Positions 1 through 62,446 of a stretch of DNA of 62,446 nt are shown one piece after another (the first letter of the stretch is position 1; each line of letters opens with the position of its first letter). Made by a program: the position numbers and the translations under genes. Source of the stretch: Clostridia bacterium (GTDB lineage Bacteria; Bacillota; Clostridia; Oscillospirales; CAG-272); the NCBI GenBank assembly GCA_017536635.1, contig JAFXHA010000039.1, positions 1 to 62,446 of the forward strand, given 5' to 3'. The notes beneath the pieces were generated by a model. It was not told where the DNA came from, did no database searches, and saw nothing but the letters and a program-made list of their open reading frames with translations.

Positions 1-46
1 GCATTACTACAAAGTCCTTCAGCGCAAAAAAGAGCGAAGCTTATAA
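1..46 (+). CDS. 3' end of an upstream gene (partial), possibly a relaxase/mobilisation protein of the integrated element
   Basis: Frame 2 reads HYYKVLQRKKERSL* with TAA at 44-46 overlapping the next RBS. The product is a guess from the basic C-terminus and the context. Confidence 0.35.
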   Translation, partial: HYYKVLQRKKERSL

Positions 47-58
47 GGAGGACTGCCT

Positions 59-280
59 ATGACCAAACGCCCAAAGATTAACGTTGCACTCCCCGAAGAA
101 CTGCTCAATTCCTTTGCCAAAGCCTTAGTGCCCGAGATACGCACGTTTTACGACAGCGACGAGGGCAAAGCGTACTTTGAAAAGTGGCTCGCAAGGCACC
201 CCGAATATGACGAAAGGACACCCGATGCTCGCGCGTCGGGTGTTTCCGTATCGGTACAATCGACTTATCAAGAGAAATAA
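59..280 (+). CDS. Small hypothetical protein upstream of the recombinase
   Basis: 73-aa ORF with an AAGGAGG RBS, same strand as the recombinase. Confidence 0.6.
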   Translation: MTKRPKINVALPEELLNSFAKALVPEIRTFYDSDEGKAYFEKWLARHPEYDERTPDARASGVSVSVQSTYQEK

Positions 281-315
281 TTATAATTATATTAGGACGA
301 ATAGGAGGTATTACA

Positions 316-1905
316 ATGAACGTAGTAATATACGCTCGATTTTCAAGCCACAGTCAGACCGAGCAATCCATCGAAGGTCAGCTAAAGGTCTGTTACGAAT
401 ATGCCGAATCTCATAATTACACCATTGTTGGTGAATATATCGACCGCGCACAAAGCGGTAAGTTTGATAACCGCGCAGATTTCCAAAGAATGATTGCGGA
501 TAGCGACAAGCATACCTTTGAGGGTGTGCTTGTCTATCAGCTTGACCGCTTTGCCCGTAACCGTTACGACAGCGCGATCTACAAAGCTAAGCTAAAGAAG
601 AACGGAGTTAGGGTTATGTCCGCCAAGGAGAATATCTCGGATGATGCCTCGGGTATTCTTATCGAGGGCGTTCTTGAAAGTATGGCGGAATACTATTCCG
701 TAGAGCTTGCACAGAAGATAAACCGAGGTATGGCAATCAACGCTGAAAAATGCCTATCCAACGGCAGCAATCCCGGACTTGGGTATAAGGTGAATAAAGA
801 TCGCACCTTTTCGGTTGACGAGGAAGAAGCGGCAATCGTCCGTGAGATCTACGAGCGTTATGCAAGCGGAGAAACCAAAGCCGATATTGTTAAGGACTTG
901 CAACGGAGAAAGGTCAAGACCTCAATCGGTAACGAGTTTACCTACAACAGCCTCAGCCATCTTCTGAAAAACAAACGCTATATCGGCATATATTTATACA
1001 AAGGAGTTGAAACGCCCGATGGAATGCCGCGTATTATGGATGACGATTTATTCTATCGGGTACAAGCGCTTATGAACAAGAACAAATCCGCACCCGCGCG
1101 GACTCGCGGTGGAAATGAATACCTTTTGACAACCAAGCTTTTCTGCGGTCATTGCAAGGAAATGATGGTCGGCTACGGTGGCACGGGCAAGTCGGGCAGA
1201 CAGTACCATTATTATAAATGCAAGAACTCTCGCAAAAACAAATGTGATAAGAAGATTGTCGGCAAAGAATATATCGAAAACCGCGTAATAGAAGTGTGTC
1301 TGCAAATGCTCACCGACGATAAGATACGCTATATTGCCAAGCGCGTTGCGGAGGAATGCAATAAGAGTCCCGACAACCTTTCGATAAAGGAAATTAAGAA
1401 AGCCATCAAAGAGGTCGATACCGCGATTGAGAACCTTTGGAAAGGTATTGAGCAAGGACAAGCGGTTGATATGCTGACCGAGCGTTTGAACCGTCGCCAA
1501 GCCGAAAAAGCGGAATTAGAAGCGCAGCTCGCCATTGAGAATAACAAGAAGATCTGTCTGACCGAAGCGCAGATATACGCCTTTCTCGATTTTATCTGTG
1601 AAATGCCGATGGACGATGTCAATAAGCGCAGAGCACTCATAAACATCTTCGTACACTCGGTCTATCTGTACGATGACCATTTCACTATAATCATCAACGC
1701 AAGCAAGAAGCCTTTGAGCATCGACAATATCCCGCTTGACGATATTGAAGAAGCATTTGAAGGCGAAACTGAAGGAAAGGAGGGGTGTTCGTCTATGACG
1801 ACACCTGCTCCACCAAAAAAGATGGACGGCACAATCGTGCCGTCCATCTTTTTTGACGCACCCTCGGAGAGAAGCCGCTCGCGAGTGCGAAGCACAAGCG
1901 AATAG
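316..1905 (+). CDS. Large serine recombinase (integrase)
   Basis: YARFSS catalytic motif, LDRFAR, recombinase domain, zinc ribbon (CGHC...YYKC...C) and a coiled coil. AGGAGG RBS. Confidence 0.95.
   Translation: MNVVIYARFSSHSQTEQSIEGQLKVCYEYAESHNYTIVGEYIDRAQSGKFDNRADFQRMIADSDKHTFEGVLVYQLDRFARNRYDSAIYKAKLKKNGVRVMSAKENISDDASGILIEGVLESMAEYYSVELAQKINRGMAINAEKCLSNGSNPGLGYKVNKDRTFSVDEEEAAIVREIYERYASGETKADIVKDLQRRKVKTSIGNEFTYNSLSHLLKNKRYIGIYLYKGVETPDGMPRIMDDDLFYRVQALMNKNKSAPARTRGGNEYLLTTKLFCGHCKEMMVGYGGTGKSGRQYHYYKCKNSRKNKCDKKIVGKEYIENRVIEVCLQMLTDDKIRYIAKRVAEECNKSPDNLSIKEIKKAIKEVDTAIENLWKGIEQGQAVDMLTERLNRRQAEKAELEAQLAIENNKKICLTEAQIYAFLDFICEMPMDDVNKRRALINIFVHSVYLYDDHFTIIINASKKPLSIDNIPLDDIEEAFEGETEGKEGCSSMTTPAPPKKMDGTIVPSIFFDAPSERSRSRVRSTSE
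1815..1854 (+). terminator. Intrinsic terminator (tRNA-type, after CCA)
   Basis: AAAAAAGATGGACGGCAC-AATC-GTGCCGTCCATCTTTTTT, a perfect inverted repeat. Confidence 0.85.
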
Positions 1906-1994
1906 GGGTTCGCATTTTGCGAGTAAAGGCGACCTGAGCTCGCTCGAGGTCGCTACGAGCAAAAATATTCGCCGCTTGGGCGGCGAAACTCCCC
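1905..1994 (+). repeat. tRNA-linked repeat core (split T-arm), homologous to 16788-16872 and 16956-17039
   Basis: GGGGTTCG-CATTTTGCGAGTAAAGGCGACCTGAGCTCGCTCGAGGTCGCTACGAGCAAAAATATTCGCCG...GGCGAA-ACTCCCC aligns by eye with the copies after tRNA-Arg(CCT). Confidence 0.9.
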
Positions 1995-2071
1995 TTATGA
2001 AAAAAGCACCGAAAGAATATTCTTTTATCAAGTATCGCTTGAAATGATAGCTGCTTTCAATTATAAATATA

Positions 2072-2100
2072 TTGACTTTTCAAGCGATAATTGTTAAAAT
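2072..2100 (+). promoter_or_regulatory. Sigma-A promoter with overlapping inverted repeat (possible XRE operator)
   Basis: TTGACT-17-TAAAAT. TATCGCTTGAAA (2033-2044) and TTTCAAGCGATA (2078-2089) are inverted copies. Confidence 0.55.
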
Positions 2101-2138
2101 GAAGTTGTAACAAGTATTCTCACGGAGGAAGTATAGCA

Positions 2139-3275
2139 ATGGATGTACAATTTATCGGCAGCCGAATAAAAGAGCTCAGGCAGAGCAAGGGGATCACCCA
2201 AAGCGAGCTGGCGGATGCTCTTGTGGTAAGCTTTCAGGCGGTATCCAATTGGGAAAGAGGGATAACTCCGCCGGACGTGGAAAATCTTATACGGATCGCG
2301 GCTTATTTTGGCGTGCTTGTAGATGATCTTTTGCGCCCCAAGAACGATGACGTGTATCTGGGAATCGACGGTGGCGCCACAAAAACCGAGTTTGCAGCGG
2401 TATCCTCGGACGGTACCGTTCTAAAGCGCATTATAAAAAAAGGGTGTAATCCTAACGATATAGGTTTTGCAAAAACAGAGGAGCTGATATTTGAAGGTGT
2501 AAGAGAGATATGTGTTGATTTTCCGTCCCTGAAAACTGTATTTTGCGGAATTGCGGGCATATCGACCGGAAATTATAGAGAAAGATTGCAGGAAAGATTC
2601 GGAAAATATTTTCCCCAGCTTAAAGTGAAGATAAAAACCGACGCGTTTAATCTTTTTGCTATGGTAGACGGTGTAAATATGTCGGTCATCAGCGGTACGG
2701 GCTCGGTTGTATTTGTAAGATGTGGCGAAGATTATAAGCGCATAGGCGGCTGGGGGCATTTGTTCGACAGTGCAGGAAGCGCCTTTGATATAGGCAGAGA
2801 TGCGGTCCGTCAGGCGTTGTTAGAGGAAGATATGAATCAAAAAAGATCGGTAATGAGTAAGCGGCTTCTTAAAAAGCTTAATACCTCAAGCGTATGGGAG
2901 CACATCAACGTTATATATAATGAGGGAAAGCCGTATATTGCCGGACTGGCATCGGTTGTCTTTGAGGCTTACCGCGAAGGAGATGAAAACGCTGTTTCTA
3001 TTATAGATAACAACGCAAGGTCGTTGGCAAATCTTCTTGATGCAGGTGTGAATATTTACGGAGTAAAGCCGATCGCTATCGCCAGCGGAGGAATTTTTGA
3101 GCATTATTCCGACATTATGATCCCTCATATAAAAAAATACAGCAACGTTGAGCTATTAATCATAGATCTCCCACCGATCCTTGGCGCGTGCAGATATGCA
3201 TGCTCTATGGCGGGACATGATATATCTGAGAGCTTTACGACAAACTTTAAAATAAGCTATGGAGATAGAAGATAA
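2139..3275 (+). CDS. XRE HTH fused to a BadF/BadG/BcrA/BcrD-type amino-sugar kinase (MurK/GlcNAc kinase-like)
   Basis: N-terminal XRE HTH (VSFQAVSNWERG), then GIDGGATKT, ISGTGS and GGWGHLFDSAGSA kinase motifs. Confidence 0.85.
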   Translation: MDVQFIGSRIKELRQSKGITQSELADALVVSFQAVSNWERGITPPDVENLIRIAAYFGVLVDDLLRPKNDDVYLGIDGGATKTEFAAVSSDGTVLKRIIKKGCNPNDIGFAKTEELIFEGVREICVDFPSLKTVFCGIAGISTGNYRERLQERFGKYFPQLKVKIKTDAFNLFAMVDGVNMSVISGTGSVVFVRCGEDYKRIGGWGHLFDSAGSAFDIGRDAVRQALLEEDMNQKRSVMSKRLLKKLNTSSVWEHINVIYNEGKPYIAGLASVVFEAYREGDENAVSIIDNNARSLANLLDAGVNIYGVKPIAIASGGIFEHYSDIMIPHIKKYSNVELLIIDLPPILGACRYACSMAGHDISESFTTNFKISYGDRR

Positions 3276-4096
3276 TGAATATACCGAAGACCGAGCAAAG
3301 AAATCCACTTAGTATGAATATGGATTCAATGAGCACAGAGGATATGGCGCGCCTTGTTATATGCGCTAATTACGAGGCGGTTCGCGCGGCAGAAAACGCC
3401 GTTGAGTCAATATCAGCCGCCGTAGACGAAATATCTAAAGCATTTGAGCGCGGCAACAAGCTCGTTTACATAGGCGCGGGAACGTCGGGCAGACTTGGCG
3501 TCATAGACGCCGCGGAATGTCCGCCTACCTTCGGTGTTTCTTATGATATGGTTCAAGGAATTATCGCGGGTGGAAAGGAAAGAATGTTCAGCGCGGGAGA
3601 AGCTGAGGAGGACGTCTATGAAAACGGGCGTCAGTCGGTAGACGATCACGGCGTCGTAGGCGGCGACGTGGTCGTTGGTATCTCCGCGGCAGGGAATGCG
3701 GCATTTGTCGTGGGTGCGCTTGATAGAGCCAAGGAGCTTGGATGTGTTACTGTCGGAATATGCAATAATGCCGACACAAAGGTAAGCAAGACCGCTGACA
3801 TACCGATATTTTTGGATACAGGTGCAGAGGTGCTTACGGGCTCCACTCGTCTTAAAGCGGGAACGGCACAGAAGATAGTGCTTAATACGCTGACGACCTG
3901 CGCTATGACCAAAACCGGCAAGGTATATGAAAATATGATGATAAATCTCGCGCCCTCTAACGAAAAGCTTAAAAGACGAGTAGTCAGGATAGTAAGCGAG
4001 ATCACGGGGCTTGATAGCGATGCCTCGGAGAAGCTATTGGATGCATCGAATTGGAATATAAGAGATGCAATTCAAAAATATAATACGGAAAAATAA
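3275..4096 (+). CDS. murQ: N-acetylmuramic acid 6-phosphate etherase
   Basis: TEQRNP, GAGTSGRLGVIDAAECPPTFG and GSTRLKAGTAQK motifs. Confidence 0.95.
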   Translation: MNIPKTEQRNPLSMNMDSMSTEDMARLVICANYEAVRAAENAVESISAAVDEISKAFERGNKLVYIGAGTSGRLGVIDAAECPPTFGVSYDMVQGIIAGGKERMFSAGEAEEDVYENGRQSVDDHGVVGGDVVVGISAAGNAAFVVGALDRAKELGCVTVGICNNADTKVSKTADIPIFLDTGAEVLTGSTRLKAGTAQKIVLNTLTTCAMTKTGKVYENMMINLAPSNEKLKRRVVRIVSEITGLDSDASEKLLDASNWNIRDAIQKYNTEK

Positions 4097-4107
4097 GGAG
4101 CTCACCT

Positions 4108-6180
4108 ATGTTGAAAAGCTTTGGGAAAGATAATTTTTTAGTAAATATTTATTTTGATGCTCACGGGGCTGCTATGTCGGGAGGAAAAATGGGAGATTTT
4201 GAGATCCTGCCGTCTGCCTTGTTTGAAGCGTATATTAAAAATTCTTCGGGTGAGACCGAGAGGATCACATCCGAGAGCACCTGGAAAAGTGTAAGCGTGC
4301 GCGAGATGGATGCGAGCACCGAAATAATTTTTTGCGGTCCCGATCTTGCCCCTGAGCTTTGCGTTATTCTCAGCGCAAGAGAAGAGAAGGAAGCTTTGGT
4401 TTGGAAGGTAATCGTGAACAATGATAGCGCAGAGTGGAGCGTTATGAGGATAACCTATCCTACGCCGATACTCAAGGGGACGGAATTCAATCTTTTCGTT
4501 CCTCGCTTTGGGGGACGTACAGTAACCGATGCGGGTAAAAACGGCTTTTCCATAAACACTACGTATCCCGGAACCTTGACTATGCAATATTTTGCGGCGT
4601 ATTCCAATACCTATGGCGTATATCTTAGCGTTGAGGACGAAAGAGGAGCTGTGAAATGCTTTAATGCTAAAGCCGCGGACGATGTGTTTTCTCTTACCGC
4701 TACCTTTTACGCAATAGGCGGTGGAAATGTCGGCAATTCATTTGATCTTTACGGAGAGATGCGCTGGCAGGGATTTGTCGGTGATTGGTACGATGCGACG
4801 ATGATCTATGCTGATTTCGTTTATAAAAAGGCGACTTGGCTTCCCGAGCTTTACCGTCCCGATACGGCTGAAAAGTTTAAAAATATTCCTTTTTGGGTCT
4901 GCGATTATGTGCCGAATATTAAATCACAGGGCAATAACAAGCCTATGCTTCTCAGTGCGGGCAGCGATATTTATGAGCCTGAATACTGGTATAAAGCTCC
5001 GATCGAGCTTCAAAAGGAGCTGGGTGGATTGCCGATAGCATATCACGTATATAATTGGTGCAAAATACCGTTCAATATAGAATATCCTCATTTTCTTCCG
5101 GCTAAGGAGACGTTCCTTGAGAATGCCCCTAAGCTTCGTGAGCAGGGAATCTACGTTATGCCATACATCAATGCGGTTAGCTGGGAGAGACGAGACGGAG
5201 AAATGGGACACGCGATAAACTTTGATAATACCGGTGTGCGTGGATCTGTTATTCTCGAAAACGGGAAAACTCTTTTTGAAAATTATCCGCAGGTAACGGT
5301 CAGCGGCCATACCAGCGAGCTCGTTCAGATGTGTCCGAGCTTTAACGAGTGGCATAGCATTATGGAAAAGCTGTCGCGCGATATGGAGTCAACGCTTCCC
5401 ATTGACGGAATTTATTACGATCAGACTGCCGCTACTCCCGCGCGTCCTTGCTATAATCCCGATCACGATCATCTTCCCGGTGGCGGAAGCTTCTGGAGCG
5501 ACGGCTATAACCGTATGATGCAGAAGATAGGAATAAACAAGCCCGACGAGTTCTTCTATTTCACCGAATCCTGTGCAGAGCCTTATATGAAGAGCTTTGA
5601 CGGATATCTGACGTGGAACTGGGTGTATCCTGAGGACGTTCCCGCATTTGCGGCTATTTACGCGGGATACGTGCAGATGGTCGGACGTGTTACCGACGGC
5701 AAGAAAAAAGAAGATCTCGGATTCTTCAAGTGCTGTAACGCGCGTTCTCTCGTATACGGTCAGCAGCTCGGCTGGTGCAAAGCTGATATTATCTGGCGCC
5801 CCGAGTGGCTTGAGTTTATAAGGAACGCCGTAAAGGTGAGATACGAGCTTTCCGACGTGTTCAACAAGGCGCGTATGCTTCGTCCGCCCGTAGCACATAC
5901 CCCTTTGCCAAAGCTAAGCGCCGAGGCGGGACTTGGCAACAAGGGCAACGTGGAATCCGAGATGGTCGTCTCGGGAGCTTGGCGTTATCGCGACGGTAAG
6001 GAAACGGTTATAATAGCTGTAAATATAGCAAATGAAAGCGTACCCTTTGAGCTGAGCTTTGACGTTGCGGAATACGGCATTGCAGACAAACAGCTGCCAA
6101 AGGAATTCAAGCTTGACGGACAGCGTTGCACGGTTAGTGATACACTCGAAAAGAATGGTGTGCGCGTCTGGAGAATTTAA
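4108..6180 (+). CDS. Putative glycoside hydrolase-like protein (DUF6259-like)
   Basis: 690 aa with a beta-sandwich-like N-terminus and TIM-barrel-like motifs (VMPYIN, DGIYYDQ, FTESCAEPY). Lies in the murQ operon. Confidence 0.6.
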   Translation: MLKSFGKDNFLVNIYFDAHGAAMSGGKMGDFEILPSALFEAYIKNSSGETERITSESTWKSVSVREMDASTEIIFCGPDLAPELCVILSAREEKEALVWKVIVNNDSAEWSVMRITYPTPILKGTEFNLFVPRFGGRTVTDAGKNGFSINTTYPGTLTMQYFAAYSNTYGVYLSVEDERGAVKCFNAKAADDVFSLTATFYAIGGGNVGNSFDLYGEMRWQGFVGDWYDATMIYADFVYKKATWLPELYRPDTAEKFKNIPFWVCDYVPNIKSQGNNKPMLLSAGSDIYEPEYWYKAPIELQKELGGLPIAYHVYNWCKIPFNIEYPHFLPAKETFLENAPKLREQGIYVMPYINAVSWERRDGEMGHAINFDNTGVRGSVILENGKTLFENYPQVTVSGHTSELVQMCPSFNEWHSIMEKLSRDMESTLPIDGIYYDQTAATPARPCYNPDHDHLPGGGSFWSDGYNRMMQKIGINKPDEFFYFTESCAEPYMKSFDGYLTWNWVYPEDVPAFAAIYAGYVQMVGRVTDGKKKEDLGFFKCCNARSLVYGQQLGWCKADIIWRPEWLEFIRNAVKVRYELSDVFNKARMLRPPVAHTPLPKLSAEAGLGNKGNVESEMVVSGAWRYRDGKETVIIAVNIANESVPFELSFDVAEYGIADKQLPKEFKLDGQRCTVSDTLEKNGVRVWRI

Positions 6181-6200
6181 ATATAGCAAGGAGAATAGTT

Positions 6201-7421
6201 ATGGATTATACGATAGAACGTCTGAGAGCAGAGGACTATGACGAGCTTCTCGATATGTTAAATACTGTATTCAAAAAGCCTGAGGGTAATACGTTCGATA
6301 TCTTTCTTCCTGTAATGTGGGAGAGGGATGACGAGCATATGTCCAAGCACATAGCTATCAGGGAAAATGGAAAGATCGCCGCCGTAGTCGGCATTTATCC
6401 TCTTCCTGCAAAAGTAGGCGGCGAGGAAGTTATCTTCTCAACCATCGGAAACGTAGCGACGCTTCCCGAATGCGAGGGAAAGGGAATGATGAAGGCCCTT
6501 ATGACAAGATCTCTTGAAGAGGCGAAAAAAAGCGGGATCGATATAGCCCGTCTCGCAGGCGCACGTCAGAGATATAACCGCTACGGATTTGAGCACGCGG
6601 GAGCACATTATCTGTTCAAGCTTACTCCCAAAAATCTTATCGATTATTATGGCGGAAAAGTCATAGACGGTGAATGTATATATAAGGGAAGCGTATTCAG
6701 CGGCGGCGTGGGCTTTGAAAAAAGGCTGACGTTTGCGCAAGTAACACTTGATACCCCCGAGCTTCTCGACTGTGTTATGGAGTTGGAAAAGAATGCGCCC
6801 TTGTATGCCGACAGAGGTGAAAGAGTGCAGTTCTTTAAAACACTTTCGGCATATAAGCATAAGATTTGGGGTGCACTTGACGTTGAAGGCAAGCTCGTTG
6901 GATATATGTGCGTAACGCCCGATAATGCTTATATATACGAGCACCGCGCAACCGATGCCGATGCAGAGTATCAGATGCTTTGCGAATGGCTGCTCCATAG
7001 TGGCGTGAAAGAGCTTAATATACACGTGGCACCTTGGGAATGCAAGTTGAACCGCAAGCTTATGGCTGTTTGCGAAAAATGGTCGGTGTATAACACCTCG
7101 ATGTTCCACGTGTTCAATTGGAGTAAGGTCCTGAACGCACTTCTTAAAATAAAGTCAAATTATACGAGCATACCTGACGGAAATTTTGTTTTGAAGATAG
7201 AGGGATACGGTACGGTCGAATTTTCGGGCGATAGATGTGTCGATACCGACAAAGAACCTCAGATGACGCTCAGTCAACTCGATGCTACGAGATTCCTGCT
7301 TGGCAGTATACCGTTTGAATCGGCGTGCGAGTTGCCCGAAGCTCTTGACACTCAGACAAGAGTATATATTCAAAGCATTTTGCCCTTGCCGCTTTGGTGG
7401 TGTAATCAGGACAGAGTGTAG
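6201..7421 (+). CDS. GNAT N-acetyltransferase (Eis/GlmA-like tandem GNAT)
   Basis: IGNVATLPECEGKGMM acetyl-CoA motif and RQRYNRYGFE; about 400 aa. Confidence 0.8.
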   Translation: MDYTIERLRAEDYDELLDMLNTVFKKPEGNTFDIFLPVMWERDDEHMSKHIAIRENGKIAAVVGIYPLPAKVGGEEVIFSTIGNVATLPECEGKGMMKALMTRSLEEAKKSGIDIARLAGARQRYNRYGFEHAGAHYLFKLTPKNLIDYYGGKVIDGECIYKGSVFSGGVGFEKRLTFAQVTLDTPELLDCVMELEKNAPLYADRGERVQFFKTLSAYKHKIWGALDVEGKLVGYMCVTPDNAYIYEHRATDADAEYQMLCEWLLHSGVKELNIHVAPWECKLNRKLMAVCEKWSVYNTSMFHVFNWSKVLNALLKIKSNYTSIPDGNFVLKIEGYGTVEFSGDRCVDTDKEPQMTLSQLDATRFLLGSIPFESACELPEALDTQTRVYIQSILPLPLWWCNQDRV

Positions 7422-7470
7422 TGCTGTCTATGCGGGATAGCAAGGCAATTTCCAAGTCCACCAAAAAATG

Positions 7471-7498
7471 ATAGCACCGCATTTGCGGTGCTATTTTT
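7471..7498. terminator. Terminator between convergent genes
   Basis: ATAGCACCGCA-TT-TGCGGTGCTAT followed by a T run. Confidence 0.75.
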
Positions 7499-7503
7499 CT
7501 GTC

Positions 7504-8199
7504 TTAGACCCCTCGCTGCCTTTTCTCCATTTTTCTCCAATTCACGAAGCCGTAAAGATCGTTGATAAGGAATACCGCAAAGCAGATGACGACCGAGATA
7601 TATGAAATATCGCTAAAGGATGCAAGAACCCAAAGAATTATGAGCACTACGTCGTTGGCGGCGTAGGCAAGGGCAAAATACGGACTGCGGCGCGCGGTCA
7701 GATATACGGCGATAAAGCTGGTCGTTACCGACAGCGTGCTCGGAAGGATATTAGCCGTTCCGAACGCCGCGAGAATAAAATAAAACGCGACGGTAACCGC
7801 GGCGGTAAGTATAAGCATCAAGATCACCTCAGTTGTTTTGATGCGGTTGATCCGAACCTCTGCCTTGCCCGACTCATATGGGTTTCTCAGCCACGACACA
7901 AGCGCTACGACCGCCATCGGAACGGTCATTCCAACGTAGGTCATCATCTCGCCGTAATATGCGAATCCAAATGATATAAAGCCGTATATCAGCCCGAAGA
8001 TTATCATCAGCACCTGCCCGAAGGGGTTGCCCTTGGCGCAGAAAATGAGCGACGTCGCGCCGATAAGAGAGGCGGCGAGCGTAAGATATCCCGATCCGTC
8101 GGAGAAGAAGAAGGAAACCGTGATGAGAAGCACCGACGATGCCCATAGCAATAATTCAAATTTTGAAAAATAATTTAGTAATGACTTTGCTTTTTTCAT
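7504..8199 (-). CDS. pnuC: PnuC-like nicotinamide riboside/mononucleotide transporter
   Basis: Multi-pass membrane protein with AKGNPFGQ, AYYGEM, YAANDVVLIILW and NDLYGFVNW motifs. Confidence 0.75.
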   Translation of the reverse strand: MKKAKSLLNYFSKFELLLWASSVLLITVSFFFSDGSGYLTLAASLIGATSLIFCAKGNPFGQVLMIIFGLIYGFISFGFAYYGEMMTYVGMTVPMAVVALVSWLRNPYESGKAEVRINRIKTTEVILMLILTAAVTVAFYFILAAFGTANILPSTLSVTTSFIAVYLTARRSPYFALAYAANDVVLIILWVLASFSDISYISVVICFAVFLINDLYGFVNWRKMEKRQRGV

Positions 8200-8208
8200 A
8201 ATACTCCT

Positions 8209-8335
8209 AAAAAAAGCATTCGCGGTGTATCTTCAAAGACCTAACGATACACGAACGAATGCTTTTGCATTTCCTACCCGGTGGCAGATTGTTTTTTGTT
8301 TTGGATATTATATCATCTTTTTTGAAAGAAGTCAA
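8209..8335 (-). promoter_or_regulatory. Sigma-A promoter plus a leader containing a terminator (candidate attenuator/riboswitch)
   Basis: TTGACT-17-TATAAT (8335-8307), a small hairpin at 8274-8287, and a long hairpin with a U tract at 8209-8266 directly before the RBS. Confidence 0.65.
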
Positions 8336-8417
8336 GAGGTTTTTTGAATCAAACTATGCGAGATGCAAAGTCGACTTGAACTCGAGGTGGACGGGATAAA
8401 TATATTCGCTAAATATA

Positions 8418-8446
8418 TTGACAAAGGCTTAGCCGTATATTATAAT
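8418..8446 (+). promoter_or_regulatory. Sigma-A promoter
   Basis: TTGACA-17-TATAAT. Confidence 0.7.
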
Positions 8447-8512
8447 TACGATAAGTATACAAGCGTCAATATAAAGATATCAAAGATAATTATAATTTTA
8501 TGGAGGACGGCT

Positions 8513-10579
8513 ATGAAATGGATATGGACGGATCAGACAGAGGCGCCTTGCTTTGCTGAGTTTAAGCTTCCATTTTCTTATCAAAAGGGGAAGATCGTTT
8601 TGAAGATCAGCGCGGAATACCGTTATATCGCGTATGTTAACGGCGTGTTTGCCTCAAACGGACAGTATCCCGATGTCCCGTGGTATAAGGTGTATGACGA
8701 GATCGACATAACTCATCTCGCTTTGACAGGCGATAATGAGTTGCGTGTATATGCTTTTCATATGGGACTTGACGGTCAGGTGGCATATGCGGATATTCCT
8801 TGCGTGGCTTTTGAGATATATTGTGATGGAGAGCGATTGTGCGGTTCGGACGAGCATACGCTTGCTCGTAGACTTGCGTCATATTCCGCGCCGGATAAAA
8901 CAACGCGTCAGCTGGGATATGGCTTCTCCTATGACTTTACCGCCGAGCAGCTTCCTTGGAATAAAGCTGTTGTTAAGGAAACGGGATACAAAGAGGTTCC
9001 TCGTCCCGTTGCCAAAACAAAGGTAGAAAACGAAGCGCTTGGAATCGTTGGCGCACAGGGCGAATTTATCAAGAATGGCGGAAATACCGCTGCGGAGATA
9101 GTCCAGAACTGTTGGATGAGAACCGTGAATTTTGCGGCTATGACGAACTCTCTCGCGCGCGACAAATATCGCGATCTAAACACTCCGGTAACCTTTGTTA
9201 AAAAGGAGGGTGACGGAGTGTTCATTATCCTTGATCTTGGGCGTAATACCGTGGGCTTCCCTCGGTTCAAGGTCAGCGTTAAGGAGTCTTGCAAGGCGTA
9301 TCTTTGCTGGGGAGAGCACTTGCAGGATCTTCGGATCCGCTCCTATATTGGTGGGCGCAATTTCGCCTACGGCTTGACTTTAAAGGCAGGAGAGAACGAA
9401 TTTACCGAATATTTTCGTCGCATTGGCGGTAGATATATGGGTTTTTATGTCGAGACCGACGAGGTAACTGTTTTTAAGGTCGGCATGCTTGCCGACGAAT
9501 ATCCGCTCAAAAAGCCCGAAAAGGACTTTGGAGACAGATTTCTCAATAAGATATACGAAACCGCGCGAAGAACTATGGAGCTTTGTATACACGATCACTA
9601 CGAGGATTGTCCCTGGCGCGAGCAAGCACTGTATGCAGGCGACAGCAGGATACAGATGATGTTCGGTTACGGGGCGTTTGCCGAGTATGATATGCCGCGC
9701 GAGAGTATTCGTATGATGGCTCTTTGCTCTGAGGACGACGGTCTTATCCCAATGTGCGCTCCGTCGCGATTGACCTTTAATATAACAGCAGGATCTTTTC
9801 CGTGGATAACCTCTCTATGTGACTATGTTGAGCATTCGGGAGATGCAACGTTTTTTGGCGAGATGCTACCGTACGTCGAGAGCATAATGAAAACTTTTGA
9901 AAAGCATACCACCGATCAAGGCATTATGCTTTTCGGAGAGCCGAGATATTGGAATTTCCACGAGTGGTCGGATGGGCTGACAGGCCCGCTTAACGGGAAA
10001 ATATGGCGAGATGAGTATATCAAGCCCGAGCCGGACGGCGCGCTTACCGCATATGGACTTTTTGCGACGACAAAGCTTGTTGAGGTCTTGAGAAGGATAG
10101 GCGATACTGAGAGGGCAGAGAAGTATAATAACTATCGCAAGCGCTTGACAGACGGAATAGCGGCATTTTATGACGAGAAAAAAGGCTTGTACCGTAGCTA
10201 TATTGACCGAGAGCAGTATCATAACTATACCAACGCTATTATTTTGGCGTCGGGTGTCGTTACCGATAAAAAGTGTATAGAAAATATATGTGCCGCGCTG
10301 AAAGATCCTCAAAAGCACGGCGTGATAGAGATGAATCTCGCGTATTATTCCTTTAAATATGACGTTCTTATCAAATACGACGAAAATGGTCTTGATTTTG
10401 CAATAAACGAGATCTGCGATATTTTCGGCGGTATGCTGCTTGAGGGCAGTACGTCATTCTGGGAGACGACCAAGGGTGAATTGGACTTCAATAACGCAGG
10501 TAGCCTTTGCCACGGCTGGTCAGCCGTTGCTTGCTATGTGTTGGATAAATATTATCAGCCTCGCCGAAATAAAGAATAA
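8513..10579 (+). CDS. Alpha-L-rhamnosidase-like glycoside hydrolase (GH78)
   Basis: YEDCPWREQALYAGD, GSTSFWE and SLCHGWSA motifs. Start moved to ATG 8513 behind GGAGG. Confidence 0.85.
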   Translation: MKWIWTDQTEAPCFAEFKLPFSYQKGKIVLKISAEYRYIAYVNGVFASNGQYPDVPWYKVYDEIDITHLALTGDNELRVYAFHMGLDGQVAYADIPCVAFEIYCDGERLCGSDEHTLARRLASYSAPDKTTRQLGYGFSYDFTAEQLPWNKAVVKETGYKEVPRPVAKTKVENEALGIVGAQGEFIKNGGNTAAEIVQNCWMRTVNFAAMTNSLARDKYRDLNTPVTFVKKEGDGVFIILDLGRNTVGFPRFKVSVKESCKAYLCWGEHLQDLRIRSYIGGRNFAYGLTLKAGENEFTEYFRRIGGRYMGFYVETDEVTVFKVGMLADEYPLKKPEKDFGDRFLNKIYETARRTMELCIHDHYEDCPWREQALYAGDSRIQMMFGYGAFAEYDMPRESIRMMALCSEDDGLIPMCAPSRLTFNITAGSFPWITSLCDYVEHSGDATFFGEMLPYVESIMKTFEKHTTDQGIMLFGEPRYWNFHEWSDGLTGPLNGKIWRDEYIKPEPDGALTAYGLFATTKLVEVLRRIGDTERAEKYNNYRKRLTDGIAAFYDEKKGLYRSYIDREQYHNYTNAIILASGVVTDKKCIENICAALKDPQKHGVIEMNLAYYSFKYDVLIKYDENGLDFAINEICDIFGGMLLEGSTSFWETTKGELDFNNAGSLCHGWSAVACYVLDKYYQPRRNKE

Positions 10580-10580
10580 A

Positions 10581-10606
10581 ATAACGGACGGGGAATCCCG
10601 TCCGTT
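10581..10606. repeat. Terminator hairpin, direct repeat copy 1 (26 bp)
   Basis: ATAACGGACGGGGAATCCCGTCCGTT, identical to 12004-12029. Confidence 0.9.
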
Positions 10607-10609
10607 TGC

Positions 10610-10810
10610 TTATTCAAAAAAATCGTTCACGCTGCACGAGAGTAGCTCGGCAACGTCGGGCAGAAGGGTAATGTCGGGGTAACATTCCTTTCTTTCCCAT
10701 TTTGATATCGCCTGCGCGGAAACGCCCAAGAGCTTTCCGAAATCCTCTTGAGTTAAGCGGTTCCGATATCGATATTCCTTTATCTTTTCCGAGATACTTA
10801 TATTTTTCAT
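10610..10810 (-). CDS. XRE-family HTH regulator
   Basis: LTQEDFGKLLGVSAQAISKWER..YPDI. Confidence 0.85.
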   Translation of the reverse strand: MKNISISEKIKEYRYRNRLTQEDFGKLLGVSAQAISKWERKECYPDITLLPDVAELLSCSVNDFFE

Positions 10811-10811
10811 T

Positions 10812-11342
10812 TTATATCAACCAATATATTTCCTTTTCGCGCGCCATAATACCGCAAGCGATCATCTCGCGACGAATGGTACAGTGATCCTCATGAAATC
10901 GGTGAATTATATCGTTTACCTCTTTCTCACCATATTTTCGGCCCTTCTCAAGTTGCTTGGCTATCTCTTCAAGTACGATCTCACGCTTTTTTCTCTGTGT
11001 GGGGAGCTGTGTCAGCTTCCCGTATTTGAAGAAATTTGATATGACCTCTTTTTTATATTTTTCCTCGGTGTCAATTATGGGATCGTCTTTTTTTATCAGC
11101 TCGTAAAGCGGCTTTTCAAAGATATCACGGTTTAGGGAATAGATAATGTAGAACTGCGAGCGAGTGCAGTTTACAACGCCCGCCGATTCCATTTTCTTGA
11201 GGTGATAACAAATGGTTGCAGGGGTAAGCGAAAGCTCGCAGGCGATCTTTTCAACGTAGGAATCCTCTTTCAAAAGAATGTTGAGAATTTCAAGACGGGT
11301 TTCATCGGCGAGGAGCTTTAAAAGTTCAAGTTTTTCTTTCAT
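10812..11342 (-). CDS. ArsR-family regulator with a C-terminal DUF2087-like domain
   Basis: LADETRLEIL...LTPATICYHLKKM HTH, then LPTQRKKR...YGEKEVN...DHCTIRR. Start at MKEKL. Confidence 0.8.
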   Translation of the reverse strand: MKEKLELLKLLADETRLEILNILLKEDSYVEKIACELSLTPATICYHLKKMESAGVVNCTRSQFYIIYSLNRDIFEKPLYELIKKDDPIIDTEEKYKKEVISNFFKYGKLTQLPTQRKKREIVLEEIAKQLEKGRKYGEKEVNDIIHRFHEDHCTIRREMIACGIMAREKEIYWLI

Positions 11343-11872
11343 ACGATCACTTCCTTTCGCCTTTGCCAAGCCTCATTCAGACATTCTTTGGCAAATTTTA
11401 ATCCGCCAATGCGCTCCTCAAGCTCGACCTTTTCCCAATCTGTTGCATTCTGAATTTTTTCATTAAGTTTTGCAAGCTCTCTTTCAGCAAATGCCAACAT
11501 CGAATAATATAAGCTGTAATCAGGCTTTTCGTTGGCGGGAGCAGACCCATACAAAGTTAAATATTCGTCGTATTCTTTGAAAATTTCATCAAAATGTTGA
11601 AGCAAATAATGTGAGTATTCGAGGTTGTGCAATTTCCTGAAACGATTAATATTACAAAGAATGCTATGAACCAACGATACAGAAGCATAGCGATATTTAG
11701 TGCACTTATACTCTACAATACGTTTCTTTTTCTGACAGGTATCTTTATCGAGTGCGTCTGTAAAATCGCAAAGTCGTTTGTTTTCCTTGTTCAGCAATTC
11801 TGTCGATATAAGAAAAAATACCGAATCACCTATTACTTTTCCGTTTGATATGTAAATCGAATATTCATTCAT
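11339..11872 (-). CDS. Hypothetical protein
   Basis: 177-aa AT-rich ORF overlapping the start of the ArsR gene. Confidence 0.6.
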   Translation of the reverse strand: MNEYSIYISNGKVIGDSVFFLISTELLNKENKRLCDFTDALDKDTCQKKKRIVEYKCTKYRYASVSLVHSILCNINRFRKLHNLEYSHYLLQHFDEIFKEYDEYLTLYGSAPANEKPDYSLYYSMLAFAERELAKLNEKIQNATDWEKVELEERIGGLKFAKECLNEAWQRRKEVIV

Positions 11873-12003
11873 AATGTAAAATATCCACCTTTCTGTCTTT
11901 ATTAACTATACTGATATTATACCCATCTAATCACTTGTTGTCAATACTGATTCGATATATTTCTAATCATTCTACCAATGGTAGAATTTTTAAATGAAAA
12001 TGC

Positions 12004-12029
12004 ATAACGGACGGGGAATCCCGTCCGTT
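12004..12029. repeat. Terminator hairpin, direct repeat copy 2
   Basis: Identical to 10581-10606; lies downstream of rpe. Confidence 0.9.
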
Positions 12030-12051
12030 GATTTGTTTTTTATAAAAATAG

Positions 12052-12702
12052 TTACCCCAACGCCTTTATCTTCTCGATAACAGCCTTCGGGTCGTCGGCT
12101 CTGAATATTGCCGAGCCTGCGACGATAACGTTTGCGCCCGCGTCGATCACCTGGGGAGCGTTTTCGGGTGTGATTCCACCGTCTACCTCGATGTTGACCG
12201 AGAGACCGTTCTTTTCTATATGATCGCGGAGCACGCGTACCTTGGCGACCATCTCTGGAATCATCTTCTGACCGCCAAAGCCGGGCTCGACCGTCATAAC
12301 GAGCACCATATCGAGCTCGTTCATCATATCAAAGAGCACCTCGGGGGGAGTTTCCGGTTTGATAGAGACGCAGGGAGATACGCCCTTTGAGCGAATGTAT
12401 CTTACGACCTCAAGGGGATTTTCGCAGCTCTCGTAATGTATAGTGATGATATCCGCGCCCGCCTTTACGTAATCGTCTATATAACGTATCGGATCGGTTA
12501 TCATAAGATGGACATCGAAAACGACCTCACTCTTTTTGCGCAGAGAGGATATTACGGGCGGTCCAAAGCTGATATTTGGAACGAATATACCGTCCATAAC
12601 GTCAAGGTGTATGTACTGCGCACCTGCCTTTGCGACCTTGTCAAGCTCTGCGCCGAGCACGGAGAAATCGGCGGCAAGCACCGAGGGGGAAATGATTATC
12701 AT
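12052..12702 (-). CDS. rpe: Ribulose-phosphate 3-epimerase
   Basis: ISPSVLAADF, HLDVMDG.FVPN, MTVEPGFGGQ and EVDGGI motifs. Confidence 0.95.
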   Translation of the reverse strand: MIIISPSVLAADFSVLGAELDKVAKAGAQYIHLDVMDGIFVPNISFGPPVISSLRKKSEVVFDVHLMITDPIRYIDDYVKAGADIITIHYESCENPLEVVRYIRSKGVSPCVSIKPETPPEVLFDMMNELDMVLVMTVEPGFGGQKMIPEMVAKVRVLRDHIEKNGLSVNIEVDGGITPENAPQVIDAGANVIVAGSAIFRADDPKAVIEKIKALG

Positions 12703-12789
12703 AGTGGTTTCCTTTCGTGAGTTTGTTATTTTATCCTTCCCCAAAGGGGAAGGCTTTATAGATCTTTTTTAAACTCTTAAACCATTTGC

Positions 12790-12916
12790 GCATATAATGA
12801 TAAAGTAATGCGTAAGGTTCGCGCGGGCTGTGTGTCCTCGGAGGTGAAATGACAATGAAGTGAGCAGACAACGCGCACAGCTCTGCGCTGTCGGGGCGAC
12901 CTGGGTCGCCCTTTTT
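12790..12916 (+). ncRNA. Candidate small structured RNA or minigene
   Basis: CATATAAT -10-like box, a stem (12821-12834 with 12874-12888) enclosing GGAGGTG...ATGAAGTGA, and a terminator at 12894-12916. Confidence 0.35.
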
Positions 12917-12925
12917 ATATTGTGA

Positions 12926-13402
12926 TTATATCGACTCTATAAGGCAAACGGCGTGCGCGGCGATTCCGAGCTTTTCACCCGTAAAGCCGAGCTTTTCCTC
13001 GGTCGTTGCCTTGACGCTTACCGCAGAGATGTCAAGCTCAAGCACTCTCGCGATGTTCGAGCGCATCTTTAGAATATGAGGCGCGAGCTTCGGCTCTTGG
13101 GCAAGTATCGTGGAATCTATATTGACTATTCTGTATCCCGCGCGCTCCAGATGAACTCCCACGCGCTTGAGGAGCATAAGGCTGTTAGCACCCTCGAATT
13201 TTTTATCTGTATCGGGGAAAAGCTTGCCTATATCTCCGAGCGCCGCCGCACCGAGCAGAGCATCGGAAATAGCGTGCAGCAGCACGTCGGCATCAGAATG
13301 TCCGAGAAGCCCGAGAGAATGGGGAATATCCACTCCGCCGATGATGAGTTTTCTGCCCTCGACGAGCCTGTGGACGTCGTATCCGTGGCCTATTCTTATC
13401 AT
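12926..13402 (-). CDS. ispF: 2-C-methyl-D-erythritol 2,4-cyclodiphosphate synthase
   Basis: [16 protein letters not shown] and [10 protein letters not shown] motifs. Confidence 0.97.
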
Positions 13403-14160
13403 TTGGTCTCCTCCGAAAGTCTCTTTGATATTATCGCTCTGGCGACCTCGATATCCTCTTTTTCGGTTATCTTGATGTTAAGCGCGCTGCATTCCACAAG
13501 GCGCACAGCATGTCCGACCTCTTCAACGAGCGAGTTATCGTCTGTTGCCTCAAATCCCTTTTTGAGCGCAGTGTAAGCCGCCGCGCGATAGAGATTGGTC
13601 TTGAATACCTGCGGCGTCTGTGCAAGCCAGACGGTTTTTCTGTCGGCGGTCGAGCCGATAAATCCCTTTTTATCGGCTATCTTCACCGTATCGCTTGAAC
13701 GGTGCGCCGCTGTTGCCGCATTATACTTGTATGCCGAGCGGCAGACGGTATTTATCTGATCGGGTGTAATGAGGCATCTTGCGCCGTCGGCGATCGCGAT
13801 AAATTTGGAATCTGTGCTTACAGCATCAAGTCCGAGCCGTACCGATTCCTGACGCGTCGAGCCGCCAACGATTATCTTTGATACCTTTGAGATGTCGTTT
13901 TCCTTGCAGAGAAGCTCCCAGAAGGGAATTTCTTCCTCTCTTGCAACGATTATTATTTCGTGTATACACTCGGCGTCCTGGTAAGCCTTCAGCGTGTAAT
14001 ATAGCATCGGCTTTGAGCATATTTCGGTCATCTGCTTTGTGGTCTCTCCGCCAAAGCGAGTGGAAAGACCTGCGGCAGCAATAACCGCCGAGGTGTAATT
14101 TTTAGGATGCGGAGAGCCGCTTATTGCGCGCAAAATTCCCGCTATCTTATCAACGCTCAT
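13399..14160 (-). CDS. ispD: 2-C-methyl-D-erythritol 4-phosphate cytidylyltransferase
   Basis: [29 protein letters not shown] and NIKIT motifs. Confidence 0.93.
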
Positions 14161-14186
14161 TTAAGATCCTCCGTGGAAGGTTATTA

Positions 14187-14636
14187 TTAAAGGTTGCTGT
14201 CCTCGATATCACCAAGCATTGCAACACGTACTACGTGGTTGCCGTTATTGAGATAAGTTGCACCAAGGAATGCGTCAACAAGATCGAGCGCAAGTCCGGC
14301 GCCTACGACTCTTTCGCCAAAGCAAAGGACGTTAGCGTCGTTATGCTCGCGTGTAAGTCTTGCGGAGAAGGTATCCGAGCAGCAAGCCGCACGAATGCCC
14401 TTGTGCTTGTTAGCCGCCATAGACATTCCTATTCCCGTACCGCAGATAAGGATTCCAAGCTCAGCCTCTCCTGCGAGTATTTTTTTGCAGAGAGCATCTG
14501 CGAAAAGGGGATAGTGGCAGGATGCGGTGGAGTTTGTTCCTACGTCAATTACCTCGTGTCCCTTGGCGGTAATGTGGTCGATAACAAGATTTTTGAGCCC
14601 GAAGCCCGCGTGGTCGCAACCGATTACGATTTTCAT
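14187..14636 (-). CDS. rpiB: Ribose 5-phosphate isomerase B
   Basis: GCDHAG, CGTGIGMSMAANK and HNDANVL motifs. Confidence 0.95.
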   Translation of the reverse strand: MKIVIGCDHAGFGLKNLVIDHITAKGHEVIDVGTNSTASCHYPLFADALCKKILAGEAELGILICGTGIGMSMAANKHKGIRAACCSDTFSARLTREHNDANVLCFGERVVGAGLALDLVDAFLGATYLNNGNHVVRVAMLGDIEDSNL

Positions 14637-14657
14637 TTTGTACCTCTTTTATGTTTT

Positions 14658-15371
14658 TTAATTATTTTTATTTTCAGAAGTTTTTTGTTTTTCCTTCAGC
14701 TCGCGTTCAGCCTGAGAGGGACGAAGATAGGTTACCTTCAGTCCTGCGTCGTCGGAGTACTCGCCCGCCTCGTATTTGCGAAGCGCTACCTCCGCGACGG
14801 ATGCTGCCGATTGATATCGCAGGCGCAGAGGAGTATCCTTTGCGCGTGTTTTGGTGAGTGCCTCAAGGGTTATGTCGTATCCGTCTCCGCAAAAGCTTAC
14901 GGGCGCGCCGTATTTTGAGAGCATTTCGTCAAGCTCTGAGATGGACATTGCCTCGTCCTCGGTAACGCGCTTTATCGATTGACCGTCGGATATAAAGAGC
15001 GCGGTGTATACCTGTGAGCGACGCGCGTTCATAACCGGGCAGATAAGACCGCCGCAGCATTTGAGGTTTTCGGCAAGCGCCTCAAGCGTAGATACACCTA
15101 CGCAGGGCTTGTCCGATGCGAACGCGAGGCCCTTGAGCGTGGCAACTCCTATCCTTACGCCCGTAAAGGATCCGGGGCCGCAGGAGCAGGCGAAGAGATC
15201 TATGTCTGATACATTAAGACCTGCCGTGGCGAGCGCGTCCTCTATCATCGGGAGAATCGTCTCGCTGTGAGTGTTTCCGTTATTTGTCATTTGCTCCGCC
15301 AGAAGCTTGTCGCCGTCAAGAAGTGCTACGGTGGCAACGGTAGCGGACGTGTCAAGAGAAAGTATTTTCAT
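14658..15371 (-). CDS. tsaB: tRNA threonylcarbamoyladenosine biosynthesis protein TsaB
   Basis: LDTS, HSETILPMI, GPGSFTGVRIG and YLRPSQAERE motifs. Confidence 0.95.
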   Translation of the reverse strand: MKILSLDTSATVATVALLDGDKLLAEQMTNNGNTHSETILPMIEDALATAGLNVSDIDLFACSCGPGSFTGVRIGVATLKGLAFASDKPCVGVSTLEALAENLKCCGGLICPVMNARRSQVYTALFISDGQSIKRVTEDEAMSISELDEMLSKYGAPVSFCGDGYDITLEALTKTRAKDTPLRLRYQSAASVAEVALRKYEAGEYSDDAGLKVTYLRPSQAERELKEKQKTSENKNN

Positions 15372-15389
15372 TTTTTGCTTTGTGTCCTC

Positions 15390-15842
15390 TTATTTTATTA
15401 CCGATATCCGTATCTCTCGGCTGTCGGGATCGCTCGTGTTGTTTTTTATTATCTCTACGCGAACGTAGCTGTCGGGCAGAGAATGCTCTATATTTTCACT
15501 CCACTCGGTGATGCAGAGATTTTTACCGTTCAGATAGTCGTAAAAGCCGATAGAGTAAAGGTCGTCCTCGTCTTCGATTCGGTACATATCGAAATGGCAG
15601 ATCTTTACCTTTTCGCCGACGTATTCGTTTACAAGCGCAAAGGTAGGAGATTTTACCTTAGCCGCAGGAATGGCGAAATGCGTGAATCCGCGCGTGAATG
15701 CGGTCTTGCCGACGCCGAGATCTCCGTAAAGCGCAACGAAGCGCGGTAGGGTTGCATCCGAGATCAGAGCCTGCGCGAGCGAGGCGCCTATATGTTCAGT
15801 CTGCTCGGTAGAGCTTGAGTTAAGTATCTTTTCCAAGGTCAT
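15390..15842 (-). CDS. tsaE: tRNA threonylcarbamoyladenosine biosynthesis ATPase TsaE
   Basis: GDLGVGKT, SPTFALVNEY, HFDMYR and EW motifs. Confidence 0.95.
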   Translation of the reverse strand: MTLEKILNSSSTEQTEHIGASLAQALISDATLPRFVALYGDLGVGKTAFTRGFTHFAIPAAKVKSPTFALVNEYVGEKVKICHFDMYRIEDEDDLYSIGFYDYLNGKNLCITEWSENIEHSLPDSYVRVEIIKNNTSDPDSREIRISVIK

Positions 15843-15949
15843 AAGCCCCTTAAATAAATAATTTTACATTATAAGTATAACATAAAAGCGACGATATGTA
15901 AAGTTTTTAAATGAATTTTTTGACTTTTTAAAATAAAAAACGGCATCTG

Positions 15950-16468
15950 TCAAGCAGATGCCGTTTCATCATTATGTTTCTTTGCACATTTTGCGCGATA
16001 TATAACGAATGCCGCGAAAAATACAGATATTCCTATCAGTGCGCCGAGAACGTCGAGCAGGGCGTCGGAGACCTGCGGTGCGCGTCCCTCTGAGCCGAAT
16101 TGCAGAAACTCGTCGATGATCGCGACGGCTGTGCATACGGCTGCGGCGGGGATAAGCTTAAGCACGGTACGAAGCGGAGAATAGCTGCGGTCAACTCGAA
16201 GCAGAAGCGCGAGCGCAAGCGAGAGAAATACTCCGAGAAGCGCAAACTCCGCAATATGCGCGAGATTACGCACAAGTGCGTGGGATACGTGATTTTTGAA
16301 TCCGAGCGCATCGGTAACGTCGTTTACCAGCTCGTAGACCGACGAGCTCTGCTCGCTTGATTCTGCACCGTTTTTGAGCGAGTTTGAAAAAATAAAGACA
16401 ACGCACACCAAAGCGAGCGTCAAAGATATTATGAGAAGTACAAGTCTTTTCGTGTTAAAGAATGTCAA
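15950..16468 (-). CDS. VanZ-family membrane protein
   Basis: RNLAHIAEFALLG and DEFLQ...GRAPQVSDALLD motifs. TTG start behind GGAGG. Confidence 0.85.
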   Translation of the reverse strand: MTFFNTKRLVLLIISLTLALVCVVFIFSNSLKNGAESSEQSSSVYELVNDVTDALGFKNHVSHALVRNLAHIAEFALLGVFLSLALALLLRVDRSYSPLRTVLKLIPAAAVCTAVAIIDEFLQFGSEGRAPQVSDALLDVLGALIGISVFFAAFVIYRAKCAKKHNDETASA

Positions 16469-16630
16469 AGAAAAAACCTCCGTTAAATTTTCAATTCGGT
16501 ATTGAAAAATAATCAATTTCGTGGTACAATATATTAGCAAATCGGGTTGCATAAGATTATTTTATCAAAAACAGGGAAAAATAGCAACACTTATCTGCAA
16601 AAAAGAAAGTAACATTTTAATGAATACCAC

Positions 16631-16705
16631 GCCTGCATAGTTAAATGGATATAACAAACCCCTCCTAAGGGTTAGTTATGGGTTCGATTCCCGTTGCGGG
16701 TGCCA
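16631..16705 (+). tRNA. tRNA-Arg(CCT)
   Basis: Cloverleaf: GCCTGCA/TGCGGGT acceptor, AACCC-CTCCTAA-GGGTT anticodon arm, GGTTCGATTCC T arm, encoded CCA. Confidence 0.95.
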
Positions 16706-16710
16706 TTGGA

Positions 16711-16872
16711 AAAGGGGCTCAACCGAGCCCCTTTTCCAATGGCACATGCACGGCGAACCCATCTCTGCAAGTGAAGCGCAGCAGATGTGGGTTCGCATCT
16801 TGCGAGTAAAGCCGACCTGAGCTTGCTCAAGGTCGCTACGAGCAAAGATATTCGCCGAAGGCGAAATTCCCG
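16711..16872 (+). repeat. tRNA-linked tandem repeat, copy 1 (period 167 bp)
   Basis: Terminator hairpin, inverted tRNA 3' end, hairpin and split T-arm; near-identical to 16878-17039. Confidence 0.95.
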
Positions 16873-16877
16873 TTTTT

Positions 16878-17039
16878 AAAGGGGCTCAACCGAGCCCCTT
16901 TTCCAATGGCACCCGCACGGCGACCCCATCTCTGCAAGCGAAGCGCAGCAGATGTGGGTTCGCATCTTGCGAGTAAAGCCGACCTGAGCTTGCTCGAGGT
17001 CGCTACGAGCAAAGATATTCGCCGAAGGCGAAATTCCCG
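16878..17039 (+). repeat. tRNA-linked tandem repeat, copy 2
   Basis: Near-identical to copy 1. Contains CCAATGGCACCCGCA, the reverse complement of the tRNA 3' end and its flank. Confidence 0.95.
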
Positions 17040-17050
17040 CAATGCTTGCC

Positions 17051-17083
17051 AAAAAGCCGAGCACACAGTCGCTCGGCTTTTTT
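17051..17083 (+). terminator. Intrinsic terminator
   Basis: AAAAAGCCGAGC-ACACAGTC-GCTCGGCTTTTTT, preceded by GCCA. Confidence 0.8.
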
Positions 17084-17108
17084 ATTACCTCATATTTCCA
17101 TAATAGTC

Positions 17109-17137
17109 TTGACACGTGTAGAAAAAAGGTATATAAT
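17109..17137 (+). promoter_or_regulatory. Sigma-A promoter
   Basis: TTGACA-17-TATAAT. Confidence 0.75.
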
Positions 17138-17171
17138 GTCATTATAACAAAAAACCATGTGAGGTATAGCT

Positions 17172-19262
17172 ATGAAAAACACAAAACTTGTGCGTCTGCT
17201 TGCGCTTCTTATGGCGCTTCTGATGCTCGCATCCCTTGCTCTCGCATCCTGTGCGAACACCGGTGATTCCGATGAATCGTCCGACACGACCGAAACCACC
17301 GCCGGAACCACCGCCGGAACCACGGCTGAAACTACCGGTAGCGAAAAGTATGACGTTATCACCATCGCTAAGGCACTTGAGCTTTGCGGCGCGTCCGGCA
17401 ACGTTACTACCGAGCGTTACTACATTCGCGGAACCATCAAATCGGTAACCAACGCGCAGTACGGCACTATGGTCATCGAGGACGAGACCGGCTCTATTTC
17501 CGTGTACGGCACGTACAGTGCTGACGGCTCCATCGGCTATGCCAACTTTGAATACAAGCCCGTTAAGGGCGACGAGGTCCTTCTCCACTGTATCCTTCAG
17601 AATTACAACGGTACTAAGGAAGTAAAGAACGCTCGCCTTATCGAGTACACGAATAACCAGGGCAAAGTTGACGTTTCGAATTATACCGCTGCAAGCATTG
17701 CCGAGGCAAGAGCGGCAGAGAAGGGCGCAACGCTCAAGGTTGACGGTGTTGTAGCCCGCATTACCTACGCTGACGGAATGAAGCCCAACGGCTTTATCCT
17801 CGTTGACGAGACCGCCTCTATCTACGTTTACGACGGCGACGTTGCGCAGAGATTGAAGATAGGCAACAAGGTAGAGATCGCCGGAACAAAGGATTATTGG
17901 ATACTTGATTCCGAGCAGAACAATGCTGCTAAGTTCGGATACAAGGGCGCTAACCAGCTTACTGACGTTACTCTCGTTTCCAATGACAATAAGACCGATA
18001 ACGATTTTGATAAGACCTGGATCACGAGCGCAACAGTAAAAGACATTATCAATACACCTGTTACCGAGGACATTACTGCTAAGATATTCAAGGTAACCGC
18101 GCTCGTTAAGAAGGTTCCGGGAAGCAACTTTGTAAATTACTACTTCTTTGATCTCGATGGCGAAACGGGTGCTTATACCTATACTCAGTGCAGCGGAAGC
18201 GATTTTGCTTGGCTCGATGCCTTCGACGGCAAGATCTGCACCGTATATCTTACTGCGCTCAACGCAAAATCCACGGCAACCGACTGCTACTTCAGACTTC
18301 TTCCCGTTGCGGTTTACGATGAGAATTTCACATTTGATCTTGCTGATACCGCGGAGCACGTTATGGATTATTACGTGCTTGATCAGTTCAAGACCGAATA
18401 TACCGGCAATCCCCAGACCGAGCTTATAACCTCGGTTTCCTCCGAGCTTCTCGGATTCGAGAACGCAACCGTTTCCTACTCGTCGAGCAATACCGACGTA
18501 GTTAAGTTTACCGAGGCGGACGGAAAGCTTATCCTCGAGTGCCTTGATTCAGGTGCGGCTACTGTAACCGTTACCGTAACCTACAACGGAGCACCTCTTG
18601 TAAAGACACTTGATATCACCGTTTCCACGGTTGACGTTCACGGCAATACCGTCAAGAGCGCTATTGACGCAGAGCTTGACACAACGGTTACTATTGAGGG
18701 CATCGTAGGTCCTTCGGTCGTAAACAAGAGCGCATTCTATCTTATCGATAACACGGGCGTTATCGCGGTTGTCGTAAAGGATGCCGCTATATTCAAGGAG
18801 ATCGAGGTAGGACAGAAGGTAGTTATCGAGGGTAAGCGTAATAACGGCGATGGCGACCATACAAGCCAGACCTGTATCACCGATGCCGTAATCAAAGCAA
18901 ACTACTACGGTAATTACGAATATGACACGAGCACGTTTATCACGGGTAAGACGCTTGCTGACTTTGCGGCTATCAGCTATACGCCCGATTCGGCTACAAC
19001 CGTTTACGTTCTTAACGCTACTGTCAAAAAGGGAGGAAATGCTTACTATACGAACTACGAGATAGTATCCGGTCAGACCAAGGTGTTGCTTTATTGCTCA
19101 AGCGGAAATCAGTATTCCTTCCTCGAGCAGTTCGACGGACAGGAGGTAACTCTTGAGGTAGCTCCTTGTAACTGGAACGATAAAGGAGCTAAGGCTTGCG
19201 TTCTTTCGGTTATTACCCAGGAAGGCAAGATCATAAATATGCTTAACTTTAATGCTAAGTGA
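17172..19262 (+). CDS. Lipoprotein with repeated OB-fold-like domains
   Basis: Lipobox LASC, a Thr-rich linker, and three repeats resembling (I/V)xG(T/V/I)(I/V)...(F/M)x(I/L)xD(E/N)T(G/A)xIxV. Confidence 0.7.
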   Translation: MKNTKLVRLLALLMALLMLASLALASCANTGDSDESSDTTETTAGTTAGTTAETTGSEKYDVITIAKALELCGASGNVTTERYYIRGTIKSVTNAQYGTMVIEDETGSISVYGTYSADGSIGYANFEYKPVKGDEVLLHCILQNYNGTKEVKNARLIEYTNNQGKVDVSNYTAASIAEARAAEKGATLKVDGVVARITYADGMKPNGFILVDETASIYVYDGDVAQRLKIGNKVEIAGTKDYWILDSEQNNAAKFGYKGANQLTDVTLVSNDNKTDNDFDKTWITSATVKDIINTPVTEDITAKIFKVTALVKKVPGSNFVNYYFFDLDGETGAYTYTQCSGSDFAWLDAFDGKICTVYLTALNAKSTATDCYFRLLPVAVYDENFTFDLADTAEHVMDYYVLDQFKTEYTGNPQTELITSVSSELLGFENATVSYSSSNTDVVKFTEADGKLILECLDSGAATVTVTVTYNGAPLVKTLDITVSTVDVHGNTVKSAIDAELDTTVTIEGIVGPSVVNKSAFYLIDNTGVIAVVVKDAAIFKEIEVGQKVVIEGKRNNGDGDHTSQTCITDAVIKANYYGNYEYDTSTFITGKTLADFAAISYTPDSATTVYVLNATVKKGGNAYYTNYEIVSGQTKVLLYCSSGNQYSFLEQFDGQEVTLEVAPCNWNDKGAKACVLSVITQEGKIINMLNFNAK

Positions 19263-19269
19263 TAAATAA

Positions 19270-19300
19270 AAAGCAAGGGGCGAGAGCCCCTTGTTTTTTT
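19270..19300. terminator. Bidirectional terminator
   Basis: AAGCAAGGGGC-GAGA-GCCCCTTGTTTT. Confidence 0.75.
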
Positions 19301-20138
19301 ATGTCAAGCTTTTTAAAATATTGCACCATTCGTAAGGGATTTGCAGGTTTCCTTTGCCGATGCCAAGACTGATATCCGGCTTGTGAGCTCCGTGGAAGTC
19401 GCTTCCACCGCTGCGGGCAAGGCCGAAGCGCTCGGCAAGCTCAAGCGAGAGCGCGGTGGTCCTTTCGTCGTACAGGGAATAATAACATTCCATACCTTTA
19501 AGCCCTTGCGCTTTCGCTGACGGCAAGAATTCGACGAGCTCGCGCTCGCAAAGATTCAAAAACGGGTGCGCCAGCACGGGAACGGCATCCATGGAGTTTA
19601 TCACGCCTATCATTTCCCAAACTGTTGTGCGCTGAGGATCCTTGTAATGACCTGCAGAGCGAGAGAGCAGGGTATCGAACGCGTGCTTTATTGAAAGAGT
19701 GTAGCCTTTTTCGGTCAGCGCCGCCGCGATATGCGCGCGATTTATCTGACCGTTCGGAGTTTTTTGCTTTATCTCGTCGTAATCAAGAACAACGCCGACC
19801 TTGGAAAGAGAATGGATCAACTCAATATTACTTTGCTCCTTGCGCTTGTTGGATAGGGCTGTCATTTCCGATATTTGAGCAAAATACCTCGGGGAGATGA
19901 AAAGCCCGAGCAGATGCAGCTCCTTGCCGTTAAGATCGACAGAGAATTCCGCGCCCGTTACCGCTTCGATGGTCTTTCCTTGAGCTGCAGACAGAAAATC
20001 GGGCAGACCGTCAACCGTATTATGATCGCAAAGCGCCACGGCAGACAATCCTATATTTATCGCGGAGTCGATTATTTCGGCGGGGGTAAATGTTCCGTCC
20101 GAGAAGACCGAATGTGTGTGAAGATCACAAATTTTCAT
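19299..20138 (-). CDS. PHP-domain phosphoesterase
   Basis: DLHTHSVFSDG, CDHNT, LAHP and GGSDFHG motifs. Confidence 0.92.
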   Translation of the reverse strand: MKICDLHTHSVFSDGTFTPAEIIDSAINIGLSAVALCDHNTVDGLPDFLSAAQGKTIEAVTGAEFSVDLNGKELHLLGLFISPRYFAQISEMTALSNKRKEQSNIELIHSLSKVGVVLDYDEIKQKTPNGQINRAHIAAALTEKGYTLSIKHAFDTLLSRSAGHYKDPQRTTVWEMIGVINSMDAVPVLAHPFLNLCERELVEFLPSAKAQGLKGMECYYSLYDERTTALSLELAERFGLARSGGSDFHGAHKPDISLGIGKGNLQIPYEWCNILKSLT

Positions 20139-20200
20139 ACGTTTTAATTCCTTGTGCTTTTGATAATCTTATTATAACACGAAATATAAAAAAAGACAAG

Positions 20201-20345
20201 ATGGGAATTTTGCGAGGTTCGAATCAATAAGATTCAAGGAACCCTGCATACGCCGATTGACAAGTATATATATAATGCGTCTTGGCGTATGCACAACGAA
20301 TTTTCGCATTGGCGAAAATTCATGGGGTTCGAATCAATAAAGCTA
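20201..20345 (-). repeat. tRNA-linked structured element with two GGTTCGAATCAATAA copies
   Basis: 15-bp direct repeat at 20216-20230 and 20326-20340 (inverted relative to the tRNA), with two hairpins between them. Confidence 0.7.
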
Positions 20346-20350
20346 TACAA

Positions 20351-20388
20351 AATAAAAACGCACCGTGTGAACACGGTGCATTTTTATT
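20351..20388 (-). terminator. tRNA terminator
   Basis: AATAAAAACGCACCGTGT-GA-ACACGGTGCATTTTTATT. Confidence 0.8.
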
Positions 20389-20465
20389 TGGCACGCCGTA
20401 AGGGATTCGAACCCCCGACCTTTTGGTTCGTAGCCAAACACTCTATCCAGCTGAGCTAACGGCGC
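20389..20465 (-). tRNA. tRNA-Arg(ACG)
   Basis: Reverse complement reads GCGCCGTTAGCTCAGCTGGATAGAGTGTTTGGCTACGAACCAAAAGGTCGGGGGTTCGAATCCCTTACGGCGTGCCA. Confidence 0.97.
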
Positions 20466-20491
20466 ATACACAATTTCTTGCGTACCCGTAT

Positions 20492-20520
20492 ATGATAGCA
20501 CACTTTTTTTGATTTGTCAA
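20492..20520 (-). promoter_or_regulatory. Sigma-A promoter of tRNA-Arg(ACG)
   Basis: TTGACA-17-TATCAT on the minus strand. Confidence 0.7.
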
Positions 20521-20549
20521 GAGCTTTTTGGTTTATTTTTTAAGAATTT

Positions 20550-21224
20550 TTATGCTTTGGAGTGCTCGCGCAGAATGTATATTTTATCTATTTTCAACTC
20601 ATCAAGTATTTTTACTGATTTTTTCGCTTCCCCTTTGTCGTTGGATATTATGGCGATGGCGCTTTTTTCGTTTGATCGGCATACCTTGGATATTTCATTT
20701 GCTAACTCTGTGGTGCCTATGATTGAGCTTTTTATTCCCGTGCCGAGATAGCGTAATTTTTCGAAGTCAAAGCATATAAAATCAAATCGAGAGCGTTGAG
20801 GAAAATTGTAAAGCATCATTGGCGAATCGATACAGATCCCTTTTTCGATGAATCCGTTGAACTCTCGTCCCTCACTTTCAAGCTCGCAGAAGGCTTCCTT
20901 TATAATATCTGCACACATGTCAAGATCGTTGGGGGTTGAAATTCCCGTGCAGAGCAGGGAAAACTGTCCCCAAACGCTCGCTCGGTATATAGCCCTTATC
21001 CGCGAGCGAAAGATCGCCGATCGCTCGCTGTGCGTTGGATCAAATCGAGCTACGGCGGTTATAGGAGATCCTAAGAAGGAATCGGCAATATCGCAAAAGA
21101 ACTCATATGCGCGATCTTCCGAACAGAGAGTATCGAGTTCCTCTCCGGTGAGGTGTCCGATAGGGGATAGATCGTCTTGCGAAAGCTCGGAATTCTCTAT
21201 TTTTGTGCTTAAAAAAATCACCAT
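20550..21224 (-). CDS. Degenerate PEP-utilising enzyme (PtsI-like) C-terminal domain protein
   Basis: IFRSRIRAIYRASVWG, KGICIDSP and FDFICF resemble PtsI FxTQLRAILRASxxG, GIMIETP and VDFFSIG. Confidence 0.6.
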   Translation of the reverse strand: MVIFLSTKIENSELSQDDLSPIGHLTGEELDTLCSEDRAYEFFCDIADSFLGSPITAVARFDPTHSERSAIFRSRIRAIYRASVWGQFSLLCTGISTPNDLDMCADIIKEAFCELESEGREFNGFIEKGICIDSPMMLYNFPQRSRFDFICFDFEKLRYLGTGIKSSIIGTTELANEISKVCRSNEKSAIAIISNDKGEAKKSVKILDELKIDKIYILREHSKA

Positions 21225-21413
21225 TTTATACCGCCATATGCCTAAATATACGTAAATATTTTTAGGCGTTTTGCCTATCTTTATGCGCGCCTTTTTGTCG
21301 ATGTGTACAAATTATTTTTGAATATGTAAATTTTATGAAAAACTGCTTTACAAACTCCGATTTTATTGTTATAATAACTAATACCAATATATAATTCTAT
21401 TTTGGAGGTAAAA

Positions 21414-23120
21414 ATGTTTAAGAGAATTTTGGCGCTGGTTTTGGCACTTCTTATGCTTACCGCCGTATTTGTAGGCTGTAGCAAGAAAAGGAAGACCAAC
21501 ATAGGCGAAACGTCTACAAGCGGCACGACTGCGGCAACCACTAAGGATGACGATTCGGAAGAGCCCGGCGACGATTCCGAGGAGACTGAGGAATCTACCG
21601 AGAGAGAAACGATCAATATTGACGAGACAAACGCCGATATGACTAAAGACGGCGAAGTCAACGATACTGCACCGGCAGACGAATGGGATATCAAGTATAT
21701 TCTCAACCCTGATAACTGGGAAGATTCTGATATTCCCGAGGAGGTTGATTATGAGGGCTATGAGTTTACCGTTTTGGCTGACTCTAACACGGGAAATAAG
21801 ATAAGCCAGTGTGAGTTCCTCGTTGAATCTGACGGCGAGCTTATCAAGGAAAAGGTAGCTGAGCGTAGAAAATACGTAGAAGAGTATCTTGGAATTTCGT
21901 TTAACATAGTTGAATATGAGGGCGGATACGGTAATATGGAAGGCTTTGCGTCTGAGATTGAGGCTGCATCCGGCGCAGGAACCCCTTACGATCTTTCGGT
22001 CTCCTACTGCCTTATCCCGCCTATAGTTGCGGCAAAGGGACTTTCGCGCGACCTTGCCGAATCCGAAAATCTTAACCTTTATGAAACCAAAAAGCCCTAT
22101 TGGGGAAGCGGAATCAAGGAAGAGATCATGATCGGCGGACGTATTTTCTGGATGTCGGATAACTCCTCCTGGACCAGCGTTCGTTCTATGACCTGTATCT
22201 TTGTAAACGTTGATACGTTTGAGAGAGTTAACCAGGGATATACCAAGGCTCACCTTTATGAGATGGTAGACAAGAAGACCTGGACTATGGATAATCTCAT
22301 TATCCTTTCTCAGAACGCATACAGCAATACCAATACCGGTGATGAAAAGACCGAGGGCGTTGACAATGGCGACGAGTTTGGTCTTGCTACGGCTGTAGGT
22401 ATGGCACGTGTAGACCTCTGGCTCTACGGAGCAGGTCTCAGATATACTGAGCTTAACAATAAGGGTACTTACGACTGGACGCTTGAAAAGCCTGTTCACG
22501 TAGAATTTATCAACTGGTGGCAGGAAAAGATCCAGAATGACGATGACGTTTTGTCTAAGAACCCCGAGAATGTGTTGGTGGAGGAAGGCAGAGCTATGTT
22601 TATGCACGCTCCCGTGCTTGTTACCGAATCTAACCTCGAGTATAACTTCACCGTTCTTCCTATGCCCTTCTACAAGACCGACGTAAAGAACAACTATTCC
22701 ACGTCACTTTGCAATATGTATGGATCGTGGCTTATTCCCAAGGCTACCAAGACCGAGGCGTTTGAGCGCTCCGCAACCGTTCTCGAGGTTCTTGCAGCAG
22801 GCGGTAACATGTATCTTGCTCCCGCATATTTCGAGGTATACCTTAAGAGACAGGTAGCAACGGCTGACCTTGATATGATGAGAATGTTTAACGTTATCCG
22901 TAACTCCATCGTATTTGACCTTGGATATCTCTACGGCTCTTCGTTGCTCGTTGAGAATCTTGCAGGTAACGGTATTTACGACGAGCCCTTCCTGGCTCTC
23001 CGTAGACTCTGGACAGGCGGAAGTAGTAGTTATTCTAACATAACTACCGTTTGGGCTCAGATAAAGGGCACTGCAACCACTAAGCTTAACAATCTTATGG
23101 TCGATATCCTTGACTATTGA
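21414..23120 (+). CDS. Extracellular solute-binding-like lipoprotein, paralog 1
   Basis: Lipobox FVGC, an acidic linker, and DYEGYEFTVL, WTMDNL, VLPMP and IVFDLGYLYG motifs. Confidence 0.8.
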   Translation: MFKRILALVLALLMLTAVFVGCSKKRKTNIGETSTSGTTAATTKDDDSEEPGDDSEETEESTERETINIDETNADMTKDGEVNDTAPADEWDIKYILNPDNWEDSDIPEEVDYEGYEFTVLADSNTGNKISQCEFLVESDGELIKEKVAERRKYVEEYLGISFNIVEYEGGYGNMEGFASEIEAASGAGTPYDLSVSYCLIPPIVAAKGLSRDLAESENLNLYETKKPYWGSGIKEEIMIGGRIFWMSDNSSWTSVRSMTCIFVNVDTFERVNQGYTKAHLYEMVDKKTWTMDNLIILSQNAYSNTNTGDEKTEGVDNGDEFGLATAVGMARVDLWLYGAGLRYTELNNKGTYDWTLEKPVHVEFINWWQEKIQNDDDVLSKNPENVLVEEGRAMFMHAPVLVTESNLEYNFTVLPMPFYKTDVKNNYSTSLCNMYGSWLIPKATKTEAFERSATVLEVLAAGGNMYLAPAYFEVYLKRQVATADLDMMRMFNVIRNSIVFDLGYLYGSSLLVENLAGNGIYDEPFLALRRLWTGGSSSYSNITTVWAQIKGTATTKLNNLMVDILDY

Positions 23121-23138
23121 TCTGAACAATAACAAAAT

Positions 23139-23169
23139 AAAGCCGCAAGGAAATTTCCTTGCGGCTTTT
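23139..23169. terminator. Bidirectional terminator
   Basis: AAAGCCGCAAGGAAA-TTTCCTTGCGGCTTT. Confidence 0.8.
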
Positions 23170-23190
23170 AATATTTAAAACGAAATTTGA

Positions 23191-24279
23191 TTATCTGCAG
23201 ATCTCCCAGGACATATCGTAAAGGTCCTTGATCTCCTTGCGTCTCTTTTCGCAGAGAGCTTCCATGCTCTTTATCTCCTCTGCCGAGAACTTGTCAAGAT
23301 CTCCGTCCTTGAGCTTGTTCTTGTACATGCGGTCTACCGTGAGAGCGTAGAGAATATCGAGATTTTTGATATAACCGTCTTCCTCAATAACTACGCGGTT
23401 GCTCTTGCCCTCAAGGAGCAGATCAACTGCCTCGCAGCCCATCTTGGTTGCGGTAAGTCTGTCGCGAAGCGTAGGAGAACCGCCACGGACAACGTGAGCA
23501 AGTCTTGCAAACTTTGTCTCAACGCCGGTCTGCGTTTCGATCCTTTCACGGAGAAGCTCGCCGTAGGGGATCTTCTTGCCGTTTTCGTCGAGCTCATAAA
23601 CGCCCTCGCTGACAACAACGATCATTCCGCGCTTGCCACTTTCCTTTGCGTTCTTTATCTCCTCGATCGCAGCCTTCTCATCGAAGGGAAGCTCGGGAAT
23701 GCAAACAGCGATCGCACCCGAAGCAATGCCCGTCATAAGTGCTATCTGTCCGCAGTCGCGTCCCATAACCTCAACGACGTCGCAACGCGCGTGAGATTCG
23801 CAGGTGTCTCTGAGCCTGTCCACCGCGTCAAGCACCGTGTTCATAGCGGTATCAAAGCCGACGGTGTAATCGGTAGCGGTGATGTCGTTATCAATAGTTC
23901 CCGTAACGCCGATGGCGGGGATTCCGTGAAGGGTAAGGTCGGTAGCGCCTCGGAAGGTTCCGTCTCCGCCTATTGCGACTATGGCGTCTATATTATGCTT
24001 TTTGCAGGTAGCAACGGCCTTTGCCATTCCTTCGGGGGTTTTGAATTCAAGGCAGCGGTCGGAATAAAGAATAGTTCCGCCGTGCGTGATTATATTAGAA
24101 ACAGAGCTGGAAGTAAGCGGAATTATATTCTCTTCAAGCAGTCCGCTGTATCCACCGATGATTCCCACTACCTCTACGCCCTGATCGAGCGCGCTTCTTG
24201 TTATTGCTCTTATCGCTGCGTTCATTCCGGGAGCGTCTCCGCCCGAGGTAAGAACTCCTATCTTTTTGAATTTTTTCAT
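23191..24279 (-). CDS. pfkA: ATP-dependent 6-phosphofructokinase
   Basis: LTSGGDAPGMNAAIR, IGGDGT, GTIDND and VEVMGR motifs. Confidence 0.95.
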   Translation of the reverse strand: MKKFKKIGVLTSGGDAPGMNAAIRAITRSALDQGVEVVGIIGGYSGLLEENIIPLTSSSVSNIITHGGTILYSDRCLEFKTPEGMAKAVATCKKHNIDAIVAIGGDGTFRGATDLTLHGIPAIGVTGTIDNDITATDYTVGFDTAMNTVLDAVDRLRDTCESHARCDVVEVMGRDCGQIALMTGIASGAIAVCIPELPFDEKAAIEEIKNAKESGKRGMIVVVSEGVYELDENGKKIPYGELLRERIETQTGVETKFARLAHVVRGGSPTLRDRLTATKMGCEAVDLLLEGKSNRVVIEEDGYIKNLDILYALTVDRMYKNKLKDGDLDKFSAEEIKSMEALCEKRRKEIKDLYDMSWEICR

Positions 24280-24398
24280 TTTAAAAACCTTTCAAAATGC
24301 CGTAATTTATTTCATCTTATCTATTATAATATATTGTTTCTGAAAAATCAATAGAAATTTGAATTTTTATGTTAAAAAAATATCATTTTTCTGAGTTT

Positions 24399-25676
24399 TT
24401 AGCCATTAAGGTAGCTAAGCGCAAGATGCATAGCATTTGAAGCGCTTACTTCTCTGATGTATTCTCGACTTTTCATAGAAGAGAGCGTCAGCTTTATACA
24501 TTTATGATAGTCCTTTGCGCTGATAGCGACGAAGACCGTGCCCACAGGCTTTTCGGGCGTTCCGCCCGAGGGCCCTGCGATACCCGTCGTAGAAACGCCG
24601 ATATCGGCTCCCGTTTGCTTGCGCACACCCTCTGCCATCTCAAGAGCCGTTTGCTCGGAGACAGCGCCAAAGCTTGCCAGAGTCTCGGCGCGCACGCCGA
24701 GAATATTTTGCTTTACAGAGTTTGCGTATGTAACGCAGCCGCCGAGGAATACGTCCGAGCAGCCCGATATATCGGTGATGCGCTTAGCGATAAGACCGCC
24801 CGTGCAGGATTCGGCGCAGGCAAAGGTCTTGCCGCTCTCTCTGAGTGCGAGAACAAGCGTATTTTCAAGCGTTTTTGTGTCTATGCCGTAAATGAATTTT
24901 CCAACAGAGCTTTGCTTTATGGTTTCAACGCAGGCATCGCACATCTCCTTGGCTTTGACGTGCGTTTCTGCTTTTGCGGTTACTCTTATTCTTACCTCAC
25001 CCGATTTGCAATAGGGCGCAATCGAGGGATTGGTAGCGTTTATCATAAGGTCCTTTATCTGCTCTTCGAGCGCAGACTCTCCGATGCCGAAGAAATGTAT
25101 ATTTACACTGTCGATCACCGCGTCGGTGTGAGACATCAGAAATGGCTTCACCTGCTCGTGAAAAAGCGGTATAAGCTCGTTTGGCGGACCGGGAAGCATA
25201 ATTACGGTCTTGGAGTTGTTCTCGCCGCCAAAGGCAGCCATAGCGGGCGCTGTGCCGTTGTTGTTTGGAAAAACGGTAGCGCCGTGGGGGATCATCGTCT
25301 GCTTTACGTTGTTTGGCGTCATCACTCTGCCCGTGCGCTCAAAATAGCTCTTTATTCTGTCAAGCGAGGGGGAGTGGAGCTCAAGCTCGAGACCGAGAGC
25401 TGCCGCAATGGTCTCCTTGGTCAGATCGTCATAGGTAGGACCAAGACCGCCGCTTGTGATTATAAGATCGGTTTCAGATAGAGCGTCCCTGAGCGCTCTC
25501 GAGAGCCTTTCGGGATTGTCTCCGACGCAGATATGCTTATACACCGATATTCCCAGCTCTGCAAGCTGAGCTGAAAGAAAAGCGGCGTTAGTATTGACTA
25601 TATCTCCAAGCAAAAGCTCGGTTCCTACACAAAGGATCTGGGCGTTTTTATAATTGGCTGTATTCATATCTGACAT
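24399..25676 (-). CDS. cinA: Competence/damage-inducible protein A (NMN deamidase)
   Basis: VGTELLLG, GGLGPTYDDLT, AESCTGG and TGIAGP motifs. Confidence 0.95.
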   Translation of the reverse strand: MSDMNTANYKNAQILCVGTELLLGDIVNTNAAFLSAQLAELGISVYKHICVGDNPERLSRALRDALSETDLIITSGGLGPTYDDLTKETIAAALGLELELHSPSLDRIKSYFERTGRVMTPNNVKQTMIPHGATVFPNNNGTAPAMAAFGGENNSKTVIMLPGPPNELIPLFHEQVKPFLMSHTDAVIDSVNIHFFGIGESALEEQIKDLMINATNPSIAPYCKSGEVRIRVTAKAETHVKAKEMCDACVETIKQSSVGKFIYGIDTKTLENTLVLALRESGKTFACAESCTGGLIAKRITDISGCSDVFLGGCVTYANSVKQNILGVRAETLASFGAVSEQTALEMAEGVRKQTGADIGVSTTGIAGPSGGTPEKPVGTVFVAISAKDYHKCIKLTLSSMKSREYIREVSASNAMHLALSYLNG

Positions 25677-25825
25677 AAAGCACCTCGCAAATTTTCTTTA
25701 CATTATAATTCTATAATTTTTTTGTTAAGTATTTACTCCTTGTCTATGTATTTTTTGTAAATAATCTTGCCAATCGCGCGAAAAAGCGGTATAATGAATA
25801 AAAAAAGCGAAAGGAGAGCAGAAAA

Positions 25826-26713
25826 ATGTCAAAATGCTATATGTGTCCAAGAGCCTGTGGCGCTGACCGATCGGCAGAGGCCGGGGCCTGCGGCGTGCGA
25901 GAGAATATGCGGATAGCGTGTGCCGATCTGCACTTTTTCGAGGAGCCTGTGATAAGCGGTACTCGCGGATCGGGAACCGTATTTTTTTGCGGTTGCTCGC
26001 TCGGATGCGTTTTTTGTCAGAATCGGGATATAAGTCGCGGGGAAATGCCCGGACGTGAAATAAACGAGCGAGAGCTCGCCGATATAATGCTTTCGCTTGA
26101 AGCGCGCGGAGCGCATAATATCAATCTCGTAACGGGCGCGCATTTTGTGTCGAAAATTGCAACTGCGCTCGAGATGGTAAAAGGAAAGCTTTCTGTTCCG
26201 GTGGTGTATAACAGTTCCGGATACGAGCTACCGAGATCCTTGAAAATGCTTGACGGGCTTGTAGATATATACCTTCCGGATTACAAATATTTTTCGCCCG
26301 AGATTTCCGATAAATATTCGAATGCGCCTGATTATAGTGAGCGCGCAGAGGCGGCGCTCGCCGAAATGTTTTCGCAGGTCGGAAAATGCGAGCTTGGCGA
26401 AGACGGACTTTTGAAAAGGGGAATGATAGTTCGACATCTCGTGCTTCCGTCCTGCCGCGCCGACAGCATTGCAGTGCTGGAAAGGATCTCGGAAATACTG
26501 CCGAAAAATGATATACTTGTAAGTATTATGAGCCAATACACTCCCGAGTTTGCAAGCGATTGCGAATTTCGTGAGCTTCATCGTCGCGTAACGAGATTTG
26601 AATACGATTCAGTGCTTGACGTGGCAGATAGACTCGGACTCTCGGGCTTTTCGCAGGCTCGTACATCTGCGAGTGGCGTATACACGCCGAATTTCAAGGA
26701 AGATAATATGTAA
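25826..26713 (+). CDS. Radical SAM protein (PflX-like)
   Basis: CPRAC, GSGTVFF, CSLGCVFCQN and VRHLVLP motifs. Confidence 0.88.
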   Translation: MSKCYMCPRACGADRSAEAGACGVRENMRIACADLHFFEEPVISGTRGSGTVFFCGCSLGCVFCQNRDISRGEMPGREINERELADIMLSLEARGAHNINLVTGAHFVSKIATALEMVKGKLSVPVVYNSSGYELPRSLKMLDGLVDIYLPDYKYFSPEISDKYSNAPDYSERAEAALAEMFSQVGKCELGEDGLLKRGMIVRHLVLPSCRADSIAVLERISEILPKNDILVSIMSQYTPEFASDCEFRELHRRVTRFEYDSVLDVADRLGLSGFSQARTSASGVYTPNFKEDNM

Positions 26714-26743
26714 AAAATTCCACGTCTAAAATTTCCGTATTAT

Positions 26744-26773
26744 GTTTAAAGTCTTTGGCAAAAGGCAAAAATA
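26744..26773 (+). promoter_or_regulatory. Sigma-F-like promoter upstream of mazF
   Basis: GTTTA-N15-GGCAAAAATA matches the GYWTA-N15-GGnrAnAnTw consensus. Confidence 0.5.
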
Positions 26774-26809
26774 GACTTGTAAGGAAAAACATAAAAACGG
26801 AGATTTGAA

Positions 26810-27214
26810 ATGAACGTCAAAAGAGGAGATATATTTTACGCGGATCTGAGCCCTGTGGTCGGCTCGGAGCAGGGAGGGCTTCGCCCCGTGCTCATCATAC
26901 AAAACGACGTGGGAAACCGATACAGCCCTACGGTCATAGCGGCGGCGATAACCTCGCGAATGAGCAAAACGAGACTTCCCACACATATTGACATATACGC
27001 CGACCGCGTAGGGCTTGCCAAAAATTCGGTCGTGCTACTGGAGCAGATAAGGACATTGGATAAAAAGAGGCTCAAAGAAAAAATGGGACACCTTGACGAG
27101 AGCGTTATGTCAGAGGTCAATGCCGCTATTGCTGTCAGCTTTGGACTTGGCGAAACGCGAGGCGCGGAAATGCCCGATGCAATGGCAACGGGTGGTGGCG
27201 GAGTGCTGGCATAA
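26810..27214 (+). CDS. mazF: PemK/MazF-family endoribonuclease (EndoA/NdoA-like)
   Basis: [33 protein letters not shown] and LEQIRTLDK motifs. Confidence 0.95.
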
Positions 27215-27280
27215 AAAACTTGACTTTTGCAGCAAAAAGGTATATAATTACCGTATATCTTATTGCAAAGAGGAAAGTTT

Positions 27281-27997
27281 ATGATATTTCAGGAAAACCA
27301 TACGACGCGCTGGCACGATACCGATGCATTCCGCCGTGTAACTCCTACGCAGATGCTCGTTTATATGCAGGAGGCGTCCAATCATCATATGGATAGCGTG
27401 GGAATGCCGCTTGATACGCTCAGAGATGAAAAAAGGCTTGCTTTTATTCTCAGTAAGATGCGCTTGGCGATCTATGCGCCACTCTATGCCTTTGAGGACA
27501 TAACGGTGCAGACCTGGACGTGCCCCGGTCGCGCGTTTTCGACGGAGAGATTTTACAGGATCAAACGCGGCGAGCAGATAATCGCCGACGCAATGTCTAC
27601 CTGGGCGCTCATAGATATAGACAAAAAGCTGCCCGTAACGCAGTCCGAAAGCGGACTTGTCTTTGAGGACGAGGCTGCGCCGAAGCTCGACGTTCCGCTG
27701 AGATTCAGACTTCCAAAGGATGTCGAGCTTATCTCTCTCGGAAAGAGAAGGATAGTATATTCGGATCTTGATTACAATATGCATATGAATAATACCAAAT
27801 ACACAAATATGCTCTGTGATTTTATGCCGATCGACGAGGTGGGAAAAATAAAGGGCGTATTGCTTTGCTACGTTAACGAGGCTGCGTTCGGCGACGAGAT
27901 AGAGGTGCTTTGCGCTAAGGTCGGAAATGAAAAATATTTCCGTACCGTCAACTCCCGAGGAGAGACCTGCCTTGAAGCGCATATGATACTCGATTGA
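27281..27997 (+). CDS. Acyl-ACP thioesterase
   Basis: Double hot-dog pattern with YSDLDYNMHMNNTKY. Confidence 0.88.
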   Translation: MIFQENHTTRWHDTDAFRRVTPTQMLVYMQEASNHHMDSVGMPLDTLRDEKRLAFILSKMRLAIYAPLYAFEDITVQTWTCPGRAFSTERFYRIKRGEQIIADAMSTWALIDIDKKLPVTQSESGLVFEDEAAPKLDVPLRFRLPKDVELISLGKRRIVYSDLDYNMHMNNTKYTNMLCDFMPIDEVGKIKGVLLCYVNEAAFGDEIEVLCAKVGNEKYFRTVNSRGETCLEAHMILD

Positions 27998-28158
27998 TAC
28001 TTAAATAACCGCTTTTGCTGTCGAAAATGACGGTGAGAGCGGTTTTTCTTTGCTTTTTCAAAAATATAACTAAATATTTACAATTACGCAATTATAATTT
28101 AACTTAAATAAGTTATTATATATTGTTAGTATAATTTTTTTTGAGCGCGGAGGCTGCT

Positions 28159-29073
28159 GTGTTCGGATACGTTAAGGTAACTCAATCGGAGCTTAGAGTA
28201 AAGGAATATGAGTTTTATCGCGGCGTTTACTGTGGGCTTTGTCGGTCTATGGGCAAATGCACGGGACAGTGCTCCAGAATGGCTCTCAGCTATGATTTTG
28301 CATTTCTTGCTGTTGCGCGACTCGCGCTGACGGGACAGGATTTCTCCTTCGAGAGAAAAAGATGTGCCGTACATATTTTGCACAAGCGAAGTATAATGAA
28401 GCGCAATGATCAGCTCGATTTTTGCGCGTATGCCGCCGCCCTATTGAATTATCATAAGCTTTTGGACGACAAAAATGACGAGCGCGGCGCCAAAAAGCTT
28501 CGAGCGACTCTGTTGACGCCACTTATGAAGCACGGACGCAAAAAGGCGTTGAAAAACGGATATGCCGAGCTTGATGCGAAGATATCCGAGCTGCTTGCAA
28601 GGCTTGCGGATTTTGAGGCAAAGCGAGAGGCGAGCGTTGATCTGCCTGCCGCGATATTCGGGGAGATACTCGGAGAGATCTGCGCCTTCGGGCTTGACGG
28701 AACAGAGGCGAGGATCGCCGCGTCTCTCGGACGGCACGTCGGAAGCTGGATATATATTGCCGATGCGCTCGACGATATGGCGGACGACAAGAAGCTCGGA
28801 AGATACAATCCTATGCTTTTGCTTTACGGCGGTGAGTTGCCAAGTAAAGAACAGATCGAATCGATAGAGATCGCACTCAAAAACGAGCTTTACGAGGCAG
28901 AATCGGCGGTCGATCTTATTGAGTTTAATAACGCGACCGTAAAAAATATAATTCAAAATATCATATATCTGGGAATGCCCGCAAGGATCAAGGAGATCTG
29001 CGCAAAATATTCGGAGTGTGAGTGCTCAGGGTCTTCCCGAAAAAGAAAATCCAGAAAGGAAGACTTAAAATGA
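28159..29073 (+). CDS. DUF5685-family protein
   Basis: [25 protein letters not shown] and YIADALDD...D...YNP motifs. GTG start. Confidence 0.8.
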
Positions 29074-29696
29074 ACGATCCCTACAAGGTTCTCGGTGTGT
29101 CGCCCGATGCATCCGACGATGAGATAAAAAAGGCATACAGAGAGCTTGCTCGTAAGTATCATCCCGATAAGTACAGAGACAGCGATCTCGCAGATCTCGC
29201 GAGCGAGAAAATGAAGGAAATAAACGCCGCTTACGAGGAGATAAAGTCGATGCGTGAGAACGGCGGTCGCAAGCATAAGCAGAACAGCGGTAGCTATAAT
29301 TACGCCGGCGGAAGCTCTCCTACGGGCGATGCGAGATATAACAGCATAAGACAGATGATAAATTCCGGCAATATCAGCGGCGCTGAAAAGAGCCTTTACG
29401 AGATCCCTGACGTTGAGAGAAACGCCGAGTGGAACTTCCTTATGGGTTGCGTTATGATAAGACGCGGACAGTACGTCGACGCGCAGAGATATTTCGATAT
29501 CGCGGTGTCTATGGATCCGTATAACAACGAATATCGCGCGGCGCAGGAGCGCCTCAGAACCCGCGCCAACGGCTATGGCGGCGGATATCAGACGACCTCG
29601 GCGGGCGGTTGCAGTGCTTGCGACGTTTGCTCAGGACTGATGTGCGCGGATTGCTGCTGTGAATGCTGCGGCGGAGACCTCATTTCCTGCTGCTGA
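29070..29696 (+). CDS. J-domain protein with a TPR-like region and a Cys-rich tail
   Basis: DPYKVLGV...[13 protein letters not shown], and a C-terminus ending [17 protein letters not shown]. Confidence 0.9.
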
Positions 29697-29720
29697 TAGA
29701 TAGCGTCTCGGAGGCAAGCA

Positions 29721-30260
29721 TTGAATAATTTGAAGGAAAGAAGAAATAAAACGAAGATGATCACCGTTTGCGCGATGCTTGCGGCGCTTGGCGTTGTTGT
29801 GCTTTATCTCGGCTCGTTTATCGAGGTGCTCGACGCGTCAATGTCGGTAATAGCCTCGCTTATGACCGTGATCGTCGTGATAGAGTTCGGCCGCTCGGCG
29901 TCCTGGTCTATATACGCCGTTACTGCGGTGCTCTCACTCCTGCTTTTGCCGAACAAATCGCCTGCGGTGATGTACGCCGCTTTCTTCGGGTTTTATCCGA
30001 TCCTCAAGGAGATGTTCGAGAGGAAAAGCAAGCCGGTATCCTGGATACTGAAGGAAATAACCTTTAACGCGGCGCTTGTTGTGTGCTTTTTGATAATAAG
30101 ATTCGTTATCTTTATCGGCACGCCCGAAATTCCTATGGCAATGTACGTTATAGGTGCCGTGCTGCTTGAGGGCGTGTTCGTGCTTTACGATCTCGCGCTG
30201 ACAAGACTTATATCACTGTATATCTTCAAATTGAGAAACCGACTGAAAATAGGCAAATAA
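29721..30260 (+). CDS. Hypothetical membrane protein
   Basis: Several hydrophobic segments, FFGFYPILK, GGAGG RBS. Confidence 0.75.
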   Translation: MNNLKERRNKTKMITVCAMLAALGVVVLYLGSFIEVLDASMSVIASLMTVIVVIEFGRSASWSIYAVTAVLSLLLLPNKSPAVMYAAFFGFYPILKEMFERKSKPVSWILKEITFNAALVVCFLIIRFVIFIGTPEIPMAMYVIGAVLLEGVFVLYDLALTRLISLYIFKLRNRLKIGK

Positions 30261-30261
30261 T

Positions 30262-30295
30262 AAAAGGCTTTTGAGCATTTGCTCAAAAGCCTTTT
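30262..30295. terminator. Bidirectional terminator
   Basis: AAAAGGCTTTTGAGCA-TT-TGCTCAAAAGCCTTTT. Confidence 0.8.
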
Positions 30296-30299
30296 GTGT

Positions 30300-32042
30300 T
30301 TAGTCCTCGATAGCTGCCTTTTTGGTATTTATTTCGTAAAGCGTCTTTACGTCGAATTTCGGCTCGCGTGTGTCGTAGAAGAACAGACCGTTGAGCTCCT
30401 GTTCTACGTCGGTGAGCTGAGTGTAGCAGAATCCTATTATTTTGGGGTTGTCAAGCAGAGTGTGCGTGAGACCGCGGTATCTTTCATAGAATTCCTCGTA
30501 GCTCTGCGTTGAATTGCCGTAGCACCAAGCCTTCTTCTGATCCTTTTCTCCAACGAGCGCAAATCCGATACCGCCGTATTCAGATATGAACAGAGGCTCG
30601 CCCTTCCACTGCTGACGGGGAGCAAGTCGGTCGTAAAACTCACCCTTCTCGATGAGCGCGTCATAACGCTCGCGGTACACCTCGGGGCTTTGCTCGTAAT
30701 CGTGGGTGTCGTATATATCGGTTATAACGTGATATCCGCCGCTTGTGTCAATGCAGGGACGCGTGGGATCAAGAAGCTTTGTTTGCTCGTATACTATGCG
30801 AAGCAGCTCGTTATCCTGGCGTTTTCTTTGCGGGCCGTAGTCCCAGGTCTCGTTAAAGGGACACCAACCAATGACAGACGGGTGGTTGAAGTCGCGCGCA
30901 ACAATGCTCGCCCAATCGGGTAAAAACGTCGAAAGATTCGATATATCGGAATGATCGAGTCCCCAGTTTCCGTATTCTCCCCAGACCATATATCCGAGCT
31001 TGTCGGCGTGGTAAAGGAATCTCGGCTCGAATACCTTTTGATGAAGTCTTGCGCCGTTGAAGCCGACCGACATCGAAAGCTCAATATCGCGGCGCAGTGC
31101 CTCGTCGCTAGGCGCGGTATATATTCCGTCGTGATAAAAGCCCTGGTCAAGCACAAGTCTTTGGAATACGCTTTTGCCGTTGAGCAAAAATTTTCCGTCC
31201 TTGAGCTCTATCGAGCGCAGGCCGAAATAGCTCTTGACCTCGTCCTTGCCGAATTTCAGGATCACGTCGTAAAGCTTGCCGTCTCCAAGCTCCCAAAGAT
31301 GCTTTTCCGAGAGCTTGACCTCAAGCTGACCTGTTACCGAAAGCTTTTCTTTTTTAGCACTTCCGACCGGCTTTCCATTGTAAAAAACGTCAGCACTTAA
31401 ATTTTCGCATCCAACAAGCTCTGCGTTGATAAATAAGGAGCTGTTCTCAACATCGGTGTAAAATTTAGCGCATTTTATATAATTATTCGGCACGATCTCG
31501 TACCACACGGTCTGCCAGATTCCCGTTGTGCGAGTATAGTCGCAGCCGTGCGAGTAATAGAGCTCGGATTGCTTGCCTCTGGGCTGGAAGGGCGCGCGCG
31601 TGTCGTCATAGCAGGCAACTGTGATGACGTTTTCTCCCGAAACGAGCGCTCCCGTGATATCATACTCAAATGAGCCGTATCCGCCAATATGATCCATTCC
31701 AACACGCTTGCCGTTGACCCAAAGCTTAGTTTTGAAGTCAGCTGCGCCGAAATGCAGTATCACGCGATTTCCGCAAAGCTCGTCCTCGGTAAAGGAAACC
31801 TTCTTTTTGTACCATACGCACATCATAAAATCCTTATTGCCGACACCCGAGAGGTCGGATTCGGGACAGAAGGGAACGGTTATCTCGTTCGACAGCGTGT
31901 CGGTCTCGTAAAGCTTGCGGTTCTCGCCGCTTTGAGAGTTATCTATCTCGAATTGCCATTTTCCGTTAAGATTTTTCCAGTTTTTGCGCTCCCATTGGGG
32001 ATTCGGATGCTCAGCACGTGGGGATATATCGTTTTTATTCAT
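30300..32042 (-). CDS. Glycoside hydrolase family 2 (beta-galactosidase/glucuronidase-like)
   Basis: LNGKWQF, LHFGA, TGIWQTVW, NHPSVIGWCPFNETW and ISEYGG motifs. Confidence 0.92.
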   Translation of the reverse strand: MNKNDISPRAEHPNPQWERKNWKNLNGKWQFEIDNSQSGENRKLYETDTLSNEITVPFCPESDLSGVGNKDFMMCVWYKKKVSFTEDELCGNRVILHFGAADFKTKLWVNGKRVGMDHIGGYGSFEYDITGALVSGENVITVACYDDTRAPFQPRGKQSELYYSHGCDYTRTTGIWQTVWYEIVPNNYIKCAKFYTDVENSSLFINAELVGCENLSADVFYNGKPVGSAKKEKLSVTGQLEVKLSEKHLWELGDGKLYDVILKFGKDEVKSYFGLRSIELKDGKFLLNGKSVFQRLVLDQGFYHDGIYTAPSDEALRRDIELSMSVGFNGARLHQKVFEPRFLYHADKLGYMVWGEYGNWGLDHSDISNLSTFLPDWASIVARDFNHPSVIGWCPFNETWDYGPQRKRQDNELLRIVYEQTKLLDPTRPCIDTSGGYHVITDIYDTHDYEQSPEVYRERYDALIEKGEFYDRLAPRQQWKGEPLFISEYGGIGFALVGEKDQKKAWCYGNSTQSYEEFYERYRGLTHTLLDNPKIIGFCYTQLTDVEQELNGLFFYDTREPKFDVKTLYEINTKKAAIED

Positions 32043-32167
32043 TTTATTTTCCTCCGTTATATAAAATAAAGTTAAAAATCAAAAGGTATTGCATTCTTCT
32101 TTTAATTGTATTATAATATAAAAAAGACACAAAAACAATATAAAATATTACTAAAAAGGTGTGGAAT

Positions 32168-33016
32168 ATGAGCAAAATTAAGATTTCTTATGGTGCTGTA
32201 AGTTATCCCGATAAGGAAAAGGCTTTTGCAATTGTTACAGAGGCGGGGATTCCATTTGTTAATGCTACTGTCGGAATTACAAATCCGTCTCCCGATTATC
32301 AGATCAGCAGATCCAAGGACACCCCTGTAAACGTGTTTGAATACGTGCTTGACGGCGAGGGTGAGTTATATCTTGAGGGTAAATGGCAAAGGGTAAGCGG
32401 GGGAGATATTTATATTTTAAGGCAAGGCGAAGCGCATAGATATCGATCTAACCCACGGGATCCGTGGAAAAAGCTATGGATAAACTACGTTGCCGACTAT
32501 ATTTCTCCCTTGCTTGATGCCTACGGTATCAAAAGCGGAGTATATTCAGCCAAGGACGCAAGGACATATTTTGAACAGGCGCTCGAATATGCCTCGGGTG
32601 GCGCGCCTTATACTAATGTAAGCTATAATATCGCGCAATGCGTTTACAATATAATAAACACCGTAGCTCTTGAAAGCAGCAGCGAAAATTCGGATAGATA
32701 CAGAATACGTGAGGCGCTTAACGGTTCCGTGTATGAAAAGGCGGATCTTGACGTGATCTCGGAACGGCTTCATATATCCAAGTCGAATATCATACGGATC
32801 TTCAAAAAAAGCTACGGCGTAACGCCCTATGAATATCTCGTGTCGCTTAAGATCGCAACGGCAAAGATTTTGCTCAAGGATACGCAAATGACCGTCAAGG
32901 AGATATCCGAGAAGCTTTGCTTTTCCGACGAGCATTATTTTTCCAACGTTTTTCTTCGCCGGACCGGCTCGCGCCCGCGTGAGTACAGAAGATCACATAA
33001 CGTTAAGATAAATTAA
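32168..33016 (+). CDS. AraC-family regulator
   Basis: N-terminal cupin and a C-terminal double HTH (FKKSYGVTPYEY...FSDEHYFS). Divergent from the GH2 gene. Confidence 0.92.
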   Translation: MSKIKISYGAVSYPDKEKAFAIVTEAGIPFVNATVGITNPSPDYQISRSKDTPVNVFEYVLDGEGELYLEGKWQRVSGGDIYILRQGEAHRYRSNPRDPWKKLWINYVADYISPLLDAYGIKSGVYSAKDARTYFEQALEYASGGAPYTNVSYNIAQCVYNIINTVALESSSENSDRYRIREALNGSVYEKADLDVISERLHISKSNIIRIFKKSYGVTPYEYLVSLKIATAKILLKDTQMTVKEISEKLCFSDEHYFSNVFLRRTGSRPREYRRSHNVKIN

Positions 33017-33049
33017 AAAAAGCCCGAAAGATCGGGCTTTTTTATTTCA

Positions 33050-33265
33050 TTATTTTCTTTTATCGCTCAGACCTAAAAAATAGTCCGCGCTGACGCCATA
33101 GTATTTACAAAGCATCAGCAAATGATGAATGGGCAATTCATTAGCGCCACGTTCATAGCGCGCGTACATCGTTTGAGAGGTTCCTATGATATCGGCAATT
33201 TGCTGTTGAGTCTTATCGCTGTCTTCACGTAGATCGCGCATTCTTTTTATATAACCGAAATTCAT
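33050..33265 (-). CDS. XRE-family HTH regulator
   Basis: LREDSDKTQQQIA...YARYERG...YGVSADY. Confidence 0.88.
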   Translation of the reverse strand: MNFGYIKRMRDLREDSDKTQQQIADIIGTSQTMYARYERGANELPIHHLLMLCKYYGVSADYFLGLSDKRK

Positions 33266-33338
33266 AAATACCTCCTATATTGATAATTTTATTATATCAA
33301 ATAAAGATATTTACTATCTGCATTAGTAAATATTTGTA

Positions 33339-34088
33339 TTATATTTTTTTTATGCTTGCCCAAATGATCTTTGAATAGAGAGAGGGCAGAGAAGCGAGGC
33401 GGATAAAACGGCGTGGTTCTCCGATGCACCGCCAGAGCCATTCGGCGTTTGCAAGCTGAACTGCACGCGGCGCGCGACGTATCTTGCCCGACCACACATC
33501 AAGCGCTCCGCCGAGTCCCATAAAAATGCGCACTGAGGGTAAAGAGCTTGAGTTCTCGTGTATCCAATTTTCCTGCGCGGGAGTTCCAAAGCACACGAAC
33601 AGTATGTCCGGCGCACTTTTGCGAAGCTTCTCAAGCAAAGCCTGATTATCGCTTGAGGTGCGCGATTTGTTGAAATATCCGTGATGAGTCAGCACCGTGT
33701 CAAGCATGGGGATATCCTTTTTGAGCCGTTCTGCCGCTTGTGCGGCGACGCCTTTTTTGCCGCCGATAAATGCCACCTTCAGAGCGCGCTGCGCGGATAG
33801 CTCAAGTATTCGGTATGCCGTATCTATTCCCGTTATCCTTTGCGGCAGACGCTCGCCCGATAGCCGCGCGGCGAGCAGAACGCCGACACCGTCGGGCAAA
33901 AGCAGGGAAGCTGAGCCGAGTATTCGCTTGAAGTTCTCGTCGCGCTCGGCGATAGCCAGCATCTGCGGATTGGGCGTAAATATTTTGGCTCCGCCGCGTC
34001 TGCCGAGCATTTTAAGTATCTCACCCTCTATTGCCGCCTCGCTTGCCCTTGTTATTTTTGTGCCGAGAATGTTTACGCTGTCTATCAT
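33339..34088 (-). CDS. tagA: WecB/TagA/CpsF-family glycosyltransferase
   Basis: TPNP, PDGVGV, RITGID, HHGYF, GTPAQE and RAP...EWLWR motifs. Confidence 0.88.
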   Translation of the reverse strand: MIDSVNILGTKITRASEAAIEGEILKMLGRRGGAKIFTPNPQMLAIAERDENFKRILGSASLLLPDGVGVLLAARLSGERLPQRITGIDTAYRILELSAQRALKVAFIGGKKGVAAQAAERLKKDIPMLDTVLTHHGYFNKSRTSSDNQALLEKLRKSAPDILFVCFGTPAQENWIHENSSSLPSVRIFMGLGGALDVWSGKIRRAPRAVQLANAEWLWRCIGEPRRFIRLASLPSLYSKIIWASIKKI

Positions 34089-34242
34089 AAATTCTCCCGT
34101 TTTTGATTTTTGTCTGTATTATGATTATTTTCCCCTTAAAATTAAAAAATATAAGTCTCTTTTTATTGACTTTTTTTGCGGTATGTATTATAATAATTAT
34201 AACTATGTATATTTTATCTTATTTTGAAAGGAATCTATATAA

Positions 34243-35682
34243 ATGGCTAATGACAAGAAAATGGTAGAGCAGATAACGTCTATGGATACCGACTTTGCAC
34301 AGTGGTATACCGACGTTGTAAAAAAGGCAGAGCTCGTTGATTATTCGGGAGTAAAGGGCTGTATGATAATCAGACCTTACGGCTATGCTATCTGGGAAAA
34401 TATTCAGCACGATCTCGATGCGAGATTCAAAAAACTCGGACACGAGAATGTATATATGCCGATGTTTATCCCCGAGAGTCTGCTCCAGAAGGAGAAGGAT
34501 CACGTTGCGGGATTTGCTCCCGAGTGCGCGATAGTTACCATCGGCGGTCAGAACAAGCTCTCCGAGAGACTTATCGTACGTCCTACGTCGGAAACGCTTT
34601 TCTGTGAGCACTATAAGAATATAATCCACTCCTATCGCGATCTTCCCAAGCTTTATAACCAGTGGTGTAACGTCGTGAGATGGGAAAAGACCACGCGTCC
34701 CTTCCTTCGTACGTCCGAGTTCTTGTGGCAGGAAGGACATACTATGCACGAGAACGAGGAGCAGGCGCGCGAGGAGACACTCAATATGCTTAAATGCTAT
34801 GAGGACTTCTACCGCGAGACTCTTGCTATTCCCGCGGTTACGGGACGCAAGACCGAAAAGGAGAAGTTCGCGGGCGCTAAGGAGACCTATACCATCGAGC
34901 CTATGATGCACAACGGAGTTGCGCTTCAGGGCGGTACGTCGCATTATTTTGGCGACGGATTCGCGAGAGCGTTTGATATAACCTATACCGACAGAGAGAA
35001 TAAGATCTGCTATCCTCATCAGACCTCGTGGGGCGTTTCCACCCGTATGATCGGCGCGATCATTATGACTCACGGTGATGATAACGGTCTTATATTGCCC
35101 CCGAAGGTAGCTCCTATTCAGGTTGCCATCATTCCGATCGCGCAGCATAAGGAAGGCGTGCTTGAGAAGGCGGGCGAGGTAAGAGATATTCTTGCAAACA
35201 ATTTCAGAGTAAAGCTTGACGACAGCGATTACTCGACCGGATGGAAGTTCAGCCAGTACGAGATGAAGGGCGTTCCGCTCCGTCTCGAGCTCGGACCGAG
35301 AGACATCGAGAACAACTGCTGCGTGCTCGTCAGCCGTGTTACCAGAGAAAAGAAGGTAGTTTCGCTTGACAATATCGCAGAGGAAGTAGAGCAGGCGCTT
35401 GCCGCAGTTCACAACGAGCTTTACGAGAGAGCGCTCAATAACCTCTCGGAGAAGATGAGCGAGGCGCGCACTCACGAGGAATTCCTCGATATCGCAGAGA
35501 ACAAGCCCGGATTTATCAAGGCTATGTGGTGCGGAGACAGCGAGTGCGAGGATCAGCTCAAGGATGAAACGGGCGGAGTCAAGTCCCGTTGCATTCCTTT
35601 CGTTGAGGAAAAGCTTGCCGATACCTGCGTATGCTGCGGAAAGCCCGCGAAGCATATGGTAGTATTCGGCAGACAGTATTGA
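34243..35682 (+). CDS. proS: Proline-tRNA ligase (archaeal/eukaryotic type)
   Basis: [38 protein letters not shown], and a C-terminal Zn-binding region ending FGRQY. Confidence 0.97.
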
Positions 35683-35719
35683 TTTGATTAAAAACTAAAA
35701 ATATGAAGGAGGCGACGGC

Positions 35720-36850
35720 GTGAGAGTATCGCTTAAAGGTATTGAAAATCCGATAAAAAAGATAGACCCGATACTTTTCTGCGCCGTTGCCGTTCTTTCG
35801 ATTATAAGTATTATTACGGTTCTCGGAAGCGTGGATAATTTCGGTAAAAGTAAGCTCGTTATGCAGATAGCTATGACTCTGCTCGGAATGCTCTTTACCG
35901 TGGTCATCGCGAATATCGATTACCGTTTTTTTATTGATAAGCTATATATAATAATGTTTGCGGTCTCGGTAATACTGATGCTTCTGACGCTTGCATTCGG
36001 AAGCAGCGGCGTAAGTATGGAAACGGCAAACAGGAGCTGGCTCAAGATACCGATAATCAATATTGCCGTGCAACCCTCGGAGTTTATCAAAATAACGTTT
36101 ATATGCTCGTTTTCAAAGCATATAGATACGGTAAGAGAAAGGATAAATAAGCCGCTCGTTCTGTTGGGACTTCTTGTGCACGCGGGAGTGATCGTGGGAC
36201 TTATACTTCTTACGGGAGACCTCGGAGTTGCGCTCGTTTACATTGGTATAATTTTGCTGATGCTGTTCTGCGCAGGGCTATCCGCCTGGTATTTCGTGAT
36301 AGGTATTGCCGTGATCATCGTGGCGTTTCCGTTCTTGTGGGATTTTCTCAAGCCTTATCAGCAAAGCCGTATAATTTACGGATTTCAGCCTGAGCTCGAT
36401 CCTCTCGGATACGGAATGCAGCCGCTTATGAGCAGAGAAGCGATATCTCAGGGCGGATTCTTCGGCAAAGGCTTTTCCGAGGGCGGAATATATGAATCTC
36501 TCACCGCCTCTCATACCGACTTTATTTTTGCGACCGTATGTGAAAAATTCGGATTTGTCGGCGGATTTTTGACCGTAGCGGCTCTCGTTGTGCTCGTTGT
36601 AAGATGTATATATCTCGGATTCCGTTGCCGAGATAATATCGGGAAGCTCGTATGCATAGGAGTTGCGGGAATTATAATGATACAGACCGCCGAAAATCTT
36701 TGGATGTGCCTCGGTCTTGTACCCGTCATAGGAATAACTCTTCCGTTTGTGAGCTGCGGTGGATCGTCCTTGCTTGCGACATATATGCTCGTGGGACTTG
36801 CACACAGCGTAATCGCGTGCGAGCGCCGGTTCAAGCTGTCAATAGGATAA
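35720..36850 (+). CDS. FtsW/RodA/SpoVE-family SEDS protein
   Basis: QPSEFIK, DLG, HTDFIF..CEKFGFVG and GITLPFVSCGGSS motifs. Confidence 0.92.
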   Translation: MRVSLKGIENPIKKIDPILFCAVAVLSIISIITVLGSVDNFGKSKLVMQIAMTLLGMLFTVVIANIDYRFFIDKLYIIMFAVSVILMLLTLAFGSSGVSMETANRSWLKIPIINIAVQPSEFIKITFICSFSKHIDTVRERINKPLVLLGLLVHAGVIVGLILLTGDLGVALVYIGIILLMLFCAGLSAWYFVIGIAVIIVAFPFLWDFLKPYQQSRIIYGFQPELDPLGYGMQPLMSREAISQGGFFGKGFSEGGIYESLTASHTDFIFATVCEKFGFVGGFLTVAALVVLVVRCIYLGFRCRDNIGKLVCIGVAGIIMIQTAENLWMCLGLVPVIGITLPFVSCGGSSLLATYMLVGLAHSVIACERRFKLSIG

Positions 36851-36935
36851 AATCCATACTGAAAATTTAATATTAGCATAAAGATCCTCCTGTATAAATA
36901 TAATGAATTAGATTTATATTACAGGAGGATTCTCT

Positions 36936-37412
36936 ATGTTTATTTATTCCTTGCGTGCGAGCACGCTTAAATTTTTCGCGGTCATAGGAGTAGCCATTGC
37001 GACACTTATAACGCTGATAGCCTTTATTCCCGCGTACGGCCAGGAAAATACCGCCGTAGGTGCATCGGGCGAGATAAGATACGACGGCATCAAAAACAAC
37101 GATGACAGAGTAGAGTTTCTTGCGCAGTTCGGCTGGTCGGTTGAGAGCGAGCCCGTCGAAAGCGCTGAGGTAAGCATTCCCGCGGAGTTTGATAAGGTGT
37201 TTATGCAGTACAATGAGATACAGAAGCGCCAGGGACTCGACCTTTCAAAGTACAAAAAGAAGAACGTTATGAGATACACCTACAAGATCACCAATTACGA
37301 GGGCTTTGACGGAACAGTGTATGCTAATATACTTGTGTATCGCAATAAGGTTATTGGCGGCGACGTATGCTCAGCGGATATCAAAGGATTTTTACACGGA
37401 TTGGAAAAGTAA
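36936..37412 (+). CDS. DUF4830-like protein
   Basis: One transmembrane segment plus IPAEFD..YNEIQK.QGLDL..YK and IGGDV. Confidence 0.75.
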   Translation: MFIYSLRASTLKFFAVIGVAIATLITLIAFIPAYGQENTAVGASGEIRYDGIKNNDDRVEFLAQFGWSVESEPVESAEVSIPAEFDKVFMQYNEIQKRQGLDLSKYKKKNVMRYTYKITNYEGFDGTVYANILVYRNKVIGGDVCSADIKGFLHGLEK

Positions 37413-37438
37413 TACAGAACGTTTTTTTGCTGCCGCTA

Positions 37439-37467
37439 TTGACAAAAATGTCGAAATGTGCTATTAT
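37439..37467 (+). promoter_or_regulatory. Sigma-A promoter with a 0A-box-like TGTCGAA in the spacer
   Basis: TTGACA-17-TATTAT, with TGTCGAA at 37449-37455. Confidence 0.5.
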
Positions 37468-37518
37468 TGTCCTTGAGCAGAGCTGCGCTTTGTCTCAATT
37501 TATTTCCAGAGGTGTAAT

Positions 37519-38070
37519 ATGGCATTTTGTAAGAACTGCGGAGCAGAGCTGAAGCCCGAACATAATTTTTGCGGCAATTGCGGCGCTCCCGTTAAAAAAA
37601 TAGAAGAAACAGAAAAAATAGAGATAACACAAGAAGCTAAAGAAAAGATCAACGAAGAAGCAGCGGCGCAAAGCGCCGAAACGCTTGAAAACGAGGCCGC
37701 GTCGGAGCAGGGCACCTATGAAGCTCCCGAGACCACGCCCATTTCCGATGAGGTGTTTCAGGAACCTGAGCGGTCGGGGAAGCTTGATATAGCTATGCTC
37801 GTCTGGGCAATTGCGAACACCGTGTTCAGCTTTTGCTCGTGTTGCTTGCCGATAGGTATTCTTCCGCTCGTTTTTGCGATAATGACCAATAATGCGAATT
37901 ATGACGTGTCGCGTAAGAACAAAAAGAGAGCGCTTATTACTAACATTATAGTAACCGCGCTTATTGTGCTGATTACTGTTTTGGAGATAGTTCTTATGGT
38001 CCTTTACGCCGACGTGCTTGATCAATGGTTGATCGAGTATTCGGGAAACAGCTACGATCTTTATTATTGA
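37519..38070 (+). CDS. Zinc-ribbon + CD225/dispanin-like membrane protein
   Basis: FCKNCG...FCGNCG, then LVWAIANT..CSCCLPIGI. Confidence 0.7.
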   Translation: MAFCKNCGAELKPEHNFCGNCGAPVKKIEETEKIEITQEAKEKINEEAAAQSAETLENEAASEQGTYEAPETTPISDEVFQEPERSGKLDIAMLVWAIANTVFSFCSCCLPIGILPLVFAIMTNNANYDVSRKNKKRALITNIIVTALIVLITVLEIVLMVLYADVLDQWLIEYSGNSYDLYY

Positions 38071-38105
38071 CGTTTAGCTGAAATTACTTTACCGGGAGGT
38101 TAAAA

Positions 38106-38513
38106 ATGGCTTTTTGTACAAATTGCGGCACAGAGCTCAAGGGTGGCAAGTTTTGCGTAAACTGCGGAGCTGCTGTCGATCAGCCTGAGGCTGAGGTTAA
38201 AAAGGAAGAGCAGGCTGCCCCCGCACCTGCGAAAATGGGACTCGACGTTAAAATGCTCGTTTGGTCTATCATCAACACTGTGCTTTGCTGCCAGATACTT
38301 GGTATCATAGCGCTCGTGTTTACTATACTTGCGTCCGAGGCGACCGATGCAGAGATCGCCAAGAAGTACTTGAAAACTACCAAGATACTTAATATCGTTG
38401 GAATCATCTGTATGGCACTTTACATTTTGTTTATTATAGCTTACGTGATCATTATGATCATTTTCGGCAGTCTTTGGGGACTCGGCGTGATGAGCGCGAT
38501 GGGTATGGCATAA
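38106..38513 (+). CDS. Zinc-ribbon + CD225/dispanin-like membrane protein (paralog)
   Basis: FCTNCG...FCVNCG, then LVWSIINTVLCCQILGIIALVF...AKK. Confidence 0.75.
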   Translation: MAFCTNCGTELKGGKFCVNCGAAVDQPEAEVKKEEQAAPAPAKMGLDVKMLVWSIINTVLCCQILGIIALVFTILASEATDAEIAKKYLKTTKILNIVGIICMALYILFIIAYVIIMIIFGSLWGLGVMSAMGMA

Positions 38514-38572
38514 AAATAAAAGCCGACTATGTCGGCTTTTGTTTATAAGATTGAAGGATCAAGGAGATAAAA

Positions 38573-39010
38573 ATGACCGAAAAGAGAAGGATAGATTGGT
38601 ATTCCAAAAAAATGAGAATATTCGTCGGTATAGCTCTGCCGCTGACCGTCATCGCTCTTGCGGTATTTATTGCCGTGGCGCTGTCCTTGCTTGAACAGGG
38701 ACCGCCCTGCCTTTTTTACCGATTTACAGGACTTTACTGTCCGGGCTGCGGTACGGGCAGAGCGGCCATGGCTATTCTCGACGGAAATCTTTTGCTCGCC
38801 TTCAGAAATCAGCCGCTTATGATGCTCATAGCTCCGTTTGTGCTGTATTATTTGATCAAGGTATATATAGCGTACGTTTTTGGAAAGGACATTCTTCCGT
38901 TTTTTAAAATAGATACTAAATTGGCGATAGGGCTGCTTGTGGTAATACTTTTGTATTGGGTGCTGCGCAATATTCCCGTAAAGCCCTTTACCTACCTTGC
39001 ACCTATTTGA
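38573..39010 (+). CDS. DUF2752-family membrane protein
   Basis: PCLFYRFTGLYCPGCGTGRA and LRNIP motifs. Confidence 0.88.
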   Translation: MTEKRRIDWYSKKMRIFVGIALPLTVIALAVFIAVALSLLEQGPPCLFYRFTGLYCPGCGTGRAAMAILDGNLLLAFRNQPLMMLIAPFVLYYLIKVYIAYVFGKDILPFFKIDTKLAIGLLVVILLYWVLRNIPVKPFTYLAPI

Positions 39011-39022
39011 TATTGAGATGTT

Positions 39023-39054
39023 AAAAATCCCGCGTGCTATGCACGCGGGATTTT
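39023..39054. terminator. Bidirectional terminator
   Basis: AAAATCCCGCGTGC-TAT-GCACGCGGGATTTT. Confidence 0.8.
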
Positions 39055-39058
39055 GTTA

Positions 39059-39118
39059 TTACTTTATTCTTGCAACGCCACTCTTAACAGCTGCGTCGTA
39101 AGACGCGAGCAACGCGGT
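39059..39118 (-). pseudogene. Possible orphan 3' gene fragment (TALLASYDAAVKSGVARIK*), resembling a malic-enzyme C-terminus
   Basis: 20 codons with no start, sitting between two terminators. The resemblance to AAxxSGVARI is from recall. Confidence 0.3.
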
Positions 39119-39187
39119 AAAAAATAAATAATGCGAACGAAAAAGCGCACGGGCAATTGCCCGTGCGCTGAATTGTTATGTATTAGA

Positions 39188-40882
39188 TCAATAGTCGAGA
39201 ATGTCAACCATAAGGTTGTTAAGCTTTGTGGTTGCGGTTCCCTTGATCTGCGACCAAACGGTCGTGATGTTGGAGTAGTTGCTGTTCTCATTGGACCATA
39301 CTCTTCTGAGGAATATGAATACCTCAGAGTATCCGCTTCCGCCACCAAGGTTCTCACAGGTAAGCGAAGAACCGTAGAGGTAGCCAAGGTCGAATACGAT
39401 GGAGTTACGGATAAGGTTGAACATTTCCTTCATTCCGTCATCGCTGGCTGCGAACTGTCTCTTGAGGTAGATCTCAAAGTAACGGGGAGCGATGTACTGG
39501 TTAGCAGATCCTGCAAGCTCCTCAAGAACTGTTGCGGAGCGCTCGAACGCATCGGTCTTTGTTGCCTTGGGAATGAGCCAAGAGGAATATCCGTTGGAGA
39601 AGGGAGTGGAGTAGGTGTTCTTTACGTTGGAATCGTAAAGAGGCATAGGAAGAACGGTGCAATCGATCTCGGGGTTGGATTCAACAAGACCAACCGAGGA
39701 GAGATAGAACATTGCTCTGCCGCCATGGAACATCTGGGATCCGCCGAGCTTGTCGTAAATTCTTATGTCGTCATCAGTCTTGATGGTCTCCTGCCACCAG
39801 TCGATGAAGTCGATAAGGGGCTGGTTGTCAAGCGTCCACTGGTAAGTACCCTTGTTGTTGAGCTCGGTGTATCTGTAGCCTGCTGCATAGAGCCAGTTGT
39901 CAACCCAAGGGTTAGTAGCTGCGGTGCAGAGACCGAACGTATCAAGGTCGTCAGCGCCCTCGTTGCCATCACCCTCGGTGTTGGTATTCTCGTAAGAATT
40001 CTGAATGAGGATAAGCATATTTGCAAAGGTCCAGCTACCGTCCTTGACCATCTGATAAAGGTCCTCTTTTCCGAGGTTGTTAACCTTAGAGAATAAATCA
40101 AGGTTTGCATAAATGCAAAGCATATTACGAATGTTGTTGTAAGAGGAGTTGTCGGACATCCAGAAGATACGGCCGCCGATCATGATCTCCTTCTTTATTT
40201 CCTTACCCCAATATTCCTTATCGGTTTCAACAAGGTTGAGGTTCTCGGACTCTGCAAGGTCCTTGGAAAGTCCCTTTGCGGCAACTACAGGGGGAATGAG
40301 GTTGTAGGAAATTGCGAGGTCGTAGGGAGTTCCTGCACCGGATGCAGACTCGATCTCTGCCGCATAGCCATCCATATTGTAGTATCCACCCTCAGTCTCG
40401 GTTATAACGAAATCGATGTTGAGGAATTCCTCAATGTGCTGCTGACGGTCGATAAGCGCATCCTTGATGATGTCGCCGTCGGATTCGGTAACGAACTCTC
40501 TCTGATAGTTATTGGTATCACCGAGAACGTTAAACGTATATCCACCGTAGTCTCTGTCGTCGGGAATGGAAGTGCCGGGGAAGTTCTCGGGCTTGAGAAG
40601 CTCCTCAATAGGAAGATCATCCAGAGGTGAAGTAACATCTACTTCTACGTTAGTGTCTGCTGAGAAATTGAGATCCTTGGTTTCTGTCTGTTCATTCTCA
40701 GTGTTGTCGTCGTTAGAAGAGTCATCTTCATCGGTGTCATCAACTTCATTGTCTGCGGTCGTGCCGACGGTTGTATCCTTTGTTCCGTCATTGCCGAGCG
40801 GTGTTTTCTTTTTGCCACATCCTACAAACACTGCCGTTATCATGATCAGTGCAAGCACGAGGGCCAAGATTTTCTTAAGCAT
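39188..40882 (-). CDS. Extracellular solute-binding-like lipoprotein, paralog 2
   Basis: Lipobox FVGC; shares GGRIFWMSDNSS, AFERSATVLE and QIKGTATTKLNNLMVDILDY with paralog 1. Confidence 0.8.
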   Translation of the reverse strand: MLKKILALVLALIMITAVFVGCGKKKTPLGNDGTKDTTVGTTADNEVDDTDEDDSSNDDNTENEQTETKDLNFSADTNVEVDVTSPLDDLPIEELLKPENFPGTSIPDDRDYGGYTFNVLGDTNNYQREFVTESDGDIIKDALIDRQQHIEEFLNIDFVITETEGGYYNMDGYAAEIESASGAGTPYDLAISYNLIPPVVAAKGLSKDLAESENLNLVETDKEYWGKEIKKEIMIGGRIFWMSDNSSYNNIRNMLCIYANLDLFSKVNNLGKEDLYQMVKDGSWTFANMLILIQNSYENTNTEGDGNEGADDLDTFGLCTAATNPWVDNWLYAAGYRYTELNNKGTYQWTLDNQPLIDFIDWWQETIKTDDDIRIYDKLGGSQMFHGGRAMFYLSSVGLVESNPEIDCTVLPMPLYDSNVKNTYSTPFSNGYSSWLIPKATKTDAFERSATVLEELAGSANQYIAPRYFEIYLKRQFAASDDGMKEMFNLIRNSIVFDLGYLYGSSLTCENLGGGSGYSEVFIFLRRVWSNENSNYSNITTVWSQIKGTATTKLNNLMVDILDY

Positions 40883-41049
40883 TTTTCTTCTCCTTTAAGA
40901 ATTTTTTTGGTTAGGCACAATTATTTTACCATAATTCGATCTCCTCGTCAAGAGGGGAAAAATAAATTTACACATTATATAAAAAGTATTTGATTTTTTT
41001 GTGTTTTGTGCTATAATAAATGTAAATAATGATTGCGAGGAGATATTGC

Positions 41050-41979
41050 ATGGCTAACATTTATCGCTCGGTTGAGCAGCTTGTCGGCAGAACACCGCTA
41101 ATGGAGCTTGTAAAAATAGAAAATAAATATAACTTAAAAGCAAAGCTTTACGCAAAGCTGGAGCTTTTTAATCCTGCGGGAAGCATTAAGGACAGGGTCG
41201 CGCTTGAAATGATCAACGATGCAGAGGCGCGCGGGATTATTAAGGCGGGCTCGGCAATCATTGAGCCGACGTCGGGTAACACGGGTATTGGTATTGCGGC
41301 AATAGCGCGCGCGAGGGGATACAGAGCTATTATAGTTATGCCCGACAGTATGTCCGAGGAGCGAAGAAAGCTCGTCCGCGCGTATGGAGCCGAGCTTGTG
41401 CTTACCGATGGAAAGCTTGGAATGGCAGGAGCCATCTCCGAGGCGGAAAAGCTTCAAAGTCAGCTGCCTGACAGTATCATTGCGGGACAGTTTGATAATC
41501 CTGCGAATTCGGCGGCGCACAGAAAGACCACAGGACCTGAGATATACGAGGATACCGATGGCGAGGTCGATATATTCATCGCTTGTGTCGGCACGGGCGG
41601 AACGATTACGGGTGTTGGAGAATATCTGAAATCCCAAAATCCGCTTGTTAAGGTGATTGCGGTAGAGCCTGAAAGCTCCCCCGTGCTCTCGGGTGGCAGT
41701 GCAGGCGCTCACGGTATACAGGGAATAGGAGCGGGATTTGTGCCAAGCGTGCTTAATACCGAGATATACGACGAAATAATGACTGTGTCGGATAAGGACG
41801 CATTCGCTCGCGGTCGAGAGCTTGGTGTTGAAGAAGGGTTGCTCGTGGGCATATCCTCGGGTGCAGCGCTGGATGCGGCGATACGAGTAGCGTCCCGCGA
41901 GGAGAACGCTGGCAAGAGGATAGTGCTGATCTTTCCCGACACGGGATCGAGATATCTCTCGACTCAAATGTTTGAATGA
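41050..41979 (+). CDS. cysK: Cysteine synthase A
   Basis: NPAGSIKDR, EPTSGNTG, GTGGT and HGIQGIGAGF motifs. Confidence 0.95.
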   Translation: MANIYRSVEQLVGRTPLMELVKIENKYNLKAKLYAKLELFNPAGSIKDRVALEMINDAEARGIIKAGSAIIEPTSGNTGIGIAAIARARGYRAIIVMPDSMSEERRKLVRAYGAELVLTDGKLGMAGAISEAEKLQSQLPDSIIAGQFDNPANSAAHRKTTGPEIYEDTDGEVDIFIACVGTGGTITGVGEYLKSQNPLVKVIAVEPESSPVLSGGSAGAHGIQGIGAGFVPSVLNTEIYDEIMTVSDKDAFARGRELGVEEGLLVGISSGAALDAAIRVASREENAGKRIVLIFPDTGSRYLSTQMFE

Positions 41980-41987
41980 TTTAAATA

Positions 41988-42031
41988 AAAAGGCTTGGAA
42001 AAATCCAAGCCTTTTGTTTTTTGATTTTAAT
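41988..42031. repeat. Terminator, duplicated copy 1
   Basis: AAAAGGCTTGGAAAAATCCAAGCCTTTTGTTTTTTGATTTTAAT; matches 46286-46329. Confidence 0.85.
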
Positions 42032-43715
42032 AATCAAGAATATCTACCATCAGGTTTTTGAGCTTTGTTGTTGCGGTACCCTTTATCTGCGGCCATACTG
42101 CAGAAATGCTGGAATATGCACCGCTTCCGTTGCCCGACCATATCTTTCTTATAGCGAGGAATACCTCTTCGTAAGATCCTGTGCTGAGATTTTCAACTCT
42201 CAGGGATGCTCCGTAAAGGACGCCGAAGTCGAATACCATTCCGTTTCGAATGATATTGAACATTTTTTGCATATGCTCGTCGTGTCCGGCGTTCTGCCTC
42301 TTGAGATATATCTCAAAATAAACGGGTGCTATACGGCGATTGCCCTCTGCCGCGATAAGCTCAAGCACGGTTGCGGAGCGCTCAAACGCATCTGCCTTTG
42401 CGGCCTTGGGGATAAGATAGGAAGTGTATCCGCCGGTCAGAGGCGTAGAATAGGTATTTTTTACGCTTGATTTATACAGGGGAAGGGGAAGTATCGTGAA
42501 ATCTATTTCGAGATTCTGTTCGATCATAGCTACGTCCGAGTATGCGAACATTGCTCTGCCCTCGGAGAACATTTTGTATCTTGTGGGATCCTGCTTGTAA
42601 ACGTCGTTGTCGTTGAGCTGAGCCTGCCACCAATCTATAAAGTCAATAATAGGCTGCTGGTCAAGTGTCCAGTCGAACGTGCCTTTATTGTTCATTTCCG
42701 TGTATCTGAAGCCCGATGCAAACAACCAGTTGTCGAGCCACGCACCACGCTCTGTGCCGAGGAAACCGTACGTATCGCCTTCGTCGGAATCCATATTTTC
42801 TGTGTTGGTGTTCTCATAAGTATCCTGCGCGAGAACCATCATATTTTCCATCGTCCAGGCACCGTCGTAAACCATATCGTAAAGATCAAACTTATCCTTG
42901 CCCGCGTGCTCACTTGAGAAAAATTCGTTGTTAACGAAAATGCAAAGCATCTTGCTGAAGGAAGGATAAGAGGAGTTGTCGGACATCCAGAAGATACGGC
43001 CGCCGACCATTATTTCCTTCTTGATTTCCTGTCCCCAATATTCCTTGGTGGTTTCCAGAAGATTGAGATTGTCAGATTCCGCAAGGTCTCTGGAGAGTCC
43101 CTTTGCCGCAACGAGCGGGGGAATAAGGTTGTATGCGAGTGAGAGGTCATAAGGGGTTCCCGCACCCGAGGCAGCTTCTATTTCCGACGTGAAGGGATCC
43201 ATATCCGAATATCCGCCGTAAAGGGGAGTAAAGACGAAATCTATACCAACGTATTCTTCTATCCACTTCTGACGGTTTATTATGGCATCCTTGACTATAT
43301 CTCCGTCGGATTCCTCAAGGAATTCTCCGGCAGAAATAAGCGAATCGGCGAGCACCTTGAACTCATATCCGCCGTAATCTCTGTCCTCGGGGATGTCAGA
43401 CCCCTGAAAGTTTTCGGGCTTGAGAAGATCCTCAAGCGTGTAATCCTCATATTTTGAGGTGTCGTCAACTACAACGTTTGTGTCGGTAGCAAAGCTGATC
43501 TCCTCGGTCTCCGAATCTTCCTTGCTGTCGCTTTCATCTTCCGAATCCTCGCTTGGCGCGGAATCGTCTTTTTTGGTATCTGCAGTGGTCGATGCCGTAG
43601 TATCCTTCGTGCCATCCGATTCGCCACCGAGATTGGTCTTCTTGGAGCTGCATCCTACGAACACTGCCGTTATCATAAGCAATGCAAGCACGAGAGCTAA
43701 GATCTTTTTGAACAT
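42027..43715 (-). CDS. Extracellular solute-binding-like lipoprotein, paralog 3
   Basis: Same lipobox, motifs and C-terminus (LMVDILDY) as paralogs 1 and 2. Confidence 0.8.
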   Translation of the reverse strand: MFKKILALVLALLMITAVFVGCSSKKTNLGGESDGTKDTTASTTADTKKDDSAPSEDSEDESDSKEDSETEEISFATDTNVVVDDTSKYEDYTLEDLLKPENFQGSDIPEDRDYGGYEFKVLADSLISAGEFLEESDGDIVKDAIINRQKWIEEYVGIDFVFTPLYGGYSDMDPFTSEIEAASGAGTPYDLSLAYNLIPPLVAAKGLSRDLAESDNLNLLETTKEYWGQEIKKEIMVGGRIFWMSDNSSYPSFSKMLCIFVNNEFFSSEHAGKDKFDLYDMVYDGAWTMENMMVLAQDTYENTNTENMDSDEGDTYGFLGTERGAWLDNWLFASGFRYTEMNNKGTFDWTLDQQPIIDFIDWWQAQLNDNDVYKQDPTRYKMFSEGRAMFAYSDVAMIEQNLEIDFTILPLPLYKSSVKNTYSTPLTGGYTSYLIPKAAKADAFERSATVLELIAAEGNRRIAPVYFEIYLKRQNAGHDEHMQKMFNIIRNGMVFDFGVLYGASLRVENLSTGSYEEVFLAIRKIWSGNGSGAYSSISAVWPQIKGTATTKLKNLMVDILDY

Positions 43716-43749
43716 AATACCCTCCATTTGTGTTTATTTAATAATAATT

Positions 43750-45324
43750 TTAAACCAATTTAAATACGCTTCCGGGATCGGCGATGTCGTGAAAGGCCGC
43801 GCCTTCAAGTCCGATCTGCGAGAGAAGCGCCCCGTCGAGCCTCAGCGTATTGCCTTCGATGTGTACGCCCTCAAGGTCGGTTATGTCCTTTTGCTCGTCA
43901 AGCAGTATATCGCCGCCGAACAGGCGCATTCCCTCAATGCATCTGTCAAACTCAAGCGTAAGAGAGCGATATAAACCGAAAACTCCGAAGCATTTGTCAG
44001 CTGAGATGCCGCGTGCTGCTATATCTACCTCGGGTGTCGTACAGTTCATAATGCCGTCGATAGTTCTCGGTAGCGTGGCTATGGTGTATACGCCTGTCTC
44101 ACGGTTTACAGATGCTACCACGTACGGATGATGCTCCATCAAGTAGTGTCGGGGTCTTGTGTCAAGTATTTCGGGAAGAGAAGTGTTGCGCGCAACTATT
44201 TTAGGCGCGGTCTGTCGGATCGACTTGCCCGCATAGGCGTTTTGCGTGTAAGGATATGGCTCTTTTTCATAGGTCCAACTATCTGTGAGCCATTCGTTTG
44301 AGCTTACCGTCTCCCCCTTCTTGAAGGTCATCGCAGGTGCGATGCGTTGCCAGCGCAGAGCGCGCTGATAATGGTCAAAGGAGTGAAATTCGGATTTTAG
44401 GGTAGCCTGTTTTGAAATTCCGTTCTTCATAATATCGCTCGGGAGCATAGTGATTATGCTTCCGCGAAGCAACGGATGCGACATGATTCCCATAGTACAT
44501 CCAAGAGAAGCCGCAAGATAAGGCTCTTCGCCGACGTTTATAATGCCGCCGCAGTCGTAATCCATATCGCAGTCAAGCGTGAGCATAGCGTGCGCACGTC
44601 CAAGAGAGGTAACTGAATTGAAGTCAAATTTGACGTCATAGCAACGGAATGTGTCAGATATTTTCAAGGTGTTTGCAAGCTTTTCCTTGTCGTCGTTTGG
44701 ATTAAAGAACCAGCTGTCAAGTATTGCGTGCTCAACTGTAACGTCCGGCGCGTATTCCTTGAATATTTCGGTCAGCGCTCTGCGATAGTCAACGTCGCGC
44801 TCGTGTATACCCCAATCCACCTTGAGATAAGCGATGCCTGCATAGCTTAGCCATTTTGCGCGCTCTATCCAATATTCCTTGAACTGATCAAGGCTGAACG
44901 GCTCGTCCTTTGTTTCTCCTATACAGCTCATCGGAACCCACAATCCTGTGCCCGCGTATCCGAGATCGAGTATCTTTTTATTAAGTATTGCCAGATTCTC
45001 CGCGGGTGTTTTGCCGCCGTATGGGAAGCGCTCCTCATTGAGTATCAGAGAGCCGAAAGCGTAGTAATCACCGTTATAGGGAACGTCCCAGCCGTCGTCA
45101 AGCACTACGTACATATCCTTGCGTACGTCCTGCATATATTCGGACAGAACCCCGCGCTTTCCGAACAGGAACTCATCGCTGAGCATTTCGCGCTGAACTA
45201 TATCGTGATTAGGAATGTCGTATGTGCGCATGTGCAAAAAGGCGTTTGGCATAAAAAATCTTTGATTACGCCACGAGCACCAATAATTTGCGGTATTTTT
45301 TCCTTCTGAAGGTATAAGTTTCAT
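43750..45324 (-). CDS. Putative clan-D (GH27/GH36-like) glycoside hydrolase
   Basis: VVLDDGWD, GLW and YLKVDWG motifs. Start at MKLIP behind AGGAG. Confidence 0.6.
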   Translation of the reverse strand: MKLIPSEGKNTANYWCSWRNQRFFMPNAFLHMRTYDIPNHDIVQREMLSDEFLFGKRGVLSEYMQDVRKDMYVVLDDGWDVPYNGDYYAFGSLILNEERFPYGGKTPAENLAILNKKILDLGYAGTGLWVPMSCIGETKDEPFSLDQFKEYWIERAKWLSYAGIAYLKVDWGIHERDVDYRRALTEIFKEYAPDVTVEHAILDSWFFNPNDDKEKLANTLKISDTFRCYDVKFDFNSVTSLGRAHAMLTLDCDMDYDCGGIINVGEEPYLAASLGCTMGIMSHPLLRGSIITMLPSDIMKNGISKQATLKSEFHSFDHYQRALRWQRIAPAMTFKKGETVSSNEWLTDSWTYEKEPYPYTQNAYAGKSIRQTAPKIVARNTSLPEILDTRPRHYLMEHHPYVVASVNRETGVYTIATLPRTIDGIMNCTTPEVDIAARGISADKCFGVFGLYRSLTLEFDRCIEGMRLFGGDILLDEQKDITDLEGVHIEGNTLRLDGALLSQIGLEGAAFHDIADPGSVFKLV

Positions 45325-45450
45325 ATTTTTACTCCTGTCAATGAATATTATTTCATTATACGGTTTCATTGTATCATATCATAATTGATTTGTCTATTGA
45401 CAAATTGTGCTTTTGTATGGTATAATTTCACTGTGAGGGGGTGAGCCTTT

Positions 45451-46287
45451 ATGAGTATACTGAGCAGAGTTGCCGTTAAGAGCGGAGACACGGATTATGA
45501 TTTTAACGTTTATTCCGTCGGACTTGAAAACACTGTTCCCGGTAAATCTGTCGGACCTTGCGTCAGAAGCAAATACGTTATTCATTACGTATTGGGAGGG
45601 CGTGGCACGTTCAACGGCATTCCGATAGAGCGTGGAGACGGCTTTTTAATATGTCCGAATCAGCTTCATAAATATACCTCGGACGTTGAGGCTCCGCTTC
45701 AATATGGCTGGATATCCTTTTACGGATATGAAACCGAAAAGGTGTTGAGCAAGGCGGGGATCGAGCTGAGAAATCAAGTTTTCAAGTGCGATTGGATTGA
45801 CGATCTGGATACGTTGTTCGAGCTCTTATGTCGGGACAGATTCGATACGATAGATGCCGAGAAGTACCTTGAGGGATGCTTTCATATCTTGATGTCATTT
45901 CATATAAAGGCATATAATGAGCGAACTATGTCTGCTACTCAGAAAAGCCTGACTAAAGAGCACGTGGCAGAGGCGGTGAAATATATCAATGCCAATTATT
46001 GCCGAAGGCTTACTGTGGAAGAGGTGGCGGCTGAATGCTTCGTCAGCGCGCATTATCTGTCTAATATTTTCAAAAGGGAAATGGGCTTTTCACCGCAGAA
46101 TTATATTGTCGGTGTAAGGATCAAACGCGCCAAGGAGCTGCTCGCGATAGAAAATCTGTCTATAACAGATATAGCTAATTCGGTAGGATATGCCGACGTT
46201 CTGGCGTTTTCAAAGATATTCCGCAAAAACGTGGGAGTGTCTCCAAGCGTTTATCGCGCAAGGCTCATAGAAGGTAAAGATAAATAA
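45451..46287 (+). CDS. AraC-family regulator
   Basis: IHYVLGGRG cupin; FKREMGFSPQNY...VGYADVLAFSKIF HTH. Confidence 0.93.
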   Translation: MSILSRVAVKSGDTDYDFNVYSVGLENTVPGKSVGPCVRSKYVIHYVLGGRGTFNGIPIERGDGFLICPNQLHKYTSDVEAPLQYGWISFYGYETEKVLSKAGIELRNQVFKCDWIDDLDTLFELLCRDRFDTIDAEKYLEGCFHILMSFHIKAYNERTMSATQKSLTKEHVAEAVKYINANYCRRLTVEEVAAECFVSAHYLSNIFKREMGFSPQNYIVGVRIKRAKELLAIENLSITDIANSVGYADVLAFSKIFRKNVGVSPSVYRARLIEGKDK

Positions 46288-46329
46288 AAGGCTTGGATTT
46301 TTCCAAGCCTTTTGTTTTTTGAATTTAAT
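46286..46329. repeat. Terminator, duplicated copy 2 (loop inverted)
   Basis: AAAAGGCTTGGATTTTTCCAAGCCTTTTGTTTTTTGAATTTAAT. Confidence 0.85.
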
Positions 46330-47618
46330 TAAAGTCCGAGGTCTCCGTAAAGCGCGTCGATATCAACTACTTCGTTGTGGAGTCTGGAGTATTCGGCAGC
46401 GAACGAGATGTAGTGGTTCTTTGCCGAGGTTGCGATATCGGCTACCGAGCAACCGGTGTAGGTGCCGTTGAGGTAATCGTACATATCGGTAACGATGCCC
46501 TGGTCTCCGCCGCCGTGTCCGCCGAGAATGGACTCCTCGATCTCGGGAACGGGAACCATAGTGGTCTGCTTATCCTCAAAGGTATAAACGGTAATAGACT
46601 TGTCGCTTGCGAATGCGTAAAGCTCACCCTTTGTACCGAAGATTCTTATGTATCTTCCGCCCTTGTTGAATGCGTTCATCGAGAAGTTTACGGTTACTCC
46701 GTTCTCAAAGAGCATATTTACGACCTGATTATCAACTACGTCGTTGTTAGCGTGGTAAACGCAGAGACCGTAATCGGTGGTTCTGAGCGCTTCCATAACC
46801 TCTTCGTCGGTGGGAACAGCACCCTTGGCAACGTTTCTTGTTGCGGCACCTCTGAACCAGAGGTTAGTCTTTGCATCGTAGTAAAGCTTAATGCAATCGT
46901 AGGGGCAGTTAGCTCTTGCGGGGCACTCGCCGTCAACACAGCTAACGGGTGCTCCCTCGGGAGCGTTTTCAGCGTTAAAGTGAGCGATACTACCAAAGGA
47001 TTGAACCGACTTACATTTGGATCCTACGAGCCACTGGATCATATCAACGTCGTGGCAGCTCTTTGCAAGGATCATAGGAGCGGTCTCCTCGGAGCTATGC
47101 CAGTTGCCTCGAACAAAGCTATGGCTCTGGTGAACATTTCCAACCGCCTCAATGTGATTTATAGATACTATCTTTCCGATAGTACCCTCGTCGATAAGAT
47201 CCTTTACCTTCTTGAAGAAGGGAGCGTAACGGAGAACGTGGCAAACAAGGACCTTGGCACCCTTGTCTCTCGCAGCTACTGCGATATCAGCACATTCCTT
47301 TGCGGTCTGCGCAGCAGGCTTTTCAAGAAGGAGATCGTATCCGAGATCGATCGCCTTGAGCGCAGGCTCATAGTGCATATCGTCCATCGTGGAGATGATC
47401 GCAAGGTCAGCAAATTTCGGCTTTGCGAGGATCTCGCTCCAGCACTTGAAGCAGTTTTCCTCGGGAATGTTGTGCATATCGCGGATTTTGTTTCGTCTTC
47501 CCTCAACGGGCTCGGCAACACCGACGACCTCGTATTTTTCGGGCATAGCCTTCATAAGGGTTACGTACTTGGAGCCTCTGTCTCCGGCACCAATCAAAAT
47601 TACAGAAATCTTTTTCAT
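46329..47618 (-). CDS. Gfo/Idh/MocA-family oxidoreductase
   Basis: IGAGDRG, LLEKP, HVLRY, KSCHDVD and GHGGGD motifs. Confidence 0.92.
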   Translation of the reverse strand: MKKISVILIGAGDRGSKYVTLMKAMPEKYEVVGVAEPVEGRRNKIRDMHNIPEENCFKCWSEILAKPKFADLAIISTMDDMHYEPALKAIDLGYDLLLEKPAAQTAKECADIAVAARDKGAKVLVCHVLRYAPFFKKVKDLIDEGTIGKIVSINHIEAVGNVHQSHSFVRGNWHSSEETAPMILAKSCHDVDMIQWLVGSKCKSVQSFGSIAHFNAENAPEGAPVSCVDGECPARANCPYDCIKLYYDAKTNLWFRGAATRNVAKGAVPTDEEVMEALRTTDYGLCVYHANNDVVDNQVVNMLFENGVTVNFSMNAFNKGGRYIRIFGTKGELYAFASDKSITVYTFEDKQTTMVPVPEIEESILGGHGGGDQGIVTDMYDYLNGTYTGCSVADIATSAKNHYISFAAEYSRLHNEVVDIDALYGDLGL

Positions 47619-47751
47619 AAGCTTTTCCTTTCGCGGCGAGAGCGCCGACTTTCCTATTTTTTCTATATTTTGAATCCTTATTGTAGCATACTTTTTTTGT
47701 AAAGTCAATGCTTTGGTCAATTTTTTATATAAATATTTAACATCGCCGCTA

Positions 47752-49611
47752 TCAGTTAAGTACAAAGTCCGCTATGACGGGGTTATGGTCGGACGCATAA
47801 AGCGTGGGAAGATCGATGATGACCTTGTAAGTAAGCGCCGTCGCGTTTGAGGTGTGTACTACGTGATCTATCGAGGTATCACGCTTGCCGGGAAGTGTTC
47901 CGAGCGGTATGCCGTGATAGGTGGTGTACTCGTCGTTGATCTTATTAGCGGCGCTTACCTCGGCACTCTGCGTGTTTGCGTTCGTGAGCAGAGCCTTGAA
48001 ATAATCGGTATGTCGGTTGGTGTTATAATCTCCCGTGATGAAAACGGGGCAGTTCGAATATTGTGAGCGTATCTCGGATATCAGAGCTACCGTATCCTCG
48101 CACTGCATCATCTTGTAATCGTCCTTGACGTCCCAGTGAAGATTGATCAGCGCGAAGGTCTCGTTCGTTGATTTGGTTCGGAAAATTCCGTATGCGAGAT
48201 ATTTGTGATTTCTGCCCTGAGCAGTCTGTCGATACTCTACGTAACCCTTGTTCAACAGAGTCAGGGTGTTCTTATTGTATGCTATGCCGTTATAGCCTAC
48301 CGAGTTGTCGTCCTTTCTTCCAAGAATTATTTCATAATCATCGGAGATAAGAGGTCTTATATTTGACTGATAATATCCGTCGAATTCCTGGAATCCAATC
48401 ACGTCGGGCATATACGTGAGTATCGTATTTGCTGTGTAGAGCTTTCGACTCTCCGATGAGATATCGCAGAACATCTCGCTGAGCACGTTGAAGCTCATTA
48501 TTCTGATCTCTGCACCATCGGTGAGCTCCTTTGCCGATACGTTATCGCCAAACGACGAGTCGGACTTGAGCAGAACGCCGGTGCTTATCTGAGGCTTGTC
48601 GGAGAGCTCCTTGTCAAATCCGAGATCAAGCAGAGCGTTTACGGCGATCATAGTAGATACGGTTGAGTGGCCTGCAATGATGAGCTTGCTTCCTTCTGCC
48701 TTGACAATGTATCCGTCGGTTTTCTCGCTTACAGATGAGAGCGCAGATTTTGTTTCCTCACGCGAATAAGCGCCAACGAGGATCTCGTTTTGTTCTGCCT
48801 CATCGGCGTCCGAGTTTATGATATCAAGCCTTGTGTGGTAGATGTTATTTAAGTGCGTCTGTATTTCCGCCGCAAGATTTGAGAATGCGGGAGAAGTTGC
48901 TATAACGAAGGACGAGAGGGGCTGATCATCGTTGAAGAAGGGAGCAGAACCCTTATGAACGTAGCCGTTTTCATCAAGGTCGAGCACAACGTCGCCCTCT
49001 GCGTTGACCGAAACGCAGGAATAAAAGTATTCAGCGGCGTCTGAGAGCGCCTTTACGGTCGTTCCGAAAATTACGATCTTACCGCCTATCTTTTTTACAG
49101 CCCAGCCGTTCACTTCAAGACCGTCTGCCGCAGCGGCGCTTTCCTCGTGTGAGGTGTTGCCGATGAGGATCTCAAGATTTTGAGCGATGGGATAGGTGTC
49201 GGTCTTGAGCTCGAACTCGACGTCGCTCTCAAGATTATTGAGATGCTTTGTAAGCTCCATAGCAAGATTTTTGGTGTTTGTGCCGGCGGTCTGAGCGCGT
49301 GTTACACGGTATAACGCTTTGCCGTCCTTTGAGAGACGTATAAGCCCGTCGGCATAGGTTTCCTCGGTTTCGGGCGGATCGGTCTCCTTGCTTGTTTCGG
49401 ATTCGGACTCGCCAGATGTATCCGAGCTCTCGGACGTAGTCTCTGCAGTCGTCTCCGACGTCGTCTCAAGCACCGTGTCATTGGACGTCTCCGGCGAGGT
49501 GTCAGATGATAAGTCGTCTGAGGTCTCGTCGGGTAGCGTGCCGCCGGAGCAGGATGCGAAGGGGACTGTCAGCATCAAAACAGTTAATATCAAAGAAATG
49601 AATCTTTTCAT
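47752..49611 (-). CDS. Lipoprotein with two GH20-domain-2-like repeats and a C-terminal endonuclease/exonuclease/phosphatase domain
   Basis: Lipobox FASC; two EIL(I/V)G...G(W/Y)xVK..G.K(I/L)xIxG repeats; MSFNV, GFQE, TGDYN, IDH and SDHNPV motifs. Confidence 0.85.
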   Translation of the reverse strand: MKRFISLILTVLMLTVPFASCSGGTLPDETSDDLSSDTSPETSNDTVLETTSETTAETTSESSDTSGESESETSKETDPPETEETYADGLIRLSKDGKALYRVTRAQTAGTNTKNLAMELTKHLNNLESDVEFELKTDTYPIAQNLEILIGNTSHEESAAAADGLEVNGWAVKKIGGKIVIFGTTVKALSDAAEYFYSCVSVNAEGDVVLDLDENGYVHKGSAPFFNDDQPLSSFVIATSPAFSNLAAEIQTHLNNIYHTRLDIINSDADEAEQNEILVGAYSREETKSALSSVSEKTDGYIVKAEGSKLIIAGHSTVSTMIAVNALLDLGFDKELSDKPQISTGVLLKSDSSFGDNVSAKELTDGAEIRIMSFNVLSEMFCDISSESRKLYTANTILTYMPDVIGFQEFDGYYQSNIRPLISDDYEIILGRKDDNSVGYNGIAYNKNTLTLLNKGYVEYRQTAQGRNHKYLAYGIFRTKSTNETFALINLHWDVKDDYKMMQCEDTVALISEIRSQYSNCPVFITGDYNTNRHTDYFKALLTNANTQSAEVSAANKINDEYTTYHGIPLGTLPGKRDTSIDHVVHTSNATALTYKVIIDLPTLYASDHNPVIADFVLN

Positions 49612-49707
49612 ATGTTATCTCCTTTCGGGATTTGTTTGTATTGCTTAACTTGATTTTATCATATTTTTTTATTCAAGTCAATAATAAATAATAAATGTAA
49701 AAAAATC

Positions 49708-49736
49708 TTGACACGCAGATAAAAGTATGTTATAAT
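49708..49736 (+). promoter_or_regulatory. Sigma-A promoter of tRNA-Gln
   Basis: TTGACA-17-TATAAT with an extended TG. Confidence 0.8.
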
Positions 49737-49749
49737 ATCTTCTGCATTT

Positions 49750-49824
49750 TGGGATGTCGCCAAGCGGTAAGGCACCAGACTTTGACTCTGGCATTCGTCG
49801 GTTCAAATCCGGCCATCCCAGCCA
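49750..49824 (+). tRNA. tRNA-Gln(TTG)
   Basis: TGGGATG/CATCCCA acceptor, CCAGA-CTTTGAC-TCTGG anticodon arm, GGTTCAAATCC T arm, encoded CCA. Confidence 0.97.
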
Positions 49825-49999
49825 GCAAAAAAGGACGCCACGGGCGTCCATTTTTGCTGGCTGGGATGACCTTTCGATTTGCCCCGAGCATTTGCAGAGC
49901 AAATGCGTCGGTGCACATTCGCCGCCAAAGCCGTCGGGGTGCTCGCACACCAGCGGCTGAGCGTGCGAATAACGGAGCGAAGCGGAGTTACCGGCCATC
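49825..49999 (+). repeat. tRNA-Gln-linked repeat, copy 1
   Basis: Terminator, inverted tRNA 3' end (TGGCTGGGATGACC), hairpins and a T-arm-like copy ending CCGGCCATC. Confidence 0.9.
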
Positions 50000-50019
50000 T
50001 TTAATAATACGTAAAATTG

Positions 50020-50190
50020 AAAAGGCACCCATACGGGCGTCCTTTTTTGCTGGCTGAGATGACCGTTCGATTTGCCCCGAGCATTTGCAGAGCAAATGCG
50101 TCGGTGCACATTCGCCGCCAAAGCCGTCGGGGTGCTCGAACACCAGCGGCTGGGTGTGCAAATCCTCCATTCGCAAAGCGAATAGGAATA
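50020..50190 (+). repeat. tRNA-Gln-linked repeat, copy 2 (offset 193 bp)
   Basis: About 120 bp near-identical to copy 1. Confidence 0.9.
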
Positions 50191-50429
50191 CCCTGCTACA
50201 GGGGACTTTTCTCCGCTTTTTTGACTCTGAATCTTTTTGAAATTTTGTAGATGCATTTCGGGCATTTCGGGTCTGTAGACAGATTCGAACTGCCAACACA
50301 AAGCGTTTTTTTACTTATCAGGCGAATCGATTCGAAAAATGCGTTATTGATTTGAATTGTTTTCTATGTTATAATGTAGCCATCAAGTACTTGGTAAATG
50401 AACTTTGTTTAACCAAAGGAGAGTAATAT

Positions 50430-51473
50430 ATGGATATTGGAAATAAAATCAAACTATTGCGTCAAAAAATTGGAGCAACACAGGAGCAGCTCGGAGAAAA
50501 AATAGGAGTTAGCGCCCAATCCATATCAAAATGGGAAACGGGTGTGACAATGCCTGATATTACGCTGTTACCGATCTTATCAAGTGAGCTTGGTGTTACG
50601 ATCGACGAACTTTTCGATTTGACCGTAGAGCAGAAATTGCAACGAATAGAAAAAAGAATAGACATTGAAGGGGATTTAACCGACGATGTCTTTTATGAGT
50701 ATGAGAATATGTTGAAAATTCAGCTTGATGAATTTGAAGACAGAAGAAGAGTTTTGTCTTTGTTGGCAAGGCTTTATCATCATCGTGCAGAATCATATTT
50801 AAGTAAAGTAAGCAAATATGCCCGCGAAGCGATTCTGATTGCTCCCGAAATCAAGGACTGCCAATGGATGTTGCAGAAAGCGAATGGGGCAACCTCTTGG
50901 GATTGGAACATCTCAAATCATGTGGACGTTATAGATTTTTACAAAAAGGTAATAGCAAGCGACACGATCATTCCCAAAACGCCGTTGCCTTATTATTATC
51001 TTATTGATAATCTTATTGCCGATCACCGAACGAAAGAAGCAGAGGAATATTTGAACAAATGCGCGGAATTACCGGCTCACAGACCTTTCTTGATTCCTGT
51101 ATACAAGGCATATATTGCGCTTGCGGAATACGATGTGCAGAAAGCGGATGATATTATGAACTCTGCTTTAATAGAGTTTTCGGATAATACAGGGTTTCTT
51201 TTCGAGATTGCTCAGTACTACGCGCGTAAATGTGAGTATGAAAGGGCGATATCGTATTATGAAAAATCATGGGCATTAGAAGAATCTCAAAAGCCACGAT
51301 TTACGGACGCTCTTGAAGGTATTGCAACAATATATGAAATACTTGGAGATCACGCTAAAACGAATGAAACTTATGATAGAATGATTACTTGCCTCAAAAA
51401 CGAATGGGGGTATAAAGATGACGATGCTGCAGTCATCTGTGTAGAACGAAAGAAGAAAGCTTTGATCAAATAA
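50430..51473 (+). CDS. XRE HTH + TPR regulator
   Basis: VSAQSISKWETG..PDI HTH, then helical TPR-like repeats (AQYYARKCEYERAISYYEKS). Confidence 0.85.
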   Translation: MDIGNKIKLLRQKIGATQEQLGEKIGVSAQSISKWETGVTMPDITLLPILSSELGVTIDELFDLTVEQKLQRIEKRIDIEGDLTDDVFYEYENMLKIQLDEFEDRRRVLSLLARLYHHRAESYLSKVSKYAREAILIAPEIKDCQWMLQKANGATSWDWNISNHVDVIDFYKKVIASDTIIPKTPLPYYYLIDNLIADHRTKEAEEYLNKCAELPAHRPFLIPVYKAYIALAEYDVQKADDIMNSALIEFSDNTGFLFEIAQYYARKCEYERAISYYEKSWALEESQKPRFTDALEGIATIYEILGDHAKTNETYDRMITCLKNEWGYKDDDAAVICVERKKKALIK

Positions 51474-51629
51474 TACATAGGACTCGTATGCAAGCATGGC
51501 GTTGCGCCCCGAAAGATAGCGGTTAAGTGCAACTCCCATCATCGCCAAGGGGTTAGTGTGCCCTCTGCCAAATCGCCGTGTATCTAAATCAGCCACACAC
51601 GGTTTTGTATCTAAATCGGACACATATCA

Positions 51630-51700
51630 CAGCAAAAAAGGACGCCACGGGCGTCATTTTTTGCTGGCTGGGATGACCTTTCGATTTGCCCGAGCATTTG
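51630..51700 (+). repeat. tRNA-Gln-linked repeat, partial copy 3
   Basis: CAGCAAAAAAGGACGCCACGGGCGTC...GCTGGCTGGGATGACCTTTCGATTTGCCCGAGCATTTG matches 49823-49894. Confidence 0.9.
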
Positions 51701-51797
51701 TCAAGGCCAAAGCTTTTATGGTGAAAAAACTTGACAATATGCTTGCTTTTTGCTAAAATGTTTATATAGTCCATATTTTATATTGGAGGGTAAACGA

Positions 51798-53036
51798 ATG
51801 AGAGAGTTTCATATTAAGAATTACGGCGCCGTTGGTGATGGAAAAACGCTTAATACTGTATCTATACAAAAAACAATAGACGAGTGCGCTGAGCATGGTG
51901 GCGGACGAGTCATTGTCGGAGAGGGCGTATATCTGAGCGGTTCTATTCGCTTAAAAAGCAACGTTGATCTTCATATTGAAGCGGACGGTTGCTTGCTTGG
52001 ATCTTCAGATTGTAACGATTTTCCCGAGAGAACGGACGTTGTTCACGTAGAGAGCTACAACCTTCCCAGACATAGAAACGCTTGCCTCATTTTTGCGGAG
52101 CGCTGCGAGAACATTTCCATTACGGGAATGGGGATCATCGACTGCAACGGAGAGTGCTTCGTTGAGAAAAAGGGCGAGGGATGGACAGGCTGGGAATATC
52201 AAAGATTGGATCTGCCCACTCCGCCAAGAGTAGTTTTTCTGACGGGATGTAAAAATGTCAGGATCGAAAACGTTACGATGCGTAATCAGCCGTCCGGTTG
52301 GTCATATTGGATACATGATTGCGATTTCGTTTCCTTTGATAAATGTAAGATACTTGCCAACGTTCAGTATCCGAACAACGACGGTATACATATAAACTCC
52401 AGCCGAAACGTAACAGTATCTAATTGTGATATAAATTGCGGAGACGATTGTATCATCGTCCGCGCTAACAATTTATCCTTGCCTGAGAATAAGGTTTGTG
52501 AGCGCGTAACCGTTACCAACTGCAATCTTACGAGTTACGCCAACGGTATTCGCATTGGTTGGATGGGAGACGGAGTGATCAGAAACTGTACGTTTTCAAA
52601 CATCGTTATGACCGACACGGTAACGGGAATAGGTATTACCTTACCGAAATTCAACACCGAGGCGCCCGATCACGGACGCGAGGAATCCGTAATTGAAAAT
52701 CTTAGCTTCAGTAATATCGTCATGGACGATATCTATGCTCATCCGATCAGAATATCACTTAGTCCGTCGGAGCATTCACGGTGCAAGGCTGTGCAAAATA
52801 TTTTCTTTTCCCAAATTCACGCAAGAGGACTTGAATTTCCTTTTGTAAAGGGGAACGAGGATTACGTTGTCAAAAATATCTACTTTAGCGATTGCAGCTT
52901 TGAAAAGGTGGAGGAGGATGCTCTTCCAAATTATCGCAAGCACGGTCCTGCTGCGTGGGAACGCGTTATTAACGCGCCGATCGTAAAATTTGCGGAAAAC
53001 GTTGTTTTCAATCAAACGACCTTTACTGCAAAATAA
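51798..53036 (+). CDS. GH28-like (pectin lyase fold) glycoside hydrolase
   Basis: YGAVGDGKTLNT, LKSNVDLHI, NNDGI and GDDCI motifs. Confidence 0.85.
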   Translation: MREFHIKNYGAVGDGKTLNTVSIQKTIDECAEHGGGRVIVGEGVYLSGSIRLKSNVDLHIEADGCLLGSSDCNDFPERTDVVHVESYNLPRHRNACLIFAERCENISITGMGIIDCNGECFVEKKGEGWTGWEYQRLDLPTPPRVVFLTGCKNVRIENVTMRNQPSGWSYWIHDCDFVSFDKCKILANVQYPNNDGIHINSSRNVTVSNCDINCGDDCIIVRANNLSLPENKVCERVTVTNCNLTSYANGIRIGWMGDGVIRNCTFSNIVMTDTVTGIGITLPKFNTEAPDHGREESVIENLSFSNIVMDDIYAHPIRISLSPSEHSRCKAVQNIFFSQIHARGLEFPFVKGNEDYVVKNIYFSDCSFEKVEEDALPNYRKHGPAAWERVINAPIVKFAENVVFNQTTFTAK

Positions 53037-53108
53037 ATATCGTGCAGACGTTGAAATATAAAAATTCTTACTGATTTAATATCGTATATTAAGGAAAGGC
53101 TTGATATT

Positions 53109-53531
53109 ATGAAAAAAACATTAAAAAACATATTTTTTACCGTTGCCGCATTGATCTGCGTCGTTTCTCTCGCGTCGTGTAGCGGCGGAATAAAGGGAGA
53201 CGATGCCAAGGCGTATATAAACGATTTCTTTGACGCCGTATCGGCCGAGGATTACGAGAGAGCAGAAGCTCTGCTTCACCCGGACAGACCTGCCGATCTT
53301 GAAGAGTTTTTCCTTAATATCGAGAAAAAGGAAGCTCTCGATTTTCAGTCGGGTATTGAGGTTGAAAGATATACCGGAATGTCTTCCTCTTATTATGACA
53401 GTACGGTCGACGGATCAAGATATGAGCTTGTTATGCAGGTCAGCGTTGACGAGAAAAACGTGGAGTTTACGATCGAGATCGTGCAGAATGAAAACGGATA
53501 CGGAATCTATAATCTCAATCTGGATACCTGA
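53109..53531 (+). CDS. Small lipoprotein of unknown function
   Basis: Lipobox LASC, 140 aa. Confidence 0.7.
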   Translation: MKKTLKNIFFTVAALICVVSLASCSGGIKGDDAKAYINDFFDAVSAEDYERAEALLHPDRPADLEEFFLNIEKKEALDFQSGIEVERYTGMSSSYYDSTVDGSRYELVMQVSVDEKNVEFTIEIVQNENGYGIYNLNLDT

Positions 53532-53594
53532 TAGGGTAGCGGAGAATAGCTATGAAATTAGCAAAATAATAAATAAACCGAAAGGAATTGTGTT

Positions 53595-54902
53595 ATGAAA
53601 ACCAAGCTTTCAGGACGTTTCTGGCTTGCGCTTACGCTGTTCAGTCTCATCGGACAGATAGCGTGGGTGGTTGAGAATATGTATCTCAACGTATTTATCT
53701 ACAAAATGTTCAATGCCTCGGCAGCCGATATTTCGGCAATGGTCGCGGCGAGCGCTGTTGCGGCAACGCTTACCACCGTGTTTATCGGCGCTCTGTCAGA
53801 TAAGATAGGCAAGCGTAAGGTATTTATGTGCGGCGGATATATTCTCTGGGGAATCTCTATACTTTGCTTTATCCTTCTCAAAGAGGATATTATAAAGTCG
53901 GTATTTCCGATGGCGGTCTCGGCAGCATCGGTCGGCGTGTCGCTCGTTATCGTGCTTGACTGCGTTATGACGCTTTTCGGATCGAGCGCAAACGACGCGG
54001 CGTTCAACGCGTGGCTGACAGACAGTACCGACAGCACCAATCGCGGAGCTGCAGAGGGAATCAACGCAATGATGCCTCTGGTCGCGATACTTGCGGTGTT
54101 CGGCGGCTTTATGGCTTTCGATCTTAACGCGCCTCAAAGCTGGAGCTACATATTTGCCATTATCGGCGGAGTGGTAATACTTGTCGGTGTGCTCGGATTC
54201 TTTATAATCAAGGAGCCCCCGCTAACACCCGGCGAAAACGGATATTTCAGAACGGTGGTCCACGGATTCCTTCCGTCTACCGTCAAAGCAAATGCCGCGT
54301 TGTACGTATATCTTTTGGCGTTTATCATTTTCAATATTTCTATACAGATATTTATGCCTTATCTAATAATATACTATGAGGTGTCGCTTGATATGGCGAA
54401 CTACGTGTTCATTATGGCGCCCGCCATCATTCTTGCCTCGGCAGTTACTGCCGTTTGGGGCAAGGTCTACGACAAAAAGGGCTTTGATTTTTCGGCGTGG
54501 ATATCACTCGTTTGGCTTGCGTCCGGATACGTTGTACTGTTCTTCTTCAAGTCTACCGTCCCCGTGTTTATCGGCTCGCTGCTTATGATGTGCGGATACC
54601 TTGCGGGAATGGCAGTATTCGGCGCGCGCATACGCGATCTCACACCTGTCGGCAAGGCGGGAATGTTCCAGGGCGTCAGAATTTTCTCGCAGGTGCTTAT
54701 CCCGGGCGTTGTCGGACCTTTTATCGGCAAGAGCGTTCTCGCAAACGCAGAGAAGATCGTCAATAACGACGGAACCGAATCCTTTGTTCCAAATCAGAAT
54801 ATCTTTCTTGCGGCGCTCGTTGCTATCGCCGTGCTCGCAATATTCCTTTGGGTATTTCAAAGAATTACAAACAAGAAAACTTTAAAGGAGTTCAAAACAT
54901 GA
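53595..54902 (+). CDS. MFS transporter
   Basis: About 12 transmembrane segments, GALSDKIGKRK motif A, and ANDAAFNAW. Confidence 0.9.
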   Translation: MKTKLSGRFWLALTLFSLIGQIAWVVENMYLNVFIYKMFNASAADISAMVAASAVAATLTTVFIGALSDKIGKRKVFMCGGYILWGISILCFILLKEDIIKSVFPMAVSAASVGVSLVIVLDCVMTLFGSSANDAAFNAWLTDSTDSTNRGAAEGINAMMPLVAILAVFGGFMAFDLNAPQSWSYIFAIIGGVVILVGVLGFFIIKEPPLTPGENGYFRTVVHGFLPSTVKANAALYVYLLAFIIFNISIQIFMPYLIIYYEVSLDMANYVFIMAPAIILASAVTAVWGKVYDKKGFDFSAWISLVWLASGYVVLFFFKSTVPVFIGSLLMMCGYLAGMAVFGARIRDLTPVGKAGMFQGVRIFSQVLIPGVVGPFIGKSVLANAEKIVNNDGTESFVPNQNIFLAALVAIAVLAIFLWVFQRITNKKTLKEFKT

Positions 54903-56893
54903 AAAAATATATGTTTGATTTTTTACAAGATCAGGCTCGAATATCTTTTTTGTTAGGCGGTGTAAGCTATAAAGAGCTTTCTCCAAAGATAGAGACAGAT
55001 AAAAACGAAAAGAGTATAAAAACGGTTTATACGTTTAAAGACGGACTTCGTCTTACCAACATCCTTCATTACTATCCCGAGTTCAACGCGTGCGATTGGG
55101 TAAACGAATGGGAAAACACGTCGGATGCTCCCACCGAAATAATTTCGGAGCTTTGGGATTGTTCAGTTGAGCTCCCTCTGCCGCCGTGCGCTGAAAAGCT
55201 CTCGAGCAGAGCGTATCTGCCAAAGTCTGAAAACGTAATAAAGGTATATTCTCCCTGCGGCTCGGAGTGGTCGGGAAATGAATTCTATTGCGACGTTGAC
55301 CGCATCAAATTAAATCACCGTCCGAATTGGCTTGAAAAAGTAGGCTCAAAGCATCAATACGCAACGTCGGGCGGACGCTCTGCCGATTCAAATATCGCAC
55401 CCTTCTTCAATATTCGCCACGACTATGCATCGCTCGGATATATTGCCGCTATCGGTTGGACGGGGCAGTGGAATGCCGAGATCGAGCGCAAGGAAGCTTC
55501 GGTTATATTTAAAAGCAAGATTGAGGACACTAATTTTCGAATCTTACCGGGCGAGCGTTTTCGCACTTCATCGGTTACGCTTATGGCATACTCAGGAAGC
55601 GTTCAGAATGGGCAGAATGCTTGGCGCAGGCTTGTAAAAGAGGTTTACTCTCCCATCGGTAAGAGTAACGTTCCGAGAGATCTGCCCTTCTGCGCAGGTC
55701 TTTGGGGCGGTATGAGCACCAAGGGTTGTCTTGACCGTATTCGCAAGGTTGAGGCAGCAAAGCTGCCCTTCAACTGCTATTGGATGGACGCAGGCTGGTA
55801 TGGCGCGGGAGACGCCGTCTCGCCCGATGAATATGAGGGCGATTGGGAACGGCACACTGGCAATTGGGAAATAAATCATTCAAGACATCCAGATCTACTA
55901 AAAGACGTAGTGAGTGAAATCTCAAAAAGCGATAAGCGTTTTTTGCTCTGGTTCGAGCCGGAGCGGGTGAGGAAGAGTGCGCCGATAGCCTTGAAGCACC
56001 CCGAATATTTGATATTCTCCGAAGACGAAAACAACTCAAACACGCTTCTAAACCTTGGAAACGAGGCGGCGTGGAGCTATTGCTTTGAAACTCTTTCTGA
56101 TCTCATCGAAAGGCTTAATGTTTCAATTTACCGTCAGGATTTTAATTTCCAGCCCTTGCCTTATTGGCGCAAAAACGATACTCCCGAGCGCCGTGGCATT
56201 ACCGAGATAAAACACATCAACGGAATGTATCGGCTTTGGGATGCGCTTCTTGAAAGATTTCCCTATCTTTTAATTGATAATTGCGCATCGGGTGGAAGAC
56301 GCATTGACATTGAAACCCTGCGGCGCTCCGTACCTCTCTGGAGAAGTGACGCGCAATGCCCTGCGGATCCAATCCCCGAGATAGCACAATCTCATGCTAT
56401 GTGCCATAGCGCGTGGATGCCTTATTCGGGCACGGGCGTGGGTCGAGTGTGGTTTGATACCTATCGCTTCAGGAGCGCGTATGCGCCGGCGCTGACCACT
56501 AATTTTACTTTTTCCGAGAGAAACGTTTTCGGGGATGATCCCGAAGCGATGAAGTGGCTTGATAAGATGTGTAACGAATACGTTCGCGTTCGCAGATATC
56601 TCAGTGAGGACGTTTATCCGCTTACTGATCCAAGCACCTCGGACGACGTCTGGGCAGCGATCCAATATCACGATCCTAAGACCGATTCCGGAATAATCCA
56701 GATATTCAGACGTGCCAACTCGCCCTATGAGGAAGCGTCGTTAAGGCTTTATGGGCTTGATCCCGAAAAAAAATATGCCTTTGAGGATGCGGACGGAGGC
56801 TTGTTTGAGGAGTTCGGAAAAGACCTGATCACTCTTGGACTACGCTTAAAAATTACCGAACGCAGAACAGCAAAGCTGTATTTTTACAAATAA
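54899..56893 (+). CDS. Alpha-galactosidase (GH36)
   Basis: WMDAGWY, LWFEPER, YRQDFN and IDNCASGGRRID motifs. Confidence 0.88.
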   Translation: MKKYMFDFLQDQARISFLLGGVSYKELSPKIETDKNEKSIKTVYTFKDGLRLTNILHYYPEFNACDWVNEWENTSDAPTEIISELWDCSVELPLPPCAEKLSSRAYLPKSENVIKVYSPCGSEWSGNEFYCDVDRIKLNHRPNWLEKVGSKHQYATSGGRSADSNIAPFFNIRHDYASLGYIAAIGWTGQWNAEIERKEASVIFKSKIEDTNFRILPGERFRTSSVTLMAYSGSVQNGQNAWRRLVKEVYSPIGKSNVPRDLPFCAGLWGGMSTKGCLDRIRKVEAAKLPFNCYWMDAGWYGAGDAVSPDEYEGDWERHTGNWEINHSRHPDLLKDVVSEISKSDKRFLLWFEPERVRKSAPIALKHPEYLIFSEDENNSNTLLNLGNEAAWSYCFETLSDLIERLNVSIYRQDFNFQPLPYWRKNDTPERRGITEIKHINGMYRLWDALLERFPYLLIDNCASGGRRIDIETLRRSVPLWRSDAQCPADPIPEIAQSHAMCHSAWMPYSGTGVGRVWFDTYRFRSAYAPALTTNFTFSERNVFGDDPEAMKWLDKMCNEYVRVRRYLSEDVYPLTDPSTSDDVWAAIQYHDPKTDSGIIQIFRRANSPYEEASLRLYGLDPEKKYAFEDADGGLFEEFGKDLITLGLRLKITERRTAKLYFYK

Positions 56894-56917
56894 ATAAAAT
56901 GAATAATAGCAAATAAT

Positions 56918-56950
56918 AAACGGCTGCTTGGATATCAAGCAGCCGTTTTT
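56918..56950 (+). terminator. Intrinsic terminator
   Basis: AAACGGCTGCTTG-GATAT-CAAGCAGCCGTTTTT. Confidence 0.75.
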
Positions 56951-57005
56951 GCGTGTCGGCGGCACCACCCATAGCGGCACGCAAAATTACGGTATTTAAA
57001 TGTAG

Positions 57006-57788
57006 TCAGAATAGCTTGTACTGAAGGCGGAGATTGTCGGCTATCATCGCGATAAACTCGCTGTTGGTAGGCTTTCCGCGGTTATTTTGGATCGTGTATC
57101 CGAAATAGGAATTGAGCGTGTCCACGTCGCCTCTGTCCCACGCGACCTCTATCGCGTGGCGAATGGCGCGCTCGACGCGAGACGTGGTGGTCTGGTATTT
57201 CTTGGCGACCGACGGATAGAGTATCTTCGTTACCGAGTTGATTATCTCGCTGTCCTTGACGGTGAGAAGTATTGCCGTACGGAGATACTGATATCCCTTG
57301 ATGTGCGCGGGAACGCCGATCTGATGAATTATCTTAGTTACCTGCGCCTCAATATCGGGCGCCTCTCTTTGCGCGTCTGAAAGCTGGGGAACACCGCCCG
57401 TGCGCCTGCTCGCTACGAGCGAGGTTATGTGTCGGCACAGACTTTCGGCGTTGTAGGGCTTTAGCATACAGAATTCAGCGCCCGCGTTCGCCGCCTCAAT
57501 AAATATGCTCTGATTTGATACCATCGAGACCACGATGAAGGACGGCGGCTTGTCCGGCGCGAAATTCAGCGATTTTGTGTTGCGGAGCACGCCGATACCG
57601 TCGAGCTTTGAGAGCCAGATATCGATTATAGCAACGTCGGGGTGAAAGTGTCCTATCTTTATCAGCGCTTCCTCGCCGTTGCAGGCTTCTTCAATTTTGG
57701 TAAATCCTGCGCGTCGGAGCTCTGTTATCAGCGATTGTCTTTGTGCGGCGTTTTCATCAGCGATAAGTATTTTTGTTGTGTTTTCCAT
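57006..57788 (-). CDS. spo0A: Sporulation master regulator Spo0A
   Basis: Receiver domain plus [29 protein letters not shown] and KPTNSEFIA. Confidence 0.97.
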
Positions 57789-57953
57789 TTTTTTAACCTT
57801 AATCCTCCCATATTTTTACATTACACCCATATTTTACCATAATGTTCGCAAAAGTTCAAGCGATTTACAAAAAAATTCCGACGAAAAAATCTACAAGAAT
57901 ATCAGGTAAAAAATGGAAATATTGCACAAAAGGGGAAAAACTCTTGATTTTTG

Positions 57954-58072
57954 TTGACAATGGGTTAATGATGTGATATAATAACAATGAAAATAGCACC
58001 GACAATTTTATTGCCGTGCAATAGGATATCAGCGCATAGAGTTGTCGGACGGGATAGCTTTGTGCGTTTTTT
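57954..58072 (+). promoter_or_regulatory. Sigma-A promoter and leader with mutually exclusive terminator/antiterminator
   Basis: TTGACA-17-TATAAT. 57999-58011 pairs with 58036-58048; alternatively 58032-58046 pairs with 58053-58067 ahead of a T run. Confidence 0.6.
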
Positions 58073-58135
58073 GCTTTATATCTACCAAATAAAGTGGAGA
58101 TATGGAAATATTAAAATACCGGATAGGAGGTTTTT

Positions 58136-58888
58136 ATGAAAACAGCGATTAAATTACTTGCTTTTGTTATGATTTGCGTTATCGTTGCGGCATCTTTTGC
58201 TGCGTGCTCGGAGAAACGTATACTTATTATTGACGATGATACGAACAGCTCTATGTCGTCGGGTGTATCTGACGTTACGTCAAATGACGATGATGCCGTA
58301 GAGCCGAGCAGTGAAACGTCGGAAGAATCATTAGATCCTTCGGAAAAAGTAAACGGCACATACGGTAATGAAACGATGCCGGACAATATTTACGTGCCTC
58401 AAGATACTATTGTAATCGAGGAGACTCGCGTTGTATACGGATATAACGATATTGTTGTAGATAATTTAATTTTTGATGAACTGAAGAATACGGTAATTGG
58501 ACATCTTACATTTAAATTGATAAACAACGATACTGAGTTTGCCGTAGCGGCGTGTAGCAACAATGCGAGTGTTATCATTCCGTCATCTATCAATTCTATT
58601 CCCGTAACGCAGATATACGATGAAGGATTTAAAGCTCGTTTTATTCCCGATATAGTTATTCCAAAGACGGTTAAATCTATAGGTATTGCGGCTTTTTCCG
58701 GCGGCGACTACAAGCCTCTTAATGCGGTATATTATGAGGGAACGGCAGAGGAGTGGAGAAGCATTAGTATTGATTCGTGGGCTAACGATCGCTTGATTAA
58801 AGCGCCCAAATTTTATTACTCCGATACCGAACCCACCGAGGAAGGCAATTATTGGCGCTACGTTGACGGTGTGCCGACGGTGTGGTGA
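58136..58888 (+). CDS. Lipoprotein with BspA-type leucine-rich repeat segment
   Basis: Lipobox FAAC, IPSSINSIPVTQI, IPKTVKSIGIAAF and YYEGT..EW. Confidence 0.8.
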   Translation: MKTAIKLLAFVMICVIVAASFAACSEKRILIIDDDTNSSMSSGVSDVTSNDDDAVEPSSETSEESLDPSEKVNGTYGNETMPDNIYVPQDTIVIEETRVVYGYNDIVVDNLIFDELKNTVIGHLTFKLINNDTEFAVAACSNNASVIIPSSINSIPVTQIYDEGFKARFIPDIVIPKTVKSIGIAAFSGGDYKPLNAVYYEGTAEEWRSISIDSWANDRLIKAPKFYYSDTEPTEEGNYWRYVDGVPTVW

Positions 58889-59958
58889 TGAAACGGCTTT
58901 TATACCTGATTATAGCAATCATATTGGCGATATCCTGTTCTTCCTGCGCCCAAAAAAGATTTCTCGTGATAGAGGATGATAGAATCGGAGAGGACTGCCG
59001 TGCGACAGACACGGCCGATACCGCAGATGGCAACAAGACGAGTGATACTGATTACTCTGATGAAACGAAAGAGACCGAGGTTAACGAGCCGGATGATCCC
59101 GACTGGGATACTTTACCGGAAACCTTAGAGGATATAGACGGCGTTGCACGGGGCGAATCTTTGGTTTTTGAGCTTAGCGTAAATAAAGAATACTATATCG
59201 TAGTTGACTACACCGGCACGGCAAACGTGGTTGATATTCCGGCGGTGCATCTTGGGAAGCCGGTGCGTGAGATAGGTGAGCGAGCCTTTGAAAACAGTAT
59301 AATAACAAGTGTAACGATACCGGACAGTATAATAGAAATCGGTAAATCTGCGTTTTATTACTGCACGCTGCTTGAAAGCCTGAAGCTGCCGAATAGCGTT
59401 ATTCGAATAGAAGAGGCGGCGTTTGCGCAGTGCCATTCACTAAAAAGCGTTGACGTAGGCGAAGGAGTCAAGATCATCGAGGCGTTTGCTTTTTTGCATT
59501 GCCGTAATCTTTCAGATATTGAATTGCCGCGTGGAATAGAGTATATATACGATGATGCCTTTCAGGATACGGCGTATTATAATAATCCGTCAAATTGGAT
59601 CGATAATGTTCTGTACATAAGAAACTATCTTATTGAGGCAAGTCCGGAGATCGAGGGTGAATATACTGTGAGAGAAGGCACCGCGCTTATAGCCGCCAAT
59701 GCTTTTTATAATAAAACAAAGCTTATCAGAGTAGATATGCCGAATAGCGTCGGGGTGGTGTGCGGCAGTGCATTCGCTTATTGTACAAACCTTGAAACCG
59801 TTTCATTTGGAGATGCGGTCATTGCGGAAACAGCATTTAACGGATGCGATAATATCAAGACTGTTTATTATACGGGGGCGTTGTACGATATTACAGCTAA
59901 AAAAGAAACATTGACCGAAAACGATCCATTGCTTGATGCAGAGTGGGTTGAGACGTAA
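58888..59958 (+). CDS. BspA-type leucine-rich repeat lipoprotein
   Basis: Repeats of xxPxSVxxIxxxAFxxCxxL behind a signal peptide containing Cys. Confidence 0.88.
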   Translation: MKRLLYLIIAIILAISCSSCAQKRFLVIEDDRIGEDCRATDTADTADGNKTSDTDYSDETKETEVNEPDDPDWDTLPETLEDIDGVARGESLVFELSVNKEYYIVVDYTGTANVVDIPAVHLGKPVREIGERAFENSIITSVTIPDSIIEIGKSAFYYCTLLESLKLPNSVIRIEEAAFAQCHSLKSVDVGEGVKIIEAFAFLHCRNLSDIELPRGIEYIYDDAFQDTAYYNNPSNWIDNVLYIRNYLIEASPEIEGEYTVREGTALIAANAFYNKTKLIRVDMPNSVGVVCGSAFAYCTNLETVSFGDAVIAETAFNGCDNIKTVYYTGALYDITAKKETLTENDPLLDAEWVET

Positions 59959-59993
59959 AAGCATAACAAAAAGGCGGATACCCGCCTTTTTTG

Positions 59994-60950
59994 TTATTCA
60001 AAAACGCTTTCGATGAGCTTTGTCGCGCCGAGCGGAGAATATCTCCAACGGGCGATATGAGCCGTGTTTTCACAATCCACGTAATATTTTATATTTTTTT
60101 CGGGCAGCGTTCCTCTGTACGAATCTATCAGCACCAGCTTTATCTTCATCTTGTCTGGAATAATGCTTTTTATGTAAACGGCTACGTATTCGCCGACGAT
60201 CGCGATGCTCTTGTCGTTCGTGCCCTCGCGTATCTCCGCAAGACCTGCGAGATTTGGAGCAAGCTCGATGAATACTCCGTAGCTCTCAACGCTTCTGACT
60301 ATTCCCATAACCGTTTGCCCGACCTCAAAGCCCGATGCGTTTTCAAGCCAGGTGCCGAGAAGCTCGCGCATACTGACGAATATCCTGCCGTTCTCTCTGT
60401 CAATGGATTTGACAACGGTGTATACCGTGTCGCCGACAGATAGCCTGTCGCTTGGATGAGAGATTCTGGATACGGATATGCTATCCACGGTGAGCAGGGA
60501 AGAGATGCCGCAGCCAATGTCCATAAACGCGCCAAAGCTGTCAAGATGCGTTACCCGTGCCAAGACCACGTCTCCCTCTATAAGATCCGAAAGATATTCG
60601 ATAAAGCATTGCTTTTGTGCCTCGCGTCGCGAAAGAATGGCAACGGTTCTTCCACCCTCATTCTCAAAGCCGATGACCTTGAAGCATACGGGCTTTCCGA
60701 CGCGCGTTATTACGGCGATATCCTTTACATCCTCGCCCTCTCGACAGAGCATAGCCTCCGACTTTTCAATAATGCCCCTGATGCCGTACAGGTCGATATG
60801 AAGCCTCATGCTGCTGTCGCAGAGAAGCACCGTGGCTTCAAGTATTTTTTCCTCGCTCATAGCGCGCTGAAGACCCGCGAGTGAGGATATGTATTCGCGA
60901 TTCTCCGCGTCCTTGATGAGCATTCCCTCGGGCTTGAAAAGATTTGGCAT
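59994..60950 (-). CDS. S1 RNA-binding domain protein
   Basis: Tandem S1 domains (VTHLDSFGAFMDIGCG, VRSVESYGVFIELAPNLAGLAE). Confidence 0.88.
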   Translation of the reverse strand: MPNLFKPEGMLIKDAENREYISSLAGLQRAMSEEKILEATVLLCDSSMRLHIDLYGIRGIIEKSEAMLCREGEDVKDIAVITRVGKPVCFKVIGFENEGGRTVAILSRREAQKQCFIEYLSDLIEGDVVLARVTHLDSFGAFMDIGCGISSLLTVDSISVSRISHPSDRLSVGDTVYTVVKSIDRENGRIFVSMRELLGTWLENASGFEVGQTVMGIVRSVESYGVFIELAPNLAGLAEIREGTNDKSIAIVGEYVAVYIKSIIPDKMKIKLVLIDSYRGTLPEKNIKYYVDCENTAHIARWRYSPLGATKLIESVFE

Positions 60951-61138
60951 GGCGATCTTGACCTCCGTTGTTTTTATTATGTTAAACTGTATGCAAGCAG
61001 TGATTTTTTTATTCCGGACGAATGTAAAAAATTTGTAACCGATAATAAGAAAAAACGAGGAAAATGCATCTCCGAGCGAGAAAACGGGAGCTATTGTATA
61101 TCTAAATTAAAAATTTAAAACTTTTTTTAAAAATAGAC

Positions 61139-61167
61139 TTGACAAGGCATACTTTGCGTGATATAAT
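61139..61167 (+). promoter_or_regulatory. Sigma-A promoter of rplM-rpsI
   Basis: TTGACA-17-TATAAT. Confidence 0.8.
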
Positions 61168-61208
61168 ATCCAAGCAAAATAATTAAAACAAAATTTTTGG
61201 AGGAAATT

Positions 61209-61637
61209 ATGTCAACCTACATGGCAAAAGTAGAAACGGTTGAGCGCAAGTGGTACGTAATTGACGCCGCAGGTAAGCCTCTCGGTAAGACCGCGGTAGC
61301 AGCTGCAACCATTCTTCGCGGCAAGCACCGTCCTGAGTTCACCCCTCACGTAGACTGCGGTGAATTCGTAATCATCATCAATGCAGACAAGGCAGTTCTC
61401 ACAGGCAAGAAGCTTGAGCAGAAGTATTACCGCCGTCATAGCGGATACATCGGCGGCCTTAAGGAAGTTCAGTACAAGACACTTATGGCAACCAAGCCCG
61501 AGCTCGCCATGGAGCTTGCAGTTAAGGGAATGCTTCCCCACAACTCTATCGGAGCAAAATCCGCAACCAGACTTAAGGTTTATGCAGGTGCTGAGCACAA
61601 CCACGCAGCACAGAAGCCTCAGGTAGTTGAGATATAA
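61209..61637 (+). CDS. rplM: 50S ribosomal protein L13
   Basis: [23 protein letters not shown] and AVKGMLP motifs. Confidence 0.98.
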
Positions 61638-61653
61638 GAAGGAGGACGCATAA

Positions 61654-62055
61654 ATGTATACAAGTTCTAAGCCTTATTTCTACGGAACAGGTAGAAGAAA
61701 GAAATCCGTAGCACGTGTACGCATCGTACCCGGCACAGGTGTTATCACCATCAACAAGAAGAATATTGATGAGTACTTTGGTCTCGAGACCCTCAAGCTC
61801 ATCGTTAACCAGCCCTTCGCAGCAACCGCTACCGAGGGTAAGTTCGACATCATCGCTATCGTTAACGGCGGTGGACTTTCCGGACAGGCAGGAGCTATCC
61901 GTCACGGACTTGCTCGTGCACTCGTTGCAGCAGACGAAAACTACAAGCCCGCTCTCAAGGCAGCAGGATTCCTTACTCGTGATCCTCGTATGAAGGAAAG
62001 AAAGAAGTACGGACTCAAGGGCGCTCGTCGTGCACCTCAGTTCTCCAAGAGATAA
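61654..62055 (+). CDS. rpsI: 30S ribosomal protein S9
   Basis: [26 protein letters not shown] and RRAPQFSKR motifs. Confidence 0.98.
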
Positions 62056-62080
62056 TTTCGACCTTTGGTCGAAACTTGCA

Positions 62081-62111
62081 AAAAAGGTTCTGCAACTGCA
62101 GAGCCTTTTTT
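62081..62111 (+). terminator. Terminator of rplM-rpsI
   Basis: AAAAAGGTTCTGCA-AC-TGCAGAGCCTTTTTT. Confidence 0.8.
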
Positions 62112-62129
62112 GTTATCTCTTGGAGAACA

Positions 62130-62304
62130 ATGAATTGCCCTTGCGGGCATGAATTGGCTGACGCCATGAATTGCTACCTCGCAGGCGAGGAGGCATGAAT
62201 TGCCTGCGGCATTAGAGAAACAGGGCAATTCAATTCATGAAATCGCAGATTTCAAATCATGAAGCCGCAAGGCTTCAATTCATGACGGCTTGCCGTCAAT
62301 TCAT
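62130..62304. repeat. Mirror-symmetric array of ATGAATTG/CAATTCAT repeats separated by short hairpins
   Basis: Four forward units, then four inverted units (one with a mismatch), each separated by a different small palindrome. Confidence 0.85.
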
Positions 62305-62385
62305 TTTCTTCCGCCGTCCTATTTACTTTTTGCCGTTTTTATGGTATAATCTAACTAATCGATAAACTTGAATTTGTAGGTGTGA

Positions 62386-62446
62386 ATGATGAAAACTTTA
62401 TATATGATTGGTGGCACTATGGGAGTCGGAAAAACAACTGTGTGCC
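62386..62446 (+). CDS. P-loop NTPase/kinase (partial, 5' end)
   Basis: MMKTLYMIGGTMGVGKTTVC contains a Walker A motif; truncated by the window edge. Confidence 0.75.
   Translation, partial: MMKTLYMIGGTMGVGKTTVC

Follow-up and report, generated by a model that had tools for sequence, protein, structure and literature searches.

The window, i.e. the whole stretch of 62,446 nt that was analysed, contains exactly three tRNA genes, as called by ARAGORN and Rfam: tRNA-Arg(CCT) at 16631-16705 and tRNA-Gln(TTG) at 49750-49824, both on the forward strand, and tRNA-Arg(ACG) at 20389-20465 on the reverse strand. Behind all three, as well as in the native tmRNA flank, lies the same layout: first comes a terminator-like hairpin, then the tRNA 3' end or T-arm in inverted orientation, more hairpins, and finally a direct copy of the T-arm that a structured insert splits. 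An initial annotation of the sequence had proposed such a tRNA-tailored layout behind every tRNA of the window. This is confirmed; the motifs quoted there were located, and the layout is more widespread than was noted. Compared with shuffled sequences, the folds of the window units have z-scores of -4.5 (Arg-CCT), -4.6 (Arg-ACG), and -6.1 (Gln), and none of 200 shuffles was as good.

Two units stand in tandem behind tRNA-Arg(CCT), on the forward strand. The first (16706-16877; match to model R1 at 16784-16880, 108 bits) comprises a terminator-like hairpin (16710-16735), an inverted copy of the tRNA 3' end with two mismatches (16736-16750), a T-arm 5' half within a long hairpin (16787-16799), and, preceded by the insert (Y), a T-arm 3' half (16861-16872). 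The second (16878-17047; R1 match at 16951-17047, 108.2 bits) has an inverted copy that complements the tRNA 3' end without mismatch (16903-16917) and T-arm halves at 16954-16966 (5') and 17028-17039 (3'). The tandem copies are 97% identical (16711-16872 versus 16878-17039). The array is closed distally by a terminator-like hairpin on the same strand (17051-17083), followed by a promoter-like site of the next gene (17109-17137). The flank of tRNA-Arg(ACG) (20200-20388, reverse strand) consists of a terminator-like hairpin (20350-20388) and a 'class A' unit, in which an inverted T-arm (20324-20335) is followed by two covarying hairpins and a degenerate direct T-arm copy (20231-20244 and 20200-20211, with a degenerate tail at 20200-20225). 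The class A core recurs in this genome behind Arg-TCT and Ser-GGA and, partially, behind His; by BLAST it hardly occurs outside this species, being detected in 2 of 72 genus genomes.

Similarly, tRNA-Gln(TTG) is followed by forward-strand units, of which the first (49825-50012) has a terminator (49825-49857), an inverted tRNA end (49858-49871), a hairpin, and a T-arm (49905-49999; halves at 49905-49923 and 49990-49999) split by a variant of Y. A tandem copy (50016-50200; inverted copy at 50051-50064) has a diverged right end, and the two are 95% identical over 131 nt (49840-49970 versus 50033-50163). The third unit (51630-51700; inverted copy at 51665-51678) is partial, having the terminator and inverted tRNA end only, and is 97% identical to the first. 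Between the units lies a forward-strand cargo gene (50430-51473) for a protein with an HTH_3 domain (Pfam). The insert had been described as shared between two loci. It is indeed common to the Arg-CCT locus and the recombinase junction described below, but the insert of the first Gln unit is a divergent member of the family (R1 20.2 bits, E 0.0016, at 49904-50002), which therefore spans three loci. The same Gln variant also occurs behind tRNA-Gln(CTG) in other species.

At 316-1816 of the forward strand lies the right end of an element with a large serine recombinase gene (Pfam Resolvase, Recombinase, and Zn_ribbon_recom), and the conserved element sequence terminates at ...CTGCTCCACCAA (1805-1816). 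Protein copies of the recombinase that are 96-98% identical were found in G056, G010, G003, and G019, and DNA identity breaks off exactly at CCACCAA in the three loci aligned (G019, G056, and G010). One contig of G056 holds both the tmRNA gene and the recombinase, about 16 kb apart, and the sequence immediately 3' of ssrA is common to G000, G019, and G010. The recombinase CCA junction is the attR end of a serine-recombinase element of ~17 kb that sits at ssrA. A terminator-like hairpin and T-run (1816-1854, forward strand) was read from the sequence and was not flagged by a consensus terminator scan; it is probably the native ssrA (tmRNA) terminator, moved away by the recombinase element. For comparison, the order at the empty site of G083 is ssrA, terminator, unit. 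Next in the window comes a forward-strand tmRNA-type unit (1856-2002; R1 match at 1901-2002, 98.6 bits), consisting of hairpins and then a Y-split T-arm copy with halves at 1904-1912 (5') and 1986-1996 (3'). Its T-stem, GGGG/CCCC, is the one seen in the tmRNAs of the five other genomes of the genus that were examined, whereas the tmRNA of G000 itself has CGGG/CCCG. Thus, the junction does contain a unit, as had been claimed, but one that is tailored to a tmRNA T-arm and not to a tRNA. A recombinase adjoining an att end is a feature of the ~17-kb ssrA element alone, and this element is separate from the units.

Tailoring to the local tRNA was assessed with two controls. Within the genome, the last 28 nt of each tRNA were scored by their best ungapped match in the 400 nt downstream of that tRNA, the baseline being the other 27 tRNA tails against the same region. 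Inverted matches exceeded the non-self maximum for Arg-CCT (11 versus 8) and Gln-TTG (11 versus 9), as did the direct match for Gln-TTG (9 versus 8). The direct copy of Arg-CCT was not separated (9 versus a non-self maximum of 10) because the insert splits it, and locus-specific tailoring of the inverted copy of Arg-ACG was not distinguished (12 versus 12) because other tRNAs share its T-arm. Across species, 34 Y units with an upstream tRNA were compared with 200 draws of non-cognate tails. The T-stem 5' half was identical to the cognate tRNA in at least four of five positions in 33 of the 34 units and in all five in 15 (non-cognate mean 1.8, maximum 6). The T-stem 3' 5-mer matched in 22 (mean 2.8, maximum 7), and a 9-mer extending into the acceptor matched in 9/34 (mean and maximum 0). 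Apart from the two unseparated copies, then, the proposal that the tRNA-matching segments are better than chance holds against non-cognate tails.

Insert Y is ~70-75 nt long and has three helices. Both sides change in 21 of 29 pairs, a number reached by none of 500 shuffles, and conservation extends to the loops and to a tandem G.A motif. It sits at TTCG^A in the pseudo-T-arms of at least seven tRNA/tmRNA types, always after TTCG, and a clear target duplication is absent. Y cores are 90-97% identical between species and tRNA types while the neighbouring modules differ, and flanking genes are ~70% identical in species that share Y cores. Y behaves as a discrete piece occupying the T-loop of non-essential pseudo-T-arms. 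Small, similar hairpins flank both of its ends directly and in the same orientation, and in the Gln and Ser units its right junction lacks a clean boundary. A same-strand tRNA or tmRNA was present within 700 nt in 36 of the 47 cross-species instances with at least 300 nt of upstream sequence, in agreement with the tRNA linkage of the core suggested initially. The suggestion that the units belong to no described family also agrees with the searches: at the gathering score only the three window tRNAs match Rfam, relaxed Rfam searches (E up to 10 or up to 1) of the surroundings of two loci gave nothing credible, Y was not found in phage collections, and no description of this three-helix insert was found in the literature searched.

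Units are present at about half of the assessable tRNA loci of this genome; they measure ~130-190 nt and are mostly gene-less. In the genus, 21-22 of 28 sampled tRNA-Arg(CCT) loci are filled, with at least four insert types, and the whole Arg-CCT unit, beyond Y, is ~80-85% conserved between species. The 28 genus loci of tRNA-Gln(CTG) comprise 16 with Y units, 7 with hairpin arrays, 3 with other elements, and 2 that are empty. For Arg-ACG, G004 and G021 have an empty site and G003, G005, and G002 a filled one; filled and empty sites both exist among related genomes in this between-species comparison. Tandem arrays are common. For instance, tRNA-Gln(CTG) on contig C73 is followed by unit, gene, unit, gene, and unit, and the three units have three different inserts. 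Homologues of the HTH_3 cargo gene of the window occur in 3 of the 71 other genus genomes; one of them likewise follows tRNA-Gln(TTG), and another adjoins a Gln-type terminator and inverted copy.

As for att repeats, the intact gene is followed downstream by a direct repeat with the same sequence as its 3' part. At Arg-CCG and Leu-CAG in G000, Glu-CTC in G023, Gln-CTG in G089, and 6 of 28 Arg-CCT loci, this repeat starts in the T-loop and runs through CCA into a second, different terminator. The same terminator is found on both sides at some loci (G003, G005, and L170), and at one Asn locus a 51-nt repeat starts in the anticodon stem instead. The units at L100 and L122b and the tmRNA-type unit of the window carry the T-arm of another species' allele, which fits a copy that was fixed at formation or moved between genomes and argues against continuous copying from the neighbouring gene. 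Additionally, a mirror-image unit, in which Y once more occupies TTCG^A, lies on an antisense copy of the 5' half of a tRNA-Ser, an arrangement that speaks for a process at the DNA level.

Mobile DNA classically lands at tRNA and tmRNA genes, and the usual picture is that of a large integrase island with a short partial-tRNA repeat. Williams reportedly defined sublocation classes for tRNA integration sites in 2002. Here, the chances appear about even that the units are attachment-site modules of miniature, recombinase-less integrating elements or cassettes that insert at the T-loop. This reading builds on observed features, namely the anatomy, the tailoring to local tRNAs, structural covariation, linkage to tRNAs, the existence of both filled and empty sites, tandem arrays, and cargo genes; insertion would occur by site-specific recombination, with a recombinase acting in trans. 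Very small elements would form a population resident at the T-loops of tRNA and tmRNA genes in an uncultured gut Clostridia lineage. Each unit would be a circular or permuted element that starts with the tRNA 3' remainder and CCA, followed by its own terminator, the inverted tRNA-end copy, a spacer hairpin, the T-arm 5' half, and the insert. Upon insertion, with the crossover presumably at T-loop TTCG^A, the element's copy would restore an intact tRNA, and the host's former T-arm 3' half and acceptor would be displaced downstream to form the direct repeat. Tandem units could arise by repeated insertion or unequal exchange, and cargo genes carried between the repeat and the following terminator would yield small cassette arrays.

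The nearest kin of such elements appear to be the Dehalococcoides ssrA islands, tycheposons, and cis-mobilizable elements formed by accretion, in which partial tRNA or ssrA direct repeats bound the integrated elements, repeated integration gives tandem arrays, and some members lack an integrase (PMC3146451, 10.1101/2020.12.28.424599); successive integrations with partial tRNAs between them are described in 10.1101/2020.12.28.424599. Like these islands, the units have a direct repeat of the gene's 3' part from the T-loop or anticodon loop, an intact gene retained at one end, and partial copies separating the members of an array. Unlike them, the units are small, mostly gene-less, and without an associated recombinase, and add the inverted tRNA-end copy as well as the insert, conserved and covarying, by which the T-arm copy is split.

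Among the three explanations offered initially, a micro-element or integration scar fits best, given the repeats, filled and empty sites, arrays, and recurrence of one insert in the pseudo-T-arms of different tRNAs, but no recombinase gene was found in or beside the units, either by a Pfam scan of the window ORFs or by a genome search with PF00589. The five PF00589 matches in the genome all lie away from unit-bearing tRNAs. Further points weigh against attachment-site modules. A classical att site needs neither an inverted tRNA-end copy nor a ~70-nt structured overlap insert, and the model leaves both unaccounted for. The conservation of whole units is equally compatible with vertical inheritance under selection. 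The complete tailoring of the mirror unit to its odd local target is more easily explained by local copying than by a pre-adapted attP, and Y was not found in the phage collections.

A possible, though unlikely, alternative is that the units are functional structured RNAs, made by read-through from the tRNA promoter and acting in processing, stability, or regulation of the tRNA. The inverted copy would then base-pair either to the tRNA 3' end or to the acceptor copy of the unit itself, giving a four-way, cloverleaf-like junction. The strong covariation of Y and the conservation of its loops and G.A motif are as expected for an RNA, the units are always tRNA-oriented and often flanked by two terminator-like hairpins, and the predicted folds are closed by pairing of inverted and direct copies. 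Moreover, the mismatches of the inverted copies are mostly C-to-T, which keeps G.U on the sense strand, although the count is crude and the events are shared by descent. However, the units begin only after a terminator-like hairpin and its T-run, and they contain no promoter-like site; for the cis-antisense action on pre-tRNA that had also been suggested, there is likewise little support, the inverted copy lying behind that hairpin. G.T and A.C mismatches in the Y helices are about equal (13 versus 15, the tRNA-derived U.G pair set aside), the mirror unit is antisense and located 5', no Rfam family is matched, and tandem arrays, cargo, and filled or empty sites typify mobile DNA.

It is quite unlikely that the units are ~170-nt protein-less elements that integrate as folded single strands, with tRNA genes in the role of attI and units in that of attC. 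In that case the 3' 28 nt of the tRNA, present as an inverted and a direct copy, would anneal to mimic the T-arm/acceptor duplex, Y would branch exactly at the crossover point, a host or trans-supplied recombinase would swap one strand with the tRNA gene at its T-loop, and small cassette arrays would grow behind tRNAs. Integron cassettes carry one structured recombination-site-like module each, with a conserved fold and variable sequence and length, and their arrays grow from one fixed site, with small cargo mostly of unknown function. Like attC sites, the units provide one imperfect-palindrome site per cassette whose fold is conserved and whose sequence varies (the C73 array and the Y covariation). 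Unlike in integrons, the fixed site here is a tRNA gene and has no IntI-type integrase beside it: no tyrosine recombinase was found adjoining the arrays, and the upstream neighbour of tRNA-Gln(CTG) is a penicillin-binding-protein gene. The end motifs of the units are T-stem halves, unlike attC core sites. CTX-phi and similar elements integrate as a folded single strand via host Xer recombinases, and the inverted target copies of a unit could similarly fold into a site-mimicking duplex with an irregular centre. In contrast to CTX-phi, the units target tRNA genes instead of dif and have no phage genome.

Two further readings are very unlikely. One holds that the units are functionless mutational by-products of template switching at the terminator hairpin, made with no dedicated enzyme: fold-back, or duplication with inverted triplication, would copy the tRNA end first inverted and then direct, and unequal exchange would amplify the copies. 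The succession of direct copy, hairpin, inverted copy, hairpin, and direct copy is consistent with this, as are the perfect tailoring even at an odd local target, the loci with identical terminators on both sides, and the resemblance of units to fossil rather than updated copies. However, a second, different terminator cannot arise in this way, nor can the same ~75-nt insert come to lie in pseudo-T-arms of seven tRNA/tmRNA types across species, and compensatory helix evolution is not predicted. The other, of similarly low probability, is that the host keeps the units as a landing pad or decoy, the pseudo-T-arm serving as a harmless second integrase target or cassette-exchange site that spares the essential tRNA. 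In the arrays read, cargo is always distal to the first unit and never between tRNA and unit, and units are found at the native flanks of large-element targets, namely ssrA (the serine-recombinase element) and tRNA-Ser(CGA). Nevertheless, the large elements seen entered the gene's own 3' end or anticodon loop and spared the unit, and an insert in the T-loop should ruin the copy as a T-loop-type target.

REP/REPIN sequences and the palindromic miniatures derived from IS200/IS605 are short, hairpin-forming, intergenic, amplified, and located behind genes. The units resemble them in all these respects but, unlike them, are tailored to the adjacent tRNA. It is extremely improbable that Y descends in miniaturised form from a TTCG-targeting element of the IS200/IS605 type (single-strand, Y1 transposase) or the IS110 type: its fixed position after TTCG, the lack of a clear target duplication, and the similar hairpins at its ends agree with such an origin, but its right junction is unclean in two unit types, no match to Y1_Tnp, DEDD_Tnp_IS110, or Transposase_20 (PF01548/PF02371) was found in the 88%-complete genome, and Y1_Tnp, the Y1 transposase/RAYT partner of REP/REPIN, is about equally frequent in genus genomes with Y (11/26) and without Y (20/46) and therefore shows no association. 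A retroelement-derived copy (tRNA-primed or template-switch cDNA) is not supported: reverse transcriptase (PF00078) had no match in the same 88%-complete genome.

In this gut Clostridia lineage, gene-less, strongly structured, tRNA-tailored units occupy at least half of the assessed loci. If they are miniature integrating elements, they would be among the smallest site-specific mobile units known and would show small gene cassettes building up behind tRNAs in the absence of a resident integrase; as RNAs, they would instead form a new tRNA-linked RNA class. The covariance model lets annotators tell pseudo-tRNA ends from real genes. Contigs from four metagenome runs, none of them bridging, break at tRNAs and units, and under either reading the assemblies of these genomes break at tRNAs because the units sit there.

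Three tRNA genes were identified in the window, with ARAGORN and Rfam in agreement: tRNA-Arg-CCT (16631-16705, plus strand), tRNA-Arg-ACG (20389-20465, minus strand), and tRNA-Gln-TTG (49750-49824, plus strand). The initial annotation described a common layout downstream of all three, and direct reading of the sequence together with motif coordinates bore this out. We refer to such a 3'-flank module, which combines an inverted copy of the tRNA end, hairpins, and a direct T-arm copy often split by an insert, as a unit. Behind tRNA-Arg-CCT, the first unit opens with a hairpin and T-run (16710-16735, plus strand), and the 3' arm of this hairpin continues into the complement of the tRNA 3' end (16736-16750, plus strand). 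Next is a long hairpin with the T-arm 5' half as its 3' arm, after which come an insert of ~75 nt and the T-arm 3' half at 16861-16872. The unit is present in tandem; its second copy is 97% identical, and the inverted segment of that copy (16903-16917) complements the tRNA end perfectly. The first Gln-TTG unit (49825-50012) has the same parts and is repeated at 50016-50200 and, truncated, at 51630-51700 (all plus strand), with a gene encoding an HTH domain by Pfam (50430-51473, plus strand) between the second and third. The Arg-ACG unit, on the minus strand, differs in type: the inverted T-arm at 20324-20335 is paired, around two hairpins, to a direct copy of the T-arm at 20231-20244, and a degenerate tail comes next. 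All three window units fold much better than their dinucleotide shuffles (z = -4.5, -4.6, and -6.1), and a scan of the window found no promoter-like site within them. A consensus terminator scan flagged the Gln hairpins at 49833-49849 and 51641-51655 and the Arg-ACG palindrome. It flagged neither the Arg-CCT nor the ssrA hairpin, so that the label of terminator at these two rests on the reading of a hairpin with a T-run.

The insert of the Arg-CCT unit (Y), used as a BLAST query, is present in 26 of the 72 genus genomes, and the resulting sample of 30 loci contains 25 distinct copies. At those loci that reach far enough, the nearest same-strand gene upstream of Y is tRNA-Arg(CCT), tRNA-Glu(CTC), or tRNA-Glu(TTC), and this tRNA ends 75-87 nt upstream of the first unit; at locus L120 the upstream gene is the tmRNA gene. 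An alignment of 31 distinct copies supports a fold in which the T-stem closes a junction between two helices, one short and one long, the long one bearing an inner hairpin whose apex is GAG-CTYG-CTC. Paired cells amount to 90.6% (82.3% in shuffles) and 21 of the 29 pairs have changed on both sides (shuffled mean 8.9), values attained by none of 500 shuffles, while slid controls are 38-51% paired. The wobble counts (29 G.T, of which 16 are the inherited U.G of the T-stem, versus 15 A.C) reveal no strand bias.

A covariance model of Y (R1) has seven matches in the genome of the window: both Arg-CCT units, the ssrA-type unit, and one each on contigs C31, C73 (behind tRNA-Gln-CTG), C32, and C46. 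The insert had initially been described as shared between two loci; the sharing between Arg-CCT and the junction at ssrA stands, and the number of loci is larger, including a weak full-length R1 match to the first Gln-TTG unit. Under strict filters, only three of 150 other genomes of the order (97 genera) contain R1 matches, each time immediately after a tRNA and with T-arm halves that match it (Gln-CTG in two, Tyr in one). In a search of one genome per prokaryote species, a 20-letter motif of Y occurs 62 times in 54 stretches. By our reading of these units, a Planctomycetota record (L224) has nothing of Y beyond the motif, Y breaks off early at L229/L252 and L230, and the other instances are all in records titled uncultured Clostridia, Eubacteriales, or Oscillospiraceae. 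Linkage of Y to tRNA and tmRNA genes was confirmed: 36 of the 62 instances have a same-strand tRNA or tmRNA gene within 700 nt upstream (Gln-CTG 15, Glu-CTC 9, Arg-CCT 5, Glu-TTC 3, tmRNA 3, and Ala-GGC 1); a contig end is nearer than 300 nt in 15 others, and the remaining 11 have no tRNA or tmRNA there. Y cores are 90-97% identical across species and across tRNA types, and the modules to their left vary between loci. The units match no Rfam family.

Whether the tRNA-derived parts track the local tRNA, as first proposed, was assessed against chance in the genome of the window (94 contigs, 88% completeness, 28 tRNA/tmRNA genes). The last 28 nt of each tRNA were compared with its own 400-nt downstream region by best ungapped match, using the tails of other tRNAs against the same region as the control. 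Direct self scores were 21 for Arg-CCG, 18 for Leu-CAG, 16 for Ser-GGA, 13 for Arg-TCT, 12 for Cys, 11 for Leu-GAG, 10 for Gln-CTG, and 9 for both Arg-CCT and Gln-TTG (non-self means ~6), and inverted self scores were 15 for Leu-GAG, 13 for Gln-CTG, 12 for Arg-ACG, and 11 for both Arg-CCT and Gln-TTG. Two copies were not separated from the control: the direct copy of Arg-CCT (9, non-self maximum 10), because the insert splits it, and the inverted copy of Arg-ACG (12, non-self maximum 12), because its T-arm is common to other tRNAs. A second control compared the cognate tRNA with the tails of other tRNA types across 34 Y units. In 33 of these units at least four of the five positions of the T-stem 5' half agree with the cognate tRNA, and in 15 all five do (non-cognate mean 1.8); the T-stem 3' 5-mer is found in 22 (2.8), and a 9-mer extending into the acceptor in 9 (0). 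This control speaks clearly for local tailoring of the Y units. In a crude count of mismatches in the inverted copies, many of the entries are chance 8-of-12 matches, and the C-to-T excess seen in a curated subset is not independent across species.

The units are common and polymorphic. By our reading of the flanks, roughly 10-11 of about 22 assessable loci in the genome of the window carry a unit, 3 have a different, hairpin-array element, and about 8 are empty. Of the 28 assessable tRNA-Arg(CCT) loci in the genus, 21-22 have a unit, and four or more insert types occur among them; the direct repeat extends 19-20 nt through the CCA in six, and a second, different terminator comes after four of these. 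In the left part of the Arg-CCT units, the complete 28-nt end of the tRNA is copied in inverted orientation, apart from a small deletion at the T-loop, so that the layout reads tRNA end, hairpin, inverted copy, hairpin, and direct copy with insert. At tRNA-Gln(CTG), 16 of 28 loci have a Y-type unit, 7 a hairpin-array element (one of which, L276, ends in a tRNA-type repeat), and 3 another integrated element, and 2 are empty; an otherwise identical unit without Y, which would fix the exact insertion point, was not found among these 28 loci. Arg-ACG loci are empty in two genomes (G004 and G021), and three others (G003, G005, and G002) have different inserts there. At one Asn locus a 51-nt repeat begins in the anticodon stem; a second has an insert-free T-loop repeat. 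The core of the Arg-ACG type (class A) is nearly confined to the species of the window, being detected by BLAST in 2 of 72 genomes and, outside this species, only as weak matches in one genome. In the genome of the window, class A lies behind Arg-TCT (at least three copies in tandem, spanning a contig break), Arg-ACG, and Ser-GGA (two copies), and part of it behind His; its inverted and direct T-arm copies fit the local T-stem (GAGTTC behind Ser, GGGTTC behind Arg). Contig C28 starts with what we take to be sequencing-adapter-like sequence (1-40) and then continues into Arg-TCT tandem units, so that the assembly breaks within this array.

Some units are arranged in arrays with genes between them. 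Contig C73 has the order tRNA-Gln(CTG), unit, gene, unit, gene, unit, with near-identical left modules and a different insert in each of the three units. On C31, small genes form an island, at least 2.3 kb long, that is terminated by a Y unit with Glu-CTC-type T-arm halves. The motif TTTTCGTAGCC, then TTT, then AC, was observed directly before the terminator at cargo-gene ends in two different arrays (at C31:23420-23450 and, on C73, immediately ahead of units 2 and 3). Homologues of the HTH gene of the window are present in 3 of 71 other genus genomes: after tRNA-Gln(TTG) and a small unit in G078, after the 3' module of another gene, a Gln-type terminator, and an inverted copy in G060, and with no unit nearby in G018. 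A conserved non-coding stretch of ~110-150 nt (window 51476-51625 and G060 locus L286:1150-1290) sits between the stop codon of the cargo gene and a Gln-type terminator in two species with different genes, and has no Rfam match at E up to 1. Elsewhere in the window, 39188-40882 and 42027-43727 (minus strand) are a paralogous gene pair ~2.8 kb apart, with stretches 75-78% identical.

Larger elements are also integrated at genes that carry units. A large serine recombinase ORF (316-1905, plus strand, Pfam) has protein copies 96-98% identical in four other genus species, versus ~70% for flanking genes between these genomes. Among the aligned copies (G019, G056, and G010), DNA identity ends exactly at ...CTGCTCCACCAA (window 1805-1816), beyond which each genome has a different terminator. 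In G056 a single contig has the tmRNA gene and the recombinase on the same strand, ~16 kb from each other; common sequence begins directly after the ssrA CCA in the genome of the window, G019, and G010, and G083, which is without the element, has the order ssrA, terminator, unit. Window 1-1816 is therefore the attR side, or right end, of an element of ~17 kb that has entered ssrA at its CCA end, and 1816-2002 is the displaced native ssrA flank with its terminator and unit. The split T-arm of this junction unit (GGGG...CCCC) equals the T-stem that the tmRNA has in the five other genomes of the genus examined, whereas the T-stem of the genome's own tmRNA is CGGG...CCCG; the copy was thus either fixed in the past or imported, and it is not kept up to date from the gene next to it. 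The split T-arm layout initially noted here was confirmed, with tailoring to a tmRNA and not a tRNA. The ~17-kb element comprises window 1-1816 and C63:86357-101681 and begins precisely where the tmRNA gene ends in CCA, with TCCACCAA on both flanks and a tyrosine recombinase gene (C63:90744) inside.

tRNA-Ser(CGA) also appears to be split by integrations. At C32:16800-17000, a Y unit comes after a 3' fragment of this tRNA, from anticodon loop to CCA, and contig C46 (1-340) has the full gene at 53-141 with foreign sequence directly behind and a perfect 40-nt copy of the tRNA 5' half ~120 nt upstream. The C32 fragment resembles an attR, with the full gene on C46 as the attL of the same larger element; its Y unit would then be part of the native flank, as is the case at ssrA. 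Additionally, C46 has a mirror-image unit after an antisense copy of the tRNA 5' half, with Y at TTCG^A within the copy of that end.

These units may be att modules of small permuted elements that insert at the T-loop of tRNA and tmRNA genes, a reading that accounts most simply for all of these parts and to which we give about an even chance. Such an element would consist, in order, of the T-arm 3' half, the acceptor with CCA, its own terminator, the inverted copy, a spacer hairpin, the T-arm 5' half, and the insert. It would enter at TTCG^A of the T-loop, the putative crossover point, through site-specific recombination by an enzyme acting in trans. The data establish the anatomy, linkage, covariation, and polymorphism of the units, and the recombination step, its trans-acting enzyme, and the crossover position are inferences. 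Insertion would rebuild the tRNA and displace the old 3' end with its terminator, which would account for the different second terminators; it would also permit tandem accretion, with cargo carried between the repeat and the next terminator. Successive integrations with partial tRNAs between them have been described (10.1101/2020.12.28.424599). Tandem islands at tRNA and ssrA genes are understood by this same accretion scheme, and the units would work like the att modules of tRNA-targeted integrative elements, but without a recombinase inside the element. The inverted copy and the structured insert do not fit classical att sites and are not known from the att sites of tRNA-targeted elements. 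Confidence was not set higher because of this misfit and because no recombinase was found in or beside any unit by a Pfam scan of the window ORFs, among the tyrosine recombinases of the genome, or on the upstream side of the arrays. Candidate tyrosine or serine recombinase genes of the genome are located at C7:12678, C82:344, C8 (two), C63:90744, and C75:1, in addition to the recombinase of the window. Integron attC sites and CTX-phi employ a single-stranded fold that mimics the duplex of a recombination site. By analogy, the paired inverted and direct copies could form a single-stranded mimic of the tRNA gene duplex with Y at the crossover point, which we regard as distinctly doubtful.

Searches for a source or description of the units covered several collections. 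Arg-CCT unit 1 had no blastn match in a phage collection of 50,697 records. In IMG/VR, a 17-letter motif of Y hit four stretches, all seemingly by chance, and neither a tRNA nor the remainder of Y accompanies any of them. Over window 1000-20900, the contigs assembled from four DNA metagenome runs end at tRNAs or units with none bridging, and the joints listed derive from other Y copies or other organisms. No description of such units was found in the main texts of the openly available literature searched.

Alternatively, the units could be read-through RNA, as the covariation, the fixed orientation, and the closing of a fold by the inverted and direct copies might suggest. However, they are positioned behind a terminator and contain no promoter, G.T and A.C counts are about equal inside Y when the inherited U.G pair is discounted, a mirror unit exists, and the units behave as mobile DNA, all of which make this explanation unlikely. 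An origin as a by-product of fold-back or triplication, which accounts for local tailoring but leaves the different second terminators, the shared insert, and the compensatory changes unexplained, is very improbable. We give an equally slight chance to a landing pad or decoy, since the large elements seen here bypassed the units. Derivation from IS200/IS605 or IS110 elements is scarcely credible: no IS110 or Y1 transposase was found in the genome of the window (88% complete), and across the genus Y1 transposase is not associated with Y (11 of 26 genomes with Y versus 20 of 46 without). A search of the same genome for a reverse transcriptase also found none.

Two other kinds of element were observed behind tRNAs. 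One is an array of 5-8 short hairpins, between which lies a spacer motif of 7-10 nt that recurs inverted in the second half (for instance, AATGATG then CATCATT, or CATATCATC then GATGATATAC). The array leads into a promoter-like site and then a small gene preceded by a conserved AAAGGCGGTG ribosome-binding region; several such genes begin like four-helix-bundle proteins of the 23S rRNA intervening-sequence type. Sequence reading placed such arrays at C31:6400-6665 (tRNA-Ser-GCT), C67:10803-11050 (Tyr), and C65:14350-14600 (Thr-CGT) in the genome of the window, and elsewhere at six loci of G023 (L044, L046, L053, L055, L059, and L062) and the seven Gln-CTG loci. The other kind, behind tRNA terminators, has runs of TTCACT-like repeats, a short spacer, and inverted AGTGAA-like repeats (C10:5450-5560 in the genome of the window, L050 and L057 in G023, and genus loci L151 and L174); at L174, a tRNA-type direct repeat lies further downstream.
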